NCBI GenBank assembly: GCA_963708025.1
Contig: CAVPSB010000018.1
Location: 256,001 to 320,000 of the forward strand
Reading direction: 5' to 3'
Length of the DNA stretch: 64,000 nt
DNA from: an uncultured Candidatus Rokubacteria bacterium
Lineage (GTDB): Bacteria; Methylomirabilota; Methylomirabilia; Rokubacteriales; DASRDR01
This document shows, in pieces, positions 1 through 64,000 of the stretch (the stretch's first letter is position 1; every line of letters begins with the position of its first letter). The position numbers were made by a program, and so were the translations under genes. Below the pieces are notes generated by a model, which did no database searches, was not told the origin of the DNA, and saw nothing but the letters and a program-made list of their open reading frames with translations.

Positions 1-603
1 GCGCGCGGCCTCGGCGTAGACCGCGGCGAACGGGCCGGGGGGGAAGGCCCCCTCGCTCCCGCCCAGCCCGATCCCCACCACGCCCTGACCGCGGTACGGG
101 GTGATCTCCTCCAGGCGCCGCTCGGCCACCGCCGGGCCGTGATCGCGGATCAGGTCAACGAGGAGGCCGAAGCCGATGCCGGAGGCGGCCGTCGCCCGCT
201 CGCCGCCGCGCAGGACCGCCTCGAGGACCCCGGCCGTCTCGAGGCCGTTTCTCGCGTAGTCGCCCGGAGACACCGAGGCTTCGACGTGCACCACCCCGCG
301 GGCCGCCAGGGCCCCCAGCACCGATTCGGCGAGGCTCTCGAAGTCGGCGTAGCGGTCGAGGAAGCCGCACTTCCAGACCCAGGCCCGGATGAAGGCCTCG
401 AAGGTGTCGAAGGCGAGCCGGGCCGTCAGCTCGTCGAGGCTCGTGAGCGGGGGCGGCGTGCGTCGCCGGACGCGCTCGAGGAGCCACGCCGGGGACATCG
501 CCCCGTCGAGGTGGAGGTGCAGCTCCACCTTCGGCGCGGCGCGGAGCCGCTCGCAGAGCTCGGGGTCGAGCGGCGAACCGCCGGGCTCCCGGCCGCCGCT
601 CAC
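1..603 (-). CDS. add: Adenosine deaminase family protein (runs off window start)
   Basis: Manual translation of the minus strand gives APKVELHLHLDGAMSP, the HxH metal motif of adenosine deaminases. GTG start at 603 overlaps the TGA of the upstream ORF. Confidence 0.85.
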   Translation of the reverse strand, partial: MSGGREPGGSPLDPELCERLRAAPKVELHLHLDGAMSPAWLLERVRRRTPPPLTSLDELTARLAFDTFEAFIRAWVWKCGFLDRYADFESLAESVLGALAARGVVHVEASVSPGDYARNGLETAGVLEAVLRGGERATAASGIGFGLLVDLIRDHGPAVAERRLEEITPYRGQGVVGIGLGGSEGAFPPGPFAAVYAEAAR

Positions 604-1505
604 CACCGATGCGCCTCCGCCGGCGGCGGTGCCGGGCTCGGCGTGAGGGAGCCGAGGTCCACCTCGGCCCGGACGGAGAGCCCGTCGGTCGGCGCGTCCC
701 GGATCTGCAGCTTCCCCTCGGTCGTCGCGACCAGCAGTCGCCCGTCGGCCGCCCAGTCGGCCCACTGGATGCCCTCCAGGGGGAGGACCCGGCCGGCCTC
801 GACGATCGCGTACCGGAGCGGTTTCGGACTCCCGGGCAGGCTGGTGCGGAACGCCGCGAAGTAGCCCCGCACCGTCAGCCGGGTCGTTCCTCCGGACCGC
901 GGGCGCACCTTCGCCATCGTCACCGCGTCCGCCCGTCGCTCATCCCACGTGTCGCCGGGGGCTCTCGGCGGCGAGTCCGGTGTCTCCGTCCAGCCGCGCC
1001 GGCGCTCGACCGCGAAGGTGGCCGGCCGGGTCACTGCGAGGCCGAAGCGCTTCCGGCACGGGCCGACCTCGCCCGCCTGTGGCGCGCCGACCTGCCAGAC
1101 CTTGCGGTCCTCGACGAAGTGCAGGCCCCGTGTCCACGTCCCGCAGGTCGTCCAGGCGGCCAGCGCGGTGAGCCAGGGCAGCCGGGAGATGGCGACGTAC
1201 GTGGCTCCGACCTCCCAGCGCGCGGATCCCTTCAGGGTGAAGTAGCAGAACCACCGGCCATCCGGCGAGAGGTCGCACCGCTGGGGGTAGAGATTCGCCC
1301 GGATCCAGGCCCCCGGCGCGTAGACGCCTCGCGCGACGTCCCACCGGCCGAGGTGCGACCACCCGGTGGGCCCTCGCCTGAGGACCGCGACGATCGGGGC
1401 GCTCGCCGCCGGGATGCCGAAGACGCGGGGCAGGGCCGCGCCTCGCGCGCCCGGCGACGGGTGGGCTCGCGCGCCACCTACCGGCCGAGGACGTCCCCGA
1501 GCCAC
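600..1505 (-). CDS. Conserved hypothetical protein
   Basis: 301-aa ORF with protein-like composition (LYPQRCDLSPDGRWFCYF), overlapping its neighbours in an operon. Confidence 0.7.
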   Translation of the reverse strand: MARGRPRPVGGARAHPSPGARGAALPRVFGIPAASAPIVAVLRRGPTGWSHLGRWDVARGVYAPGAWIRANLYPQRCDLSPDGRWFCYFTLKGSARWEVGATYVAISRLPWLTALAAWTTCGTWTRGLHFVEDRKVWQVGAPQAGEVGPCRKRFGLAVTRPATFAVERRRGWTETPDSPPRAPGDTWDERRADAVTMAKVRPRSGGTTRLTVRGYFAAFRTSLPGSPKPLRYAIVEAGRVLPLEGIQWADWAADGRLLVATTEGKLQIRDAPTDGLSVRAEVDLGSLTPSPAPPPAEAHRW

Positions 1506-2374
1506 CCGTCCATGATCCTGGCCAGCTCGTCCTGGTGCTTGGTGAAGCCGTGGTCGGCGCCCGGGATCTCGACGAGGTCAACCCGGGGCGCACGGGTCGC
1601 GGCCGCCTTCAGACGTCGCCCGACCTCCAGGTCAACCAGGGCGTCGGCGGGCGAGTAGATAAGGAGGACCGGTGTCGAGACCTGCGCGATGTTCCGGTAC
1701 GGGTCGGAGCGCGTCTGCGGCCCGCGGAGGCTGACCAGGTGGTCGGCGGAATAGAGGGCCTTGCCGAGGGGGCCGAGGTCGATCAGCATCAGCTCCTTGC
1801 CCCGGCCCTCGCGCTGCCAGCGCAGCGCCTCGTCGAGGACCTGGGTGGCCCGCTCGCGGCCGAACTGGCGGACGTTCCACTCGAAGGCGTTGCCGGGGCC
1901 GGCCAGCAGCGCGACCGCCCGCACCCGTGGGTCCCGCGTCTCGGCCGCGTAGTGGAGGGCGCTGTTCGTCCCCAGGCTGTGGCCCACCAGCGCGACCGGC
2001 GCGGCGCCGCGGCGCCCCAGCTCGTCGAGCGCCGCCTGCACGTCGAACCGGTTCTCCTCGAAGAGCGTGGTCTTGGGCCCGCCGTCGTGGTCGCGCAGGT
2101 TGACGGCGATCGCCACGAAGCCGCGCTCGGCGAGCCGGGGGGCGAGGGGCCCCTGGGCTCCCGAGTAGAAGTTCGAGCCGTAGCCGTGGACTAGCATCAC
2201 CCCGGCCCGGGGCGCCCGGCCGGCCGGAGCGTACACCAGCCCCACCGTGCCCCGGCCGTCGGCCGTCCCCAGCCGCACGAGCTCGGTCGTGACCGCGCCC
2301 GGCTGCGCGCTCGCGGCCAGCGTGACCAGCGTGACCAGCACCACTACAACCGTCACGGGGCGCAACGAGCGCAT
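1478..2374 (-). CDS. Secreted alpha/beta hydrolase
   Basis: GGAGGT RBS before ATG 2374, signal peptide, HGYGS oxyanion motif, GHSLG nucleophile elbow, C-terminal GADH. Confidence 0.85.
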   Translation of the reverse strand: MRSLRPVTVVVVLVTLVTLAASAQPGAVTTELVRLGTADGRGTVGLVYAPAGRAPRAGVMLVHGYGSNFYSGAQGPLAPRLAERGFVAIAVNLRDHDGGPKTTLFEENRFDVQAALDELGRRGAAPVALVGHSLGTNSALHYAAETRDPRVRAVALLAGPGNAFEWNVRQFGRERATQVLDEALRWQREGRGKELMLIDLGPLGKALYSADHLVSLRGPQTRSDPYRNIAQVSTPVLLIYSPADALVDLEVGRRLKAAATRAPRVDLVEIPGADHGFTKHQDELARIMDGWLGDVLGR

Positions 2375-2458
2375 CGAACCTCCAGGGGACGGCGTCGCGT
2401 CCAGCGTAACACGCCGCGCTGGTCTCCCGATCCGGTCCGATCCTTCAGGGCGGGGTTT

Positions 2459-2522
2459 CCTGTCATCGCCGTCGATAACAAGGCCAGCCGCTATTTTCGA
2501 CAACATGGCTTTCCGAAAATAG
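2459..2522. repeat. 64-bp module with palindrome CTATTTTCG-N14-CGAAAATAG, copy 1
   Basis: Hand alignment gives 46/64 identity to 5141-5204 in the same orientation, with the palindrome arms conserved. Confidence 0.8.
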
Positions 2523-2537
2523 AGCCGGGTGGTCGGA

Positions 2538-3968
2538 TCAAATGATCGCGGCCGCTGAAGGCGGAGGACCTGGAGACGGTCCAGCTGCGCTCGCTGTCGG
2601 CGCGGTCGGGCAGGAGCCGGAAGAACTCCTCGAACGGGCGAGCGGTGAGCGGGGCTTCTTGCCGACCTTGACGTCGGACAGGTCGTAGTACCAGATGCGC
2701 TCGGTCGGCTCGCCCTTGGTGAAGAAGAGCAGGTTGGTCTTGACGCCGGCGCCGGCCGCGGTGAACGACGCCGGCCGGGCAGGCTGACGATGCACCACAG
2801 GTCGCACTCGTCCAGCAGCTTGCGCTTGGTCTGGACGAAGGCGTCTCGTTGGTGCGGAAGAGCACGCCCTCGTCGAGCACGATGCCGCACCGGCCGCCCG
2901 GCTTCAGGCTGGTCGATGACGTGCTGCAGGAAGAGCACCTGGGTGGCGCCGGTCTTGTAGGCGAAGCTGGGTCTGGGCGTCCTTGCCCTCCTTGCCGCCG
3001 AAGGGCGGGTTCATCAGGATCACGTCGTACAGCGGCGGGCGCATCCTGCGAACAGGCCGCCGTAGGTCTCCGTCGCCGGTCAGGGTGTTGCCGTGCCAGA
3101 TGTGCGGGCTCGTCGATGCCGTGCAGCACGAGGTTGGCCAGGGCGATGGGGTAGATGAGGTTGTCCTTCTCGCGGCCGTAGAAGGTGCGCTGCTTCAGGG
3201 TCTCCGAGCTGATCGGCGGTGCGATCGGGCGTCGCCCGGGCCCGGCGCATGTGCTCGAAGGCCTGGGCCAGGAAGCCGCCCGTGCCGCAGCCGGGGTCGT
3301 AGACCGTCTCGCCGAGCCGCGGGTCGATCGACCCGGACCATCGCCCGGATGACCTCGCGCGGGGTGAAGAACTGGCCGCCGTCGTTGCCCTTCTCGCCCA
3401 TCTTCAGCAGCAGCCCCTCGTAGACCTGGGAGAGGGTGAAGACGTGCGTGGCGTCCACGGCCTCGGCGCTGATCTCGTGGACCTTGTCGAGCACGTCGCA
3501 GGAAGTTGCGCTCGGTGTCGATGCGCACCCGCTCGACGCCGGACATGATCTCGCTGATGACCTTCTGGCGCGGCGTGGCGTTCGGGCCGCTCGCGCAGGT
3601 CCTCGCAGGTGAGGGCAGCAGCTCGCCGTTGACGAAGCCGAAGAACGCCGCCCAGCGCGCCGTCTGTCGAGCTCGCGCCCGCTTCGGCGCCGCCGGGGGC
3701 GGCCCAGTCCTGCCAGCGGTAGGGGGCTTCCAGCGACGGGCGTGAACTCGGCGCCCACGGCCTCGGCCTCGCTCGGCCTCGCGCCGCCTCGCGCTCGTCG
3801 AGGATGCGCAGGAAGAGGATCCAGGTCAGCTCCGGGACGTACTGCAGCGCGCCGGCGCAGTTGGAGCGGCGCATGATGTCGCAGATCGACCAGATCGCGG
3901 CGTCGAACGGACTGCCGGGTCGTGAGCCGCTTGCCGTTGTCTGCGCTCTTCCGAGACGCGCGGGCCAT
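2538..3968 (-). CDS. hsdM: Type I RM methyltransferase subunit M (frameshifted, C-terminus apparently truncated)
   Basis: Fragments in several frames: IMRRSNCAGALQYVPELTWILFL, GQFFTPREVI, YDPGCGTGGFL, NPPFGGKEG, GAGVKTNLLFF. Similarity appears to stop after SERSWTVS. Confidence 0.85.
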
Positions 3969-5138
3969 CACTGGCCTCTCTCGGGTGCGAGCGGCGTCGG
4001 CTCCTCGAGGATGTCCAGGATTGCCCGCGCGCAGTAGACCCGGTCGCGCTTGGCGTCCGTCGTGCGGCTCAGAATGTCGAGCGACTCCAGCCGGTCAACG
4101 GCTCGCTGTGCCGTGGTGAAGGCAACGCCGAGGCGCTCCGCCACGCGACGGACGGTCCAGTACGGATTCTCCGCGAGCCGGTTCAACCAGTGTCGCGAGA
4201 GGCTTCGAGGGGATTCCCGCGACGCCGAGACGCCACCTGACCAGCAGGTCGTTGATCCGCGTCGCCCGGCTGAGGGCGTCCTCGGCCTGACGCGCCACGC
4301 CGGTCAGGAAGTATTCCAGCCACGCGTCCCACTCGCTCCGCTCGGTCACCCCGCGCAGCCGCTCGTAGTAGTCCTCTCGCGTGGCCTCGAAGAAGGCGCT
4401 CAGGTAGAGGAGCGGCGCCGGCAGCACGCCGCGGGCGACCAGGAACAGGGTGATCAGCAGCCGCCCGACGCGGCCGTTGCCGTCGAGGAAGGGGTGGATG
4501 GCCTCGAACTGGTAGTGGGCCAGCGCGACCTGTGCGAGCGGGGGCAGCGAGCGTGTCGTGGAGGAACTTCTCCCAGGCGCCGAGCGCGGCCATCAGCTCG
4601 ACCGGGGGGCGGCGGGACGTAGGTCGCATCGGCGAGCGTGCAGCCCGGCGGCCCGATCCAGTTCTGGGACCGGCGGAACTCGCCCAGGGGTGGCCTGGTT
4701 GCCGCGTACGCCCTCCATGAGCCGGGCGTGCAGCTCGCGGACGAGCCGCAGCGAGAGCGGCAGCTTGCGAAGCCGCTCGATGCCATGCTCGAGGGCCACG
4801 ACGTAGTTGCCCACTTCGCGGAGATCGGCCGGGCTGCGGGCGACCGCGGCGCCGGCTTCGGCTGCCAGCAGCTCGCCCAGGGTCGCCTGGGTTCCCTCGA
4901 TGCGGCTCGACAGCACCGCCTCGCGCCGGACGAACGGCCGGATCAGCAGATGCGGGTTGGGCAGGCGCCCCCCCTCGCCGGCCAGGCGGCCGACGGCGCG
5001 GTCGGCCTCCGAGAGGAGCCGCATCAGCCGCGCCGACCAGGTGAGCGGCGGGGGGAGGGGGCTGGGCAGGAACGCCGTGTACCCTTCCGAGACACGGACC
5101 AGACGCCCGGCCGGCCGCCCCCGGGCGGTCAACGCCAT
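3968..5138 (-). CDS. Fic family protein with C-terminal HTH (frameshifted)
   Basis: N-terminal REAVLSSRIEGT, Fic motif HPFLDGNGRVGR, HTH-like tail (TVRRVAERLGVAFTTAQRAV). Confidence 0.85.
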
Positions 5139-5140
5139 GG

Positions 5141-5204
5141 CCTGTTTTCGCCGCCGCTAATAGCACCGGCCACTATTTTCGAATCCATGGTAAATCGAAA
5201 ATAG
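5141..5204. promoter_or_regulatory. 64-bp palindromic module, copy 2; putative operator/promoter upstream of fic
   Basis: CACTATTTTCGA-N12-TCGAAAATAGTG is a perfect 12-bp inverted repeat about 35 nt upstream of the fic ATG. Confidence 0.6.
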
Positions 5205-5257
5205 TGCCACGCCCGCCCGGAGTCAAGCCGACCGGGTCGTTCTCGCGTCGGCCGGCC

Positions 5258-6539
5258 TCAAAGCTCCCCTGAAAACGCCCGGCGCAGCAACGCCGCCGGC
5301 AGGGCCTCCATGGCAGCCAGTTCCTCCGCGACCACCTTGTACATCCGATCGGCCTCGGCGAGCCTCTCCGTCAACGCCGCCGCGATCCGTTTCTGCTCGA
5401 CGAGTGGAGGGACGCACACTTCGAACGCTTGGACCGTTGGCATGTATACCGCCTGATGGATCGCCCCGCTGGACAGTGAGCGGATGTATTGCCTCGAGGC
5501 TCTCAAGAGGAGGGCCAGGAAGTGCGGATCGAGCTCGGGGCCGCAGACCCAGTTGACGAAGTCCTGACTGGTCGCCATCTCGCGGCCCATGATCGTGACG
5601 AAGCCCACCGACGCCGTCCGTGACAGCACCACGGTCCCTGCGGGTAGCACCCGCGCCGCCGAATTGGCGATGCCGGCGTCGTTCGTGTACTCGCGCGTCT
5701 CGAACGCGACCTTGCCGTCGAGCCCGCGGATGTCAGGCAGGGCTATCCAGGGAATGATCCCGCCCCACCACTCCGGGTGGCCTCGGCTTGGAGTGTGGCC
5801 GCTCTCCAGTCGTGCGAGGGTCACGAGGCGTTTCCACGCCCAGCCCCTCGGCGCGCCACCCTTCACCGAGCCGACTCCGAGTGGCGTGATGCCATGAAAG
5901 GCGCTCCGCAAGTACGATGGCCCGAGGGAACCGGCCGCTTCGAGTCGCGCGACCGCTGCCGCGCGCGCCCGCGCGACCGCTGCCGTCTCGTTGCTCAACC
6001 GCCCCACGACTTTTCGTTGCTCATCGAGTGGGCCAATTGGTAGACGAATGTTTGCGAGGTTCCGTTGGTTGATCTTGTAGATACCGGCAGATGTCTTGGC
6101 GATCGCTTCGATCGCCAAACGTACCTCGCTGCGATCCCAGATCAAACGGAGATATCGTGAATCGACGACATCGGGATTCGGGATTACTTGGATCAAGAGG
6201 TCTGGGTATAGTACGGGCGCGCCGATCTCTGGTGGGGCGAGGCCGCCTCGGCCTACAAGTGAGCGATTTCCATTTCCCCGAATGACATAGAATGCACCTG
6301 GTCTGACCCAATTGCCTTCTGCCTCATGCTCACTGACGTTGAACGGGCTTGCAACTTCCTACATCCAGATGGCCGTCTCTGACAGCGGACAGAGTAAGGC
6401 ATCGTATCGACCCGGTAGGTAACGCGGTCTTGGAGATACCGGTCTTCAGCGGCTCCAGGAGGAGATCGCTGAGCCGAAGCGATACCCATCCTTTTTGGAG
6501 ATCGACCGACCCGGAACTTCCGGTAGTCGGTTTGTGCAT
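5258..6539 (-). CDS. hsdS: Type I RM specificity subunit S (one frameshift near 6340)
   Basis: Two TRDs with conserved helices (PLDEQRKVV, PPLVEQKRIAAAL, LLRRAFSGEL). The N-terminal ORF 6330-6539 joins the 5258-6196 frame. Confidence 0.9.
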
Positions 6540-7366
6540 CAGAACTGGAGCCTCTTGATGCTCGGTGTTCCCGGCACATAGACCACGGCGTTCTCCAGTT
6601 TTCTGAAGAGAAATGAGATGAGGGCCAGGACGTCGAGCGCATCCTCGCGAGACGTTGGCCAGTTAAGTTCCGGTTCATGGGCTTGAGGGTTACGGACCGC
6701 ATTCATGAGTCCCATGCAGAGAAACATGATTCCTTGCTGCTCGTCCTTTTCGCTCTGCGACGTTTGGCTATTCAGCTTTACCGGTCCACCTAGGCTCAAA
6801 GCTTCGCTCATCAATGCCTGACCGCTCTTCGGGATCTGCGTAACATCTCGCACGGCGGTATCGAGGGCCTTGCAGCATTCGAAGACGGCGTGGAAGTAGG
6901 CCCGCCTGCTAAAGTGAGTCCGGCCATGGCGAACGACCTCGGGGTGAAACGCGCGTATGTCGAAGGCCACTTCATCGGGTGATTTGGTCTGCCGGACGGT
7001 TGTAGCCGAGACTCCTGTGTTGATCAGATTGCCGTCCTCGCTAATCCGCAATCCGTAGAATTCGAGGACCGAGTTGACAGCACTCAGTAGCCGCTCGAAC
7101 TCCTCTGGTCTGCCAATCCAGCCCTGGGGATTGCACGCTGTCTTGAGTACTTGTAGGACTCCGTTTGGGCTTCCTGCCGATCGAGCCTGAAGTTGTTGGA
7201 AGGCGGCTGCTACAAAGCGCCACTTTGTTCCACCGTCATGAACAATGTCGGGGTACCCGCTACGCTTGAAGAGTCTGGTGATCTCACTCCCCGAGCAGTT
7301 GTCGCCGACGATCTGTGCAAGGGCTTCAATCGCCTCAGCCCTAAACGGTTGCAGGTCGGTGCTCAC
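6539..7366 (-). CDS. TIGR02391 (Ymh-like, HEPN RxxxxH) protein
   Basis: YFHAVFECCK...SEKDEQQG...VRNPQAHE family pattern. The GTG start overlaps the hsdR stop and its own stop overlaps the hsdS ATG. Confidence 0.8.
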   Translation of the reverse strand: MSTDLQPFRAEAIEALAQIVGDNCSGSEITRLFKRSGYPDIVHDGGTKWRFVAAAFQQLQARSAGSPNGVLQVLKTACNPQGWIGRPEEFERLLSAVNSVLEFYGLRISEDGNLINTGVSATTVRQTKSPDEVAFDIRAFHPEVVRHGRTHFSRRAYFHAVFECCKALDTAVRDVTQIPKSGQALMSEALSLGGPVKLNSQTSQSEKDEQQGIMFLCMGLMNAVRNPQAHEPELNWPTSREDALDVLALISFLFRKLENAVVYVPGTPSIKRLQF

Positions 7367-9752
7367 GCGGCGAACAGCCTCGCCTTGGTCTCGCGAAGGA
7401 TGTCGGCCGGTCTCCCGAGGGCCCTCAGGGCTGCCAGGCCGCCGGCGCGGATGACCTCGGGTGTCTCGAAGATCTGCGGGTTCTCCAGACCGTCGGTGCC
7501 GCCGCGGGCGAACTGGGAGGCGAGCGCTCGCAGCGTGGCTGCGGTGCCGTCGGGCAGGGACGCGAGCCAGGCGGCGTGCTTGTAGGTGAAGGCGTCGGCG
7601 CGGGCGACACGCGTTCGCGGAGCGAGGCCGTAGCCCAGCTCGGCGAGCACGTCGTAGAGGTCGTAGTCGGTCATGTCCTCGAGCGCCCGGCACCAGGAAG
7701 GGCGAGCGGCCGGCGTCGGGCAGCTTGCCGAGCAGCGCCCGTCGGTCTGGGGGTGCGATCCAGCAGCCGCGGAAGGCTTCGAGCGTCGGGGCCTCCTCGA
7801 CGAGCTTCGCGGCGAGGCGCTCCTTGTATTCCTCGACGGTGACCGGCTGGGCCTTGCCGTCCACCGTCGTCACGATGTAGCGCCCGGCGTCGGTGACGCG
7901 GACGTCGAACCCCTCGACCAGGAGCGTCCGCTCCGGCGGCTCGGGCGGCGTGGCAACCGCCGCCCTCGCCCGGCGTTCGAGGCGGCGTCGCCTTCGTGAC
8001 GGAACTCCTCGCCGAAGAGGCGCGTCGCGTCGGTGTAGTCGTACACGCGGAACATCAGCTTGCCGGTCGGCGGGTCGAGGCGCGTCCCGCGGCCGACCAT
8101 CTGGTAGAAGGCGATCGGGCGAGCGGACGTACTTGAAGAAGACGATGTTGCGGACGCAGGGCACGTCCACGCCGGTGGTCAGCAGGTCCACGGTGGTGGC
8201 GATGAAATGGTGGCGCGAGGCGCCGCGCAGATCGGGCAGGTAGTCGGCGCCGTCGCTCGCGGCCGTGCACTTGAAGGCGTAGGGGTCGAGCCGCGGCCGA
8301 CCGTTCGCCGCGCACCACGCGGCGTAGAGGTTGTTCAGGGCGATGGCGACGTCGTCGGCGTGGCGGTCACGGGCGCAGAAGATGATCGTCTTCTGCTCCG
8401 GTCCGCCGGTCGCGATCAGGTGCTCGAAGAGGTCGCGGCACATGGCGGCGACCCGCTCGGGCAGGAGCAGCCGGTCCTCGAAGCTGTGGGCCTCGTAGTG
8501 CTCGCGCGCGCGGTCCGCGCCGAGCAGCTCGCCGGTAGTCGCGTCGACGATCGATCTTCTCGGCGAGGTCTCCTTGATCGATCCCGCTCGCGCGCTCGCT
8601 GACGCGGCTTGTCGTCGAGGAAGATGTCGCGCCGGACGATCTCGCAGGCCGCCAGGTAGCCGTCGTCGATCCCCTGGCTCATGTCGTACTCGTAGACCGG
8701 CTCGCCGAAGTGCCGGAGGTTGTCGGCGCTGACCTGGCGATCGGCCTCCGCCTCCCGGCTCCGCTCGGTGCACCTCGAGCTTCCGGGGCGTGGCGGTGAG
8801 GCCGACCTGCACGGCGTTCGGGGTTCCGGGTCAGGACCTGCGACCACTTGCCCCAGGCCGAGCGGTGGCACTCGTCGATGACGATGTGGCTGAAGTAGTT
8901 CTCCGGGTAGTGCCGGATCAGGAAGTTGGCATCGGCTTCGTCGGTGTCGACGTCGAGGGTCTGGTAGGTCGCGACGAGAATCCGGGCGTTCTTCTGCGGG
9001 ATTGGCGCCGGACACCTCGGCGGCGTCGGAGCCGAAGGCGTCGCGTGGAAGGCGCCGAGCCCCTGCGTGCGCAGCTCGTCGCGGTCGCAGACGAAGAGGG
9101 CGCGACGGAGCTGGCCGGCGTCGGCGATGCGCCGGAGCAGGTTGACGGCGATGAAGGTCTTGCCGGAGCCGGTGGCCAGGGAGAGAAGGGCGCGCTTCTC
9201 GCCGCGGGCGAGCTTCTCGAGGACCGCGCGGATCGCGGCGTCCTGGTAGTAGCGTCGGGTGGCTTCGCCGCCGGGGTAGCGCGTGAGGAGCGGGCGGGCC
9301 GCGGGCGATTCCGAGGCCGAAGCCCATGCCCTGCTCGTATCGGGCGCGCAGATCGGCCGGCGTGGGGAACTCGGCGAGCGGCGCGCGGCGCGTGCGTGAG
9401 CCCGGTGAAGCGGTCGAACTCCACGAACCGGTGTCCGTTGGAGGCGAAGACGAACGGGACGTTCAGACGCTTGCAGCGCCGAGTAGAGCTTTCCCTGCTC
9501 CAGCCCGTGCGCCGGCGGCAGGTGCTCCGCCTTGGCCTCGATGAGGGCGACCGCGACCGGCTGGGTGTCGGGATTGACCTTGACCCGGAGAGTGTAGTCC
9601 ACCCGTCCACGGGCCTGCCGTCGGGGCCGGCCGTCGACGATCTCGATCGCGCCGGCGGTCTCCTCGCGGCGGACCAAGTCCTCCGTCCAGCCGCGCGCGT
9701 GCAGGGCTGGATCGATGAGCTTGGCCCTGGTGTCCGCTTCCCCGAGCGGCAT
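7363..9752 (-). CDS. hsdR: Type I RM restriction subunit R, EcoAI/EcoEI-like (multiple frameshifts)
   Basis: EADTRAKLIDPAL N-terminus, IEAK nuclease motif, ATGSGKT, DECHRS, GLTATP, MVGRGTR, C-terminal DLYDVLAELGYG. Confidence 0.9.
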
Positions 9753-9760
9753 GCGGGGCG

Positions 9761-9789
9761 ATTATAGACGACGGGGACCTCGGTCCCAA
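9761..9789 (-). promoter_or_regulatory. Putative sigma70 promoter for hsdR (leaderless or near-leaderless)
   Basis: TTGGGA-N17-TATAAT, 8 nt before the ATG at 9752, with no SD. Confidence 0.55.
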
Positions 9790-9895
9790 ATGGGCGGAGA
9801 ATGCCTGGCCAAGCGCAGGTTTGGGCCCCCGGACTGCTTGACGGGGCCAGGGGCGTGTGGTCTCATGCCCTGCACACAGGAGGCCGAATCGGGGC

Positions 9896-10531
9896 ATGGC
9901 CGGCAGGGGGGTGCGCGGCTGGTTCAAGGTCCGCTTCATCACCGGCTTCTTCGTCACGGTCCCGGTGGTTGTCACCTCCTACGTCCTCTGGATCTTCTAC
10001 AGCGAGGTCAACGGCTTCCTCTCTCCCGTCTACGAGCAGATCCTGGGCCGGCACGTCCCGGCGCTGGGCTTCCTGACCGCGGTGGTCATCATCTTCTGCG
10101 TGGGGATCATCGCGACCAACGTCGTCGGGCGCCGCGTGCTCTACTGGGCGGAGCGGCTGCTACGCCGGGTGCCGATCTTCGGGCGGGTCTACCCGGCGGT
10201 GAAGGACCTGATCGAGGCCTTCTCGCCCCAGCGGCGGAGCGGCTTCCGGGAGTTCGTCATCGTCGAGCACCCGAGGGAAGGGATCTACACCTACGGGTTC
10301 CGGACCGGCGAGGTCCGGGTGGAGGCGGCCAAGCCGGAGCCGCTGGTGACCGTGTACGTGCCGACGAACCACCTCTACCTCGGCGACATCATCCTTGTCC
10401 CCCGGAGCGGCGTCCTGCCGACAGGCCTGTCGATCGAGGAAGGCATCCGGATCATCCTCTCCGCCGGCACCGCCGCCCCACGCCGGATCCCCAGCCCGGG
10501 GGTCGGGGAATCCGACGTCGGCCCCAAGTGA
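9896..10531 (+). CDS. DUF502 membrane protein
   Basis: FITGFFVTVP, two TM segments, VIVEHPREG, VYVPT, SIEEGIRIILSAG. Confidence 0.85.
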   Translation: MAGRGVRGWFKVRFITGFFVTVPVVVTSYVLWIFYSEVNGFLSPVYEQILGRHVPALGFLTAVVIIFCVGIIATNVVGRRVLYWAERLLRRVPIFGRVYPAVKDLIEAFSPQRRSGFREFVIVEHPREGIYTYGFRTGEVRVEAAKPEPLVTVYVPTNHLYLGDIILVPRSGVLPTGLSIEEGIRIILSAGTAAPRRIPSPGVGESDVGPK

Positions 10532-10581
10532 GCTAGAATGGGCCGGAAGCGACGCGACCGATCCCCAAGGAGTCCCCACCG

Positions 10582-11106
10582 ATGAAGTTCCTCTGCATCG
10601 CGTGCGACGAAGCGATGAGGCTCACGTCCACCGCCGGCCCCGACGAGGGGTCGCTGACCGTGACGTTCGCCTGTCCCGCGTGTCACCACCGGGTCGCCAT
10701 GCTGACCAACCCCTGGGAGACCCAGCTCGTCCGGACGCTCGGGGTGAAGGTGGGCGGCCGGGCCACCGAGGCGGCGCCGTTCGAGCAGGTCCGCTCGAGC
10801 CTGGTCCGCCAGCGGGACGCCGCCTTCGTGGAGGAGGCGGTGGGACCCGGGCCGCTGGCGGGCGTCGACGCCGAGGGACCGGGCTGCCCGTTCGCGGCGA
10901 TGATCCCGGGCGCCGGCACGGCCGGTGGCGAGGCCGCGCCGGCGGGCCCCGAGTGGACGCCGGAGGCGGCCGCCCGGATCGAGCGCATCCCCACGTTCAT
11001 CCGGCCGATGGCCCGGCAGGCGATCGAGCGCTTCGCGCGGGATCGCGGCTACCCCACGATCACCGACGCGGTGATGGATGAGGCCCGCACCTCCATGGGC
11101 ATGTAG
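10582..11106 (+). CDS. Zn-ribbon plus PCP_red-like domain protein
   Basis: AGGAG RBS, CxxC...CxxC, C-terminal WTPEAAARIERIPTFIRPMARQAIE. Confidence 0.7.
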   Translation: MKFLCIACDEAMRLTSTAGPDEGSLTVTFACPACHHRVAMLTNPWETQLVRTLGVKVGGRATEAAPFEQVRSSLVRQRDAAFVEEAVGPGPLAGVDAEGPGCPFAAMIPGAGTAGGEAAPAGPEWTPEAAARIERIPTFIRPMARQAIERFARDRGYPTITDAVMDEARTSMGM

Positions 11107-11112
11107 AGCCGC

Positions 11113-11385
11113 GGCCGATGACCCGTCGCAACTTCCAACCCGGTCGTGACGCGCTCGGTCTGTGCCGTTCGGACGGCCTTCGGCCTTTGGGCGTCCGTCC
11201 CGACCTCGGGGCGTCCTCCATCCCGGCCGCGGCGCGCTCGGCCTGCGGCCTCGCGTCCGCCGCGGCCTCTGGGGCCCGCGCCCGATATCCTCGAGCTACC
11301 AGGGCGTACGTCTCCGGTAGGCGCGGGCCTGCTTCGATCGGACGGCCTTCGGCCTGTGGGGGCCGCTCGCTCCTCGGCCTCGGCT
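11113..11385 (+). repeat. Intergenic repeat family 1 (divergent), with two 22-nt hairpin modules
   Basis: Starts GGCCGATGACCCGTCGCAAC like the copies at 13852, 20027 and 49416. Modules at 11169-11190 and 11338-11359. Confidence 0.75.
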
Positions 11386-11579
11386 CAGTGCTTCAGGCGG
11401 CCGTGGCGGGCGTATTGCTTGTGGCAACGCTGGCAGCGTAGCCAGCCGTGCTCGACCCGCCGCACGATCCAGCCGCAATGGGGGCAGAGCTGGAGCCATC
11501 TTCCCCAGGCGAGCCAGAGTCCCGCTGCGACGGCACCAGCCAGGAGCAACGCGGCGACCGCCACGATGCCGCCGGTCAT
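11385..11579 (-). CDS. Small membrane protein with Zn-ribbon
   Basis: Hydrophobic N-terminus, CPHC...CQRC. Confidence 0.6.
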   Translation of the reverse strand: MTGGIVAVAALLLAGAVAAGLWLAWGRWLQLCPHCGWIVRRVEHGWLRCQRCHKQYARHGRLKH

Positions 11580-11582
11580 GAC

Positions 11583-12422
11583 CTAGGGCTCGTCGTCTCC
11601 CTGCAAGGCGGCGTCCACCAGGCGAAAGGGAGCCTGAGCCCAGGTGGGCGGCCGGTCGGCCAGGAGCAACGCGCGGAAGGCGGTCAGGGCCGGTCCGGGC
11701 TCGATCTCGGGATTCCCATCGAGGGCTGCCAGGAGCTGCTCCGGCTCCTCGTAGGCCCAGCGGCTGACCCGGGCCACCGTCCCGAAGAAGCGGCGCACCT
11801 TCCGCTCCGCCGCCCGCTCGATCAGCGGCCGTGACAGCGCGGCCAGCACGTCGGCCAGGCCACCGAGGATCGGCGTGTCGATCCGGACGTGACCGGTCAG
11901 GGTCTGCTCGACGACCGTGCCGCCGGTCTCGGTCACCTCGTGGTGATACTCGAGCAGGATGAGGAGCTGGCCCTCGATCGTGGGGACGTGCCGCCGGTCG
12001 TACCGCCCCGCCAGGTGATAGAGACGGCGGTGGTCGTCGGCGTACAGGACGTGGATCGTCCCCGTCGCTCCCCGGTTGTCGTCGCCACGATAGCCGTCCT
12101 CGAAGGGCGTGACCCGGTACTCGCCCACCCGCAGGGCCCGCGCCACGCTGGCGGCGAAATCGGGGTGGTCGAGCAGGAAGACGTACACGGCCTCCCGACT
12201 CGGGAACCGGATGCCGCTGACCCGCTGGGCGAAGGCGCTCCGGGCCAGGACGGCTTCGGCCCGGGCCCGGGCGGGGCCGGGCAGCTCGCTGGTCGGGATC
12301 GGGAGCGGCAACGCATCGAGGGTGACGACCGGCAGCGGAAGCTCCTCGGGCTCGGTGACCCCGGGCCGCGGCATCGCGGTGAGGACGATCAGCAGGCCGA
12401 GCGCGACCAGGCGCCGCCGCAT
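11583..12422 (-). CDS. Exported hypothetical protein
   Basis: Signal peptide, 279-aa ORF. Confidence 0.65.
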   Translation of the reverse strand: MRRRLVALGLLIVLTAMPRPGVTEPEELPLPVVTLDALPLPIPTSELPGPARARAEAVLARSAFAQRVSGIRFPSREAVYVFLLDHPDFAASVARALRVGEYRVTPFEDGYRGDDNRGATGTIHVLYADDHRRLYHLAGRYDRRHVPTIEGQLLILLEYHHEVTETGGTVVEQTLTGHVRIDTPILGGLADVLAALSRPLIERAAERKVRRFFGTVARVSRWAYEEPEQLLAALDGNPEIEPGPALTAFRALLLADRPPTWAQAPFRLVDAALQGDDEP

Positions 12423-12568
12423 GGGGTCACCTTAGCACACGCCTTCCCACACGCGCTTTGCCAATCTTGACGCCTCGTTCTCGACTTTGTTAAAGTGGGC
12501 CACCTCGCGAGAGCCGGTCGGGCGAGGCCGCCGTCGCGGCCACTCGTGATGCAGGGAGGGCGTCGTCG

Positions 12569-12841
12569 ATGACGAAAGCCGAGCTGGTCACCAAGATGGC
12601 GGCCGCGTCCGGGGTGACCAAGGTCGCCGCCGAGAAGGCCCTCCAGGGCTGCCTCGCGAGCATCCGTGGGAGCCTCAAGAGAGGAGAGGCCGTGACGCTC
12701 GTCGGCTTCGGCACCTTCAAGGTGGGCCGGCGCAAGCCACGCAAGGGCCGCAATCCGAGGACCGGCCAGCTCATCACCATCGCCGCGGCGAAGGTCCCGC
12801 GGTTCCGCCCTTCCCGGGCCCTCAAGAACGCCCTCCGTTGA
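12569..12841 (+). CDS. hup: HU family DNA-binding protein
   Basis: MTKAELV...GFGTF...GRNPRTG; GGAGG RBS. Confidence 0.92.
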   Translation: MTKAELVTKMAAASGVTKVAAEKALQGCLASIRGSLKRGEAVTLVGFGTFKVGRRKPRKGRNPRTGQLITIAAAKVPRFRPSRALKNALR

Positions 12842-13806
12842 ATCCCGTGAGTGACCGGACCCCCGAGACGCCTGTGAGCACCGGACTCCGCCCATCGGGC
12901 CTTCGCGCTGCCCTCCTCGCCGCGCTCCTCCTCTGCGTGCCGGCGGTCTCCGGAGCCCAGTCGGCCTCGCCGGGCCTGACGGCCAGCGCCGGCGTGCTCC
13001 TCGATCTCGCCACCGGCCAGGTGCTCTACGCGAAGAACGCCGAAGAGGACCGAGCGCCGGCCAGCCTGGTCAAGATGATGACCCTGTTCCTCGCCTACGA
13101 AGACCTCCGGTCCGGCAAGGTGACCCTCGCCGACCCGGCCGTCATCAGCCAGAATGCCGAGCACACGCCACGCTACCGGATGGGCCTGGTCGCGGGGCAG
13201 GTCGTGCCGTTCGAGATCCTGCTGGCCGGCGTCGCCATCGCCTCGGCGAACGACGCGGCGACGGCGGTCGCCGAGCACCTGAGCGGAAGCGAAGAGGCCT
13301 TCGTGGATCGCATGAACGCGGCCGCCGGCGAGATGGGCCTGGTCCATACCCACTTCGCCAACCCCCACGGCCTGCCCGACCCCCGACAGCGGACCACCGC
13401 CCACGAGATGGCCGTGCTGGCCCAGCAGCTTCTCCGCGAGTACCCGGAGAGCCGCGAGGTCCTGGGCCAGACCGCGTTCACGTGGCGGAGCCGGCTCTAC
13501 CAGCGGCGGATCCCGCTCTTCCGGGATCCCGGCGGCGTGGACGCGCTCAAGACCGGGTTCACGCTGGAGGCGGGCTACAACCTGACCGTGGCGGCGGGGA
13601 AGGCCGGTCACCGCCTGCTCTGCGTCATCCTCGGCGCCGAGACGCGCGGGCTGTCCTTCCTGGATGCCGGGCGCCTCCTGAAGTTCGGGTTCGGCGAGCC
13701 GGTCAAGGAGGTGAGGCGGCCGCCGCGTCGCTGGCGTCTGCGCGGCGGACCGGCGGCGGCCACCAAGCCGGTTCCCCGGGCCGTCTCGCGGCCGGCGGGG
13801 CGCTAG
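12838..13806 (+). CDS. D-alanyl-D-alanine carboxypeptidase (peptidase S11)
   Basis: PASLVK (SxxK), SAN, KTG and NPHGL motifs; signal peptide. True start may be slightly downstream. Confidence 0.9.
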   Translation: MNPVSDRTPETPVSTGLRPSGLRAALLAALLLCVPAVSGAQSASPGLTASAGVLLDLATGQVLYAKNAEEDRAPASLVKMMTLFLAYEDLRSGKVTLADPAVISQNAEHTPRYRMGLVAGQVVPFEILLAGVAIASANDAATAVAEHLSGSEEAFVDRMNAAAGEMGLVHTHFANPHGLPDPRQRTTAHEMAVLAQQLLREYPESREVLGQTAFTWRSRLYQRRIPLFRDPGGVDALKTGFTLEAGYNLTVAAGKAGHRLLCVILGAETRGLSFLDAGRLLKFGFGEPVKEVRRPPRRWRLRGGPAAATKPVPRAVSRPAGR

Positions 13807-13851
13807 CTAGGTCCTTTGAAGCGCCAGAAGTAAGGCAGACGAGTGAAGTTC

Positions 13852-14027
13852 TTGGGGGCGGGGCCGAGGAGCGAGCAGCGCTAGGACGCAGGGAGTCGCC
13901 GACCGCAGGCGTACTCTCAGTACGCCGAGGATCGGCGACGACCGAGGACGACCATGGGTCGGGACGGCCGCGAGGCCGCAGGCCGAGCGCGTCCCGGCCG
14001 AGATGAACGTTGCGACGCTCATCGGCC
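13852..14027 (-). repeat. Intergenic repeat family 1 (copy without the hairpin module)
   Basis: Highly similar to 20027-20213 and 49416-49538. Contains a GCGTACT-N3-AGTACGC hairpin and the micro-ORF MSVATFISAGTRS... Confidence 0.85.
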
Positions 14028-14034
14028 CCGCCCG

Positions 14035-14397
14035 CTAGTCGTCGGGTCGGGCGTATTCCGGCTCGACCGACGACCTCACGACCCGTCCTTCCCCGTCGAG
14101 GTAGACCAGGATCCGGTCGTAGCGATCGAGCCGGTCGTTGCCGTCCCCGCCGTAGTAGCGGGACGGGTTGACCTCGACCGCGACCCGGCGCCGGTATACG
14201 AGCACCTCGCCCACGTCGGAGGCCCGCACCTCGACGGGGGAGCCGAACCGGGCGATGACCTCGTCGCGGGTGGTCGCGGTGCCGGGCGGGTCCTGAACGG
14301 TGAGGAGCGGAGGCTCGCGGAGGGGGACGAAAGCCTGGCAGGCGGTGAGCACCGCCGGCAGGGCGAGCCGGCCAACCAGTCGGGCGAATGCTCTCAT
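14035..14397 (-). CDS. Putative lipoprotein
   Basis: LTAC lipobox and TRDEVIARFGSP motif; ATGA overlap with the upstream ORF. Confidence 0.6.
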   Translation of the reverse strand: MRAFARLVGRLALPAVLTACQAFVPLREPPLLTVQDPPGTATTRDEVIARFGSPVEVRASDVGEVLVYRRRVAVEVNPSRYYGGDGNDRLDRYDRILVYLDGEGRVVRSSVEPEYARPDD

Positions 14398-14639
14398 GCG
14401 CCTACCCTGCGCCGTGACGGTCGAACCCATCGCATCGCGATGTGCACGGCATAGCCCTCGGCGTCTTCAGCGGTCTGAAAGGTGCGGTCGTCGGGGTCAC
14501 CGAGCGGCCGCTCGCGGCCGCCGCCAGGGAGCGGGACCCGGACGACGGCGTGCGCCGCCCACTCGCCGTCCTCGGACTCGGCCACGGGGACGGCGTGGGC
14601 GTTGATCTGATGCCCCTTGTACGTGACGTTCCGGGCCAC
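14394..14639 (-). CDS. Small hypothetical protein
   Basis: GTG start after TACAAT; MARNVTYKGHQI... Confidence 0.55.
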   Translation of the reverse strand: MARNVTYKGHQINAHAVPVAESEDGEWAAHAVVRVPLPGGGRERPLGDPDDRTFQTAEDAEGYAVHIAMRWVRPSRRRVGA

Positions 14640-14701
14640 GGCGGGGCCATTGTACGGGTTCGAGCCGGCCGAGGCAAGGCAACGGCGCGACGGAGGAGTC
14701 G

Positions 14702-15364
14702 ATGCACGTCCGGGCGCTCCTGTTCGACGCATACGGCACCCTCTTCGACGTCCACTCGGTGGTCGCCGCGGGCCGCGCGATCACCGCGGATCCCCGGGCC
14801 CTGTCCGAGCTGTGGCGGGCCAAGCAGCTCGAGTACACCTGGCTCCGCACGCTCATGGGCCGCTACGAGGACTTCTGGGCGGTCACCGAGGCGGCGCTGA
14901 CCTTCGCCTGCCGCCGCCTGGGTCTCGCGGCCGGGCCTGCCGAGCGCGCCCGGCTCATGGAGGCGTACCTCGCCCTCGACCCGTTTCCCGAGGTCCGGGT
15001 CGTGCTCGAGCGGCTCCGGGACCTGCCGTGCGGCATCCTCTCGAACGGCGCGCCGCGGATGCTGGAGGCGGCGGTGTCGCACGCCGGTCTCGGCCCTCAC
15101 CTGCGGGCGGTGATCAGCGTCGATGCCGTCCGGCTCTTCAAGCCGACTCCCCAGGTCTACGCGCTCGGCCCGGACCGGCTCGGCGTGCCGAAGGAGGCGA
15201 TTGGCTTCGTCTCCTCGAACTGCTGGGACGTGGTGGGGGCCAAGGCCTACGGCTTCCAGGTCGTGTGGGTCAACCGAGGACGGGCCCCGCTCGAGGAGCT
15301 GGGCGTCCACCCCGACCTGGAGGTGGACGACCTCGAGGGCCTGGCGCGCGCCCTCGGCCGCTGA
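14702..15364 (+). CDS. Haloacid dehalogenase type II
   Basis: FDAYGTLFDV, WRAKQLEYTW, LSNG, FKP, VSSNCWDVVGA; GGAGG RBS. Confidence 0.92.
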   Translation: MHVRALLFDAYGTLFDVHSVVAAGRAITADPRALSELWRAKQLEYTWLRTLMGRYEDFWAVTEAALTFACRRLGLAAGPAERARLMEAYLALDPFPEVRVVLERLRDLPCGILSNGAPRMLEAAVSHAGLGPHLRAVISVDAVRLFKPTPQVYALGPDRLGVPKEAIGFVSSNCWDVVGAKAYGFQVVWVNRGRAPLEELGVHPDLEVDDLEGLARALGR

Positions 15365-15378
15365 CGAACCGTGCTACG

Positions 15379-15527
15379 GTGAGGGCCCTGAAGGAATCCA
15401 GTCCTTCCGGCCCCCCTCCCCCCGGTGCCCGCCGGAGGGACGGGACGTCGCGAGGGCTGTAGGCCCGAGCCGTCCTGGCGATCCGGTCAATTGGGAGGGG
15501 GGTTGGGGGGTGGGCGGGAGGTCCCGA
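15379..15527 (+). repeat. Intergenic repeat family 2 (C-rich and G-rich arms)
   Basis: CCCCCCTCCCCCC...GGGAGGGGGGTTGGGGGGTGGGCGGGAGGTCCC, shared with 16199, 31187 and 51545. Confidence 0.85.
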
Positions 15528-16184
15528 ACGGAGCTGACGATCAAGACCGCCGACGAGCTGGTGGACCCCGCGCTCGAGGCCCGGCTGGTGGCGCGGCGGG
15601 CCAGGCGTCAGGATCCTGCCCTGCAAGCGATCCTGCGCCTGTTCCTCGATCGCGGCGGCCCGGTTGGCGCCGATGCGATCGCGGCGGCGGTACCCGGTCG
15701 CCCTCGCGACGCCGTGCTCGCCACGCTGGCCGAGCTGGACGCCGAGGACCTGATCCTGCTGGGCGACGGTGGGGTCGAGCTGGCCTACCCGCTCGCCACC
15801 GGTCCCAACCCCTTCGCGGTGGCCTTCGCCGACGGGCGGCTGCGCTACGCCTGCTGCGCGATCGACGCCCTCGGCATCCCCGCGATGGTCCGGCAGCCGG
15901 TGGCGATCCGCTCCCGGTGCCACCACTGCGAGGCGCCGCTCCACTTCCCGGTCGACCCGACCGGCCCCGGTCGCGCCGCCGACGGCGTCATGGTCTGGGT
16001 CGGCGCGTGGGGAGCGCGCACGCAGAAGGTGTGCACCTCCCTCTGAACGGTCCTGAACTTCTTCCGGTCGGAAGAGCACCTGCGAGCCTGGCGGCGCGAG
16101 AATCCGGACGTGCCCGGAGCCGCCGCGACGGTCGCCGAGGCGTTCCGGCTGGGCCAACGTATCTTCGGCGACCTCCTCACCTGA
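15510..16184 (+). CDS. merB: MerB-like organomercurial lyase, probable selenoprotein (TGA 16044-16046 = Sec)
   Basis: [10 protein letters not shown] matches MerB Cys96/Asp99. The frame continues past TGA as [15 protein letters not shown]...IFGDLLT. Start is uncertain (GTG 15510 or ACG 15528). Confidence 0.8.
16047..16080 (+). promoter_or_regulatory. Putative bacterial SECIS element
   Basis: Stem TCTTCC/GGAAGA with apical loop GGTC starting 19 nt after the TGA. Confidence 0.7.
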
Positions 16185-16198
16185 GCGTGTGCTAACCA

Positions 16199-16293
16199 AG
16201 AATCCGGTCGTCCGGCCCCCCTCCCCCCGCCAGAGGCCGAAGGCCGTCGCGATGGTGGGGGAGGGGGGTTGGGGGGTGGGCGGGAGGTCCCGA
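16199..16293 (+). repeat. Intergenic repeat family 2 (short), with hairpin module
   Basis: Same arms as 15379-15527; inverted module at 16230-16252. Confidence 0.85.
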
Positions 16294-16297
16294 TAAA

Positions 16298-16920
16298 TCA
16301 GGACCTGGCGGCGCGCCGGACGGCGGCGTCGCGCAGCCCGCCGAGCGCCGAGATGGTGCCCCGCCGCTCGAAGTAACCGGCCATCGGCTGCCAGCCGGTG
16401 GGGATCGAGCCCATGGCGTAGACGACGAGAGTGCCGCCGTCCTCGGGGACGAGCTGCCAGAAGCCCCAGTTGTCCTCCCAGAGGTCGTTCTCCCGTGTCG
16501 TGTCGAGCCGCCAGGCGAGGATGTGGTCGAACCGGCTGGAGACGATAGCGCATGTGGTAGCGGAAGCTGAAGGGCCCGAACTTGCCCTCGTTCCGGATGA
16601 CCCACGCCTCCGCGCTCTCCTCCAGCACCTCCACGGTCCGGAGCCCGGGGAAGATCTTGGGGTAGCGCGTCGGCTCGGTCAGGATCGCCCACACGGGCTC
16701 GGGGCCCGTCGGCACCCGGATGAACGACACCGCGCCCCGCGCGCCGGATACCGGGACGCCGTCGCGCGGTGGCGGGCCGTCGCGATAGACCACCTCGCCC
16801 CGGGTGAGTCGCTGCCGCTCGTCGGCCGAGAGCGCGGGTGGCGGGGCGCCGGTCGCCGGTCCGAGCAGGAGCTGCGACGGCCAGCGCCGCGATCACGACG
16901 GCGCTCGCATGGGCTCGCAA
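16298..16920 (-). CDS. SRPBCC/START family exported protein (frameshifted)
   Basis: Signal peptide, VWAILTEPTRYPKIFPG, WRLDTTRENDL...GTLVVY, spread over three frames. Confidence 0.65.
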
Positions 16921-16948
16921 CCCTCGGACTTCTCGCCACGCGGTCGTG

Positions 16949-17025
16949 GCGTTCCACTTCGAGCCGCGGCTTGCCGCGGCCTCCGCGGGGGGGTCTCGGG
17001 GGGGTCTTCCGAGACCCCCCGAAGA
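16949..17025 (-). repeat. Intergenic repeat family 3
   Basis: Matches 53760-53855; GGGGGGTCTCGG...CCGAGACCCCCC palindrome. Confidence 0.8.
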
Positions 17026-17027
17026 TT

Positions 17028-18626
17028 TCAGGCCTCACCGGGGCGCAAGGGTCGGAGCTCGCCCTCCACCGGCGCCAGCCCCCGGGTGCCCGCCGGACGG
17101 CGGGCGCGCCCGAGCGCGGTCACGAAGATCGCGTCCTTGCCCTGCGCATCGGGCGAGAAGAAGCGGACGACGTCGGCGTCGTAGAAGGTCAGTCCCGACG
17201 CGCCGAGGCCGAGGGCGTACGCGGCCAGGTACATCCGGCCCCCGAGAAGTCCGGCCACGAGGTTCACCGCGCGGTAGCCGCGGTCGCCGTAGCGGGCGAG
17301 CGCGGTGTCGAGGTCCGCGAGGAAGAAGACGACCGCGCTCGCGTCGGCCCCGATGGACTGCTCGAGGCAGAGATAGCCGCCCTCGCTCCGGAACTCGCCG
17401 GCCCGGAGCTGCCGCAGGCCCCGGCCGGCGGCGTCGTAGACGTAGGCTCCGGACGGCAGCCCGTCCACGGCGTGGACGAGGAGGTAGCACTCGACGAGGC
17501 GGCCGTCGGGGTCGGTGACGTCGAGCGGCAGCGGGCGGACGGCGGCGTCGAGGATCGTCGAGAGCTGGGAGAAGGCCACGGGCTCGCGGGCGAACTGCCG
17601 GGTCGACCCCCGCCGCAGGATGACCTGCCCCAGCGGGACCGCCGGTGGATCCGGGAGCGGCGCCAGGGGGTGTGAGACGGGCTCGCCGGGCGCATCCGGC
17701 GCCTTCCGCTCGGCCCCGGCCGCGACCCAGGCCGCCGCGGCGGCGGCGCTCGGCAAGGAGGAGGCGGCGTAGGCCTGCGACACCAGCGGGTAGTCCATCT
17801 CGCGGGAGGACAGCGGGACGGTCGTCAGGGCCAGCGGCTCGAGTGGCGGCGCCGGGGGGGGCGGCGGCGCGTCCCGGCCGAGCGTGACGAGGGCGAGCGC
17901 GGCCTCGTGATCCGCGTCGAGGCCGAGCAGTCGGTTCACGGGGGCGTCGGCGAAGCCGAGCTGGATCCGGGCGGGAACGTCCGCGGCTTCCGCAGTCGCG
18001 AGCAGGTTGGCGAGCAGCGTCCCCGAGTCCCAGAAGAAGTGGCGAAAGGCGCGGGCCTGGTACTTCCACGTGTTCCGCCAGTAGATGGCGGAGAGCACCA
18101 GGGTCGCCGGCGCGCCGGCGATCGCCTCCGGCGCGCCGGCGGCGCCGGCGAGCGCGGCGCGCCAGTCACCGGCCCGGAGCCGGCGCAGCGTGAAGTCCCC
18201 GGGACAGAAATGGTACACGCCCGGATCGAGGCCGGCCACGGCGCCGGCGACGACGTACATCTCCACCTCGTAGAGCGCGCCGGTGGAGGCCGCGGCCCGG
18301 AAGTGAATCGTCTCGCCGCCCGGATAGACCTTCTTCTTCGTCAGCCCCGCCGAGAAGAACAGGATCTGGGCCAGGGCTTCGAGGGAGAGCGGCCCTCCGC
18401 CGCCGGCCGCCACCCGCCCGAGCGCCTCCAGCGCCGCCAGCGCGGGCCCCGGCAGCTCGCGGGGGAGCGCCGTCGCCGGGGCGTCCGGGTAGAGCTTGAA
18501 CGGGAAGGGCTTGATCGCCCAGTCGAGGAAGTGGCCCCCGCTCCGGACGCTCTCGGGCGAGTGCCGGGTCGCCGCGTGGTACGCGCGGGCGCCGATCGTC
18601 CCCGCGCTCGCCGGGTCCCGGCGCAT
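17028..18626 (-). CDS. SagB/ThcOx-like double nitroreductase-domain dehydrogenase
   Basis: RAAASTGALY, WKYQARAFRH, RRGSTRQF, GLTFYD; TGATG coupling with the upstream ORF. Confidence 0.85.
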   Translation of the reverse strand: MRRDPASAGTIGARAYHAATRHSPESVRSGGHFLDWAIKPFPFKLYPDAPATALPRELPGPALAALEALGRVAAGGGGPLSLEALAQILFFSAGLTKKKVYPGGETIHFRAAASTGALYEVEMYVVAGAVAGLDPGVYHFCPGDFTLRRLRAGDWRAALAGAAGAPEAIAGAPATLVLSAIYWRNTWKYQARAFRHFFWDSGTLLANLLATAEAADVPARIQLGFADAPVNRLLGLDADHEAALALVTLGRDAPPPPPAPPLEPLALTTVPLSSREMDYPLVSQAYAASSLPSAAAAAAWVAAGAERKAPDAPGEPVSHPLAPLPDPPAVPLGQVILRRGSTRQFAREPVAFSQLSTILDAAVRPLPLDVTDPDGRLVECYLLVHAVDGLPSGAYVYDAAGRGLRQLRAGEFRSEGGYLCLEQSIGADASAVVFFLADLDTALARYGDRGYRAVNLVAGLLGGRMYLAAYALGLGASGLTFYDADVVRFFSPDAQGKDAIFVTALGRARRPAGTRGLAPVEGELRPLRPGEA

Positions 18627-18889
18627 CAGCGCCGGGGTCGCCGCTGGCGCTCGGGGGGCGGTGGCGGCTGGCGCCGGGCCGCGGCCGCCGCCGCCTGCGA
18701 CGTCTGGCGGAACGCGGTCGCGTCGTTGTCGGTCTTGCCGCCGACCTGGCTTCCGCACTGCTGGCAGACGTAGTCGTACTTGTTCCCCGTCGGCAGGACG
18801 AGGAGGAGCTTCTTGCGGACCTCGACCGCCCGGCGGCAGCGCGGGCAGAAGAGGCTGCTGGCTTCGAACTCACGATACGCGTCGCGCAT
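18626..18889 (-). CDS. Small Zn-finger cytoplasmic protein
   Basis: LFCPRC...LLLVLP...YVCQQCG; AAAGG RBS. Confidence 0.75.
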   Translation of the reverse strand: MRDAYREFEASSLFCPRCRRAVEVRKKLLLVLPTGNKYDYVCQQCGSQVGGKTDNDATAFRQTSQAAAAAARRQPPPPPERQRRPRR

Positions 18890-19104
18890 GGTCGAGCCTT
18901 TCCGTCTAGGGTAGCCGCCTACCGATTGAGGGGTGGCACAAAGCCCGTCAGGTCGCCGTTAGGTCTATACTACACGGACCAGACCGAGAACCGCTCACCG
19001 GAGGGCCCGGATGACTCCACTGCCGAACGATCGCGACACGAAGCTCGTCGCCGGCAAAAAGCCCAGCCAGATCATCGAGATCGGGAAGACCGGTTAGAAG
19101 CGCC

Positions 19105-20020
19105 ATGGCCACGCACTCGACGGAGGCCCTGCAGCAGCGGTTCGGCATCCCGGACGTCGTGCGGTTCGAGGACGGTCCGAACGGGCTCGTCCGGGTCCGC
19201 GTCACAGCGCCCGCCGCCGAAGCCGAGATCTATCTCCATGGGGGCCACGTGACCCACTACCAGCCGCGGGGCGGCCGGCCGGTCCTCTTCGTGAGCGCCC
19301 GCAGCCGGTACGACGCGAAGTCGGCCATCCGCGGCGGCGTGCCCGTCATCTTCCCCTGGTTCGGCGCCAAGGCTGACGATCCCGCGGCGCCGCAGCACGG
19401 CTTCGTCCGCGCCACGGCCTGGGACGTCGAGTCGGTCGAGCGGGTGGCCCCGGACGCGGTGACCCTCGTGCTCCGGCTGGACGCGAGCGATGCCACCCGG
19501 GCCGTGTGGCCGCACCGCTTCGTCCTGCGCCACCGCATCGGCATCGGGGCGGCGCTCGACCTCGCCCTCGAGGTCGACAACGGCTCGGCGGAGCCCATCG
19601 CCTTCGAGGAGGCGCTCCACACCTACCTGGCGGTCGGCGACGTGCGGGAGGCGTCGGTGACCGGGCTGGCCGGCACGACGTACATCGACAAGACCGACGG
19701 CATGACGCGGAAGCGCCGGGGCCCGGAGCCTCTCCGCCTGGCCGGCGAGACCGACAGCGTCTACGTGTTCAACGCGGGCCACCTGCGTGGTCGACGACCC
19801 GGTCGGACGCCGGCGCCTGGTCGTGGAGAAAGAGGGATCCGATACCACGGTCGTGTGGAATCCGTGGGCCACGAAGGCCAGGACCCTCAGCGACCTCGGC
19901 GCCGACGAGTGGCCGGGGCTGCTCTGCATCGAGACCGCGAACGCCGCCGACAACCGGGTCACCCTGGCCCCCGGCGGGCGCCACCGCATGCGCGCCACCA
20001 TCCGGACCGAGCCCCGCTGA
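19105..20020 (+). CDS. D-hexose-6-phosphate mutarotase (aldose 1-epimerase family), frameshift near 19775
   Basis: IRGGVPVIFPWFG, QHGFVR, ALHTYL, VVWNPW, LCIETAN. Confidence 0.9.
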
Positions 20021-20026
20021 GGGCGG

Positions 20027-20213
20027 GGCCGATGAGCGTCGCAACGTCCATCTCGGTCGAGACGCGCTCGGCCTACGGCCTCGCGTCCGTCCCGACCTAA
20101 AGGTCGTCCTCGGTCGTCGCCGATCCTCGGCGTACTCGCGGTCGGCGACTCCCTGCGTCCTTCGGACGGCCTTCGGCCTGTGGGCGCTGCTCGCTCCTCG
20201 GCCCCGCCCCCAG
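20027..20213 (+). repeat. Intergenic repeat family 1, with hairpin module
   Basis: Aligns with 13852-14027; module at 20162-20183. Confidence 0.85.
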
Positions 20214-20292
20214 CGTGTCTTGTCTGGTCTCGCTATGGCGTAACGTCGTGGCCGACGCAGGCGTGTACGGGCGCGATCGGAAGCTGCCCGCC

Positions 20293-21246
20293 CTACTTCG
20301 GCGCGAGGGCCAGCATCCTGAGCGGCGACCCCGAGGCGCCCCGGATCCGGAGCGGCGGCACCACCAGGCAGAAGAGATTGACCCCGGCCGCGCCCAGGTC
20401 CTCGAGATTCGCGTTCTCGACCAGGTAGACGCCGTTGTCGGCGATCAGGAGCATGTGGACCGGGAACAGCTCCGGGCCGTTCACGGCCGGCCGTACCTCG
20501 TAGGTCGCGGTGTCGGTGCCCGTCAGCCGCACACCCTGGGCGGCGAGCCAGCGGGCCGCGTCGACGCCGGGCCCCGGCGACTTCTCGCCGAGATAGAGGG
20601 CGTTGTCCTTGCCGAAGTACTGACCCCAGCCGGTCCGGATCAGGACCGAGTCGCCGCGGCGGACCTGCACGCCGTGAGCCCGAGCCGCATCCTGGAGGTG
20701 CTGCGCGGTGATCACGAAGCCCGGCGCCAGCGGGTCCGGCCGCCCGCCCCCCGCGACGCGGGCCACGTCCAGGAGGATGCCCCGCGAGAGCAGGAGGTCC
20801 GCCGGGAAGGCCTCGATCCCGAGGTCGTTCCCGATGCCGTCCGGCCGCGCGGTGGCGGCCACGGCGTCCACCCCGCCGTGCAGCTTCAAGTTCCGGCCGA
20901 TGTGGCCGATGGCGTCGATCGTCGGCGCCCCGTGCTGCCCGGAGAAGTAGAGGATCTCCGATGTCCAGGAGACCTGGCTGCCGGGCGCCGAGCCGTACAC
21001 CTCGTGCGTCTGCCGGTGCGTGGCGTTGAGCGCGAAGGCGTACGGCGGGTTGAGGGACAGGACCGGCGAGCGGGAGTCCCACACGAAGCCCAGATCGAAG
21101 ACCCGGGCCGCGCGCACGCCGGTGATGAAGGTTTCGACACTCGCGGTATCGGCCGCGGCCGCCGGCGTGGCGGTCAGGGCGGAAGCGGCCACGACCGAGG
21201 CGGCGGCGGCGATGAAGTCGCGGCGGGACACGTCATCGGGCGTCAT
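20293..21246 (-). CDS. Cyclase family (kynurenine formamidase-like) protein with Tat signal
   Basis: SRRDFI, QHGAPTIDAIGH, LIRTGW, GASGSPLR. Confidence 0.85.
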   Translation of the reverse strand: MTPDDVSRRDFIAAAASVVAASALTATPAAAADTASVETFITGVRAARVFDLGFVWDSRSPVLSLNPPYAFALNATHRQTHEVYGSAPGSQVSWTSEILYFSGQHGAPTIDAIGHIGRNLKLHGGVDAVAATARPDGIGNDLGIEAFPADLLLSRGILLDVARVAGGGRPDPLAPGFVITAQHLQDAARAHGVQVRRGDSVLIRTGWGQYFGKDNALYLGEKSPGPGVDAARWLAAQGVRLTGTDTATYEVRPAVNGPELFPVHMLLIADNGVYLVENANLEDLGAAGVNLFCLVVPPLRIRGASGSPLRMLALAPK

Positions 21247-21281
21247 GACTTTCCTCCCTGAACGGCCCGGGTCCGGGCCCG

Positions 21282-21923
21282 CTACTGGGTGGTTCCGGTC
21301 CGGGGCATGGTCCGCGGCTCGGCCGGCGGGAGCGACGAGGACAGGCGCTGGGCCAGGATCCCCACCAGGAGGAGGATCGCCAGGAGCACGAGGGCGACGA
21401 CGGCGATCCGTCTCCGGGGGTTCCTGGCGTCCGGCTGGCCGGCCTTCCGGACCGGTCGCTCCGTGAGGAGCATCTCGGCCGGGCTGGCGGGATGGAGCCG
21501 CCACAGCGCCGGGTGAGCCCCGAGCGCCTGGATCCGCTGGCGGGCGGCCTCCGCTTCCTCGTGGGTGAGGGCGAGAAACGTCGCGAACTCGCCCTGGGTC
21601 AGCCCCGCCTGCACCTCGGACAGCGGGTGGGCCGGCGCCACCTCGCACAACCAGCGGGCCACCCGGTACCGGAGCCGCTCGTCGGCGAGCGCCTTGAAGG
21701 CGAGGGTGTAGGGTTGCTTGGTGCCGGACAGCGGGGCCACGCTCGGCGCGGCCTTCGGTCCGGCAGCGGCGGCGGGCTTGGCGCCGGCCGCCGCGCGTGC
21801 CTGGGCGGCCGTTCCGCCGCCGTTCAGGGGCGCCCGCTCGGCCGGCACCCGGAGGCGCGCGCCGCAGCGCAGGCAGAACAGGCTCTCGTCAGGAACGTTG
21901 GCCTGGCACTTCGGGCAAGTCAC
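21282..21923 (-). CDS. Zinc-ribbon domain membrane protein
   Basis: GGAGG RBS, CPKC...FCLRCG, C-terminal TM. Confidence 0.75.
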   Translation of the reverse strand: MTCPKCQANVPDESLFCLRCGARLRVPAERAPLNGGGTAAQARAAAGAKPAAAAGPKAAPSVAPLSGTKQPYTLAFKALADERLRYRVARWLCEVAPAHPLSEVQAGLTQGEFATFLALTHEEAEAARQRIQALGAHPALWRLHPASPAEMLLTERPVRKAGQPDARNPRRRIAVVALVLLAILLLVGILAQRLSSSLPPAEPRTMPRTGTTQ

Positions 21924-21955
21924 GTGGCCCCCTCCTCCCGACCGGCCGCGCCGCG

Positions 21956-23302
21956 CTAGAGCCGCGCCTCGACGGCGCCGATCGCGTCGTCCAGCATCGA
22001 CACCAGCTCGTCGGCCTGGGCGCGGGTGAGCACCAGGGGCGGCGTGAACTTCATGTGATCGCCCATCACGCCGTCCACCGAGCCGGTGCCGGGATAGGTC
22101 ACCAGGCCCCGGTCGAGCGCCTCCAGCGCGATCGCGCGCGCCACCTCGCGGTCGGGCGGGAACGGCGCCCGGCTCTTCCGGTCGGCCACGAACTCCAGCC
22201 CCACCATCATCCCGAGCCCCCGGACGTCGCCGACGATCGGGTGCTTCGCCATGAGGCCGTGGAGCCCGGCCAGCAGGTGGGCGCCGACCTCGCGCGCGTT
22301 GCGGACCAGGTCGTGCTCCTCGATGTAGCGGAGGACGGCCAGGCCGACGGCGGCCGCCACCGGGTGGCCGCTGTAGGTGTGGCCACCCACGAAGTTCGAG
22401 TTGTTGCGCTCGAAGGCCGCGATGAGCTCGTCGCGCACGATGACGGCGCCCAGCGGGACGTAGCCGCCCGAGATGCCCTTGGCGGTGGCGATCATGTCGG
22501 GCACCACGTTCCAGTGGTTCATCGCGAAGTTGGCCCCGGTCCGCCCGAAGCCGGTCATGACCTCGTCGGCGATGAACAGGACGTCGTTGCGGTCGCAGAT
22601 CTCCCGGATCTTCGGGAAGTACTCGGGCACCGGGGGCACCGCGCCCAGCGTGGCGCCGACGACCGGCTCCGCGATGAAGGCGGCGACGTTCTCGGGCCCC
22701 TGCATCCGGATGAGCCGCTCCAGGTAGTCGGCGCAGTACGTGTCGCACGACGGGTAGGTCTGCTTGAAGTGGCAGCGGTAGCAGTACATCGGGGGCAGGT
22801 GGCTCGACTCCTGGAGCATCGGGACGTATTTCCGGCGGCGGATCGTGTGGCCGCCGAAGCCGAGCGAGCCGAAGAGGTTCCCGTGGAAGGACTGCCAGCG
22901 GCCGATCACGATCGACTTCGACGGCTTGCCGCGCTCCAGCCAGTACTGGCGGGCCAGCTTGGCCGCGTTCTCGGTCGCCTCCGAGCCGCCGGAGACGAAC
23001 CAGACCTTGTTGAGGTCGCCCGGCGCGAACTTGGCCACCGCCTCGGCCAGCGCCGGCAGCGGCTCGCTGGTGAAGAGGTGCATGGGGACGAAGGCCACCT
23101 TGCGGGCCTGGGCGGCCATGGCGTCGGCGATCTCCTGGACCCCGTGGCCGATCGAGGTGACGGCCGACGCGCCCCCGGAGCCGTCCAGGTAGCGCTTGCC
23201 GTCCCGGTCCCAGAGGTAGACGCCCTCCCCGCGCACGATGACCGGGTATTCCCGCTTGAGATCGCGGTAGAGGACGCTCGACTGGATGACCTGCTTGCTC
23301 AT
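21956..23302 (-). CDS. Class III PLP-dependent aminotransferase
   Basis: SGGSEATE, FIADEVMTGFGRTG, AKGISGGY, GHTYSGHP. Confidence 0.92.
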   Translation of the reverse strand: MSKQVIQSSVLYRDLKREYPVIVRGEGVYLWDRDGKRYLDGSGGASAVTSIGHGVQEIADAMAAQARKVAFVPMHLFTSEPLPALAEAVAKFAPGDLNKVWFVSGGSEATENAAKLARQYWLERGKPSKSIVIGRWQSFHGNLFGSLGFGGHTIRRRKYVPMLQESSHLPPMYCYRCHFKQTYPSCDTYCADYLERLIRMQGPENVAAFIAEPVVGATLGAVPPVPEYFPKIREICDRNDVLFIADEVMTGFGRTGANFAMNHWNVVPDMIATAKGISGGYVPLGAVIVRDELIAAFERNNSNFVGGHTYSGHPVAAAVGLAVLRYIEEHDLVRNAREVGAHLLAGLHGLMAKHPIVGDVRGLGMMVGLEFVADRKSRAPFPPDREVARAIALEALDRGLVTYPGTGSVDGVMGDHMKFTPPLVLTRAQADELVSMLDDAIGAVEARL

Positions 23303-23574
23303 GTCGCCCCCTGGGCTCGGAGGAACGGTCCGCGCCGGCCCCTTTGCCGGTAGCGGGTAGAATACGGCCGCCGACCCGGCAAAATCAAATCGGCAGACGG
23401 GCCCGGCTGGGTCCCGCCGGCGGGCGGGGTCGCTCGAGACCGGGTCGCCACCCCGTCTGAGGGCGCTCGGCTTTCCACGCACCGCCCGGCCCGGTTCCGC
23501 TTCGTGGCCATCGCCCGCTCGGGATAGAATCCCCCATACGCCATGCGCGCGAGGGATCCAGCTCAACTGGCCGT

Positions 23575-24102
23575 GTGACCACCATGGTGCAGGGCTTTCG
23601 GCTGGCCCGGATGTCCCCACTGATCCTGGGCCTCACCCTGGTGGCGCTGGCTGTGCCAGCCGTGTTCTTCGTCATCGTGATCGCCGGGGGCCGTCTGTTG
23701 CTGGTTCCGGCTCTACTGGTCGTCGCCATCTACGGCTGGGTGTGGCTTCGATTTCGGCCGACCCGGTTCGTCGTGCATCCGGATGTCCTCGAGGTGATCT
23801 GGCCGCTCAAGCGTCGGCAGCTACGCCGGGAGGACATGTCGGATGTCCGACGCATCGACAAGCAAGAGCTCCGGCGTGACGCCGGGTGGTGCCTGCGGGT
23901 CGGGGCGGGCGGACTCTGGGGCGGCTTCGGCTGGCTGTGGACCCAGCGGCGAGGGATCGTGCAGATGTACATCTCGCGCACCGACGGCTTCGTGTGGATC
24001 GAGCGGGTCGGCGACCGGCCGTGGCTGATCACGCCCGAACAGCCCGAGGCCTTTGTGCGCGCCCTGTCGCCCCCCGGACGACCGGTGGGCCCTCTCCGAT
24101 GA
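23575..24102 (+). CDS. Bacterial PH-domain membrane protein
   Basis: Two TMs, RVGAGGLWGGFGW, WLITPE. Confidence 0.7.
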   Translation: MTTMVQGFRLARMSPLILGLTLVALAVPAVFFVIVIAGGRLLLVPALLVVAIYGWVWLRFRPTRFVVHPDVLEVIWPLKRRQLRREDMSDVRRIDKQELRRDAGWCLRVGAGGLWGGFGWLWTQRRGIVQMYISRTDGFVWIERVGDRPWLITPEQPEAFVRALSPPGRPVGPLR

Positions 24103-24103
24103 T

Positions 24104-24826
24104 CTACAGGATCTTGGACAGGAAGGCCTGCAGCCGGGGGTTGCGGGGGCGGTCGAACAGCTCCTGGGCCGTCCCTTCCTCGACGATCCGCCCCTCGTCC
24201 ATGAACACGACCCGGTGGGCGACCTCGCGGGCGAAGCCCATCTCGTGGGTGACGATGATCATCGTCATCCCCTCCCGCGCGAGCTGCTTCATGGCGTCGA
24301 GCACCTCCCGGACCAGCTCGGGGTCGAGGGCCGAGGTCACCTCGTCGAACAGCATGAGCTTGGGTTGCATCGCCAGCGCCCGCGCGATGGCCACCCGCTG
24401 CTGCTGGCCGCCGGAGAGCTGGGCCGGGTAGACGTCCACCTTCTCGGCGAGCCCGACCTTCGCCAGGAGCGCCAGCGCCTGCTGGCGGGCCTCGGCCTCC
24501 GGCCGCTTGCGGACCACGACCGGCGCCAGCATCACGTTCCGGAGCGCCGTCAGGTGGGGGAAGAGGTTGAACGACTGGAACACCAGGCCGACCTCGGCCC
24601 GGACCTGGCGGATGTTGGTCCGGTGGTGGTCGAGGCGGACGCCGTCGATCCAGATCTCGCCCGACTGGACGGGCTCGAGGAAGTTCAGGCACCGGAGCAA
24701 CGTGCTCTTGCCGGAGCCGCTCGGCCCGATCACGACGACCACCTCGCCCCGGGCAACCTCCAGGCTCACGTCGTCGAGGACGTGCAGGCGGCCGAAGTAC
24801 TTGTGGATGTGGCCGACCTTAACCAA
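24104..24826 (-). CDS. Polar amino-acid ABC transporter ATP-binding protein
   Basis: [29 protein letters not shown]. Confidence 0.95.
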
Positions 24827-25490
24827 CCCGGAGCCTCCGCTCGGAGTAGCGCGCCAGGCGGGACAGAGGATAGCAGATCGCGAAGTAGAGCGCGGCCACG
24901 ATGCCGAAGACCTGGAAGGACAGGAACGTCTTCTCCATGAGGATCTGGCCGGCCCGCGTCAGCTCGACGTAGCTCAGCACCGACACGATCGAGGAGTCCT
25001 TGACGAGCCCGATCGCCAGCCCCACCGCGGGCGGGATCATGACCCGGACCGCCTGGGGGAGGACGACCCACCGCATGATCTCGAGGTAGCCGAGGCCGAG
25101 GGCCCGGGCCCCGTCCCACTGGTCCTTGCCGACCGACTGGACCCCGGCCCGGACGATCTCGGCCATGAAGGCGCTCCCGTTAACGACCAGCGCGGCGACG
25201 CCGGCCCAGAAGACCGGCACCTCCACCTTCAGCAGGATCGGCAGCGCGAAGAAGATGAGGTAGAGCTGCAGGAGGAGCGGCGAGTCGCGGATCACCTCGA
25301 TGTAGGCGGCGGCCGGCATCCACAGCCACCGGCTGCGGGCAGCCCGGCAGAGACCGACCACGAGGGCGATCAGGGTGCCGAGGGCCAGGCCGAGCGCGCA
25401 CAGCCGGAGCGTGTTGCCGAGTCCCTGCAGGAGCAGGAGCGCGTCCCACAGGTTGAGCTGGTCCTGGACGAACTTGGGGACCACGCCCAC
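24819..25490 (-). CDS. Amino-acid ABC transporter permease
   Basis: [20 protein letters not shown]-like loop. Confidence 0.92.
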
Positions 25491-25494
25491 CCGC

Positions 25495-26160
25495 TCAGGC
25501 CTGGCGGAAGGCCCGCCGGCCGATCAGCTTCAGCGCCGCCGAGATGGTCAGGGTCATCACCACGTACATCGCCGCGACTACCAGGTACGTCTCGAACGAG
25601 CGGAACGTCCGGGAGATCAGCATCTTACCCTTGAGCGCCAGGTCCTCGACCGCGATCACCGAGACGAGGGACGAGAACAGGATGATGCCGATGAACTGGT
25701 TGCAGAGCGGCGGGTAGATGACCCGGAACGCCTGCGGGAATACCACGTGGCGCATGAGCTGGGGATAGCTGAGACCGAGCGACAGCCCGGCGTGGTACTG
25801 GCCGCGCGGGATGGCCTCGATCCCCGCCCGGATGATCTCGGTGAGGTAGGCCCCGTTGTTCAGGACCAGCCCGATCAGCGCGGCCGAGTAGTTGGGGACG
25901 TCGATGTTGACCTGCCCGAGCCCGAAGTAGATGAAGAAGAGCTGGACGAGAAGCGGCGTGTTGCGGACGGTCTCGACGTACCACGTCGCCAGCGCGCGGA
26001 TCCAGCGGATGCCGGACAGCCGGCAGAGGGCGCCGATGGTGCCGACGACCAGGCTGAAAAGGAGCGTCAGGAGCGAGAGGTGGATCGTCGTCAGCGCGCC
26101 CTCCAGGAGCGTCGGGAACTCCTGGAAGACGAGCCGGAACTGGAAGACGTAGCCGGGCAC
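25495..26160 (-). CDS. Amino-acid ABC transporter permease
   Basis: VRNTPLLVQLF, EIIRAGI. Confidence 0.92.
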   Translation of the reverse strand: MPGYVFQFRLVFQEFPTLLEGALTTIHLSLLTLLFSLVVGTIGALCRLSGIRWIRALATWYVETVRNTPLLVQLFFIYFGLGQVNIDVPNYSAALIGLVLNNGAYLTEIIRAGIEAIPRGQYHAGLSLGLSYPQLMRHVVFPQAFRVIYPPLCNQFIGIILFSSLVSVIAVEDLALKGKMLISRTFRSFETYLVVAAMYVVMTLTISAALKLIGRRAFRQA

Positions 26161-26200
26161 GCGGGGACGGGAGGCTCAGGCGCGCGGCGCCCGGGGTGGT

Positions 26201-27022
26201 CTACCAGCTAGGAGAGACCCTCGCGGGCTCGGCGTTGAACCACTTCTTGTACAGCTCCTTCATCTTGCCGCTCTGGTGGAGCTTGTAGATGTAGAAGTTC
26301 AGGAAGCTGAGCCACTCCTGGTCGTTCTTCCGGACGCCGAAGGCATAGGGATTCAGGTCGAACGGCTTCTCGATGAACCCCAGGCTCTTCTTGGGGTCCC
26401 GCCCGGCGTGGTAGACCGTGTACGTGTAGTCCTCGATCTGCGCGTCGGCCTTTCCCTGCTGGACCGCCAGCAGCGCCGCCGACGCCTGGTCGAAGCGCAG
26501 TATCTGTGCCTTCGGGGCCTTCTGGCTGACCAGGATCTCGCCGGTCGAGCCCGTGGTGACCGCGACCTTCTTCCCGTTCAGGTCCGGCCAGTCCTTGATC
26601 TTGGCTTCCTTCCGGAAGATGACGCCGAAGCCGTCGATGACGTAGGGCTCGGTGAAGGTGATCGTCTTGGAGCGCTCGACGGTCGCGGTGAAGTTCGAGA
26701 TGGCCACGTCGATCTTGCCGGCCACCAGGAAGTTGATCCGGTCGGGCGCCGTCGGCACCGCGACCAGCGTCAGCTTGACCTTCATCTGCTCGGCGAGGTC
26801 CTTGGCGATGTCCACGTCCATGCCGACGATGTTGTTCTGGGCGTCGCGGAAGCCCCAGGGTGGGAAGAAGTCGAAGGTGCCGACGATCAGCTCGCCGCGC
26901 TTGATGACCGCCTGCAGCGTGTCCTGTGGTGCCGCCTGCTGCGCCGGCGCGGTGTGCGGCCACAGCGCGAGGCCGAGCAGGGCCAGGAGAATCCCGCCTG
27001 CCGCGATCCGTCTGGTCCCCAT
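26201..27022 (-). CDS. Amino-acid ABC transporter substrate-binding protein (SBP_bac_3)
   Basis: Signal peptide, FPPW, GMDVDIA, ERSKTITFTEPY, KKWF. Confidence 0.92.
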   Translation of the reverse strand: MGTRRIAAGGILLALLGLALWPHTAPAQQAAPQDTLQAVIKRGELIVGTFDFFPPWGFRDAQNNIVGMDVDIAKDLAEQMKVKLTLVAVPTAPDRINFLVAGKIDVAISNFTATVERSKTITFTEPYVIDGFGVIFRKEAKIKDWPDLNGKKVAVTTGSTGEILVSQKAPKAQILRFDQASAALLAVQQGKADAQIEDYTYTVYHAGRDPKKSLGFIEKPFDLNPYAFGVRKNDQEWLSFLNFYIYKLHQSGKMKELYKKWFNAEPARVSPSW

Positions 27023-27134
27023 ACCGCCCCCTTTTGCGATGCATCGACGTCGGGAATCGCCCCGACACGCGCCCGCGCGTCCGCGGGACGCCAGATTCAA
27101 GCATGCGGCTCGGACTGTGTCAACCGGAGGCAGC

Positions 27135-27174
27135 GACACCGAGGCAGGCAACACCGAGGCAGGCGACACCGAGG
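27135..27174. repeat. 15-bp tandem repeat (RACACCGAGGCAGGC, about 2.7 copies)
   Basis: Directly visible upstream of the ABC operon. Confidence 0.75.
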
Positions 27175-27262
27175 TGGGAATACTGTGGTCGGGAGACCGG
27201 GGCCCAGGCTCGTCGGCCGGGCGCCGGCGCCGGACGTTGCCGAGGAAGTGCCGGTGGACGGT

Positions 27263-27306
27263 GAAAACAGACGGGAGGGTGCCGGGTGGTCCCCCGGCAC
27301 CCTCCC
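27263..27306 (-). terminator. Rho-independent terminator of the pilin gene
   Basis: 14-bp stem GGGAGGGTGCCGGG/CCCGGCACCCTCCC followed by GTCTGTTTT on the minus strand. Confidence 0.75.
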
Positions 27307-27327
27307 AGTGAGGCGAAAGGAGTGCGC

Positions 27328-27657
27328 TTAGCAGGCGCTGATGTCGTTCGGGTTGTACGTGATCTTCCCGTTGGTGGCGTCCGCCGCCCAGTTTGCGCCC
27401 GGGCACTGGAGCGCGAAGCCCTGGACCAGCGTCTGGAGCGTGCCCTGGGTCGGGAAGGTGCCGTCGTTCTTGCCGTAGTAGATCGCGCTGGCCGAGCGGA
27501 GCGCGGCGATCGTGCCGTTGTCGGCGGCCAGCCGGGCCTTCTTCTGGACGTCCTGGTAGAGCGTGATGGCGATGGCCGCGATGATGGCGATGATGGCGAC
27601 GACGACCATCAGCTCGACGAGCGTCACACCACGCTGGTTCCGCATCTGTCGGAACAT
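27328..27657 (-). CDS. Type IV pilin (prepilin cleavage motif)
   Basis: QRG|VTLVELMVVVAIIAII, C-terminal Cys pair, AGGAGG RBS. Confidence 0.85.
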   Translation of the reverse strand: MFRQMRNQRGVTLVELMVVVAIIAIIAAIAITLYQDVQKKARLAADNGTIAALRSASAIYYGKNDGTFPTQGTLQTLVQGFALQCPGANWAADATNGKITYNPNDISAC

Positions 27658-27754
27658 CGAGTTCCCTCCTCTGTACGGGTTCGGATCGGGCAGCCGGCTC
27701 CGGTCCCGAATGAGCGCCGGTCCGGGCTGCGGAATCGCACGCGCCCGGATGTAA

Positions 27755-27790
27755 TGCAAGAAGCGCCCCATCACAGGAAGTCCTTGATTC
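27755..27790 (-). promoter_or_regulatory. sigma54 -24/-12 promoter with adjacent IHF-like site
   Basis: TGGGGCG-CTTC-TTGCA with exact GG-N10-GC spacing; AATCAA-GGAC-TTC just upstream. Confidence 0.6.
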
Positions 27791-27991
27791 TGCGCTACGC
27801 TTCCCGCCCTCGTGTGGCTCATTCCGGTCCGGCCGGGTGTCAGGACGTCACAGCCGGCGGCCTGCGAATGAGCTCAAGCCCTTGTGGAAGTGAACGAATC
27901 TCGGCTTGCGCCGAGAAACGCGCGCCACGACCAAAAATTGCCAATGCGAGCCACCTAACGGTGGGACGGCGGAGACGGCCGGCGCGGCCTG

Positions 27992-30900
27992 TCAGCTCCG
28001 CTGCGCGTCGGGCAAGGTGGTCGCGACGGCGATGGGGACGACGTCGGCCCGCTCGGGGGCGAGCACGAGCAGGCTGGCGCCGGCGATGCGCAGGCCGGCC
28101 CCTGCCAGGGCGCGGCAGTAGGCGGCGAGCTGGGCCGTCGCCGCCGCGTTGACCGGAGCTAGCTTGACCTCCACCACGACGAGCCCGACGGCCGTCTCGT
28201 ACACGAGGTCGGCCACGCCCTCCACGAGCCGGCCGTCCACCAGCGCGGCCACCGGCAGCTCGCGGAGCGCCCGCCCGGCGCCCGCGGCGGCCTGGTAGGG
28301 CTCCGCGGCCAGGGCGCGCTCGACGAGCCGGCTCGCCGCGGCGATGCGCTCCGCGGGCGCCTCGAGCCGGGTCGCCGCCACCGCCGCCACGGCGCCCGCC
28401 GGTCCGGCGCCGAGGTCGGCAAGCGCGAGCGCCCGGTGGACGAGCGCGCCCAGGCGCGCCCCCTCGCCCCGCGCCGGCCCGTCGCCCGCCGGGTGGAGGA
28501 CGCCCGACGTCTCCCGCCCGCGGGCCAGCACCGCCTCGCGGGCGGCGGCCCAGGTGGCGGGCGGCGTGAGCGCCGGCGCGAAGTCCGCGGGCGCCGCGGT
28601 CGCGACGGGCGCCGCCGACTCCGCGGTCACGCGGCGGGCATCGGCCGTGGCCTCGTCGAGGAGCGGCGCGCAGAAGCCGGCGAAGCCCCGCGGCGTGAAG
28701 CCGGACAGGAGCGGGAGCACCAGGTGATCGCGCGCCCGCGTCGTGGCGACGTAGAAGAGACGGAGCTGCTCGGCCGCCGCGCGCCGCTCCTCGCGCTCGA
28801 CGAGCGCCGCCACGTTGTCCGTCTCCACCGTCCATTCCCCGACCTTGCCGAGGCAGACGCCGAGCGCCGGCTCGCCTGGCCGCCGGTCCACCACCAGCCG
28901 CGGCGTGCCGGCGGTCCGATCCCACTCGAGGTCGGGCAGGACGACGACCGGGAACTCCAGCCCCTTGGCCGAGTGCACGGTCATGAGCCGGACCACCTCG
29001 TCCCCCTCTTCCACGATGGGCGACTCGCTCTCCTCGTACCCACCCCGGTCCTGGGCCCGCAGCCAGCGCACCAGCGCGCGGAAGGTCGAGCGCCCGGTCG
29101 CCTCCAGGGCGCGGGCGGTGTCGAGGATCCGCAGCAGGTTGGCCACGCGCTGGTCCCCGTGCGGGTCGAGCGCGTAGGTCGCGAGGACCTCGGTCTCGAC
29201 GTAGAGGGCCTCGACGATCGCCGCCGCGCTCTCCCGCGGGCGACGGCCGTGGAGGTCGCGCAGGAGCCGCCAGGCGTCGCCGAGCACCGCCGGCGCCGCG
29301 GCCGGCAGCGGATCGAGGTAGGAGAACCGGCCGCCGGCGGCGGCGTGGGCCAGGAAGGCGCCGTCCTCGAGCCCGAAGAACGGCGAGCGGAGCGCGGCCA
29401 CCAGCGCGACGGGGTCGTACGGGTCCTCGATCGCGGTGAGCGCGGCGAGCGCCCAGCCGACCTCGGAGCGCGCGTAGTAGTGCCGCCCGCCCAGGGTTCG
29501 GTACGGCACCCCGGCCGCCCGGAAGGCGTCCTCGTAGACGCCGGCGGCGCCCAGCGTGCGGAAGAGGCAGACGACGTCGCCGTAGCCCGCGGCCCGGGAC
29601 TCGCCGCGCGCGCGGTCGCGCACGCTCCACGCCCGCTCGGCCACCGCCCGCCGGACGAGCGCGGCCAGCGCGTCGGCCTCGCGCGCCCGGCGCGCCTCGA
29701 CGCCGGACGGTGGCGGCGCGTCCGGGGGCTGGTCGAGGAGCAGGGGCGGCTCGCCGTCCGGCGTCCCGGGCGGCGCCACCACCGCGGCGTAGGCGGGCTG
29801 GTAGTCGCCGTCGTCGGGCGGCTGCATCTGCGTCTCGAACAGCCGGTTCACGGCGCCGAGGAGCCGGGTGACCGAGCGGAAGTTGGTCTCCAGCGTCAGG
29901 ACCTCGCCCTGCTCGGCGAGCAGCGCCCGCGCCCGCGCGTAGGTCTCGATGTCGGCCCGGCGGAAGCGGTAGATGGACTGCTTGGGGTCGCCGACGAGGA
30001 ACAGGCGTCCGGGCTCGAGGCGCACCGCGTCCCACGCCGGGGCGGCGGGGCCGGCCGGATCCTCGGCGAGGAAGAAGGCGATCTCGAGCTGGAGCGGGTC
30101 CGTGTCCTGGAACTCGTCGACGAGGAGCGTCCGGTAGCGCGCCTGGAAGTCGCGGCGGACGTCCGGCCGGGCGCGCAGGAGGTCGCGCGTCACCGCCAGG
30201 AGGTCGTGGAAGTCGAGGAGCCCGAGGCGGCGGAGGCGGTCGCGATAGGCGCCGACGAAGCCGGTGAGCCAGCCGGCGAGGCTGGCGGCCAGGTTGTGGA
30301 GCCGGACGGCGCGGGCGGCGGCGACCCGCTCGCCCAGCTCGGTGAGCGCCGTCCGGGCCCGGGCGAGGGTCTCCCGGCCCCACACCGCCTGGTTCCCCCG
30401 CCCCGTGACCTTGCGGAACGGCAGCTCGGTCAGGAGCGCGGTGATCTGCTCCGCCTCGGCCAGCGTCTCGGTGTGGCGGACCCAGGCGACCAGCTCGTCC
30501 AGGTGCTGCACGAGCCGATCGCTGGCGGCGCGGGCCCGGGCCGGGGCCGCCGCGGCGAGCTCCTCGAGCCGATCGCGCACCGCGTGGTTCAGCTCGCCGA
30601 ACGCTTCGGCGAGCGGGCGCCGGCAGCCCGGCGAGGAGATCGCGCTCCCTCACCAGCGCCTCGGCCAGCTCGCGCAGGCTCTGGAGCGGGACGCCGAGGG
30701 CGATCGCTTCCTGGAGCGCCGGCGGCGCGTCGGCGGCGGCCCGCTCGAGCCAGCGCTCCCACGTCTCCTCCAGCAGGAGCGCCGTCTCCAGGGGGTCGGC
30801 GACCCGGAAGCCGGGATCGATGCACGCCTCGACCGGCCGCTGCCGGAGCAGGTCGCCGCAGAACGCGTGGATCGTCCGGATGGGCGCCAGCTCGAGATCC

Positions 30901-31190
30901 GCGAGGGCCTCGTCGAGCCGGCGTTGTTCGGCGCTGGCGGCGTCGGCGGCGTCCGGTCGGGCGCGCTCGATCGCCTCCCGGAGCCGGAGGCGGAGGTCGG
31001 CGGCGGCCTTCTCGGTGAAGGTGATGGCGACCACCTCGTGGAGCCGCGCGCGGCCGCTCCGGACCCACGCCAGGATGCGGGCGACGAGGAGCGTCGTCTT
31101 GCCGCTCCCCGCGGAGGCCTCGACGAGGAAGGACGTGGCGAGGTCCCGCTCCGCCCGCTCCCTGGCCGGAGCGTCGGCGAGCACGGTCAA
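27992..31190 (-). CDS. addA: AddA-like UvrD helicase/nuclease (frameshift near 30620)
   Basis: ASAGSGKT, ITFTEKAA, VDEFQDT, VGDPKQSIYRFR, MTVHSAKGLEF, YVATTRA, C-terminal nuclease domain. Confidence 0.9.
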
Positions 31191-31384
31191 TTGGGGACCT
31201 CCCGCCTACCCCCCCAGCCCCCCTCCCGATAGACCGGATCGATCGGACGGCCTTCGGCCTGGGGGGGACGGCTCGGGCCTGCGGCCGATCGGACGGCCTT
31301 CGGCCTGTGGGCGACGTTCCGTCCTTCCGGAGGCCACTGGGGGGAGGGGGGTGTCGGAGGACCGAGACCTTCAAGCGCTCTCAC
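31187..31384 (-). repeat. Repeat family 2 with two hairpin modules; 65-aa micro-ORF
   Basis: Aligns with 15379-15527; modules at 31243-31264 and 31289-31310. Confidence 0.85.
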
Positions 31385-31425
31385 TCGACCTCCTCCTGGT
31401 CAGCCACCGCAGCGATCACCCGGAT

Positions 31426-31551
31426 GGTCCCGGGCCGCGGCCCGAGCCCCGCTAGGACGCAGGGAGTCGCCGACCGCAGGCGTACTCCGAGTACGCCGAG
31501 GATCGGCGACGACCGAGGACGCCGCGGGGCGACGGGCCCCGGCCCGGGACC
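31426..31551. mobile_element. MITE-like element: family-1 core within 19-bp inverted repeats
   Basis: GGTCCCGGGCCGCGGCCCG ... CGGGCCCCGGCCCGGGACC (18/19 match). Core 31451-31521 is nearly identical to part of the 13852-14027 copy. Confidence 0.55.
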
Positions 31552-31553
31552 GC

Positions 31554-34500
31554 TCACTCGATCTCGGCCAGGCGCGCATAGTCCTCGCGCACCGGGTCTG
31601 CCCGCTTCCGCTCCACCCACGCCACGCGCTCGCGGAGCGGGCCGCACGCCATCTGGTAGTCGCACCACCGGCAGGTCTCGGGCGATGGGTTCTGGAAGAA
31701 GCGGCCGGCCGCGATGCCGTCCAGCACGGTGGCGAGCACCCGGTCGAAGTCGCCCCGCCGGGCCTCCCAGTGGGCGGCGGTGAAGGCGAGCCGCCGCCGC
31801 TCCCCGCGCCGGGTCAGGTAGTAGTACTGCGCCTCCTCGACGCGGGCGTCGAGCCCGCGCGCCCGGCAGAGGGCCTCGGCCGCCAGCCTGTAGACGGGGA
31901 GCTGGAGCGCGGTGCCGGCGGCGAGCTTCCCCCCGGCGCCGCCGCGGCTCTTGCCGCTCTTGTAGTCGATCACGCGGGCCCGCGTGCCTTCCGCCGTGAC
32001 GTCGAGGCGGTCGAGGCGGCCGCGGAAGTCGAGGCGCCGCCCGTCGGGCAGCGCGTGGGCGACGGGCGGCGCCGCCTCGCCGCCGAAGGGGAGCTCGAAC
32101 TCGGTCGGCACCCAGCCGGCGACCTCCCGGGCCTCCGCCTGGATGGCGGCCGTGAGATCCGTGAGGAGGCGCGCGCGCTCGCCCGCCCAGAACGGCGCCA
32201 GCCCGGTCGGCCCGACCGAGGCTTCCACCTCGTCGAACGCCTCCTCCAGGAGGGCGCGGGCGGCGGGGATCCGCTCGGGCGCGAGCGGGAGCAGGCCGTT
32301 GTCCCGGAACGCCGCGTAGGCGCGGGCGAGGATGCCGTGGAGGAGCAGGCCCCGGTCGGCGGCCGCCATCGTCAGCACGCGCTCGGGCTCGACCGGCGGC
32401 GCCAGGCGAAGGACGTGCGCCTGGTAGTAGCGGAACGGGCAGGCGGCGTACTGCTCGAGCGGGGTCGCCGCGACCGGCGTGGCGGCCGCGCGGTGATGCG
32501 CCGCCAGCACCGGCACCAGCTCGGGGGCGAGCAGGCCGTCCCACTCGCCGACGCGGTCGCCGTGCTCGCGGGCCTCCAGCGCGACGCGGGCCCGGGCGGC
32601 GCGCGGCAGGAGGGCCAGGCACGCCGCCCGCCCGGCGGCGCCGCCGTCGCGGGCGCTCGTCGCCTGGGCCAGGAGCCACTCGCGGCGGTCGAGCGGCGCC
32701 GCCCGCGCGGCCGGCGGTGCCGGGACGAGCGGGATGCGGTCGTGAGGCGGGAAGACCTCGAGACCGGAGAAGTCGCACGGCCGGCCGGTGGCGGCCTCGG
32801 CCACCCGCAGCAGGAAGAACGAGGGGACCCGCGCTCGCCCCGAGGGCGTGTCGACGCGCGGGTAGGTGAGGAGGAGCCGCGCCTCCGCCGCCGCCGCGGC
32901 CAGCCGGAAGGCCAGCCGCTCCTCGGCCGGGCGCCGGACCGCCAGCGCGAGCCCGGGCCGGCCCCCCGGGCGCTGCGCGTGGAGGAGCGCCCGCTCCTCG
33001 TCGAGGAGGATCGGATCCGGGCGGGGCGGGACCGGGAAGCCCTGCTCGACGAGCCCGGGGATGACGACGAGCTGGAACGGGAGCCCGAGGGCCTGGTGCA
33101 GCTCGCCCACGAAGACCTTGCCGTGACGCGGCTCGGGGCCGGGCTCGGCCGGCGCGACGAGGGCCGCCTCGAGCAGCCCCGCGAACTCGTCGAGGCCGAG
33201 CGGCGTGGCGAGCGGGGCGAGGGCGTCGAAGCTCGACAGGAGACCGGCCACCTGCTCCGCTTCCGCATCGCGCCGGCAGAGCCGGAGGAAGGCGCGCAGG
33301 AGCCCGCGGGCCAGCGTGGCGGCTGGCGCCACGTCCGGTAGCCGGCCGGCCGACGCGAGGAGCCGGCCGATCACGCGACCCAGCGCCAGGATGGCGGCGA
33401 GCTCCGGCGGGCGGGGCGCCGCCCCCTCGCCGTTGGCCTCGCCGGCGTGGCCCGGGGACGCGGGGCCGCGCCGCGCGCGCCACGCGAGCCGATCGAGGCC
33501 CCGCCGCCAGTCGGCGCGCCCCGCGACGACGCCGCCCTCCCGGGAGAGCCGGTCCCACGCGGCCGGCTCCACGCCCGCGGCGTCGCGCAGGCTCGCCATC
33601 GCGAGCCACTCCACCACCGCGGTGCGGGCGAAGTCCTCCTGGCGCGCGGCGAGCAGCAGGCGGAGGCTCCGGCCGGCGCGGGTCTCGCCGAGGCTCGGGG
33701 CGACGCCCCAGGTGTAGGGGATGCCGGCCGCGCCGAAGACGTCGCGGATCGCGCTCCGGTACCCGTCGGGTCGCCGCACGAGGACACCCATCGCCTCGAA
33801 CGGGACGCCGTCGGCCGCCGCCGCCAGCAGGCGGCGCGCGATCTCGCGCACCTCGCGCTCCTCGCCCGGTGCCGCGACGATCGCCAGCCCCTCGGTTCCC
33901 GCGCCCGGCGCCGCGCTCTCCCGGAAGAGTCCGGCGGCGAGCGCGCGCGGCCCGCGACGCGAGGGGGCAGGGCTCCGCTCGATCGTGTAGCCTTCCGCCG
34001 CGAGCCAGTCCAGCAGCTCGTCCAGGGGCTCGAACGGCGGGCCCGGCTCCGCCGGCACCAGGGGGACCACCGGCAGGCGGGCCCCCAGCGCGGCGAGGAG
34101 CGCGCGCTCGGCGGCGTTCCACTCGATGAACCCGTAGACCACCAGCCCGGCCGGGCCGCCGGGCGGCGCCGTCGCGCGCACGCGCGCGGCGGCCGCCCAC
34201 AGCGTGTCGGTCGGGTGGGCGAATCCGGCCGCGGCCAGGGTCCCGTCCGTGTGGCGCACGATGCGCGCCAGCTCGCGGAGCTTGGCGGCGCTCGACGGCC
34301 GGCCCGCGACCCCGGCGGCCTGCTCCAGCTCGGCCGGGCCGACGCCGGCGGTCCGCAGCTCGGCACAGGTGGCGGCGAGCGCCGCCGGGAAGCGCCGGGC
34401 GTCCCTCACCGCCGCGAAGTAGCCGTCGGGGGGGACGGCCTCGCGGAGCGCCTGGCGGATCACCAGGACGTCGCCGGCCTGGGGCAGCGGGCGGGCCGTG

Positions 34501-34844
34501 GCGAGCCCCTCGAGCAGCCGCTCGGCCAGCTCGGTGAAGGTGAGCACGTGCGCGTTCACGACGCCGCCCTGCCGCGCGGCGAGCCGCGTCAGGTGGAGAC
34601 CCAGGAACCGCGACGGGACCAGGAGCCACACGGCGCCGAGCGGATCGGCGGCGCGGAAGCGGGCGAGGGCATCGAGCCACCCGGCCTCCAGGCTCGGCTG
34701 GAAGGGTCCGGCCCAGGCGCGACGGTCGGGCGGGCCGGCAGGGATCAGCGGGAGCTGGGCGGCGGCGGGTGGCGGGCGCCGGCGGCGCGTGGTCAGGACG
34801 CTCCCTGCGCGGCCCGGATCAGGGCGGGGAGCTCCTTCAGCCAC
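31554..34844 (-). CDS. addB: AddB-like PD-(D/E)XK nuclease
   Basis: CPFRYY, GRLDRLD, IDYKSG, QLPVY, CRWCDYQMAC (Fe-S staple). Start is uncertain. Confidence 0.88.
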   Translation of the reverse strand: MAEGAPRPDPGRAGSVLTTRRRRPPPAAAQLPLIPAGPPDRRAWAGPFQPSLEAGWLDALARFRAADPLGAVWLLVPSRFLGLHLTRLAARQGGVVNAHVLTFTELAERLLEGLATARPLPQAGDVLVIRQALREAVPPDGYFAAVRDARRFPAALAATCAELRTAGVGPAELEQAAGVAGRPSSAAKLRELARIVRHTDGTLAAAGFAHPTDTLWAAAARVRATAPPGGPAGLVVYGFIEWNAAERALLAALGARLPVVPLVPAEPGPPFEPLDELLDWLAAEGYTIERSPAPSRRGPRALAAGLFRESAAPGAGTEGLAIVAAPGEEREVREIARRLLAAAADGVPFEAMGVLVRRPDGYRSAIRDVFGAAGIPYTWGVAPSLGETRAGRSLRLLLAARQEDFARTAVVEWLAMASLRDAAGVEPAAWDRLSREGGVVAGRADWRRGLDRLAWRARRGPASPGHAGEANGEGAAPRPPELAAILALGRVIGRLLASAGRLPDVAPAATLARGLLRAFLRLCRRDAEAEQVAGLLSSFDALAPLATPLGLDEFAGLLEAALVAPAEPGPEPRHGKVFVGELHQALGLPFQLVVIPGLVEQGFPVPPRPDPILLDEERALLHAQRPGGRPGLALAVRRPAEERLAFRLAAAAAEARLLLTYPRVDTPSGRARVPSFFLLRVAEAATGRPCDFSGLEVFPPHDRIPLVPAPPAARAAPLDRREWLLAQATSARDGGAAGRAACLALLPRAARARVALEAREHGDRVGEWDGLLAPELVPVLAAHHRAAATPVAATPLEQYAACPFRYYQAHVLRLAPPVEPERVLTMAAADRGLLLHGILARAYAAFRDNGLLPLAPERIPAARALLEEAFDEVEASVGPTGLAPFWAGERARLLTDLTAAIQAEAREVAGWVPTEFELPFGGEAAPPVAHALPDGRRLDFRGRLDRLDVTAEGTRARVIDYKSGKSRGGAGGKLAAGTALQLPVYRLAAEALCRARGLDARVEEAQYYYLTRRGERRRLAFTAAHWEARRGDFDRVLATVLDGIAAGRFFQNPSPETCRWCDYQMACGPLRERVAWVERKRADPVREDYARLAEIE

Positions 34845-35020
34845 TCGGCGAGCGGCGCCTCGGCGTCCACCACGATCTCCAGCTTGCCGCTCGGCAGTCG
34901 CCGGACCCGGCCGGGGCGGCCCGGTCCCAGCGGGATCACCAGCGCCTCCCGCGAGATGCCGAGCGCATCGGTGACATCGAAGATCTGCTGGATCTCTTTG
35001 AGAGTGACAGCCTGCATCAC
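34793..35020 (-). CDS. Small hypothetical protein
   Basis: GGGAG RBS; protein-like 75-aa ORF. Confidence 0.6.
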   Translation of the reverse strand: MMQAVTLKEIQQIFDVTDALGISREALVIPLGPGRPGRVRRLPSGKLEIVVDAEAPLAEWLKELPALIRAAQGAS

Positions 35021-35131
35021 ACGCTCCCGCTCATGTAAGCACCTCGCCCGCGGGCGGTCAACGGTCGCGCGCTCGGCACGGGGCGCCCGGCCAGAGGCGG
35101 ATGGGCCGACGCCCCCCGGACTGCCTCCGTG

Positions 35132-36696
35132 CTACACGGGCTGGTACGGTGGCAGCTCGCTGACGTGCCGGGCGCACATCTGGCAGCTCGAGATCCCGCG
35201 CGCGGCGGCGGCCGGATCCAGCACCGTCTGGGCCCAGGTCCGGAACCGGCGGTAGTTCTCGAACACCGTGGGCCCGTCCGTGGCGAGGTCGCCCAGCCGG
35301 TAGTGGGGGCCCCCGTTCTCGATGGCGAACGGGCAGGCGTGGAACTCGCCGGTGGAGCGCAGCACGGGGAAGCACAGCAAGCAGCCGTTGTTCCCGTGGT
35401 AGTTGGTCTCCCGGTCGCGGTCGAAGGCCGCCTCGGCGCCGGCCCCGATGTGGTAGAGCACCTTGTAGCCCGAGAAGAGCCGCATCGGGTGGGTCCGGGC
35501 CCACTCCTCGAGCAGCGCCTTCGCGCGCCGGCGGGAGGGGCTCGGCGTCCCGCCCCATGTAGATCGAGTAGTTGAGCACCGCCTCGCTCCGAGGGTCGCT
35601 GTCGAGCACGCGGAGCAGCTCCTTGGCCCGCACGCCGTTGGAGTAGATCGTGAACGGCCCGGTGAAGCCGCGCTCGCGCAGGTACTTCATCGCGCCGATG
35701 AGCCCATCCGTGTGCAGCGTCGGCTCGCCGCCGTAGAACTTGATGTTGCCGTCCGGCGCGATGTGGGTCAGCGCGGCGTCGAGCACGCCGGTCGTGTAGT
35801 CGACGTGCCACCCCTTCGGCGAGCCGAACACGGTGCACCAGGAGCAGTCGCGGTTGCAGAAGTTGCCGTCGTAGAGGTACAGCTCGCGGAGGCCACCGTC
35901 CCCTTCGAGGAAGGTCTCCACGCTCTCGTGGAACGTGATCGGCCGGAGCTTCGGGTCCCGGTTCGAGTCGTTGAGCCCCCAGTCGTAGGTGTTGTACACG
36001 ACCTGCGTAGTCCGCGATCGTCTCCAGCGGGAGGCCGGTGTGCTGGGCGACGAAGCGGAGCACCCCCCGGCGGTATTCCGCAGTGGAGTCGGCGCCCTCG
36101 GCGAAGTCCTCGGCGTACATCCGGAAGATCCGCGACACGTAGATCTTGCGCTCCGGGTGGTCGACCCGGCAGTTCCACTCGCTGGCCAGGAACTGCCGGG
36201 TCGCGGCGCCGAGGGTTTCCCGGATGCCGTCCGGCGCGTAGGCCTGGGGGCGCATCGGCGGGCAGCCGTTGGAGGCGCAGTTGATCACGAAGTGGATCCG
36301 CGGCTCCCGGAAGCGGTCCCGGAGGATCCGATGCTCGATCTCGTTCAGGCTGACCCCGACGCCTCCGGCGACGTGGCGAGCCCGCTCGAAGAACTGGCCG
36401 TCCCGGGTCTTCCACACCGAGCGGATCGGGTACTCCTCGATCACGGCGGCGAGCACGAAGGCGTTGTACGCGTTGACCCAGTACGCCAGCGCGTGCTCGG
36501 TCGTCGGGAACGGCTCCGGCGTACTGTCGGGGCTGGCGGCCGCCAGGGTCCCGACGAACCGGTCGAGGAGCTCGCGACGCTCGGCGAGGATCGTGTAGTT
36601 GACCTTGCCGTCCGGCGTCACGATGGCCGCCAGGAGCTCGGTCCAGGGCGCGTAGTCGAAGAGCGCGGTCGTGGCGGCCACGGTGTCTCCGCTCAT
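35132..36696 (-). CDS. DUF547 - radical SAM fusion protein (frameshifts near 36005 and 35520)
   Basis: AYWVNAYNA, EPRIHFVINCASNGCP, YDWGLND, then CNRDCSWC, YGGEPT and a Cys-rich C-terminus. Confidence 0.8.
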
Positions 36697-36718
36697 GCGT
36701 CTCCCCTCCAGTCGGACG

Positions 36719-37303
36719 TCATGTTAGCACCCCATCGGCTCGGAGCCGGGCGATCGCCTCCGGCGAATAGCCCAGCTCGGCGAGGATCTCGTCGGTGTGC
36801 TGGCCGAGACCCGGCGCGGGCGTGTGGCGCGTCGTCGGCGCGCCGGGCAGGCGCCACGGCGGCCCGGCCTGGCGCTGCTCGCCGAGGCCCGGGTGGTCGA
36901 TCGCCACGATGAAGTCACGCGCGGCCAGGTGGGGATCGCGCGTCAGCTCGAGGGCCGTCCGCACCGGATAGGCCTCGACGCCCAGCGCCTGAAGGCGCCG
37001 CGCGATCTCGTCGCCCGCCTGTCCGGCCGTCCAGCCGGCGAGGGCGGCGTCGATCTCGGCGCGCCGGGCCTGGCGGGCCGCCGTGTCCATCGGCCCCAGC
37101 CCGATCAGCGGGGCGAGCCGGGCCCACGCCGCGTCGTCGCGCACGGCGATCGCCACCCACCGATCCGCTCCCGCGCACGGGTAGACGCCATGCGGCACGA
37201 ACCACGGATGGCCGTTCCCCAGGCGGCCGGATGGCTGCTTGGTCAGCGTCCACCGGGCGACCGCGATTCCGGTCAGCGCGGCTGCCGCCTGCTGCTGAGG
37301 CAG
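36719..37303 (-). pseudogene. C-terminal fragment of a CaiB/BaiF family III CoA transferase
   Basis: GNGHPWFVPHGVYPC, DPHLAAR, APGLGQHTDEIL. In-frame TAG at about 37304 and no N-terminal half. Confidence 0.7.
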
Positions 37304-37353
37304 CTACGGTGTTGAAGATGACGGCACGGCGGTCGCTGGCCGCGTCGTGGACA

Positions 37354-39114
37354 TCAGCCTTCCGCGGCACGCTCCGAACACGTGGACGCCGCGAGCGTGA
37401 TCGTTCCCGGGGGCCCGGTCCACGCGATCGCGTGTCGTCCGGCCTCCAGCTCGACCACCCCCGGCCGGGCCGGCGTCTCGTCGATCGTCACCCGGAGGCC
37501 ATCGGTGAGCGTGAGCCGGTAGGACGCCGTCGCCACGAGCTCGACGCTCACCCGGCCACCCGAAGGCGCCCCCGGGACGGGAATCGTGGCGCCCGGCACC
37601 ATGATGCCGTCGGGATGCGGGACGTAGTGACGGTTGACGAACGCGGCGACCTTGAGAATGGCCTGGAGCCGCCGGTCGGGGTACGCCACCCGCGGGCGCG
37701 CCCGGCGGATCTCCTCGACCAGCCGCTCCTCGGCGATGACACCGGTCGCGATCCACTCCCGGATCCCGAGAATGAAGACCCGGTGCCGGTACGCGGACGG
37801 ACGAAAGACATAGAGGGCCGTCCCGTCCAGGACCGGCTCCCCGGGGCAGGCGTGGCGGAGCAGCGCTCGCATGGTCAGGAGCTGGCCCCCGTTGTCGCCG
37901 GTCAGAGCGAGCTTCGCGCTGTAGGCGGCCGGCCCGACCAGCCCGACGACGAGCGCCGCCCCGGCAACCACGCGGAGCCGCGTGGTCCCGGCCGCCGCCC
38001 GATCGAGGAGCGTGGCGAGTGCGAGACCGGCGTACGTCGCTGCCGGCGCGAGCACCGGGAGCCAGGCGTACACGCCGACGCCCGGGGTCGTGGGTAACAG
38101 GAGGAAGAGGCTGACCACACCCATGGGGACGAGAAGTGGGGCGTTCAGGGGGCGCGCCCGGACGCGGCCCTCACCCCGGACCGCCAGGACGATCCCCGCC
38201 GTCGCGAGCACGAGCAGGCCCAGCGACGCGCCGCTCAGCGGCAGCTCCTTCCGGAAGTTGACGAACCGCAGGTTCCCGACCACGACCTCGGCGCCGAGCG
38301 CTCCGAGCGCCGGCCATCCGCCATCGAGCCACACTGCGCCAACGACGGCCCCCGGCAGGACGGCGGACCCCGCCACCAGGCGGGCCAGGTTGGCTGCCGC
38401 CCGGCGGATCGCGCCGGCACCGTGCCCGCGGCTTCCCAGGGCCACCACGGCCGCGACGCCGACCGCGCCGTAGGCGGTCTTGAGATTGAGCGCGAGCGCC
38501 CCGCCCAGGGTCAGGCCGGCGATCCACAGCCACGCCGGCGCCGGGCCCTCCCGCCAGCGAACCAGAGCGAGGAGCGTCCCGAGCCACGCCACCAGGGCGG
38601 GGACATCGGGGCGAACCTCGGTGGTCTGGTTGACGAACCGGGGCAGGAAGGCGAGCAGGAGGACGGCGGTGACCGCGACCGCCGGGGACAGCCGGCGCGC
38701 CAGCCGGTAGACGACCACGAGAGCGAGCCCGCTGGTCACCGCCATCACGGCGCGGGCGGCGAAGTAGACGTTCGGCGAGTCCACGAGCCAGCGGGTCAGC
38801 GGCGCGAGGAGGTAGAAGAACAGGGGGGCGTGATGATCCCAGAAGTCGAGATACGGGACGCGTCCGTCCGCGACCAGCCACGCCGCATGGAGATGCTCGC
38901 TCTCGTCCGGATCCAGGGGGGCGTTCAGCACGACGCCGACCCGGATCACGACCGCGAGGCCGAGGAGCGCGGCGAGCAGCGCTGGCGAGAAGCCGAGCCC
39001 GGCCCTGGCGGCCGCTTCGACCGGAGCCGCCTGGCGGGCGGTCCCCGGACCCCGGTGCTCGGTGGGCGGCGGGAGGAGGCTCACCGGATGCGATCCATCG
39101 AACGAGCAGAGCAC
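37354..39114 (-). CDS. GT-C fold (ArnT/PMT-like) membrane glycosyltransferase
   Basis: DPDESEHLHAAW...PYLDFWDHHAPL, many TMs, EVRPD. Start is uncertain. Confidence 0.78.
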   Translation of the reverse strand: MLCSFDGSHPVSLLPPPTEHRGPGTARQAAPVEAAARAGLGFSPALLAALLGLAVVIRVGVVLNAPLDPDESEHLHAAWLVADGRVPYLDFWDHHAPLFFYLLAPLTRWLVDSPNVYFAARAVMAVTSGLALVVVYRLARRLSPAVAVTAVLLLAFLPRFVNQTTEVRPDVPALVAWLGTLLALVRWREGPAPAWLWIAGLTLGGALALNLKTAYGAVGVAAVVALGSRGHGAGAIRRAAANLARLVAGSAVLPGAVVGAVWLDGGWPALGALGAEVVVGNLRFVNFRKELPLSGASLGLLVLATAGIVLAVRGEGRVRARPLNAPLLVPMGVVSLFLLLPTTPGVGVYAWLPVLAPAATYAGLALATLLDRAAAGTTRLRVVAGAALVVGLVGPAAYSAKLALTGDNGGQLLTMRALLRHACPGEPVLDGTALYVFRPSAYRHRVFILGIREWIATGVIAEERLVEEIRRARPRVAYPDRRLQAILKVAAFVNRHYVPHPDGIMVPGATIPVPGAPSGGRVSVELVATASYRLTLTDGLRVTIDETPARPGVVELEAGRHAIAWTGPPGTITLAASTCSERAAEG

Positions 39115-39210
39115 CGGGACGCTCGCGGCGTCAAGGCCGGAGGGGGAAGGGCCGAGGTCTCGACCCGGCGCGTGCCGGATCCACGTCCGCGGGTGCCGGA
39201 GGGCTCGGCG

Positions 39211-39412
39211 TTACCCCCAATCCGAAGAAATGCGACGATCCCGAACCCCTCTTACCCTCTCCCCTAGAGGGGGAGAGGGCAGGGTGAGGGGGAAACACAT
39301 CGGCCCCACCCTCACCCCAACCCTCTCTCCCTCCCGAGGGAGGGGGATGGAGCGGATAGGAAGCCACGATCGTCACGTCTGCGTGGCATCGGGAATTTCG
39401 GATTGGGGTTAG
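39211..39412. mobile_element. MITE-like element with TIRs enclosing a pair of REP-type palindromes
   Basis: CCCCAATCCGAA (39215-39226) and TTCGGATTGGGG (39397-39408) flank CCCTCTCCCC..GGGGAGAGGG and CCCTCACCCCAACCCTCTC motifs. Confidence 0.6.
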
Positions 39413-39439
39413 TTTAGCGGCGGACGAGCGGGTTCGCGG

Positions 39440-40363
39440 TCATGACGACACCTCCTGCGCTCCTGCCGCCGCCCGATAGAGGTCCGCGCACTGCCGGCAG
39501 ATGCCGTCGGCGGGCCGCCACCTCGGAAAGCGGCGCTGGATCCGCTCCTGCGCCGCCCCGGGAAACCGCGCGGGCTCCGGCTCGAAGGCGTGCGTCGGCA
39601 GCCCGCAGAGCGGGCAGGGCTCGCCGGGCCAGGGGCCGCCACGGCCCAGCCCCAGGGCCTGGGCGGGCGCGGCGGCGAACCAGATCAGGTCGGCGTGGGT
39701 GAGGGCCGTCGCGCCGAAGAAGCGCTCGAAGGCCTCTTCGGTCCGCTCCCCCAGCATCGGGAACGTCGCCGCGAACTCCCGGAGGCGCTCGGCCCGGATG
39801 CCGGCCGGCGCCCAGCCCAGGCGCTCGAGCCGCCCGTCGATGCGCGCGTCCCACAGCACCCGGTACCGCTCGCGCAGCAGGGGATCGGGAAGCGCGCCCG
39901 CTTGGGGCCCGGCGCCCGGCGTGTAGCCGAAGCGGGGGTCGAGCATGTCGGCCAGGTGGCCCAGCTCGTGGCGGAGGAATGCGCGGAAGCGCTCGGGCTG
40001 CGTGAAGGTCTCGGGCCGGACCCGGAGGACGATGGTCCGTCGGGGGGCCGCGCTCGGCCCCGTCGCCTCAGCCACGAACAGCTCCATGCCCTCGTCCCGC
40101 CCCGACGGCGACAGCGCCACCAGGCAGCGACTCCCGCTCGCCGGGAGCGACGGCTGCTCGCGCACGGCCTCCATGATGGCCGCGTCCAGCCCGAGCCGCT
40201 CGAACCAGGTGGCGTGGAAGGCGCGGAACCGCGTCTCCCGCTCCTCGGCGTCCGAGATCGGGTAGAGGGCGTCGCGGCCGGCGTGGAAGCCCGGCTCCTC
40301 GGGCCGCTCCCGGACTGCCGCCAGCACCGCCGCCTCGACGAGCCGGGGCTCGTACTCGATCAT
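39440..40363 (-). CDS. Hypothetical protein with HExxH and C-terminal CxxC...CxxC, in the nxr operon
   Basis: RHELGHLADMLDPRFGY; CPLC...CRQC. Confidence 0.7.
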   Translation of the reverse strand: MIEYEPRLVEAAVLAAVRERPEEPGFHAGRDALYPISDAEERETRFRAFHATWFERLGLDAAIMEAVREQPSLPASGSRCLVALSPSGRDEGMELFVAEATGPSAAPRRTIVLRVRPETFTQPERFRAFLRHELGHLADMLDPRFGYTPGAGPQAGALPDPLLRERYRVLWDARIDGRLERLGWAPAGIRAERLREFAATFPMLGERTEEAFERFFGATALTHADLIWFAAAPAQALGLGRGGPWPGEPCPLCGLPTHAFEPEPARFPGAAQERIQRRFPRWRPADGICRQCADLYRAAAGAQEVSS

Positions 40364-40386
40364 CAACTCGCGCGCGCGCTCGGCCC

Positions 40387-41103
40387 TCACGCGCTCTCGC
40401 ACGCCGCCGGCACGGCGGGGCACGCCGTCGAGCGCAGGTGGAGAAACTCGGGTCCTGCCGGGACGCCCACCCGGGCGCAGTCGCGGCCGACGAACTCGGC
40501 GCAGAGCGTGCCCAGGCCGCCGAAGAACCCGCCGGCGTCGCGTCGGGCGAGGGCGCGCCCGAAGGCAGGGGCCCACTGGCCCAGATGGTCCCGGAGGAAC
40601 CTCCGCGCGGCCTGCTCGGTGGAGGCGAGCATCGCCGGGTCGCCGTGGTCCCGCGCGTAGGCCTCCTTCCGCGCCAGGAACGCCAGGAACTCGCACTCAC
40701 AGCTCACGTGGTCCGGGCGCTCGCGGGCGTCGGGGCGGAGCCGGAGGCCGAAGGCGCGGTAGAAGGCGACGAGGTCGCTCATCTCGTGCACCGGCTGGAA
40801 CAGCGAGTCCGTCCCGTACTCGGTCTCGTACGGCGGGACGGCGCCCCGGGCGGTGTGGCCGAACAGGCACTGGTGGCTCGCGGCCAGGGCGCCGAGCGCG
40901 ACCGGCCGCGCCAGCTCGCGGACGAGAGCGGCCAGCGCCGGGTCCCTGCCGTCGTCGAGGGCGAGGGCGGCGTCGGCGAGCGCCGCCGCGCCGCCGGGCG
41001 AGGCCAGCCGGTCGAGGGTCTCGGCGTCCGGCGGCTGGAAGCCGAGGGCCAGCGCCTCGTAGAGGGCGCTCCGGCAGAGGATCCGGTCAGATCGAGTTGG
41101 CAT
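40387..41103 (-). CDS. TorD/DmsD family molybdoenzyme chaperone
   Basis: PPYETEY, ERPDHVSCECEFL, FLRDHLGQW. Confidence 0.88.
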   Translation of the reverse strand: MPTRSDRILCRSALYEALALGFQPPDAETLDRLASPGGAAALADAALALDDGRDPALAALVRELARPVALGALAASHQCLFGHTARGAVPPYETEYGTDSLFQPVHEMSDLVAFYRAFGLRLRPDARERPDHVSCECEFLAFLARKEAYARDHGDPAMLASTEQAARRFLRDHLGQWAPAFGRALARRDAGGFFGGLGTLCAEFVGRDCARVGVPAGPEFLHLRSTACPAVPAACESA

Positions 41104-42364
41104 GCCGGGCCGGCCGCGTGAACAGCGGCTCCTCCACCGAGGTCCGGAACAGCTCCTCGCCGTCCTTGCCGTAGGCGACGACCGTGTCGTTGTAGAGCGT
41201 GACGCGGCGCCCGCGCAGCGTCCCCTCGTAGACCTTCGGGCCCTCGATGACCTGGTAGCCGTAGATGATGTGATTGGATCGGCGGAAGAGCTGGAGCACG
41301 GCCAGCAGCTCCGCGATCGGGGTTCTCGTAGCGCTCGATCGCCTGATCGACGCCCGGCCCGAACATCTGACGGAGGTACGGCCGCGGCACCCAGCGCGGC
41401 GGGATGTAGTAGCCGTTCGGCTGCGGTGCCGAACTGCGGGTAGAGCGGCAGCGCGACCTTCGCCACGTGGACCAGGTAGTAGAGCGGGTGCTGGCGGTCC
41501 TCGGCCCAGGTCCCGTCCGGGGTCGATCTTCACGAGCCCCTGCAGCCGGATCTGGCCGATGCAGGCGGCCATGCAGCGCGTCTCCATCGGCACGCCCGCC
41601 GGTCTCCGGGTCCTTGCCTTCGACGCGCGGGTAGCAGCCGATGCACTTCTCGCGAGACCCGCGTGTTGCCGCCGGTACATCGACTTCTTGTACGGGCAGG
41701 CCTCGACGCACTTGCGGTAGCCGCGGCATCGCTACTGGTCGATGAGGACGATGCCGTCCTCGGGCCGCTTGTAGATGGCGTTGCGCGGGCAGGCGGCCAG
41801 GCAGGCCGGGTAGCGTGCAGTGGTTGCAGATGCGCGGCCAGGTAGAAGAACCAGGTCTTGTGCTCCGGCAGCTCCACGCCCGTCCGTGTCGCACTCGATG
41901 CGCTTGCCGCGCTCGCCGACCGGGTTGTCCTCGTAGATGTTGGGCGCTGTTCCACTCCTCGTCGGTGGGCAGGTAGCCGAGGACCCGCGCGCTGTCGGGC
42001 GTGAGCATGCGCTGCGGCCTCGAAGATCGTCTTGCCCTCGAAGCGGCCGTAGGGCGCCTGCGCGTCGTCCGCTGGCGCGCCGTCCCAGCCCTGGCCGTCC
42101 GGGTTCGCCTGGTCCAGCAGCTCGAGGATCTTCACGTCCCAGAACTGCGGGTAGCCGCCGTAGGGCTTCGTCTCGACGTTGTTCCACCACATGTGCTCCT
42201 GGCCCTTGCTGAAGGTCCAGGTCGACTTGCACGCCATCGTGCAGGTCTGGCAGGCGATGCAGCGGTTGATGTTGAAGACGAAGGCGAACTGCCGCTCCGG
42301 GATACGCCGCCTCGTAGGGGTAGTCCATCTCGCGGCCGAGTTGCCAGTTGTGGACCGTGGGCAT
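41087..42364 (-). CDS. nxrB: Nitrite oxidoreductase-type beta (Fe-S) subunit (frameshifted)
   Basis: [58 protein letters not shown]. Confidence 0.88.
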
Positions 42365-42368
42365 GGCG

Positions 42369-42655
42369 TCAGCCTCCCTGCGGTCCGCGGCCGCCCCACG
42401 ACGCCGACGCACTCGCCGACGATGCGCGCGCGATCTCCGCCGCCCCGAGCGCGACCCAGGCGCGCGTGCGCGCCCGGCGTAGAACGGGCTCGCGGAAGAG
42501 CGCCAGGAGCCGTGTCCGCGTCGTAGCCGATGCCGGGCGAACTCCTCGGCGAAGACGTACGCCATCTCCGCGGCATCGCCTCGACGTCGGCAGGCACCGC
42601 GACGCCGACCAGCTCCATCGGGTCATCGGGCTCGGATCGGCTTCGGCTCGCTCAT
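42369..42655 (-). CDS. Small hypothetical protein between nxrA and nxrB (frameshifted)
   Basis: ATG shortly after the nxrA stop; pieces [10 protein letters not shown] and [10 protein letters not shown]. Confidence 0.45.
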
Positions 42656-42664
42656 TCGCGGCTC

Positions 42665-45600
42665 TCACTCCTGCCGGTGCAGCTCGCCGGCCAGGTAGCG
42701 CTTCATGAACTCGCTCTCGTTGTCCGGCGTGAACGCCGGTGGTCGCCGGCTTCCAGACGCCGCGCCCGCCGAGGCCGCCGTCCTCGGCCTTGGTGACGCT
42801 GCACCAGCGTCTCCTTGGGCACGGTGTTGATGGCGTGGTTGTCCGCCTCGCCGCCGAAGATGAAGCCCATGACGCCTTCGTCTTGTGGAAGAGCGTGTCG
42901 GTCTGGTGCATCGGCATGTGCCAGTTGCGCGTGACGGACTGCTGCGAGCCGAAGCGGAGGTTGGCCTGGTAGCCGGTGTTCTCGGAGAGCGGCGCGGCCG
43001 TCGGGCCGCGTCTCGTGCGCCTTCACGGTCCTCTCGGTGGCGATGAACGGCGCGTGCTTCATCATCACGACGTTGTAGGGGTAGGCGGGTTGTACTTGCA
43101 CGCGCAGCATGCAGCGGGCGACCTTGTAGAACGGGTCGCTCGGCTTCGCGCCGAGGTACGGGCGGTCGGCGGGGTTGGCGTCCACGTAGACGTAGTCGCC
43201 GTCCTTGATGCCGAGGTCGCGCGCCGCCTGCGGGTTCATGTGGAGCTGGTGCTCGCCGACGCTCGGCGCGCGCTTGTCGAGGCGGTACGGGTCGCCGAAG
43301 TTCGAGTCCCAGATGATGTGCCAGTCCACGTTGCGCCCAGCTGCGAGTGGACGCTGTGGCGCGTCTTCGGCGTGAGGCAGTAGAACTGGAAGCCCTTCTC
43401 CCAGAGGAAGTTCTTGGTCTTCTTCACCTCGGCCCACGGCAGCTTCACGTTGCGCACCGTCCGCGTCGTCCCAGTGCTCGGCCGTCCGGCGGGATGCCGT
43501 AGTCGTTGGGGCGGACGTAGCGGGTTCGCGCTGACGATGACGTTCGGGCAGGTAGGGCGTGGCCTCGGGGCCTTCGCGGTGGACGATGAAGTTCTCGCCG
43601 TACTCGATCGCCTCGGGGACGTCGCTGTAGGCGTGCAGCCGGCCCGTGTCGGTGTAGAACGGCTCGTTGTCGTGCACCTGCTCGTAGAACGGGATGCGCG
43701 GATAGGTGCGGAAGAGCATGAGCGCGCCGCCCGGCGGCGCCGTACTTGCCGGCCATGATGTCGTCCAGCTTGTAGCCGGCCGTGGTGGTGCAGGTGTCGA
43801 GCAGGCGCTGGATGTAGACCTCCGCGCTGGCCTTCGAGCTCGAACTTGAAGTAGTCGGCGAAGCGCTGGTCGCCGGTGACCTCGGCCAGCGCGCTTGGCG
43901 ATGCCGGCCAGGATCACGAGGTCGTCCTTGCGTGTCGAAGACGCGGCTTGATGCCGCCCTTCCAGATCTGCAGGAACGGGTTCGAGCAGCAGGCGGTGAT
44001 CTCCAGGTCCTCGAACTCGAGCCAGCGAGTTGGCCGGGCAGCCCGACGTCGGAGTACTCGACCGACGCCGTCATCTGGATGTCGATGGCGACGATCATCT
44101 CGACGTTCGGGTTGACGTTCTTGATCATGCCGTAGGCCCACTTGGCGTTGTTGATCAGGTTGACGTTGGTGAACACATCGCCTTGGTCGGCGTCGGCATG
44201 TGGCGTCTTGCCGGTGAAGACCTTGCGGCCGTCCTTCGGCGTGTCGACGATCAGGGGCAGGTCGCCGTGGTTCCAGTAGGCGGGCTCCTCGTCCTTGGTG
44301 TAGGCGTGCGCCTTGATCGTCCTTGCCGTGGCGCGTTCGGGTCGAGGTTCGGCTCGAACGGGTCTTCGGCGACCCAGCCCTTGAAGCCGGGCCCGGTCCA
44401 GGGCGCGCCCTGGAAGAGCGCCGCCTTGTAGTTGCCGGCCCAGGCGTGGCAGCCCGCGCCCGGCTTGCCGATGTTGCCGGTGAGCATCAGCGGCAGGTAG
44501 GCCGCGCGGTTCACCTCGGTCGCGTGGAACCAGTGGTTGATGCCTTCGCCCTGGTGGATCGCGACCGGCTTGATCGTGCGCGATGTCCTTCGCCAGCTGC
44601 TCGATCAGCTCCTTGCGGCGCGTGCGGTGATCTCGGAGACGGTGTCGAGGTCGTAGTCCTTGAGATGCATCTGGTAGAGCGTCCACGAGCGTCGCGACCT
44701 CGACCTCGCTGCCGTCGACCAGCTTCACCGTGCACGTGCCCTCGAGCGCCGGGTCGATGCCGCTTCTGCGCCATCCGCGTCGCCGACGTCGTCGCGGGTG
44801 ATCGCGCTGGAGCGCCCTGGCCCGCTCGTCCCACACGACGTAGTCGCCGAGCTTCTCGTGCTGCTCGTCGCGTGAGGCCCTGGATGCGTCATCGACGGCC
44901 CGTCGGCGGCGAGCGCGGCTGGTAGTTGGGGAAGACCTCGTGCGGCGCGCAGCCGCTGAGGGTGTCGGTGCGGACCAGCAGCGGGAAGTCGGTGAATGCC
45001 TTGACGAACGCCTCGTCGTACCACTGCGTTCTCGATCATCAGCCGGGTGACGCCGAGCCACAGCGCCGCGTCGGTCTGCGGCCGGATCGGGATCCAGTAG
45101 TCGGCCTTGGTCGACGGCGGGCCGTACTCCGGCGCGATGACGACGATCTTCGCGCCGCGCTCCATGCACTCGATGAACCAGTGGGAGTCGGCCATCTTGT
45201 TCTCGACCAGGTTCTTGCCGTCCATGATGATGAGCTTGGAGAAGCGCAGGTCGTTGAAGTCGCAGTCGGAGTTCTGCAGGCCGTGCACCCACGGCTGGCC
45301 GGGCGCCTGGTCGCCGTGCCAGGTGTAGTTCGACCAGTTGCGGCCCGCCCTTCGCCTCCTCGGGGTCACGCCGCGGATGTGGACGTCCAGCAGCGCGAGC
45401 GAGTTGTTGAGGCGGTACATGCCGTACTTGCCGATCACGCCGAGCAGGCCCATGCCGCCGCGCATCTTGATGCGTGCGCGTGCCGGCGCCGTCCATCGCC
45501 GTCGATCATCTCCGGCTGGTAGCCCTGGGCCAGGAGCAGCTTCGCGCCCTCGTCGCCGCTGTAGCGCGTCGGCGATCGCCATCAGCGCCTTGGCGATGTA

Positions 45601-46146
45601 GCGTGAAGGCGTCGTCCCAGGAGATCTGGACGAACTTGTCCTGGCCGCGGCGAGTCGAACAGGTACTTGGCTCTCAGCTCCGGCGGTCAGCTCCGGGAAA
45701 CCGTCGTCGGCCCAGCGCTTCCAGCCCTTGCGCACGATCGGGTGCTTCAGCCGGTACGGCCCGTAGAGCGACGCGGTGGAAGGTGTAGCCCTTCGCGCAC
45801 TGGCGCGGGTTCCAGTTCGCGCGTGGCGTTGTTGCCGTAGAGGTCGGCGTAGCGTCTGGTAGTCGTAGTTCGCGCCGAGCCGCATGACGATGCCGTTGCG
45901 CACGAAGGCGCGGACGCGGCAGGCGTGCGTGTCGTTCGGCGAGCAGACCCAGTCGAAGGTGCGAGTCGTACTGGTACTGGTCGCGGTAGATCTTCTCCCA
46001 GTCGCGGGCGACCGACCCCGCCAGCGGGTTCTCGTCGGGGTCTGCCGCCGCCAGGAGCCGGAGCGGGAGGCCCAGCTCGGCGGCCGCCACCCCGCCGGCC
46101 GAGCCATCGCAGGAAGTCCGCCGATCGATCTCAATGGGTCGCTCAC
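42665..46146 (-). CDS. nxrA: Nitrite oxidoreductase-type alpha (Mo-bisPGD) subunit, Tat-exported (many frameshifts)
   Basis: DRR twin-arginine region, WEKIYRDQY, CSPNDTHAC (CxxxDxxxC), NYTWHGDQAPG, NTVPKETLV. Confidence 0.88.
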
Positions 46147-46157
46147 GCTCCTTCTCC

Positions 46158-47795
46158 TCACGGCTCGAACTCACGGCTCGCAGCCGCAAGTCCTGCCAGA
46201 TCGTGACCGACTTCTTGCCGTCGCGGTCGCCCGCGCTCCCGTTCCAGACGGCGAAGGCGACCGGCACCGTCTGCCCGGGGACGAGCCGGACCGCCTGCTC
46301 CCCCGGCGCCGCGAGCGCGCGGCGGAACACCACGCGGTACGCCCCGGTGCGGTAGGCGCCGCGCGCGGTCACGCGCTGGTCGATCCGCGGCCGCGCCTTG
46401 CAGCGTCCCGAAGCCCTGCGCGGCCAGGTCCTCGGCGGCGCTCTCGCGCGGCGGGTCGGCCACGATGTTGCCGGCGCCCCAGCCGGTCACGAACGTCGGG
46501 TCGGAGTGGAGCGTCAGCGCGTGGCGCGTCGGCTGCTCCATCGGGGACGATGAGGAGGTTCGGGTACGAGTCGATGCCGAGGTTCGGGTAGACCTTCTCG
46601 AGGTCCTGAAACGCCGGCTCGAGATCCGCCTGCCGCTCCGACTTCCACATCCAGATGTTCACGAACTGCGCCTTGGCGCCCATGGCGAAGAAGGGCGGAT
46701 CGGCCGTCAGCGCGAACTCGACCGCCGCGGCGTCGCGGAAGTCCTGCGGGCGGATCGCGGTGTGGTCGTCGGTCGCGTCGGCCCAGACGAGGAGGAAGCG
46801 CCAGCTCCGGCCGTCGTGGAGCGCGCGCACGGTCAGCTCCTCCGGGCGGTCGGTGCGCCACCAGAGCGGCATCAGGTGGAGGTTGACCGGCGGCGCCGCG
46901 CGCCACGTCCCCTCGTCGGGATGATCGGGCAGCGGTGTCGACGCGGCGGGCGGCGATCACGAACCTGCGCATCTCGACCCGCGCCCGCTGCGTCGTCGCT
47001 CGACAACGAGCGGACGAGGTGGACGAGGTGCCAGGCGTCGTCGCCGTAGGCCCAGTCGCTCATTGGCATCGGCGTGCCTGGCATCCCGGCGACGATGCGA
47101 CGGTAGAGCTGCTCCGGCTCGGGGCTGCCCTTGAAGACGCCCAGCGTCAGATCGCGCGGGCGGGTCGGGTAGCCCTTGTCGTCCTTCTGCTCCTGCGCGC
47201 CGTCGCCCTGGCCGGTCGCGCCGTGGCACGAGGCGCAGGCGTCGGCGTACAGCTCGAGGGCGCGGGCGCGCGCCTGCGGCGTCGTAAGGGCGGCTCCGGC
47301 GGGACGCGGATCACGCCGGTGCCGGCGCCGCCCTCGCCCGTCGGGTCGGCCGGCAGGGCGATCGTCCACGGCTGTCGGCACGAGCGACTTGACGTAGTGG
47401 ACGAGCGCCCAGCGCGTCTCCTCGGCCAGGTGCCCCCACGACGGCATCGCCGACCCCGGCATGCCGCGCGAGATCGTGCGGAAGAGGTCGTCGTCGGTCG
47501 GCACGCCGCTCCCAGGTCGAGATGAGGGCGGAACTTGCCCGCGCGTGAAGTCGCGCGGCTGCGGGTAGAGGAGGTAGGCCGCCTCGCCGTCGCCCCGGCC
47601 CTCCGGGCCGTGGCAGGCCGCGCACTGCGCCTCGTACAGGCGCTGGCCGAGGGCGAGGAGGTCCGGCGACGCCGCGCGGACGGTCGAGGGCGTAAGCGAG
47701 ACCGGCAGCGGGCCGGACTCGCCCGCCGGCGTGCCGGGCGACGCCGCCACCAGGCCGAGCAGGAGGAGGCCGAGGAGAGCGCCGGCTCGCCGCAT
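46158..47795 (-). CDS. Diheme cytochrome c fused to an EB_dh-type heme-binding domain (candidate gamma subunit), frameshifted
   Basis: Signal peptide, CAACH, CASCH, GMPGSAMP, FRDAAAVEF, VNIWMWK, VAFAVWNGSAGDRDGKK. Confidence 0.8.
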
Positions 47796-47854
47796 CGTGT
47801 CCCCCGCCTGGAGCCGGCGGGTCCTGGCCGGCGGCATGACGCGCGTCATCCGCT

Positions 47855-48160
47855 TCAGCGGACGCCCCGGTGGGCGACCTCGCCCCGCTCGACCTCGGCC
47901 GGGCTCACGCAGCCCTGCTGGCAGCCCTCTCGCTCCGGCCACTCGGAGCAGCGCTCCACGCGCGGCGTCGGGTCGCGGAACATCGCGGCGACCGCCGCCC
48001 CGCGCGCGTCCAGGTCAACCTCGGCCGGGGCCCCCGTCTCGGGGCACCGGACGGCCCGCCTCCCGCGGAATCGGCGCCAGGCGTCGTAGGCGACGGGCAG
48101 CAGCACGTACCCGGCACCGATGACGGCGATCCCGACCAGGACGATCCAGGGGCTACTCAT
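47855..48160 (-). CDS. Small membrane-anchored Cys-rich protein
   Basis: TM followed by VRCPETG...CSEWP...CQQGC; ATGA-type coupling. Confidence 0.7.
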   Translation of the reverse strand: MSSPWIVLVGIAVIGAGYVLLPVAYDAWRRFRGRRAVRCPETGAPAEVDLDARGAAVAAMFRDPTPRVERCSEWPEREGCQQGCVSPAEVERGEVAHRGVR

Positions 48161-48398
48161 GGCACCCTCCTTCCCCGTCCAGCGCGGGCTTGGACTGTTG
48201 CTCGCCGCTCCGCCGGATCAACTCGACGATCCGATCTCGCAGATAGCGCCGCTGGCCGCCGAGCGTCAGGACAAACGGCAGCTTCCCCTCGCGGGTCCAG
48301 CGCGCGACCGTGGCGGGGGACACTTCGAAGAGCCGGGCGACGGCCGACCGGGTCAGGTACCGCCGGCCCGAGGCTCGCTGTGTGCCGGTCGTCACCAT
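48153..48398 (-). CDS. BldC/excisionase-like HTH DNA-binding protein
   Basis: LTRSAVARLFEVSPATVARWTREGKL...TLGGQRRY. Confidence 0.8.
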   Translation of the reverse strand: MVTTGTQRASGRRYLTRSAVARLFEVSPATVARWTREGKLPFVLTLGGQRRYLRDRIVELIRRSGEQQSKPALDGEGGCHE

Positions 48399-48496
48399 TT
48401 GCTCGCATTGCACGCCGGCCGCGCTCGGAAGTCCATGACGCAGATGGTTCAATTTCTTAGAGCGGGCGGCCTACGGCCGGCGTCGTTGGTCAGGGT

Positions 48497-48907
48497 ATGA
48501 TCGGCGGCATGGCACCGGCACCACCGGACCCCGGGATCGGTCCATTTGGCGGCCTCCTCGGCGTCCGCCGCCGCGGGATGTCCGGCGGTGAGGCCAGCTT
48601 CGAGCTGACTGTCCGGCCCGAGCACATGAATCCCTACGGCGTGCTCCACGGCGGACTCCTCTACGCGCTCGTCAACTATGCGATGGGGGCCGCGCTGGTC
48701 TCGCGCCTCGATCCCGGCGAGCGGTGCGCTACGCTGGAGGTAAAGATCCAGTGCCTGACGCCGGTGCCGAGCGGGGAGGTGCGGGCGGAAGCACGGGTCG
48801 TGGAGCGGACGCGTCGGATCGGCATCCTCGAGGCCCGCGCCTACGCCGACGGCGACCGTCTGGTGGCGGTGGCAACCGGCACCTTCTACATCAAGGCCTC
48901 GCAGTAG
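48497..48907 (+). CDS. PaaI family thioesterase
   Basis: NPYGVLHGG hotdog-fold motif. Confidence 0.88.
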   Translation: MIGGMAPAPPDPGIGPFGGLLGVRRRGMSGGEASFELTVRPEHMNPYGVLHGGLLYALVNYAMGAALVSRLDPGERCATLEVKIQCLTPVPSGEVRAEARVVERTRRIGILEARAYADGDRLVAVATGTFYIKASQ

Positions 48908-48955
48908 TGTGACGCCGCGCGTGACGGGCGCTGTCCCGCCGCCGCCACGCGCCCG

Positions 48956-49412
48956 CTAGTAGCGCGGGCGGCCGTCCAGGACCTCCCGGACCTTGCCGGC
49001 GAAGGCGTCGGGCGCGAACGGCTTCTGGATGAGGGTGATGCCCGGATCGAGGACGCCGTGGTGCACGATCGCGTTGTCCGTGTAGCCGGACATGTAGCCA
49101 CCCGCCGCATGGCTTCCTCGGTGGTGAGGTCCAGGGACAGGGCCTGACCGACCGCCAGGAGGGCCTCGGTCTCCCTCAGCCGCTCGGTGGTCTCGGAGAG
49201 CAGCCGGGCGTTCTCCAGGGCCAGGGCCGCCTGGTCCGCGAACGTTTCCAGCAGCGTGACCTCGGCTGCCGGGAAGAGGCGACCCGGCCGGTCGGCGATG
49301 GAGAGCGCGCCGATGATCGTCCTCTTCGCCCGCAGCGGCACCGCCACCATCGCCCGCAGCCCTGACCGCTGCACGCGCTGCCGCACGTCGTCGGTGAGCG
49401 TGATCGCGGCAT
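48956..49412 (-). pseudogene. Remnant of a hybrid sensor kinase (GAF fragment joined out of frame to a receiver tail)
   Basis: FADQAALALENARL, then YMSGYTDNAIVHHGVLD...QKPF in another frame. No kinase domain is present. Confidence 0.75.
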
Positions 49413-49415
49413 CGC

Positions 49416-49538
49416 CGAGGATCGGCGACGACCGAGGACGACCCTAGGTCGGGACGGACGCCCAAAGGCCGAAGGCCGTCCGAACGGCGCAGTCCGAGCG
49501 CGTCCCGGCCGAGATGAACGTTGCGAAGCTCATCGGCC
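49416..49538 (-). repeat. Intergenic repeat family 1 (5' part), with hairpin module
   Basis: Aligns with 13852-14027; module at 49462-49483. Its ATGA supplies the stop of the upstream gene. Confidence 0.85.
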
Positions 49539-50570
49539 TCGCCCGCGCCGCTCGAGCCAGGTCAGGGCGCCGAGGGCCAGCAGCACGGCGAGCCCGAGCC
49601 CGGCCGTCACCGAGAGCGCGGCCTGCTTGGGGAGGCGGGAGAGGAGCACCGCCGCGCCGCCGAAGGCGGCGCTGGCGCCGAGCAGGCAGCCCACGGCCTG
49701 CTGGGGCGAGAGCCCGAGTCGCAGGAGCCGGTGGTGGAGGTGGCCCATGTCCCGCCGGAGCGGGTTCCGGCCGCGGGCGGTGCGCCGGACGACCGCGAAG
49801 ACCGTGTCGACCACCGGGAGGCCGAGGGCGACCAGGGGCAGGAGCAGCGTCATCGCCGCCGTCGTCTTGCGATTCTCCAGGAGCGCGATCGCGGCCAGCA
49901 CGAGCCCGATGAAGGTGCTGCCGACGTCGCCGAGGAAGATCCGCGCGCGGGGGAAGTTGTAGGGGTAGAAGCCGACGATCGCGCCGGCGAGCACGAGGGC
50001 GAGGATGGCCACGTCGCGCTCGTTCTTCAGGGAGCCGACGGCGCACAGGGTCAGGGCCGCGATCCCACCGATGCCCGGGGCCAGCCCGTCGAGGCCGTCC
50101 ACCAGGTTGAGGCCGTTGATCACGGTGGCGACCCACAGCATCGTCATCACAAGGCCGAGCGATCCGAGCGGGATCGTGGAGCCGAACGGGTTCGTCAGCT
50201 CTACCACCTGGAGCCCCGAGAAGTACAGGATCGCGCCCGCCGCGAAGTGGACGGCGAGCTTGGTGGGGATGCCGCACGTCCGCAGGTCGTCCCACACGCC
50301 GACGACGACCACCGGCACCGCCGCCAGCGTGATGCCGATGGCATGGGACAGGGAGATCCCGATTCCGATGCCCTGCAGGACCCACAGGGTCCCCAGCACC
50401 GCCACCGCCAGGCCGAGACCGCCGAGGGTCGGCACCGGCTCGACGTGGACCTTCTGCACGCCCGGGTAGTCGAGCGCCCCGGCCCGCCGCGCTTCGGCGA
50501 TCACCAGCGGCGTCAGGGCGAAGGCGGCGCCGCTGGCCAGCAGGAAGGCCGCCAGGTCGGCCGGGGTCAT
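49530..50570 (-). CDS. WecA/MraY-like undecaprenyl-phosphate GlcNAc-1-P transferase
   Basis: GVWDD, NLVDGLDGLA, IFLGDVGS, DMGHLHHRL. Confidence 0.9.
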   Translation of the reverse strand: MTPADLAAFLLASGAAFALTPLVIAEARRAGALDYPGVQKVHVEPVPTLGGLGLAVAVLGTLWVLQGIGIGISLSHAIGITLAAVPVVVVGVWDDLRTCGIPTKLAVHFAAGAILYFSGLQVVELTNPFGSTIPLGSLGLVMTMLWVATVINGLNLVDGLDGLAPGIGGIAALTLCAVGSLKNERDVAILALVLAGAIVGFYPYNFPRARIFLGDVGSTFIGLVLAAIALLENRKTTAAMTLLLPLVALGLPVVDTVFAVVRRTARGRNPLRRDMGHLHHRLLRLGLSPQQAVGCLLGASAAFGGAAVLLSRLPKQAALSVTAGLGLAVLLALGALTWLERRGRGR

Positions 50571-51487
50571 CCGGCCGCCCCGGCGCGTGGCCGGCGGAGC
50601 GCGTTCGCCGCGACGAGGAGGCCGGCGCGGAGTGCGAGGGCGGCCGCGATGGCGACGCGCGCCGGCCAGGGGGCGCCGAAGTGCTTCTGGACGTAGCGCC
50701 ACATGCCGCGGTGGCGGGCCCACACGATCCACGCCGGCACCGCGCCGCGGCTGGCGCCGATGTGATGGGTCACGACGGCGTCGGGCAGGTAGACGATGCG
50801 CCAGCCCGCGTCCCGGATCCGCCGGCACCAGTCCATGTCCTCGACGAAGAGGAAGTAGGCCTCGTCGAAGCCGCCGACGGCGGCGAGCACCTCGCGGCGC
50901 ACGATCAGGCACGCGCCCGAAACCCAGTCCACCTCGCGCACGCTCCGGTGATCCCAGTCGAGGTACAGGTAGTCTCGCGAGGCGGCGTTGCCGGGGAGGA
51001 GCCGGGTGAGCAGGGCGTAGCGGCCGAAGAAGATGGTGAGGTACCCGGGAAAGCGGCGGCACGAGTACTGGAGGCTTCCGTCGGACTCCAGGAGCCGGGC
51101 CCCGGCGGCGCCGACGGCCGGGTGGGCGTCGAGGTACCCGACCATGGCGGCCAGCGCGCCCTCGTGGACGATGGTGTCGGGGTTGAGGCAGATGACGTGG
51201 CGGCCCCGGGCGAGGCCGATTCCCTGATTGGCGGCGCGCGCGAACCCGAGGTTCTCGGCGTTGGCGAGCAATCGCACGCCGGGGAAGCGCTCCCGGAAGG
51301 CGCCAGCCGCCAGCGTGCCGCCGTTGTCCACGACGACCACCTCCAGCCGGAGGGATTCGCCGGCCTTCCCGAGGCTCTCCAGGCACTCGGCGAGCAGTTC
51401 GTCGGTCCGGTAGTTCACGATGACGACGGAGCAGTCAACCGGGGCGACGCCTTCGGGGGAAGGAGACGATTCAAGGAGAGGACCCAC
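50567..51487 (-). CDS. GT2 family glycosyltransferase
   Basis: SVVIVNY, VVDNG, LNPD, FLFVEDMDWC. Confidence 0.9.
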   Translation of the reverse strand: MGPLLESSPSPEGVAPVDCSVVIVNYRTDELLAECLESLGKAGESLRLEVVVVDNGGTLAAGAFRERFPGVRLLANAENLGFARAANQGIGLARGRHVICLNPDTIVHEGALAAMVGYLDAHPAVGAAGARLLESDGSLQYSCRRFPGYLTIFFGRYALLTRLLPGNAASRDYLYLDWDHRSVREVDWVSGACLIVRREVLAAVGGFDEAYFLFVEDMDWCRRIRDAGWRIVYLPDAVVTHHIGASRGAVPAWIVWARHRGMWRYVQKHFGAPWPARVAIAAALALRAGLLVAANALRRPRAGAAG

Positions 51488-51500
51488 GTGCGTCCCGGCG

Positions 51501-51529
51501 ATTATGGAAAGGGGGCGCCGCGAAGTCAA
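51501..51529 (-). promoter_or_regulatory. sigma70 promoter
   Basis: TTGACT-N17-CATAAT. Confidence 0.65.
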
Positions 51530-51544
51530 GCCGCCGACTGTTTG

Positions 51545-51624
51545 GATCCTCCCTCCCACCCCCCAACCCCCTCCCCCACCCACCGGGGGGGAGGGGGAGC
51601 CGGAGGGACCGGCGGCTTTCAAGG
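51545..51624 (-). repeat. Intergenic repeat family 2 (short, no module)
   Basis: Matches 16199-16293 minus the module. Confidence 0.8.
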
Positions 51625-51659
51625 ACCGATCCGAAGATGCGGGCGGTGTCCAGGCCTGG

Positions 51660-53564
51660 TCATGGGTCGCGCCACCGGATCTCGCCCATCATCACGCCGA
51701 GCCGCCGGTCGTCGCGCGATGGGGAGAGGCGGCTCGGCACGAAGCTGTGACCGGTCTCCACCTCGACCAGCGCGTGGGCGCCGACCGGCTGGCCCAGCGG
51801 GACCTCGAGGGTCTGCCACTCGGCGGCAGTCAGCCGCAACACGGCCACCAGCCGGCGATCGACCCAGAGCTGGACGGTCTGCGGCCGCGAGGCGATGTCG
51901 GGAATCGGCGCCCGGAACGCCAGCAGCATGACCCGCCCTCGGATCGGCACCGTCAGCGCCGCGCGGGGCCCGGTCCAGCGGGCCGGGCTGCCGTCGGGCT
52001 GGCGCTCCCATCGGTAGAACCCGGCCTCGTACCCGGGCGAGACCGGGCGCTCGAGCGCCGCCTCTGCCCGCAGGCCGAGGCAGACCAGGCCGAGGGCGAC
52101 CGCGGTGAGGGCCCACCGGGGCGACCGGACGGGGCGCGGCTTCGCCGGGGCCAGCGCGGCGGCCGTCCCGGTCAGGATGCAGGCCAGGTAGAAGAGCGCG
52201 TTGACGCGGAAGGTGAACTGGACGGCGCCGTAGGCGAGCCAGCCGGTCAGGCTGGCCACCACCCCGCTCAGCAGCACCGCGGAGGGCTCCGTCGCCCGGG
52301 GGAGACTCCGGAGGGCGCCGAGCCAGATCCCCCCGAACAGGGCCGCGAAGCTGGCGAGCCCGACCAGCCCCTGCTCGGCCAGCAGGTGGAGGTAGAGGCT
52401 GTGGGCCGTGCCCCAGAACGGGCCGAAGGACTCGCGCAGCGCGCCGGCGTACTGGTGGAAGAAGAACGCGTAGCGACCGGTCCCGACGCCGAGGAGCGGG
52501 TGGTCCAGCGCCATCCGGAGCGCGGTCTGCCAGAGCCGCAGCCGGTTCGGGTCGTCGGCGAACCGGGCCAGTCGCCCGGCCACCCGGCCGTGGAGCACGA
52601 AGGCGTCGAGCATCACCGCCGCCAGGATGGCCAGGACGACCGCGCCGAGGATCGACACCGCCCGCCGGTGACCGTCTCGGGCCGGACGGCGCCCGACGAG
52701 CAGGCCGAGCGTGACGAACGCGACGAGCGCGGCGAGGTAGGCGGCGCGCTGGAAGGTGAAGACGAGGGCCAGGCTCCCCAGCCCGGCGGCCGCGACTCCG
52801 AGCGCGCGCCGCCAGCGGGGGGCGGCGGGCGGCAGGGCCAGCGCCGCCAGGGGCGGGAGGACGAGGACCAGGAAGAGAGCCAGGTAGTCCGGGTTCCACG
52901 CGACGGCGGTGAGCCGGAGATCCGGACGCTGCCAGGTCCAGAACGACAGCGTGAGGTACTGGCCGGCGGTGTGGATCACGCCGAAGAAGCGGAGGAGACC
53001 GAAGCCGGTCAGGGTGAGGACGATCGCGGCCAGCGCCGGGAGCGCGCGCACGACCGCGGCCCCCATCGCCGGCTGGGCGGCGACGGCCAGCAGTCCCGTG
53101 CCCAGGCCGAGGACGAGGACCCGCTCCAGGTACTTCAGGTGCGAGATGTCGGGGATACCCTGCGTGAGCATCGTGGACCAGTCCAGCGAGTCGAGGAGCC
53201 AGAGGTCCTCGAGGAGGTCGCGGAGGTCGAGCGGGAGCGCGAGGACGGCGGCGGCCACGAAGGCGAGCAGGGCGGCGCCGTGCGACGGGAGGAACCGGAC
53301 GCGACCCAGCAGCCAGTGGCCGAGGAAGCTGCCCAGGACGAGCGCCACCAGGATCGGCTCGAGCAGGAAGTACCGCGTCTTCGGCTCGCCGAGCAGGAAC
53401 GGCACGACGAGCAGGAGGGCGGCCAGCCCGTTCGCCGGGTGCCGGATGGTGGTGACCCCGATCCCGATCGACACCAGGGCGGCCGCGATCGGCGCCGGGA
53501 GCCCGCCCGCGGCCGCCAGGAGCCCCACCACGGCGAATCCCGCCAGGACCCACCAGGGCGACAT
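51660..53564 (-). CDS. O-antigen ligase family protein
   Basis: Many TMs, NPDYLA, RLRLW...HPLLGVGTG, AHSLYLHLLAEQG. Confidence 0.85.
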   Translation of the reverse strand: MSPWWVLAGFAVVGLLAAAGGLPAPIAAALVSIGIGVTTIRHPANGLAALLLVVPFLLGEPKTRYFLLEPILVALVLGSFLGHWLLGRVRFLPSHGAALLAFVAAAVLALPLDLRDLLEDLWLLDSLDWSTMLTQGIPDISHLKYLERVLVLGLGTGLLAVAAQPAMGAAVVRALPALAAIVLTLTGFGLLRFFGVIHTAGQYLTLSFWTWQRPDLRLTAVAWNPDYLALFLVLVLPPLAALALPPAAPRWRRALGVAAAGLGSLALVFTFQRAAYLAALVAFVTLGLLVGRRPARDGHRRAVSILGAVVLAILAAVMLDAFVLHGRVAGRLARFADDPNRLRLWQTALRMALDHPLLGVGTGRYAFFFHQYAGALRESFGPFWGTAHSLYLHLLAEQGLVGLASFAALFGGIWLGALRSLPRATEPSAVLLSGVVASLTGWLAYGAVQFTFRVNALFYLACILTGTAAALAPAKPRPVRSPRWALTAVALGLVCLGLRAEAALERPVSPGYEAGFYRWERQPDGSPARWTGPRAALTVPIRGRVMLLAFRAPIPDIASRPQTVQLWVDRRLVAVLRLTAAEWQTLEVPLGQPVGAHALVEVETGHSFVPSRLSPSRDDRRLGVMMGEIRWRDP

Positions 53565-53759
53565 CTCGCCCGGTGGCGGCGCCTCACTGGTGCCAGCGAC
53601 CGTGGCGGCCGCGCCGGCGATGCCCCCAAGGCTCCCGCGCCCTCCCGGCTCAGCTCGGGACCTCCGAAGAACCCGGAGGGGGTGAAGGAAAGCCGGCGGC
53701 TCCCATTCCGGTCGCCTGTCGGTTTCTCTCAGCGCTCCGGCTCCGCCCACGGGGCCGGG

Positions 53760-53855
53760 GCGTTCCGCTACGAGCCGCGGCCCAAAGGCCGAAGGCCGTC
53801 CAACAACCACGGCCTCCGCGGGGGGGCCTCGGGGGGGTCTTCCGAGACCCCCCCG
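53760..53855 (-). repeat. Intergenic repeat family 3, with hairpin module
   Basis: Matches 16949-17025; module at 53782-53803. Confidence 0.8.
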
Positions 53856-53861
53856 GTGTCC

Positions 53862-54723
53862 TCACCGGCGCTTCGACAGGGACGGCGTCGCCACGCCCAC
53901 GGGCTGGGCCGGACCGGCGGGACCAGCGGTCGCCGGGCCCGGGAAAGCTCGCTGCATCGCCTCGAACCAGATCCCGGCCATCCGCACGTAGCCTTGCTCG
54001 TTCGGGTGGAGAGGGTCGTCGATCCCCCGGTCCGGGGTGCCGAACAGCGACCGGTCGTTCATGCCGTCGAAGATCTCGGCGAGGACGACGCCCCGGTTCC
54101 GGGCCAGGGTCCGGATCATCGTGTTGGCCTCGTCGATGATCGCCTGGGCCCCGGGGTCGTTCCGGAAGTTCGGCGGGATGGTGCCCAGGACCGGGACGGT
54201 ATGGTTCTCCTGGGCTCGGCTCACCATGGAGTCCAGGTTCCCGACGATGGAGGCGGAATCGATCTCGCGGCTCGCGTCGTTGGTGCCTTCCATGATGAGG
54301 ACGAACCCGGGACGGTCGGCGGCCAGGACGCCCGGCAGCCGCGCGCGACCCCCTGCCGTCGTCTCGCCGCTCACGCCCCGGTTGATCACTCGCCAGCCCG
54401 GGTCGAGGCCCCGGAGCATGTTCTGGAGGTTGTTGGGATAGTTGTTGCTCGTCGCGAGCCGACTCGTCACGCTCCGGAGACCGAGACCCCGCCGGGTCAG
54501 ACCCGGATCGCCTAGCTCGCCCACGGTGATGCTGTCCCCGAAGGCGGTCGCCCGCAGCGGGTTGTTGGAGCCGAAGTCGAAGTTGGCCGGCGTCGCCGAG
54601 TTGCGGCGTGCCCGACCCGGTGCTCTTGCCTCCGCCCCCGCCGCAGCCGGCGACCGCCAGCGCCGTCAGCGCCAGCGCGAGCGCCATCCCACCCGGGCCG
54701 AGCGCCCCTCCCCTTGGTGCCAT
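53862..54723 (-). CDS. SGNH/GDSL hydrolase lipoprotein (frameshift near 54600)
   Basis: VAGC lipobox, FGDSIT, NRGVSG, GTND, DPLHPN. Confidence 0.85.
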
Positions 54724-55736
54724 CACTCGCTCCCTCCCGAAAGAATCTCGCGCACGATGTAGACCGGCTTCCGCTGCGACTCGTGGTAGGTCCGCACGAG
54801 CATCTCGCCGAGGAGCCCGTTCATCACGAAGAGGACGCCGAGCAGGATCAGCAGCACGGCCAGCTGCAGGATCGGCCGGTTCGCCAGCGGCACGCCGTGG
54901 ACGAACTTCTGGTAGGTGAGGGCGAGGGCCAGCAGCGTCCCCGCACTGCCCACGCCCAGGCCGAGCAGGCCGAAGATCTGGATCGGCCGCGTCCCGTAGC
55001 TCATCAGGAACTTCACGGTCAGGAGATCGAGCAGCACCCGGACGGTGCGCCCGATCCCGTACTTCGACACCCCGCTCCGCCGCGGCCAGTGGCCGACGGG
55101 GATCTCGCCGACCGTGGCCCCCACCCAGCGGGCCAGGGCCGGCAGGAAGCGGTGCATCTCGCCGTAGAGCGCGACGTCTTTCAGGATCTCCCGCCGGTAG
55201 ACCTTCAGCGCGCAGCCGTAGTCGTGCAGGTGCACCCCGGTGATCCAGGAGATCAGCGCGTTGGCGGCCTGCGACGGCAGGCGGCGCGACCAGAAGGCGT
55301 CCTGGCGGTCCCGGCGCCAGCCGCTGACGACGTCGTAGCCCTCCTTGAGCTTGTCGATGAGCCGGGGGATGTCGGCCGGATCGTTCTGGCGGTCACCGTC
55401 CATGGTCACGATCAGCTCACCCCGGGCCCGATCGAACCCGGCCGCCAGCGCCGCCGTCTGGCCGAAGTTGCCGCGTAGCCGCACCACCCGGAGCGTGGGG
55501 AAGCGGGCGACCGCGTCCCGCAGGCGGGCGGCCGTCGCGTCGGCCGACCCGTCGTCGACGACGATCAGCTCGTAGGGCCGGCCGAGCCCTTCGAGAACGT
55601 CGCGCAGGCTGTCGAGCAGGGGCAGGACGTTGTCCTCCTCGTTGTACACCGGGACGACCACCGATACCATGCCCGGCACCACGCGGCGCCGTCTCCCCCG
55701 CGGTCCTCCGGAACGCTTCGGGCGGGCGTCGCTCAC
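54723..55736 (-). CDS. GT2 polyprenol-phosphate glycosyltransferase (ArnC/DPM-like)
   Basis: VVPVYNE, DDGS, MDGDRQNDP, two C-terminal TMs. Confidence 0.9.
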   Translation of the reverse strand: MSDARPKRSGGPRGRRRRVVPGMVSVVVPVYNEEDNVLPLLDSLRDVLEGLGRPYELIVVDDGSADATAARLRDAVARFPTLRVVRLRGNFGQTAALAAGFDRARGELIVTMDGDRQNDPADIPRLIDKLKEGYDVVSGWRRDRQDAFWSRRLPSQAANALISWITGVHLHDYGCALKVYRREILKDVALYGEMHRFLPALARWVGATVGEIPVGHWPRRSGVSKYGIGRTVRVLLDLLTVKFLMSYGTRPIQIFGLLGLGVGSAGTLLALALTYQKFVHGVPLANRPILQLAVLLILLGVLFVMNGLLGEMLVRTYHESQRKPVYIVREILSGGSE

Positions 55737-56707
55737 GAGGCCTTCTCCCCGGCCGCCCGCAGCTCGCCGAGCGTCAGGTTCAGCGCCCCCAGGTACGCGA
55801 GGCCGGCCAGCGTGATCGGGATGTAGTTGACGGCGTGGTAGAGGATCGAGAGCGACAGCGCCGTCGCCTCCGGCACCGCGAAGAGCGCCAGCGCGAACTT
55901 CGTCGCGAACTGGAAGGTACCGAGGTAGCCCGGCGCCGACGGGAGCACGAGGAGGCCGGCCACGATGGCGAGGACGAAGAAGCCCGCGTGCAGGGGGAGG
56001 TCGAGCGAGAACGCCACGAACGTCGCCTGCAGGCCGAGGGCGTTGACGATCCAGATAGCCAGCGACAGCCCCGCTATCGTCAGGAGCGACCGTCCGTCAC
56101 CGAGCGTGTCGAGTCCGAGACAGAACGACTCGAGGGCGTGGCCGGCAGGTGACCGGAAACGGGCCGGCAGCCAGACGAGGAGGCCCGTGATCACCCGGCG
56201 GCTCCGGCTCCACCGCAGCGAGAGCAGGGCGCCGAGGACGGCGAGGTACAGGCAGAACGAGGCCGCGCTCAGCCACAGGAGCCATCCCGGCAGGCTGAGG
56301 AAGAACAGCCCCCCGACCAGGAACAGGAGGAGCGTGAACCCGTCGAAGATTCGCTCGATGACGACGGTGGCGAACGCGAGGGGCGCCGGGATGGATTCGG
56401 AGCGGCCGAGCGCGTAGGCCCGGACGAATTCGCCGATGCGGGCCGGGAGGACGTTGTTGGCCATGAACCCGATCAGGGTGATCCCGAACAGTCGATGGAC
56501 CCCGATCTGCTTGACCGGCCGCAGCAGCACCTGCCAGCGCACCGCGGTGAGCCAGAATCGGACGGGGAGGCTCAGGACGACGAGGACGACCCACGCGGGG
56601 CGGACCGTCGCGAAGGCCCGGGCGACCTCGCCGAGATCCACGCCGCGAAACGCGAACCACAGGAGGACCAGGCTGACGACGATCCCCAGCCAGAGCTTCC
56701 AGCGCAT
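55733..56707 (-). CDS. LPG synthase TM / flippase-like membrane protein
   Basis: NNVLPARIGE, ERIFD, PSAPGYLG. Confidence 0.85.
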   Translation of the reverse strand: MRWKLWLGIVVSLVLLWFAFRGVDLGEVARAFATVRPAWVVLVVLSLPVRFWLTAVRWQVLLRPVKQIGVHRLFGITLIGFMANNVLPARIGEFVRAYALGRSESIPAPLAFATVVIERIFDGFTLLLFLVGGLFFLSLPGWLLWLSAASFCLYLAVLGALLSLRWSRSRRVITGLLVWLPARFRSPAGHALESFCLGLDTLGDGRSLLTIAGLSLAIWIVNALGLQATFVAFSLDLPLHAGFFVLAIVAGLLVLPSAPGYLGTFQFATKFALALFAVPEATALSLSILYHAVNYIPITLAGLAYLGALNLTLGELRAAGEKAS

Positions 56708-56711
56708 CTCG

Positions 56712-57278
56712 TCAGCCGAGGTCGGCCGCGACCGCCGGCCGGGCACCCGGGCGGCGGAGGCGCAGCGCGCAGAAGATGGCGACCGGTCCGCCCACCAGCA
56801 GCGTCTCGCCGAGGACGGCGCCCACGTTGTGCCAGTTGACGAAGGCCGACCAGCTCGCGCCGTGGTGGATGTCCGTGAAGACGAGGAGCGGGGACAGGAA
56901 GACGGCGTCCGAGAACGGCCACAGCAGGGGAATGCCGCGGGGCACGGTCCGGTCCACGGTGACGAGGTCGAGCGCCAGATGCGAGGCGTAGGCGGCGCCG
57001 AGAATGGCGGCGCGCCGGGCCGGGGGCCCGAGGACGGGGGAGGCCAGCGGGGCGGCCAGCAGCGCGAACAGGACGGCGGCGGCCAGGCTGTGCGTCGCCC
57101 AGTGGTGGTAGCGGCTCGGATCGCCGACGAGGAGGCCCGGCAGGAAGTCGAGGTCGGCCGCTACGCCGGCGAGGACGGCCAGGGCCCACGGGCGCCAGTC
57201 CCGGCGCAGAGCGCCGCCGGGAGTGAGCCCGGCGTACACCGCCGCCCCGGCCAAGGCATGGGCTACCGGCGACGGCAT
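56712..57278 (-). CDS. YdjM-like metal-dependent membrane hydrolase
   Basis: MPSPVAH, ADLD, HHWATHSL, SHLALD, LLWPF. Confidence 0.85.
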   Translation of the reverse strand: MPSPVAHALAGAAVYAGLTPGGALRRDWRPWALAVLAGVAADLDFLPGLLVGDPSRYHHWATHSLAAAVLFALLAAPLASPVLGPPARRAAILGAAYASHLALDLVTVDRTVPRGIPLLWPFSDAVFLSPLLVFTDIHHGASWSAFVNWHNVGAVLGETLLVGGPVAIFCALRLRRPGARPAVAADLG

Positions 57279-57291
57279 CCGCGCCGAGTCT

Positions 57292-58758
57292 TCACCGTGC
57301 AGCCGCGCCGGGGGCCGCGGGCTTGCGGCCGACGGCGATGAGCGACAGCCCGAAGGGGAGGGACAGCGCCGATTCGGCGCGAAGGAGCGGCACCAGGAGG
57401 TTCTGCAGCCGGAGCTGCACGCCTGGCACGGTGGTCCGCCGCAGGAGGACGCTGTTCGCGTACCAGCCGAGCACGCCCAGCCGGTTGAAAAAGGCCGTGT
57501 GCTCGCTCGCGAAGCCCGCCTCGGCGAGCCTCGCGAGCAGGCCCTCGCGCTCGTAGCGGCGGTAGTGATAGATGGCCTTGTCGATGGCGCCATAGAGCCG
57601 CTGGTGGGCGGGGACGAGCAGGACGAGGCGACCGCCGGGGACGAGCGTCTCCCACATGCGGCGGAGCGCCTGCCGGTCATCCTCGATGTGCTCGAGCACG
57701 TTCAGGCACACGATGGTGTCCAGCCGGAGGTCGGCCAGCCCGGCCGGATCGAAGTCGGCCAGGTCCAGGCGCCGCACGTGCACCCGGGTGTGGCGCTCGA
57801 AGGTGTTGGCCAGCAGCCGCAGGTAGCGCGCGTTCAGGTCGGTGGCGACGATCAGGTCGCGCCCCACCAGGAACCGCGTCAGGGTGCCGATGCCCGAGCC
57901 GATCTCCAGCACCCGCTGGCCGAGGTGCGGGGCGAGCTGGTTGAAGATCCAGCGGTTGTAGCGCTCGGCCCGGCTCAGCCGGAGCAGCGTCTGGTAGCCC
58001 GGATCGGTGTTGTCCTGGTCGTCGAGGACCGCATACTTGAGGATCGTCCACAGGGCGGCCACGCCGTCGGTCCAGCGGATCTTCTTGCCTTCCCAGTATC
58101 CTCGCCCGGAGTAGGAGATGGGCACCTCGTAGATCCGAGCCCGGACTTTCGCGAGCTTGGCGGTCAGCTCCGGCTCGACGCCGAACCGGTCGGAGCGGAT
58201 CGGGATGCTCTTGATCACATCCGCCCGGAAGGCCTTGTACCCGGTCTCCATGTCGGTCAGGTTCAGGTTGGTCACCGCGTTGGAGGCGAGCGTCAGGAGC
58301 TTGTTGGCCAGGTGGTGCCAGAAAAAGAGGACGCGCCGTGGCGAGCCGGTGAACCGGGAGCCATAGACCGCGTCGGCCTTCCCCTCCACGATGGGGCCGA
58401 TCAGCCGAGGATACTCCCGCGGATCGTACTCGAGGTCGGCGTCCTGGATCACGACGACGTCCCCCCGCGCCTCGGCGAAGCCCCGACGCAGGGCCGCCCC
58501 CTTGCCCTGGTTCCGCTCCTGGTAGAAGACGCGGATCTCGTTCTTCTCGTCGAACGTCCCCGCCCGCCGGGCCTCCCCGAGGTCCGTCTCCAGCTGGCGC
58601 AGGAAGTCCCGCGTCCCGTCGGTGGAGCCGTCGTCCACGATGACGATCTCCTTCGGGATGGCGATCGCCTGGACACGCTCCAGGATCTCGGGCAGCGTCA
58701 GCCGCTCGTTGTAGACCGGCACCACCACGGACAGCTTGAAGGGAGCCCCCCCGTCCAC
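57292..58758 (-). CDS. Bifunctional GT2 / class I SAM methyltransferase
   Basis: [34 protein letters not shown]. Confidence 0.9.
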
Positions 58759-58861
58759 CCGGGCATTATACCAGCGGGTTCGCCGTCCCGACCTAGAATG
58801 ACCGCACCGACACGTCGGGGAAACCCGCTACGACGCGGGCGGAATCCGACTTGGCCGCTCC

Positions 58862-59623
58862 GTGGCGTGCGCTAGCGTGGCGCTGTCCATGGACAGCCGC
58901 GCCGGGGAGAACGGCGACACCGGGCGAGCGCCGCTCGGCCCGTCGAGCGCCTTCGCCGCCGGCGTGTCGCTGCCGGCGACCCGGCGGCCCACGCCGGCCC
59001 ACCTCGAGGAGGTCTGCCGGATCCACTGCGAGGTCATGCCCGACGGGTTTCTCGCCCGGCTCGGGCCGGCCGTGCTGTACGAGATCTACGCGGGGGCCGC
59101 CTCCTCGCCGAGCGTGATCTGGCTGGTCCGCCGGTACGGTGCCGGGATCGCCGGGTTCCTCCTGGCGACCGTGGACATACGAGCCCTGTTCCGTCACGTC
59201 CTGCTCCGGCGCGGGCCGCGCCTGGTTCCGCACCTGGCCCGGGCCGCCAGCCGCGATCCCCGGCTCGTCGGGCGGATGCTGGAGAGTCTCCGGTATCCGG
59301 GGACCCGGGGCGGCCAGCCCGCCGGCCCGTCGGGTGGCGCCGAGCTGGTGGCGATCGGGGTCCGGGCGGAGTACCGGTCGAACGGCTACGCCACCGCGAT
59401 GATCCAGGGCCTGAACGCCGCGTTCCTCCGGCGCGGGGTGTCGCGCTACACTGTCCCGGTCTACGCGTCGAACGCGGGGGCCAACGCCTTCTACCGGAAG
59501 CTCGGCTTCGAGGTGCTGCACGAGTTCCGGATGTACGGCGTGGCGTGGACGCGCTACCAGCTCGATCTCGGTCGAGACCTCCCCCACCCCGGTCACTCCG
59601 AGACAGAGGACAGGAGGCACTGA
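58862..59623 (+). CDS. GNAT family N-acetyltransferase
   Basis: IGVRAEYRSNGYA, NAGANAFYRKLGF. Confidence 0.85.
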   Translation: MACASVALSMDSRAGENGDTGRAPLGPSSAFAAGVSLPATRRPTPAHLEEVCRIHCEVMPDGFLARLGPAVLYEIYAGAASSPSVIWLVRRYGAGIAGFLLATVDIRALFRHVLLRRGPRLVPHLARAASRDPRLVGRMLESLRYPGTRGGQPAGPSGGAELVAIGVRAEYRSNGYATAMIQGLNAAFLRRGVSRYTVPVYASNAGANAFYRKLGFEVLHEFRMYGVAWTRYQLDLGRDLPHPGHSETEDRRH

Positions 59624-60234
59624 TGGAGCATGGGACCCGCATCGCGCCCCCGTTGCTGTACGAGATGTTCGGCGTTGGCGCCCTCATCGCCACGTACTGG
59701 ATCGTCGAGCTGGACCGGCCAGCGGAGATCCTCGGACTCGACGACTACAAGGTATGGGACCGGCTCGAAGCCGCGCTGCTCACCGTGCTCACCCTGCTGC
59801 TGGCGCTTCCCGCCTTCGTCCGGATGCGGCGCCTGACCGCGCACGTCTTCTACCTGGAAGCGCTCCTGCGGAGCCGGAGAGGGGGTGGCCATCCCCGGGG
59901 CGAGATCGTGGCCCGTCTCGGAGACGGGAACCCGGCCACCGAGTGGCGATTTGCGTTCGACAGCGCCGTGCAATCGATCCTTCATCCCGAGCGCGGGGGG
60001 CGAGTCGTCGCCGGACAGGCCTCCCGGTCCGCGGGCGGACTGCTCCGCGAACAGTACGAGGTCGAGCGCGAGGGCGGCTCACGATTCTTCGCGGACGGCG
60101 AAGACCTCCGGTACCTGCCCCTCTGTGAGGGCCGGCCGATGCGGTATGTCAGGGCCAGGCACGACGTGGAGGGACGTCTGACCCTGGTGTATCAGTGCCC
60201 GGATTGCTGGGAGACCAGCGAGCTCCTGCTGTGA
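59623..60234 (+). CDS. Hypothetical membrane protein
   Basis: AGGAGG RBS, TGATG coupling, two TMs, C-terminal Cys motif. Confidence 0.6.
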   Translation: MEHGTRIAPPLLYEMFGVGALIATYWIVELDRPAEILGLDDYKVWDRLEAALLTVLTLLLALPAFVRMRRLTAHVFYLEALLRSRRGGGHPRGEIVARLGDGNPATEWRFAFDSAVQSILHPERGGRVVAGQASRSAGGLLREQYEVEREGGSRFFADGEDLRYLPLCEGRPMRYVRARHDVEGRLTLVYQCPDCWETSELLL

Positions 60235-60269
60235 GATGACGAGCTGTCAGCGAAGCGCGAACCACGCCC

Positions 60270-63006
60270 GTGGATGATTGGCGACGAGTGTTTCGAGTCG
60301 GCGCGGTGACCGGTCGTCACGTCGCGGGCGTCGTTGCCGTCGGGGCCCTGCTGCGGCTCCTCCTCCTCCGCGGCGCCAGCCTCTGGTACGACGAGGCGAC
60401 CGTCGGGCTCGCGGGGCTGGCCGTCTTGCGGGGCGAGCTCCCGATCTACTTCTTCGGCCAGCCGTTCATGGGGGCGCTCGGCGACGCGTACATGACGGCG
60501 CCCCTCTACGTCCTGTTCGGCGTCTCGGCCCGCACCCTCGAGCTCGGCGGGGTGCTGGCCGGCATCGCCTGGCTCGTCCTGGTGGTGCGCCTGGCGCACG
60601 ATGCCTTCGGGCCGCGGGCGGCCTTGTTCACGGCGCTCGTGCTGGCGCTGCCCCCCGACTACCTCCTCTACTGGGCCCACGAGGGGCGTCCCCACTACCC
60701 CCTGGCCATGGCGCTCGGCACCCTCGCGCTCCAGATCGCCCTTCGACTGCCGATCGCGCGCCCGGCCCGCGCCGTGTTCCACGGCGGGCTGCTCGGGCTG
60801 GTGCTGGGGCTGGCGTACTGGACGAATCTGCTCTCCCTCGTGTTCTTCCCCGCCGTCCTCCTCCTGCTCGTGCGCCGCGGCCTGCGGCCGGGCCTCGCCC
60901 GCGCGGCGGGAGCCGCGGTCATGGCGTTCCTCCTCGGGAGCCTGCCCCACTGGCTCTACGCGGTCCCTCACGGCACCGCCGTGCCTCCGGCCGGGGGGCG
61001 GCTGCGGCTGGCCGAGCTGTGGGAGTACGTGAACGCGGCCGTCAGGCTGTCTTGGCCACGACTCGTCGGGGTGCCGGCCAGCCTCCTCGAGCACCGCACC
61101 GGCGCCGGGCTCGCGCTCGTCCTCGCCCTCGTCTACGGGCTGGCGGTCGCCACCGCAATCCGGGCGCTCCGCCGGGACCCCCCGGGGCGGCGCGATGCGA
61201 GCGTCGCGCTGCTGGTGCTCATCGCCACCAACCTGGCGGTCGCCGCGGGAACCCAGTACGGAAGGTTCCTGGCGGCGGACTCGCGCTATCTCCTGCCGCT
61301 CTACACGGCGCTGCCGCCGCTGCTGGGCCGATGGATCGCCGGCCTGGCGGCGTGGCGGGCGGCGGCGGTGGTCGGGGCCCTCCTCCTCGTCCACGGCGCG
61401 AGCGGGCTGGGGAGCCAGCTCGAGAACCTGCGTCCGTCGGGCGCGCCGGAGGCGGAGGTCACCCGGGCCCACCTCGAGACGGTGGCCGCGCTCGAGCGCC
61501 AGGGGCTCCGGCGACTCTACGCCCCCGACTTCGGCACGCGCGTGTTCACGTTCCTTTCGGCTGAGCGTGTGATCTTCGCGAGCCACTACGAGGAGATGTA
61601 CCCACCCTATGCCGTCGCGGTGGACGCTGCCGAGCGAGTGGCGTGGTGGATGGGCGACCCCTCGCCCAGCTTCGAGGCGAGCCTGGCGGCGCTGGGCGTC
61701 CACGCCACGTTCGTCCGCGCCACCCGGCATGGTGGCGTCTACGTGGACTTCGGGCTGGCGGAGCAACGGGTGCACGCGCTCGACCCGGGCGGCTGGGATG
61801 CGACAGCGAGCGCCGGCGGGGGCACCGCCCGGTGGGTGGCTGACCGGGACGCCGCGACAGTCTGGAGCACTGGGCGGCCCAAGCGGGGCGGCGAATGGCT
61901 CCAGGTCGACCTCGGCCAGGTCGAGCCCGTCGCGCTGATCCGCTGGCTGCCGGGGACCTACCAGGAGGTGCCCGACGGGCTGACCCTGGAGCTCTCGCGC
62001 GACGGGGTCGCCTGGAAGCAGGTCATCGACCTCCCCACCTACATGGGGCCCCTCTACTGGTCGGCCGGGCGTCCCATGGGGCACGTCCGGAGCGGTCGCG
62101 TCGAGCTGCGGGTGCCCCCGACGCCGGCGCGCTACCTGCGTGTCACCCAAACGGGAGCCAACGCCATCTGGCAATGGACGGTGCGCGAGCTCTACGTGTA
62201 CGCGGCAACGGGGGAGCCGACCGCGCCGGTGCTGCCGGTCAACGGCCTCGCGCTCGCCCGCCAGGTTCGGGCGGCCGGCGTGACGCGCCTGTACGCCGAT
62301 CACGGCTGGGGAAGCCGGGTCGCCCTCGCCGAGCCGTTCATCCGGATCATGCCGGCCAATGCCTCCGTGGACGCCTACGGCTTCACAGGCGCCGCCCACG
62401 ACCTCCTGCCCCCGCTCCGCTGGACGCCGGGCGCCGGCATCCTCCTCGAGGCGCCCGACGCCCCCGGGTTCGCCGAGGTGGCGCGCGCCAGTGGCCTGGC
62501 CTACACCGAGCAAGCACTCGGGGATCTCCGGCTCTTCACCTACGCGCCGCCGCCTCCGCGACCCGGTGTCGCGCTGCCGCGCAAGAGCCTTCGCGTCTCT
62601 GCGTCACGCGAGCCTGAGCGGGCCCCCCTGGCTACCGACGGCGATCGCCGCAGCCGCTGGGCGACGGCCCACCCCCAGACCGAGGGCGACTGGGTGCGTG
62701 TTCAACCTGGGCAGTCCGCGGACCGTGAGTGCCGTGGAGCTGTTCACGGCGACCCCGACCGACGCCGGCCGCGGGCTGGCCGTGGAGGGAAGCGACGACG
62801 GGATCACGTGGCGGCCGCTCGCGGCGTCGCTGGTGACCAGGGCCCGGCTCCGCTGGATGGGGATCGGCGTCCTCCGCGACGGCGTCGGGGCGCAGCGCCT
62901 CGAGTTCCCGCCGGCCCGGCTCACGGCGCTGCGGCTCACCCTGACCCGCGGCCATCCGGTCTTCGACTGGTCGATCCACGAGCTGACGGTCTTCGCGCCG
63001 CAGTAG
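60270..63006 (+). CDS. GT-C-type glycosyltransferase with two discoidin (F5/8 type C) domains (frameshift near 62700)
   Basis: DEATVGL...FFGQPFMG, many TMs, WLQVDLG, WTVREL and WSIHEL repeats. Confidence 0.78.
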
Positions 63007-63178
63007 GAGGACTTCGCGGGACGTCTCGGACGCTGGCCCGCGGACGCCGGGGCGAGACCGCGAGCGACCGCGGAGCGTGCCGAGGAGCGGAGATCGCGGT
63101 CGGCGAGATCGCTCGGCGGGCCGGTCGGGCGAGGCGAAGCGTAGCACCGGTGCGGAGCCCCCTGCTATACTGCGGCCT

Positions 63179-64000
63179 ATGCGAACGCTGGTCACGGGGG
63201 GCACCGGGTTCACCGGAAGCCACCTCGTGCGCCGTCTGCTGGCGCGCGGAGACGAGGTGCGGGTGCTCGACGCCGCTCCGGGCCTCTTCCACGACGAGCT
63301 GAGCCGGCTCGGGGCATCGATCACCCTTGGCAGCGTGACCGACGCCGCCCTCGTGGACCGCCTGGTCGCCGGGACCGACCTCGTCTTTCACCTCGCCGCC
63401 GCGTTCCGGAAGATCAACCTGCCGAAGCGCGACTACTGGGAGATCAACGCCCAGGGGACCCGGCACGTCGCCGAGGCGAGCCTGCGCCACCGGGTGCGGC
63501 GGCTGGTCTACTGCTCGACCCAGGGCGTGCACGGCCACGTCGCCGAGGTCCCCGGTCACGAGGGCTCGCCGATCGCGCCCGAGGACTACTACCAGCAGAC
63601 GAAGCACGAGGGCGAGCAGCTCTTGTGGGAGGTGGCGAAGCAGGGCCTGGAGGCGTGCGTGCTCCGCCCCATGGGGATCTACGGCCCCGGCGACCCCGGG
63701 CGCTTCCTGATGCTCTTCCGCGCCGTCCGCCGGGGGCGGTTCCTGATGTTCGGCGACGGCGAGGTATTCTACCACCCCTGCTACATCGACAACCTGGTGG
63801 ACGCCTTCGAGCTGGCCGCCGAGCATCCGAAGGCCGTGGGCGAGACCTACCTGATCGGCGACGATCGCTACGTCTCGCTGAACGAGCTGGTGCGGGCCAC
63901 CGGCCGGAGCCTCGGGGTCGACGTGCGGATCGTCTATCTGCCGTATGCGCCGCTCTGGCTGGCCTCGGCGCTGTGCGAGGCGATCTGCAAGCCGCTCCGG
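63179..64000 (+). CDS. NAD-dependent epimerase/dehydratase (runs off window end)
   Basis: MRTLVTGGTGFTGSHL, VFHLAA, YQQTK, IYGPGD; TGCTATACT extended -10 lies 7 nt upstream. Confidence 0.9.
   Translation, partial: MRTLVTGGTGFTGSHLVRRLLARGDEVRVLDAAPGLFHDELSRLGASITLGSVTDAALVDRLVAGTDLVFHLAAAFRKINLPKRDYWEINAQGTRHVAEASLRHRVRRLVYCSTQGVHGHVAEVPGHEGSPIAPEDYYQQTKHEGEQLLWEVAKQGLEACVLRPMGIYGPGDPGRFLMLFRAVRRGRFLMFGDGEVFYHPCYIDNLVDAFELAAEHPKAVGETYLIGDDRYVSLNELVRATGRSLGVDVRIVYLPYAPLWLASALCEAICKPLR

Follow-up and report, generated by a model that had tools for sequence, protein, structure and literature searches.

Dispersed repeats of 21-27 nt nested within other repeats are known, reportedly, from the Nostocaceae (SDR1-8; Elhai and colleagues, 2008, Genome Res 18:1484), where some are said to be palindromic, to reach hundreds of copies, to nest in each other and to occur at both filled and empty sites; no enzyme is known for them. 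NIMEs are repeat modules bracketed by dRS3, and IS200/IS605 elements move by 'peel and paste' single-strand transposition, with two different hairpin ends, a Y1 transposase and a lagging-strand bias. PMC5861425 places no SDRs outside the Nostocaceae, and PMC6006769 names IS200/IS605. According to PMC11893778, a small GIY-YIG gene (94 aa) adjoins the repeats in most genomes of the dRS3/NTS type, and the role proposed there for the Neisseria repeats and the Ssn single-strand nuclease is in transformation, not insertion.

The repeat unit described here lies in a window of 64,000 nt (the whole stretch of DNA analysed) from the 8.17-Mb genome of a soil bacterium, for which a first-pass annotation had listed eight copies of a hairpin motif. 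Its 11-nt core GGCCTTCGGCC does occur eight times in the window (11175, 11344, 16235 rc, 20168, 31249, 31295, 49467 rc and 53787 rc; 0.15 expected, largest shuffle 2), while the exact string TCGGACGGCCTTCGGCCTKTGG is found only five times (0 expected, 100 shuffles), the other three copies differing from it solely at variable flank positions. The observation is much stronger genome-wide than these eight cores suggest, with 633 copies of the core and about 650 of the conserved block T-Y-S-GAC-GGCCTTCGGCC-T-K-T-GG. Across the 633 copies, conservation drops sharply beyond positions -6 to +15, and a semi-conserved C-G-W-C at -12 to -9 recurs across unrelated hosts. The consensus of the unit (M) spans 21 nt, Y-S-GAC-GGCC-TTC-GGCC-T-K-T-GG, and folds into a stem of 4 bp (GGCC/GGCC) closed by a 3-nt loop that reads TTC, or GAA on the opposite strand; the cUUCGg hairpin first proposed, with a C(UUCG)G tetraloop, is not what forms. 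In nearest-neighbour models the stability of this hairpin is not out of the ordinary: the TGTGG form and two minus-strand DNA forms gain nothing over shuffles (z -0.23 to +0.57), and the TTTGG form (11166-11193) reaches z -0.43 as DNA and -2.2 as RNA.

Within the window, copy 1 (TCGGAC-GGCCTTCGGCC-TTTGG; 11169..11190, plus strand) fills the A-hairpin site in a composite, MITE1-like element, and copy 2 (…TGTGG; 11338..11359, plus) stands directly before the tail of the same element, which ends at a tail inverted repeat (11368-11384). Copy 3 (GCGAC-core-TCTGG; 16230..16251, minus) is set in the hairpin loop of a poly-C/poly-G element that spans about 16204-16291 on the minus strand; an empty poly-C element with the loop CACCCACC is found at 51545..51605 (plus). 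Site c, after the B hairpin, is filled by copy 4 (20162..20183, plus) in a complete MITE1 copy (20022..20208, plus) whose sites a and b are empty and which comprises a head inverted repeat (20022-20038), an A hairpin (from 20061), a B hairpin (from 20112) and a tail inverted repeat (20192-20208). All three sites are empty (CCT-A-G, CCT-C-G) in another complete MITE1 copy of 176 nt (13857..14032, minus), the empty allele within the window. Nesting reaches three levels at 31194..31359 (plus), where copies 5 (…TGGGG; 31243..31264, plus) and 6 (…TGTGG; 31289..31310, plus) fill the first and second sites of a D hairpin module 60 nt long, which in turn lies within the loop of a poly-C element; in a poly-C element with D module at approximately 15380..15525 (minus) both unit sites are empty. 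Copy 7 (49462..49483, minus) fills the A-hairpin site in a MITE1 copy that breaks off inside its B hairpin and has its head inverted repeat at 49527-49543 (minus). Copy 8 (TTGGAC-core-TTTGG; 53782..53803, minus) replaces the triloop of a GCCGCGGC hairpin element, a family with an empty member at approximately 16930..16992 (minus).

The five filled/empty pairs proposed from the window align as claimed. Gaps of 21 nt separate 13850-13965 rc from 20090-20240, with an A at the place of the 22-mer, and, at a different site, the empty 20020-20150 from the filled 49395-49560 rc and 11105-11215; two such gaps of 21 nt each separate 31180-31385 from 15375-15540 rc. The gap between 16190-16310 rc and 51535-51630 is 19 nt (MAFFT), ambiguous within a C/G run, and that between 53740-53865 and 16925-17030 is 22 nt. 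The net gain of 21 nt extends to the whole genome, where matched-flank distances are quantised in steps of 21 nt (1, 22, 43, 63/64, 84/85 and 105/106 nt, with 9561, 8392, 475, 217/104, 146/78 and 150/72 pair hits, respectively); complete MITE1 copies fall into length classes of 122/143/164 and 175/197/218/239, and poly-C elements into classes of 64/85/106/127. The copies are intergenic, so the preservation of reading frame that had been attached to this gain is beside the point.

Genome-wide, both states coexist at 12 or more site types, spread over six or more MITE-like repeat families that form hairpins. Counted as empty/filled, or as empty/filled/double, they include the poly-C loop (205/96), the MITE1 sites c (118/77/5), b (63/52, with 54/23/2 in a second left context) and a (49/39/4), two families with a GAA loop (54/34 and 16/6) and the D-module sites (38/2, 36/3 and 2/5). 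The sites are unpaired. When whole elements are folded as DNA, b and c fall in the internal loop that flanks the B hairpin on both sides, and the sites of the GAA and poly-C families are themselves the loops of hairpins. Repeated flanks on both sides were found for 483 of 535 full copies and unique flanks on both sides for 6, in keeping with the early claim that every copy lies inside another repeat. Target duplication is absent, as had also been noted; insertion instead replaces 3-5 target bases, and between empty and filled sites 2-5 bases on the 5' side of the unit change with no change in length (CTA, CTC, GAA or GCCTC becoming NNT or TCGAT plus 21 nt). The observation made in the window is confirmed, and the data support a discrete, very small element with a net gain of 21 nt that is nested in several unrelated repeat families; the interpretation given with it is partly supported.

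At the level of the genomes compared, the sister genera show gain, not loss. The empty site-c sequence CTGCGTCCTAGCGCTGCTCG has 18, 40, 31, 8 and 22 copies in g2, g3, g4, g6 and g7 (one genome per genus), and the unit has 0 copies in the genomes searched of these five genera, against 633 cores here; an empty host site abundant in unit-free sister genera argues for the gain that had been assumed from the start. Only one other genus has the unit, and this genome holds about ten times the copies of any other. Poly-C empties number 229 here, 4 in each of two further genomes and 0 in the remaining 28 searched; since this family is almost confined to the present genome and yet about a third filled, filling went on after the genera split. 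It is very improbable that all hosts were once filled and lost the unit by deletion, or that the unit is adapter or library sequence. Slippage can indeed remove direct 21-nt repeats, as in B-less forms, where one unit links the left flank of site b to the right flank of site c, but the empties are uniform (CCTA in 91 of 107 at site c) and plentiful in unit-free genera, whereas the filled junctions are diverse (24 different 4-mers among 92 copies). The presence of the unit at at least 60 loci in many separately assembled genomes, and on contigs assembled from the public runs of three studies, supports that it is no artefact and disposes of the library origin initially considered. Loss and artefact are refuted as far as the present data reach. 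An orthologous locus in a close relative was not found in a metagenome scan (best protein identity 75%), and run contigs break at repeats.

A trans-acting, sequence- and strand-specific enzyme, whether HUH/RAYT-type, an Ssn-like nuclease or an unrecognised one, could recognise the folded single-stranded unit and insert it into hairpin loops without target duplication, most copies then being separate insertions. The exact unit length at at least 12 non-homologous site types, the lack of target duplication, the target YCCT(C/A)-G common to five site types, the strict orientation in hosts (MITE1 163:0, poly-C 175:0; in total 338 forward, 0 reverse) and at least six recurrent junction forms at one site (c) all fit such an enzyme, as does the occurrence of the Y1_Tnp family in 9 of 15 genomes of the other unit-bearing genus (g5) versus 0 of 5 genomes of unit-free genera. 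We nevertheless consider it unlikely, because no Y1_Tnp match is present in this 99.67%-complete genome despite its tenfold copy number, and because the g5 Y1 genes share a syntenic position, are flanked by inverted repeats of their own (GGGGTCAGACTTTGACTT), have no copy of the unit within about 4 kb and show no unit-like match (up to three mismatches) across the 4.5-8-kb loci examined. At one of these loci (L178), the 11-nt core occurs once on its own, some 1 kb downstream. An Ssn-type GIY-YIG nuclease was not found either, the sole GIY-YIG match lying within a 641-aa frame that, by its size, we take to be UvrC, and 7 of 7 IS110-type genes have no unit within 2.5 kb. Among 25 ORFs with a unit on both sides, the 20 scanned (18 housekeeping, one DUF4238, one without a Pfam match) included no enzyme-like candidate. 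Replication-strand bias is absent (186 vs 164, p = 0.26). The HUH/RAYT mechanism first suggested finds no backing here. Almost no copies stand in unique DNA, and site-specific variants with linked host changes point to founders.

These founder signals are in turn what would be expected if the unit were a fossil passenger that entered each site once, long ago, and is now immobile, the mixtures being amplified filled and empty host subfamilies with occasional deletion. Each site is dominated by a variant of its own (TGGGG for a, TTTGG for b, TGTGG for c and TTCGAC…TTTGG for the left site of poly-C), 27 of 34 filled GAA-family copies have a linked G-to-A substitution in the stem of the host versus 0 of the 38 empties listed, orientation is fixed, the GGGCCTGCGGCC-…-GCGACG site type is filled in both unit-bearing genera, and occupancy of b and c is correlated (31, 10, 10 and 23 for 00, 01, 10 and 11). 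However, in the 134 of 163 MITE1 copies covered by occupancy parsing, 4 of 4 combinations of (b,c) and 7 of 8 of (a,b,c) are present; hosts identical at 115 of 115 bases carry (1,1), (0,0), (1,0) or (0,1); and occupancy differs in 92 of 150 pairs at a host distance of at most 1 versus 2821 of 3812 at at most 20. Occupancy is thus nearly uncoupled from host sequence. Together with the filled poly-C family and the ongoing local change seen in tandem arrays, this makes an immobile fossil unlikely. Neighbouring units are spaced at 21 nt in 24 adjacent pairs, a tandem run of 16 variant units lies at G000:C15:314356-314690, and half-unit runs (10 nt) occur in the sister genus that also has the unit. 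The two site-c bases 5' of the unit are near random (1.5-1.7 bits), differ in 54-69% of pairs with hosts at most one base apart and do not co-vary with the unit's 3' variant, which neither passenger spread nor copying from a donor explains. It is likely that most copies owe their number to the multiplication of the hosts that carry them and not to hundreds of separate insertions.

Selection could also keep or recruit the unit as a needed binding site or RNA/DNA hairpin, for example a nucleoid protein site, a transcript-end stabiliser or a recombination joint, rather than the unit spreading by itself. Its 15-nt centre is nearly invariant next to freely variable bases, it is placed between modules much as joints are in mosaic repeats, and divergent (promoter-only) spacers are poor in copies, with 16 of 334 versus 17.5% of spacer length. 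Still, selection does not make identical 21-nt insertions, so a copying process would be required anyway; orientation relative to genes is unbiased (65 vs 77 and 67 vs 62), five sister genera do without the unit, and no Rfam family matches in the window. All such location statistics are approximate owing to crude gene calls (GC3-based, 70% coding). We consider a selected module improbable.

We favour, with a probability of roughly 50% for the reading as a whole, a lineage-specific REP/SDR-like micro-repeat that encodes nothing, is mobile as DNA now or was so recently, and spreads in two tiers. Primary insertions would be rare, corresponding to the at least 12 site types counted. At every such site, 3-5 bases of a single-stranded loop, or of a linker between hairpins, in a hairpin-forming repeat would give way to a patch of 24-26 nt, made up of a few variable bases followed by T and the 21-nt unit; orientation would be constant and the usual target YCCT(C/A)-G or a triloop of the GAA type. 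Another copy would most likely serve as the source of the patch, through template switching, or through short-patch conversion that uses 2-4 nt of microhomology (CG…G) as an anchor, as replication runs into these hairpins; the fixed-length 5' base changes, the C-G-W-C at -12 to -9 and the lack of a candidate enzyme suggest such copying. Most of the roughly 650 copies probably arose secondarily, and the data largely show how: units were carried along as host MITE-like elements multiplied, exchange among copies of one host family uncouples occupancy from host sequence, and slippage both builds tandem arrays whose period is exactly 21 nt and, where two units lie 84 nt apart, deletes the module in between. 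Against this proposal, the fixed 21-nt quantum, the strict orientation and the target shared by five site types (YCCTMG) fit a sequence-specific enzyme and are less expected from enzyme-free template switching. The near-random bases beside the unit at site c and the unremarkable stability of its hairpin also count against it.

The first-pass annotation knew of no description of such a unit, which holds for its sequence and lineage in the literature searched but not for its kind, reportedly met with in the Nostocaceae (Elhai and colleagues, 2008). The Nostocaceae SDRs reportedly share with it a size of about 21-27 nt, hundreds of copies, nesting, filled and empty sites and restriction to one lineage, and differ in sequence, phylum and base composition (AT-richer cyanobacteria versus a 71% GC Rokubacteria-type genome). 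Set against them, the unit here replaces 3-5 target bases, has an absolute orientation per host, and was not seen in unique DNA (given the 6 of 535 copies with both flanks unique) or in structural RNA genes. It resembles IS200/IS605 in being hairpin-bearing DNA inserted beside a short specific sequence without target duplication, but has one 4-bp hairpin, no Y1 gene and no strand bias. The B hairpin bracketed by two units recalls NIMEs. Like the REP/BIME/REPIN sequences with RAYT of E. coli and Pseudomonas, as presented in PMC3116915 and PMC6006769, it is a short extragenic palindrome with hundreds of copies, mostly between convergent or co-directional genes and in mosaics with other motifs. 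Unlike REP, it lacks a GTAG-type 5' tetranucleotide and a RAYT in the genome, forms direct neighbours instead of inverted doublets, and is half the size, lying inside other repeats rather than forming the repeat. From Neisseria dRS3/NTS and Ssn it differs in sequence and in that the only GIY-YIG match is the 641-aa frame; with dRS3/NTS in NIME mosaics, as described in PMC11893778, it shares a 20-30-nt hairpin repeat, oriented non-palindromic flanks and hundreds of copies. The unit thus belongs with a known kind, that of cyanobacterial SDRs, BIMEs and NIMEs, and is a rare case of a repeat nested in repeats.

The 11-nt core of the repeat (GGCCTTCGGCC) occurs eight times in the window, at 11169, 11338, 20162, 31243 and 31289 and, on the reverse strand, at 16230, 49462 and 53782, as listed in the first-pass annotation (shuffled sequences: mean 0.15, maximum 2), while the full 22-mer written there is present in five copies rather than eight. 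Extending the motif count to the whole genome (G000; 8.17 Mb, 71.2% GC, 49 contigs), of which the window is G000:C18:256001-320000, gave 633 cores. Over these, positions -3 to +11 and +14/+15 are nearly fixed (86–100% identity), position -6 is T in 70%, positions -5, -4, +12 and +13 alternate between two or three bases, and identity drops to ~40–60% outside the block; the conserved 5' bases are G-A-C (89, 86 and 92%), with a variable Y-S before them. Matches to GACGGCCTTCGGCCTNNGG numbered 486, 609, 670 and 936 at 0, 1, 2 and 3 mismatches, compared to 0, 3, 16 and 249 for the reversed sequence used as a control, and about 60 bare cores without the unit flanks are chance words within genes. The unit had been described as a C(UUCG)G tetraloop, which had to be abandoned: the fold instead pairs GGCC with GGCC over 4 bp around a loop of 3 nt. 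Its stability is mostly not above that of shuffles (as RNA, the TTTGG form has 12 pairs and z = -2.2, the TGTGG form z = +0.57), variant counts gave no evident covariation past the 4-bp stem, and Rfam returned no match at the gathering score in the window. On the strand that reads GGCC-GAA-GGCC, the loop forms a C-GAA-G triloop, a structure to which nearest-neighbour models assign too little stability. Adjacent copies 21, 38, 49 or 83 nt apart lie on the same strand, with 1–2 opposite-strand pairs per spacing class.

That the copies lie inside other repeats held genome-wide: among 535 full copies, flanks are repeated on both sides in 483, on one side in 46 and on neither in 6. One host element, MITE1, is bounded by terminal inverted repeats of 17 nt (GGCGGGGCCGAKGAGCG) and contains a B hairpin plus, optionally, an A hairpin; its 163 complete copies fall into length classes of 122/143/164 and 175/197/218/239 nt, and a search for an autonomous partner yielded none that was convincing (three inverted-repeat pairs 0.8–4.7 kb apart). 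A poly-C/poly-G hairpin family comprises 333 elements of 64, 85, 106 or 127 nt, with examples in the window at 16204–16291 (-) and 31194–31359 (+), and a D hairpin module of 60 nt itself lies within poly-C loops (123–124-nt class; window 31194–31359). Two GC-hairpin families with GAA triloops and two further families also serve as hosts. When complete MITE1 copies are folded as DNA, sites b and c fall within the internal loop, one to each side of the B hairpin, and the other sites are hairpin loops. The unit is therefore the smallest layer of a nested hairpin-module system.

Several further features of the host repeats were observed. The intergenic region of the window around the poly-C/D/unit element holds stacked repeat families, and a further B-hairpin start (GGTCGTCGCCGATCCTCGGCGTA; 31492–31514 (-)) lies ~130 nt past that element. 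At G000:C2:216086-216611, where the host element itself is arrayed in tandem, six empty poly-C loops recur every 100 nt. Genome-wide, poly-C elements are strongly biased to the orientation that opposes local GC skew (134 vs 62), a bias that the unit does not share; their left end reads GGCGGGAGGTCCC on the other strand and, in two of the copies displayed, stands directly upstream of an ATG in the manner of a ribosome-binding site. Another repeat family, with ends GGGGAGTCCCAAC…GGTCCCCCCCT and the unit variant GGCCGGAGGCC, contributes a ~150-nt element located in frame inside an open frame at G000:C10:98040-100070. The translation of this frame resembles an ABC-transporter ATPase (IEFRDVWFAY … LRGLSLRIEHGERVA), and the arrangement is reminiscent of Rickettsia, in which palindromic elements occur inside genes.

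The five filled/empty pairs proposed within the window all align as claimed. For a genome-wide site search, 60 nt on either side of each copy were matched back to G000, and the gap between flank matches peaked at 1 (empty), 22, 43, 63/64, 84/85 and 105/106 nt; because these peaks step by 21 nt, the net unit has that length. At least one empty counterpart was found for 316 of 631 copies, and copy-site linking resolved no fewer than 12 site types from six or more repeat families, nearly all in both states. Junctions carry no target duplication, in agreement with the first impression. Empty sites are uniform (CCT-A-G, CCT-C-G (four sites), GC-GAA-GC, CCC-A-CC), and in filled sites the last 3–5 target bases are replaced, with 24–26 nt in place of 3–5. 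At MITE1 site c, empties read CCTA in 91 of 107, and the filled copies have 24 different 4-mers among 92 at the same place (CCAT 20, CCTT 19, CGAT 14, CGGT 6, CGTT 5, CTGT 5 and others). The two middle bases of this filled junction have an entropy of 1.5–1.7 bits, equal to that of unique flanking DNA, and at host positions the entropy of filled copies is about that of empty ones. Junction bases at site c were unlike in 54–69% of pairs, even at a host difference of ≤1 base in 115; at site b, the same junction positions are far less variable and track host distance.

The distribution in relatives bears on whether the unit was gained, or lost from host repeats whose common ancestor carried it at all positions. 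The exact unit is present 486 times in G000. One further genus of the family (g5) has it in 14 of 15 genomes, at 8–64 copies each, whereas the five other genera lack it and the sister family has a single copy (1 of 127 genomes). Empty MITE1 site-c sequences (≤1 mismatch) number 95 in G000, 18, 40, 31, 8 and 22 in the five unit-less genera and 0–3 in g5. Since five genera without the unit carry the empty site c, the empty state is older, which decides for gain. The poly-C family (229 empty loops in G000) is nearly confined to G000, yet about one third of its members are filled, and filling therefore continued past the divergence of the genera. We regard it as rather improbable that the unit is a fossil passenger. 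The unit itself is a genuine and discrete element that is nested and was gained, not lost.

In g5, the unit resides in other hosts, with a 5' extension GAT and runs of 10-nt half-units; one host site type is common to both genera, and an overly strict pattern for the empty form of a g5 host gave six matches. At loci L061–L090 of one g5 genome (G010), the half-unit CGGCCTGTGG (10 nt) follows the unit 1–3 times, and partial left halves (GATCGGACGG…) frequently stand in front of it; the unit lies there in a ~60-nt unit bounded by GCTCA(C/T). A scan of the genomes of 185,579 species returned at least 60 loci with the unit; among the matches listed, most belong to genomes titled Candidatus Rokubacteria or Methylomirabilota, and a few other high-GC taxa have single matches. 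Logan contigs of four public runs covered the genes of window 11100–31090 at ~90–99% likeness but stopped at repeats, and none spans a unit site in that interval. At 23773–24439, contig depth was 20–200x that of neighbouring bins in all four runs, with many loose ends at 24373–24431, probably reflecting a very conserved gene segment common to many organisms and not a G000 repeat. A metagenome scan with the 576-aa protein encoded at 17028–18758 gave 80 loci with a best identity of 75%, none from a close relative, and the 702 kb around these loci contained no unit.

Location statistics rest on ORFs from a crude GC3-based call (70% coding), by which 517 of 670 copies (≤2 mismatches) lie outside called ORFs, 104 are <200 nt from the first possible start and 48 are deeper in an ORF. 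In-frame insertion in genes was considered and rejected, as the 13 of these 48 deep copies with single-frame flanks proved, on visual inspection, to be either fortuitous partial matches or intergenic repeats that an open frame reads through. For the 334 copies with called genes ≤500 nt away on both sides (a count that omits 271 further copies without a near gene call), spacers are co-directional in 271 cases, convergent in 47 and divergent in 16, divergent spacers making up 17.5% of spacer length. The unit has no preferred orientation relative to neighbouring genes and no GC-skew strand bias (186 vs 164, p = 0.26; weak-skew regions and short contigs omitted). That it is a selected functional module seems very unlikely to us.

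The patterns among copies point to three ways of multiplication. Passenger spread is indicated by an absolute orientation within hosts (163:0 and 175:0), by a dominant unit variant distinct for each site type, by a host-stem change common to 27 of 34 filled GAA-family copies and to 0 of 38 listed empties, and by the correlated occupancy of sites b and c (31, 10, 10, 23). Exchange or repeated events are suggested because seven of the eight possible combinations of sites a, b and c were found (134 of 163 MITE1 copies parsed), MITE1 hosts identical at 115/115 bases are unlike in occupancy, and occupancy is nearly independent of host distance, differing in 92 of 150 pairs at a distance ≤1 and nearly as often (2821 of 3812) at ≤20. 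Slippage, finally, is suggested by 21-nt tandem pairs, by an array of 16 head-to-tail variant units (CATCC-GGCCTTCGGCC-TCTGG) at G000:C15:314356-314690 with an exact 21-nt period and one 19-nt unit, and by B-less elements in which a lone unit links the left flank of site b to the right flank of site c, fitting the 84/85-nt distance class. Our preferred reading, to which we assign a probability of about 0.5, is a REP/SDR-like micro-repeat with a two-tier, enzyme-free spread, in which a rare primary insertion is followed by passenger spread, exchange and slippage. The primary insertion step is the weak point of this model; it may proceed by templated patch copying, as suggested by the replaced target bases, a semi-conserved CGWC upstream, the products of slippage and the failure to find a candidate gene.

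Alternatively, insertion could be driven by an enzyme, as the fixed length, orientation and target of the unit look enzymatic; however, searches of G000 found no candidate gene, and we consider this explanation unlikely. The HUH/RAYT mechanism initially proposed did not survive, with no Y1_Tnp (PF01797) match in G000, although the control search was positive in 6 of 14 genomes, and with the Y1 genes of g5 unlinked to the unit. Y1_Tnp matches occur in 9 of 15 g5 genomes and in 0 of 5 from the other genera. The IS200-like g5 gene (L175:3949-4899, L176:3552-4523, and also on L177 and L178) is single-copy and has a C-terminal helix-turn-helix-like tail; four genomes carry it at one syntenic position, between the arms of its own inverted repeat GGGGTCAGACTTTGACTT / AAGTCAAAGTCTGACCCC, and the fetched loci contain no unit-like match (≤3 mismatches). 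These features resemble those of a domesticated gene of RAYT type that has a dedicated repeat. A search for an Ssn-type gene (a small GIY-YIG nuclease) in G000 gave a sole PF01541 match, within a 641-aa frame. An IS110 element using the unit as target was also rejected, as none of seven IS110-type genes has a unit within 2.5 kb. Nor did an enzyme gene flanked by the unit emerge: the unit brackets 25 ORFs, and the 20 of these scanned with Pfam included 18 ordinary metabolic or housekeeping genes, one DUF4238 and one ORF without a match, none of them plausible and none a nuclease of the Ssn kind.

Enzyme-free spread could also take the form of a "parasite of parasites", a reading that we hold to be doubtful. 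A 4-bp palindrome with fixed flanks would be copied into host hairpin loops by template switching at stalled forks and would then rise within each host family, since hairpin loop-outs in heteroduplex evade repair and so bias conversion to the filled state. If true, this would be a class of mobile DNA whose sole defining trait is its structure. Among the larger modules of G000, the A, B and D hairpins may have taken the same route as the unit because they are also found as loop insertions. The size of the unit marks a lower limit for anything acting as mobile DNA. With ~650 copies, a length step of strictly 21 nt, about twelve defined target sites that each come with hundreds of empty controls, sister genera with empty hosts but no unit, and neither a RAYT nor an Ssn gene that could account for the unit, G000 is an unusually clean data set that makes the spread of short hairpins by replication or repair alone directly testable. 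Rokubacteria-type genomes have a large non-coding fraction, much of it nested hairpin modules, and short-read assemblies of such organisms can be expected to break at nested-repeat sites.

Compared to REP/REPIN-RAYT systems, the unit is likewise a short imperfect palindrome with hundreds of extragenic copies, but G000 has no cognate Y1 (RAYT) gene flanked by the repeat, and the unit does not form the inverted doublets at fixed spacing of REPINs. REP hairpins have a conserved GTAG-like tetranucleotide on their 5' side, in place of which the unit has G-A-C. Like REP/BIME and the Neisseria NIME/dRS3 repeats, the unit is a short palindrome that acts as a joint within mosaic elements; both of those systems, however, have a dedicated gene, which G000 lacks. 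The Ssn paradigm (PMC11893778) is inapplicable because the only GIY-YIG match sits in the 641-aa frame. Unlike MITEs, the unit has a 4-bp stem only and lacks a target-site duplication, although its host MITE1 does have 17-nt terminal inverted repeats, and it differs from IS200/IS605 elements in the absence of a Y1 transposase from G000 and of strand bias from the unit (186 vs 164, p = 0.26). DNA uptake sequences are over-represented short words in coding and non-coding DNA that spread by point change rather than insertion; unit copies, in contrast, are insertions in repeats, and core matches in genes lack the flanks. A search of the open-access literature retrieved no description of the unit or of such repeats in Rokubacteria or Methylomirabilota, no work joining either group with MITE or palindromic repeats, and the core word only in seven papers on unrelated subjects. 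The view of the first-pass annotation that the element is undescribed thus holds, within that literature, for the unit itself but not for its kind, to which the SDR families of Nostocaceae belong. To our knowledge these cyanobacterial SDRs are the sole comparable case, without a mechanism since 2008. They reportedly consist of 21–27-nt units that lie within other repeats, at sites which exist in a filled and an empty form. The unit shares these features, and the SDR families are the closest system described so far.

Follow-up and report, generated by a model that had tools for sequence, protein, structure and literature searches.

A MerB-like gene of a Rokubacteria genome with a probable selenocysteine codon at the position of the second catalytic cysteine

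The open reading frame (ORF) at 15510-16184 on the plus strand of the window (the whole 64,000-nucleotide stretch that was analysed, from an uncultured Candidatus Rokubacteria bacterium) is, with a probability of roughly 85%, an intact selenoprotein gene. Its product would have the fold of the organomercurial lyase MerB with selenocysteine (Sec) at a catalytic position, would by analogy with MerB carry out protonolysis and would belong to a distinct clade. The TGA in the middle of the gene very probably encodes Sec, and the proposal of the earlier note that Sec takes the place of the second catalytic Cys is supported by the pairing of Sec with Cys in the same alignment column, by the coding character of the sequence downstream, by a SECIS-type hairpin and by a full set of Sec machinery genes. 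The features of the gene and its immediate surroundings are as follows.

15406-15527, plus strand: upstream copy of a dispersed C-rich/G-rich repeat, the 3′ end of which provides a GGGAGG Shine-Dalgarno-like run and the GTG start
15510-16184, plus strand: MerB-like gene, predicted to encode a selenoprotein; 224 codons, Sec at codon 179, terminal stop TGA at 16182-16184
15855-15866, plus strand: codons for C116-A-I-D119, aligned to MerB Cys96 and Asp99
15918-15929, plus strand: codons for the clade-specific C137-H-H-C140 motif; C137 is in the MerB Cys117 column and the second Cys is without a MerB counterpart
16044-16046, plus strand: UGA, probably read as Sec (residue 179), aligned with MerB Cys159
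16059-16076, plus strand: SECIS-type hairpin with a 7-bp stem, a GGUC loop (16066-16069) and a 12-nt spacer after the UGA
16211-16293, plus strand: downstream copy of the dispersed repeat

Under translation table 11 the ORF ends at 16044-16046, the only in-frame TGA within it, and the frame then stays open for a further 45 codons to the next TGA at 16182-16184. Both the early stop and the continuing frame had been read correctly from the letters in the earlier note, as had the local peptide around the codon, CTSL-U-TVLNFF. The GTG at 15510 is the sole ATG, GTG or TTG start 5′ of the conserved N-terminus and sits within the dispersed repeat. The repeat has a C-rich arm of 19 nt, with two exact copies here, and a G-rich arm of 35 nt; with up to 3 mismatches allowed, 66 occurrences of the 35-mer were counted in the genome, compared with 0 of a reversed control. 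In a metagenome contig from a close relative the upstream copy is absent, position 15382 being joined to 15530 through 15 other letters, and for this reason the repeat looks like a mobile, MITE-like or REP-like insertion.

The Pfam MerB profile (PF03243) matches residues 96-220 with 97.6 bits against a cut-off of 27, from profile position 2 to 126 of 126, and the gene is the only one in the genome with this domain. The whole profile is covered only with the TGA read through, so that the domain is complete only if the codon is decoded. In a HMMER alignment to solved MerB chains C116 (in the motif CCAID) corresponds to Cys96, D119 to Asp99 and the TGA, which directly precedes the conserved FF, to Cys159, in agreement with the assignment made in the earlier note. 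Among the 120 homologues listed, C116 and D119 are invariant (120/120), and the C-H-H-C motif is strongly conserved, with C137 in 119, H138 in 115, H139 in 105 and C140 in 108; Ser occupies the C140 column in 11 of the 120. An AlphaFold2 model built from a 27-sequence alignment, with Sec entered as Cys, has a mean pLDDT of 90.0 and a pTM of 0.88, and is weakest just before Sec (mean pLDDT 54 at residues 171-180, below 50 at 175-177). All 11 Foldseek matches in the PDB with E ≤ 0.001 are MerB or MerB2 (E 1.9e-11 to 1.1e-7; TM 0.53-0.77). On the basis of this model, the read-through product can be predicted with confidence to have the MerB fold.

The check suggested in the earlier note, an alignment with homologues at the TGA column, gave Cys or TGA as the expected pair. 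A search of database proteins found 608 homologues (E ≤ 1e-5), and in the best 120 of these 93 sequences end one residue before the Sec column, while 24 have Cys and 2 have Ser at the column and 1 is a fragment. At the DNA level, 104 unique homologous segments (126 nt around the Sec column, from 144 parsed of 159 fetched loci) have TGA in 99 cases, TGC in 4 and TGT in 1. The remaining 15 of the 159 loci (L032, L033, L038, L063, L098, L099, L101-L105, L124, L125, L134 and L162) were missed by the motif parser or were too short, and stand outside these codon counts; L032, L033 and L038 each showed one TGA in the read-through genome search.

The same pattern was obtained with stop-tolerant searches of genomes. 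Among 61 related genomes, the window's own and the unpublished G055 included, 39 match, and 41 of the 44 match rows have exactly one in-frame TGA. Across 251 genomes of the phylum, with the unpublished G055, G132 and G094 counted, 104 match at E ≤ 1e-15 and 96 of the 118 rows listed have one TGA. Of the 22 rows that carry no stop, 4 end short of residue 179; 3 of the others belong to the window's order, and 15, at 31-40% identity, to two further families in the same class. When 1.84 billion cluster representatives were searched with a profile, 2702 matched (E ≤ 0.001), the best 150 of which include 24 that end at the column, 95 that span it (93 with Cys, 2 with Gly) and 31 fragments.

Downstream of the TGA, all 99 unique Sec forms have W at +15; G at +24 is found in 95 of them and A at +25 likewise in 95, with four different codons in use at either position. 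This pattern indicates that the 45 codons 3′ of the TGA are conserved as protein. If the TGA were a true stop, the gene would yield a truncated protein of 178 residues or be a pseudogene, with the 45 downstream codons as a decaying remnant, and gene callers and the NCBI annotation do end the protein there (e.g. P0089, 172 amino acids, organomercurial lyase). This is most improbable, given a downstream frame that is open and protein-conserved in 99 unique sequences with synonymous variation, homologues with Cys at the stop column, and a shortened product that would lose the second metal ligand along with the final strands and helices of the fold.

Still less credit can be given to a sequencing or assembly error in this genome, as the same TGA is found in 99 unique homologous segments and is covered by contigs of two other metagenome runs. 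Record 6 of run X1, which may be the source sample, spans 15849-16079 with zero differences, and record 13 of run X2 spans 15775-16079 with 13 differences, none of those listed being in the TGA codon. In three metagenome DNA runs, contig depth summed over the bin with the UGA and hairpin (16040-16076) was 62.6, 337 and 53, several-fold to approximately 40-fold above that of the neighbouring coding bins (0.44 to 74.8, in most cases about 8-28), which suggests that many community members share this stretch at 90% identity or more. The habitat of runs with a small share was kept out of the evidence. A claim of transcription was dropped, the only metatranscriptome contig being one of 159 nt (X19, 15621-15779) that lies 5′ of the TGA.

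A hairpin with a G-initial loop 19 nt 3′ of the TGA, as described in the earlier note, is present and was found to have a stem of 7 bp, formed by the arms UUCUUCC (16059-16065) and GGAAGAG (16070-16076), the first G of the GGUC loop being 19 nt after the A of the TGA. Its geometry resembles that of the SECIS element of Escherichia coli K-12 fdhF, where the hairpin also lies directly 3′ of the UGA (codon 140) and has a GGUC apical loop, with a spacer of 11 nt compared with 12 nt in the MerB-like gene; the SECIS geometry attributed to the hairpin is thus supported. The stem is a perfect 7-bp helix here, whereas the minimum free energy fold of fdhF leaves one stem U unpaired, and, in contrast to fdhF, the hairpin is made wholly of codons for a conserved peptide, F-F-R-S-E-E. 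The genome's own selD likewise has an in-frame TGA and, after a spacer of 12 nt, a stem-loop with a GG tip.

In all 99 unique Sec forms the hairpin has an uninterrupted stem of 5 bp or more (7 bp in 87, 6 in 10 and 5 in 2), and the loop is GGTC in 96 of the 99. The codons that make up the hairpin are nearly fixed in these sequences: TTC 98/98, TTC 99/99, CGG 98/98, TCG 97/97 and GAA 91/99. In the flanking columns just 66 of 300 Glu codons are GAA, and three to six codons are in use at other conserved columns of Arg, Ser, Gly and Ala. The near-invariance of synonymous sites in the Sec forms points to RNA-level constraint on the hairpin; the stem shows no covariation because it is invariant. Stability was rejected as a line of evidence, since the 76-nt fold has a z-score of +1.32 and 189 of 200 shuffled sequences fold at least as well. 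A scan of 15300-16400 against Rfam gave no SECIS match, the only hit being a chance match to a miRNA family (E 0.47) within the repeat.

The Cys forms provide a comparison, for which just 5 unique DNAs were recovered despite the use of a Cys-form query in the metagenome scan. The hairpin is kept in 3 of the 5 and broken in 2, and L046, a Cys form in which it is lost, is sister to L107, a Sec form in which it is kept. The contrast between Sec and Cys forms (0/99 versus 2/5 broken) is suggestive only, the Cys sequences being few and related. The peptide FFRSEE is found in Cys forms too and, together with the hairpin in 3 of 5 Cys-form DNAs, this means that part of the nucleotide conservation may be inherited.

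The genome (8.17 Mb in 49 contigs, with an estimated completeness of 99.67% and contamination of 8.18%) was checked for the Sec machinery genes selA, selB, selC (tRNA-Sec) and selD, a check that the earlier note had proposed. All were found above curated cut-offs, on contigs other than that of the window (contig 18), so that binning is a caveat:

contig 32: tRNA-Sec, 76.2 bits
contig 32: selB, 371.9 bits
contig 32: selA, 597.8 bits
contig 7: selD, 398.4 bits, with a TGA of its own

The selD gene (contig 7: 91381-92304, locus L019) is itself a selenoprotein gene, with the motif G-A-G-U-A-C-K and the same spacing as in the MerB-like gene. In other genomes, selA was found in 3 of the 3 related Sec-form genomes tested. 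Of 2 Cys-form genomes, one has selA, and the one in which it was not found is 98% complete.

The frame would also stay open if a variant code or near-cognate suppression let the TGA be read as a standard amino acid (Trp, Cys or Gly), with no Sec involved. Such a reading is highly unlikely in view of the specific pairing of the column with Cys, the conserved hairpin of SECIS geometry and the presence of the Sec machinery, and the gene's own terminator is a TGA, which argues against a variant code because TGA must then serve as a stop in this organism. Under the preferred reading, decoding would follow the standard mechanism: SelB with Sec-tRNA(Sec) would bind the GGUC-loop hairpin that starts 12 nt after the UGA at 16044, and Sec would be inserted at residue 179 to give a protein of 224 residues.

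The predicted protein is not placed within either of the described families. It misses the NCBIfam cut-offs for MerB (76 versus 193 bits for NF009710 and 62.6 versus 200 for NF033555) and that for SaoL (NF040728, 47.8 versus 140 bits), the latter model aligning only to residues 46-146 in the N-terminal half. Like MerB (EC 4.99.1.2; plasmid R831b; PDB 3F0O, 3F0P, 3F2F, 1S6L) and MerB2 (PDB 5C17) it is predicted to have the common fold, and it has the equivalents of Cys96 and Asp99 and the FF motif after the second ligand. The Cys and Asp of the canonical active-site triad are thus present and invariant, but the third residue would be Sec in place of Cys159, there is no equivalent of Cys160, and sequence identity is 20-28%. 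The clade also has the extra C-H-H-C motif, of which canonical MerB holds the first Cys only. In addition, the gene differs from MerB in context. That it lies outside any mer operon, as stated in the earlier note, was confirmed, with no mer family among the annotated ORFs from 8.7 to 23.6 kb of the window and no MerA above the cut-off in the whole genome (best match 385.8 versus 454.45 bits).

The MerB-like selenoproteins of anaerobes to which the earlier note alluded are SaoL, the 'selenocysteine-assisted organometallic lyase', and the window gene itself is not one of them. As described in the available text of the preprint by Haft & Gwadz (bioRxiv 10.1101/2022.07.06.499078), SaoL is a MerB-like protein with a C-U motif, the U being at the position of MerB Cys159, and is encoded in a nine-gene SAO locus found only in anaerobes of the Firmicutes, spirochaetes and deltaproteobacteria. 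The two proteins share a MerB-family domain, Sec (predicted here) at the Cys159 column and Cys and Asp at positions 96 and 99, as far as that text describes SaoL. They differ around the Sec residue, where SaoL has C-U and the window gene has S-L-U-T. Leu precedes U in 79 of the 99 Sec forms, and L, T, R and Y together account for 96 of the 99; Cys is outside these four. The genome has no SaoP above the cut-off (best match 178 versus 295 bits) and no transporter genes adjoin the MerB-like gene, and the hosts differ as well, the window's clade being known from soil, sediment and groundwater records of Rokubacteria/Methylomirabilota, whereas the hosts of SaoL are, according to the same text, exclusively anaerobic. 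In the available text of a 2026 review (PMC13188914) SaoL is the sole MerB-type selenoprotein listed. Within the texts available, a literature search for MerB-type selenoproteins and for Sec in Rokubacteria/Methylomirabilota found only SaoL-type reports. The words MerB, mercury and lyase are absent from the deep-Sep paper, and MerB is not mentioned in the main texts of PMC2398784 and PMC5029168.

In a quick maximum-likelihood tree of 140 rows, 134 form a clade (SH-aLRT 99) apart from six Cys-type relatives that are more distant. Sec forms are found in all three subclades, and at least 8 changes between Sec and Cys are implied, 5 of which are forced by well-supported branches; the Cys rows had been deliberately enriched in the sampling. 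Together with the profile scores, the tree indicates that the window gene is in a clade distinct from both canonical MerB and SaoL. Record titles were compared for 49 related genome loci: 34 name Rokubacteria, Rokuibacteriota or Methylomirabilota, 6 read 'uncultured bacterium' and 9 give other taxa, among which there may be cases of mis-binning. From these titles the clade would be mainly one of the Rokubacteria/Methylomirabilota.

The earlier note took the haloacid dehalogenase gene next door as a hint that the substrate may not be mercury. The neighbour is real, the upstream gene encoding a type II haloacid dehalogenase (TIGR01428, 220.3 bits), but its adjacency is not conserved and therefore provides no evidence on the substrate. 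In the other 44 loci compared, the MerB-like gene has none of the window's flanking genes next to it. A conserved neighbourhood for the window gene was thus ruled out, the sole cluster that includes a window ORF being one of antisense ORFs inside the gene. A 276-residue metagenome protein in the database (P0003), 90% identical to the window product, has at its start the N-terminus of the haloacid dehalogenase encoded next door and stops at the Sec column; it could be a fused gene call or reflect a deletion in a related strain.

The 3′ neighbours are a frameshifted SRPBCC gene and a SagB-type dehydrogenase gene. The former (16305-16793, minus strand; SRPBCC/polyketide-cyclase-like) appears frameshifted in that its N-terminal half corresponds to positions 5-63 of 126 of the Pfam profile and a plausible C-terminal half, ending in a stop, is found in another frame; the split could represent a pseudogene or an assembly indel. 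The latter (17028-18758, minus strand) encodes a protein of 576 residues with two SagB-type dehydrogenase domains (TIGR03605, 170.9 bits) and is overlapped by an ORF of 87 residues (18626-18889, minus strand) with a weak zinc-ribbon match. The two may be peptide-maturation genes.

By contrast with the window gene, the MerB-like gene of one subclade (approximately 10-13 of the loci L086-L100; e.g. L090, 3801-8712) belongs to a conserved cluster of genes on one strand. These encode, in order, an ECF sigma factor, a zf-HC2 anti-sigma factor with a bactofilin-like region, the MerB-like protein, a 3-mercaptopyruvate sulfurtransferase (NF008557, 275.9 bits) and an E1 dehydrogenase.

If the analogy with MerB holds, the metal of an organometal compound would be bound jointly by the thiolate of the Cys and the selenolate of the Sec, and the Asp would then protonate the leaving carbon. 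The MerB-like selenoprotein is thus inferred to carry out carbon-metal protonolysis with a selenolate replacing the thiolate of Cys159, the selenolate being expected to act as a softer and more fully deprotonated ligand than a thiolate.

It is also conceivable, though rather unlikely, that the protein is a genuine MerB-fold selenoprotein but not a lyase, and that it functions in stoichiometric binding, trafficking or sensing of soft metals or metalloids through the Cys/Sec pair and the C-H-H-C motif. The extra conserved C-H-H-C motif of the clade is in keeping with such a role, as is the subclade in which the gene is found with an ECF sigma factor, a zf-HC2 anti-sigma factor and a 3-mercaptopyruvate sulfurtransferase, which looks like a stress-response setting. 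Moreover, the genome has no MerA above the cut-off to take off Hg(II), which makes turnover after formation of a metal-selenium bond hard to picture. On the other hand, all 120 homologues listed have the Asp by which MerB protonates the leaving group, and this would be unexpected for a pure binder. In MerB structures this Asp is also a metal ligand.

If the protein is a lyase, as preferred here, a wider scenario can be put forward tentatively and at rather low odds. Sec would be ancestral in the whole clade and the enzyme would cleave carbon-metal bonds independently of MerA, acting on methylmercury or on a non-mercury organometal or organometalloid compound, with the C-H-H-C motif taking the metal from the Cys/Sec pair. 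If this is true, it would represent an unrecognised selenium-dependent turnover of organometals that is distinct from SaoL and takes place in largely non-anaerobic habitats.

The homologues collected here indicate that the gene belongs to a large family of soil and groundwater bacteria. The databases end this family at the Sec codon, as in 93 of the 120 nearest proteins listed, and the products are consequently recorded without the second metal ligand. The NCBI name 'organomercurial lyase' on the 172-residue P0089 suggests that the pipeline treats the family as non-selenoprotein. The phylum has already been reported as rich in selenoproteins in the available text of the 2026 review (PMC13188914), and recognition of the clade adds a widespread selenoprotein family to it. 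The clade is also of evolutionary value, since it offers one active site in a natural series of versions with Sec or with Cys. For the cycling of mercury and other organometals in soils and aquifers, the role of a MerB-type site with selenium in organisms without MerA becomes a testable question.
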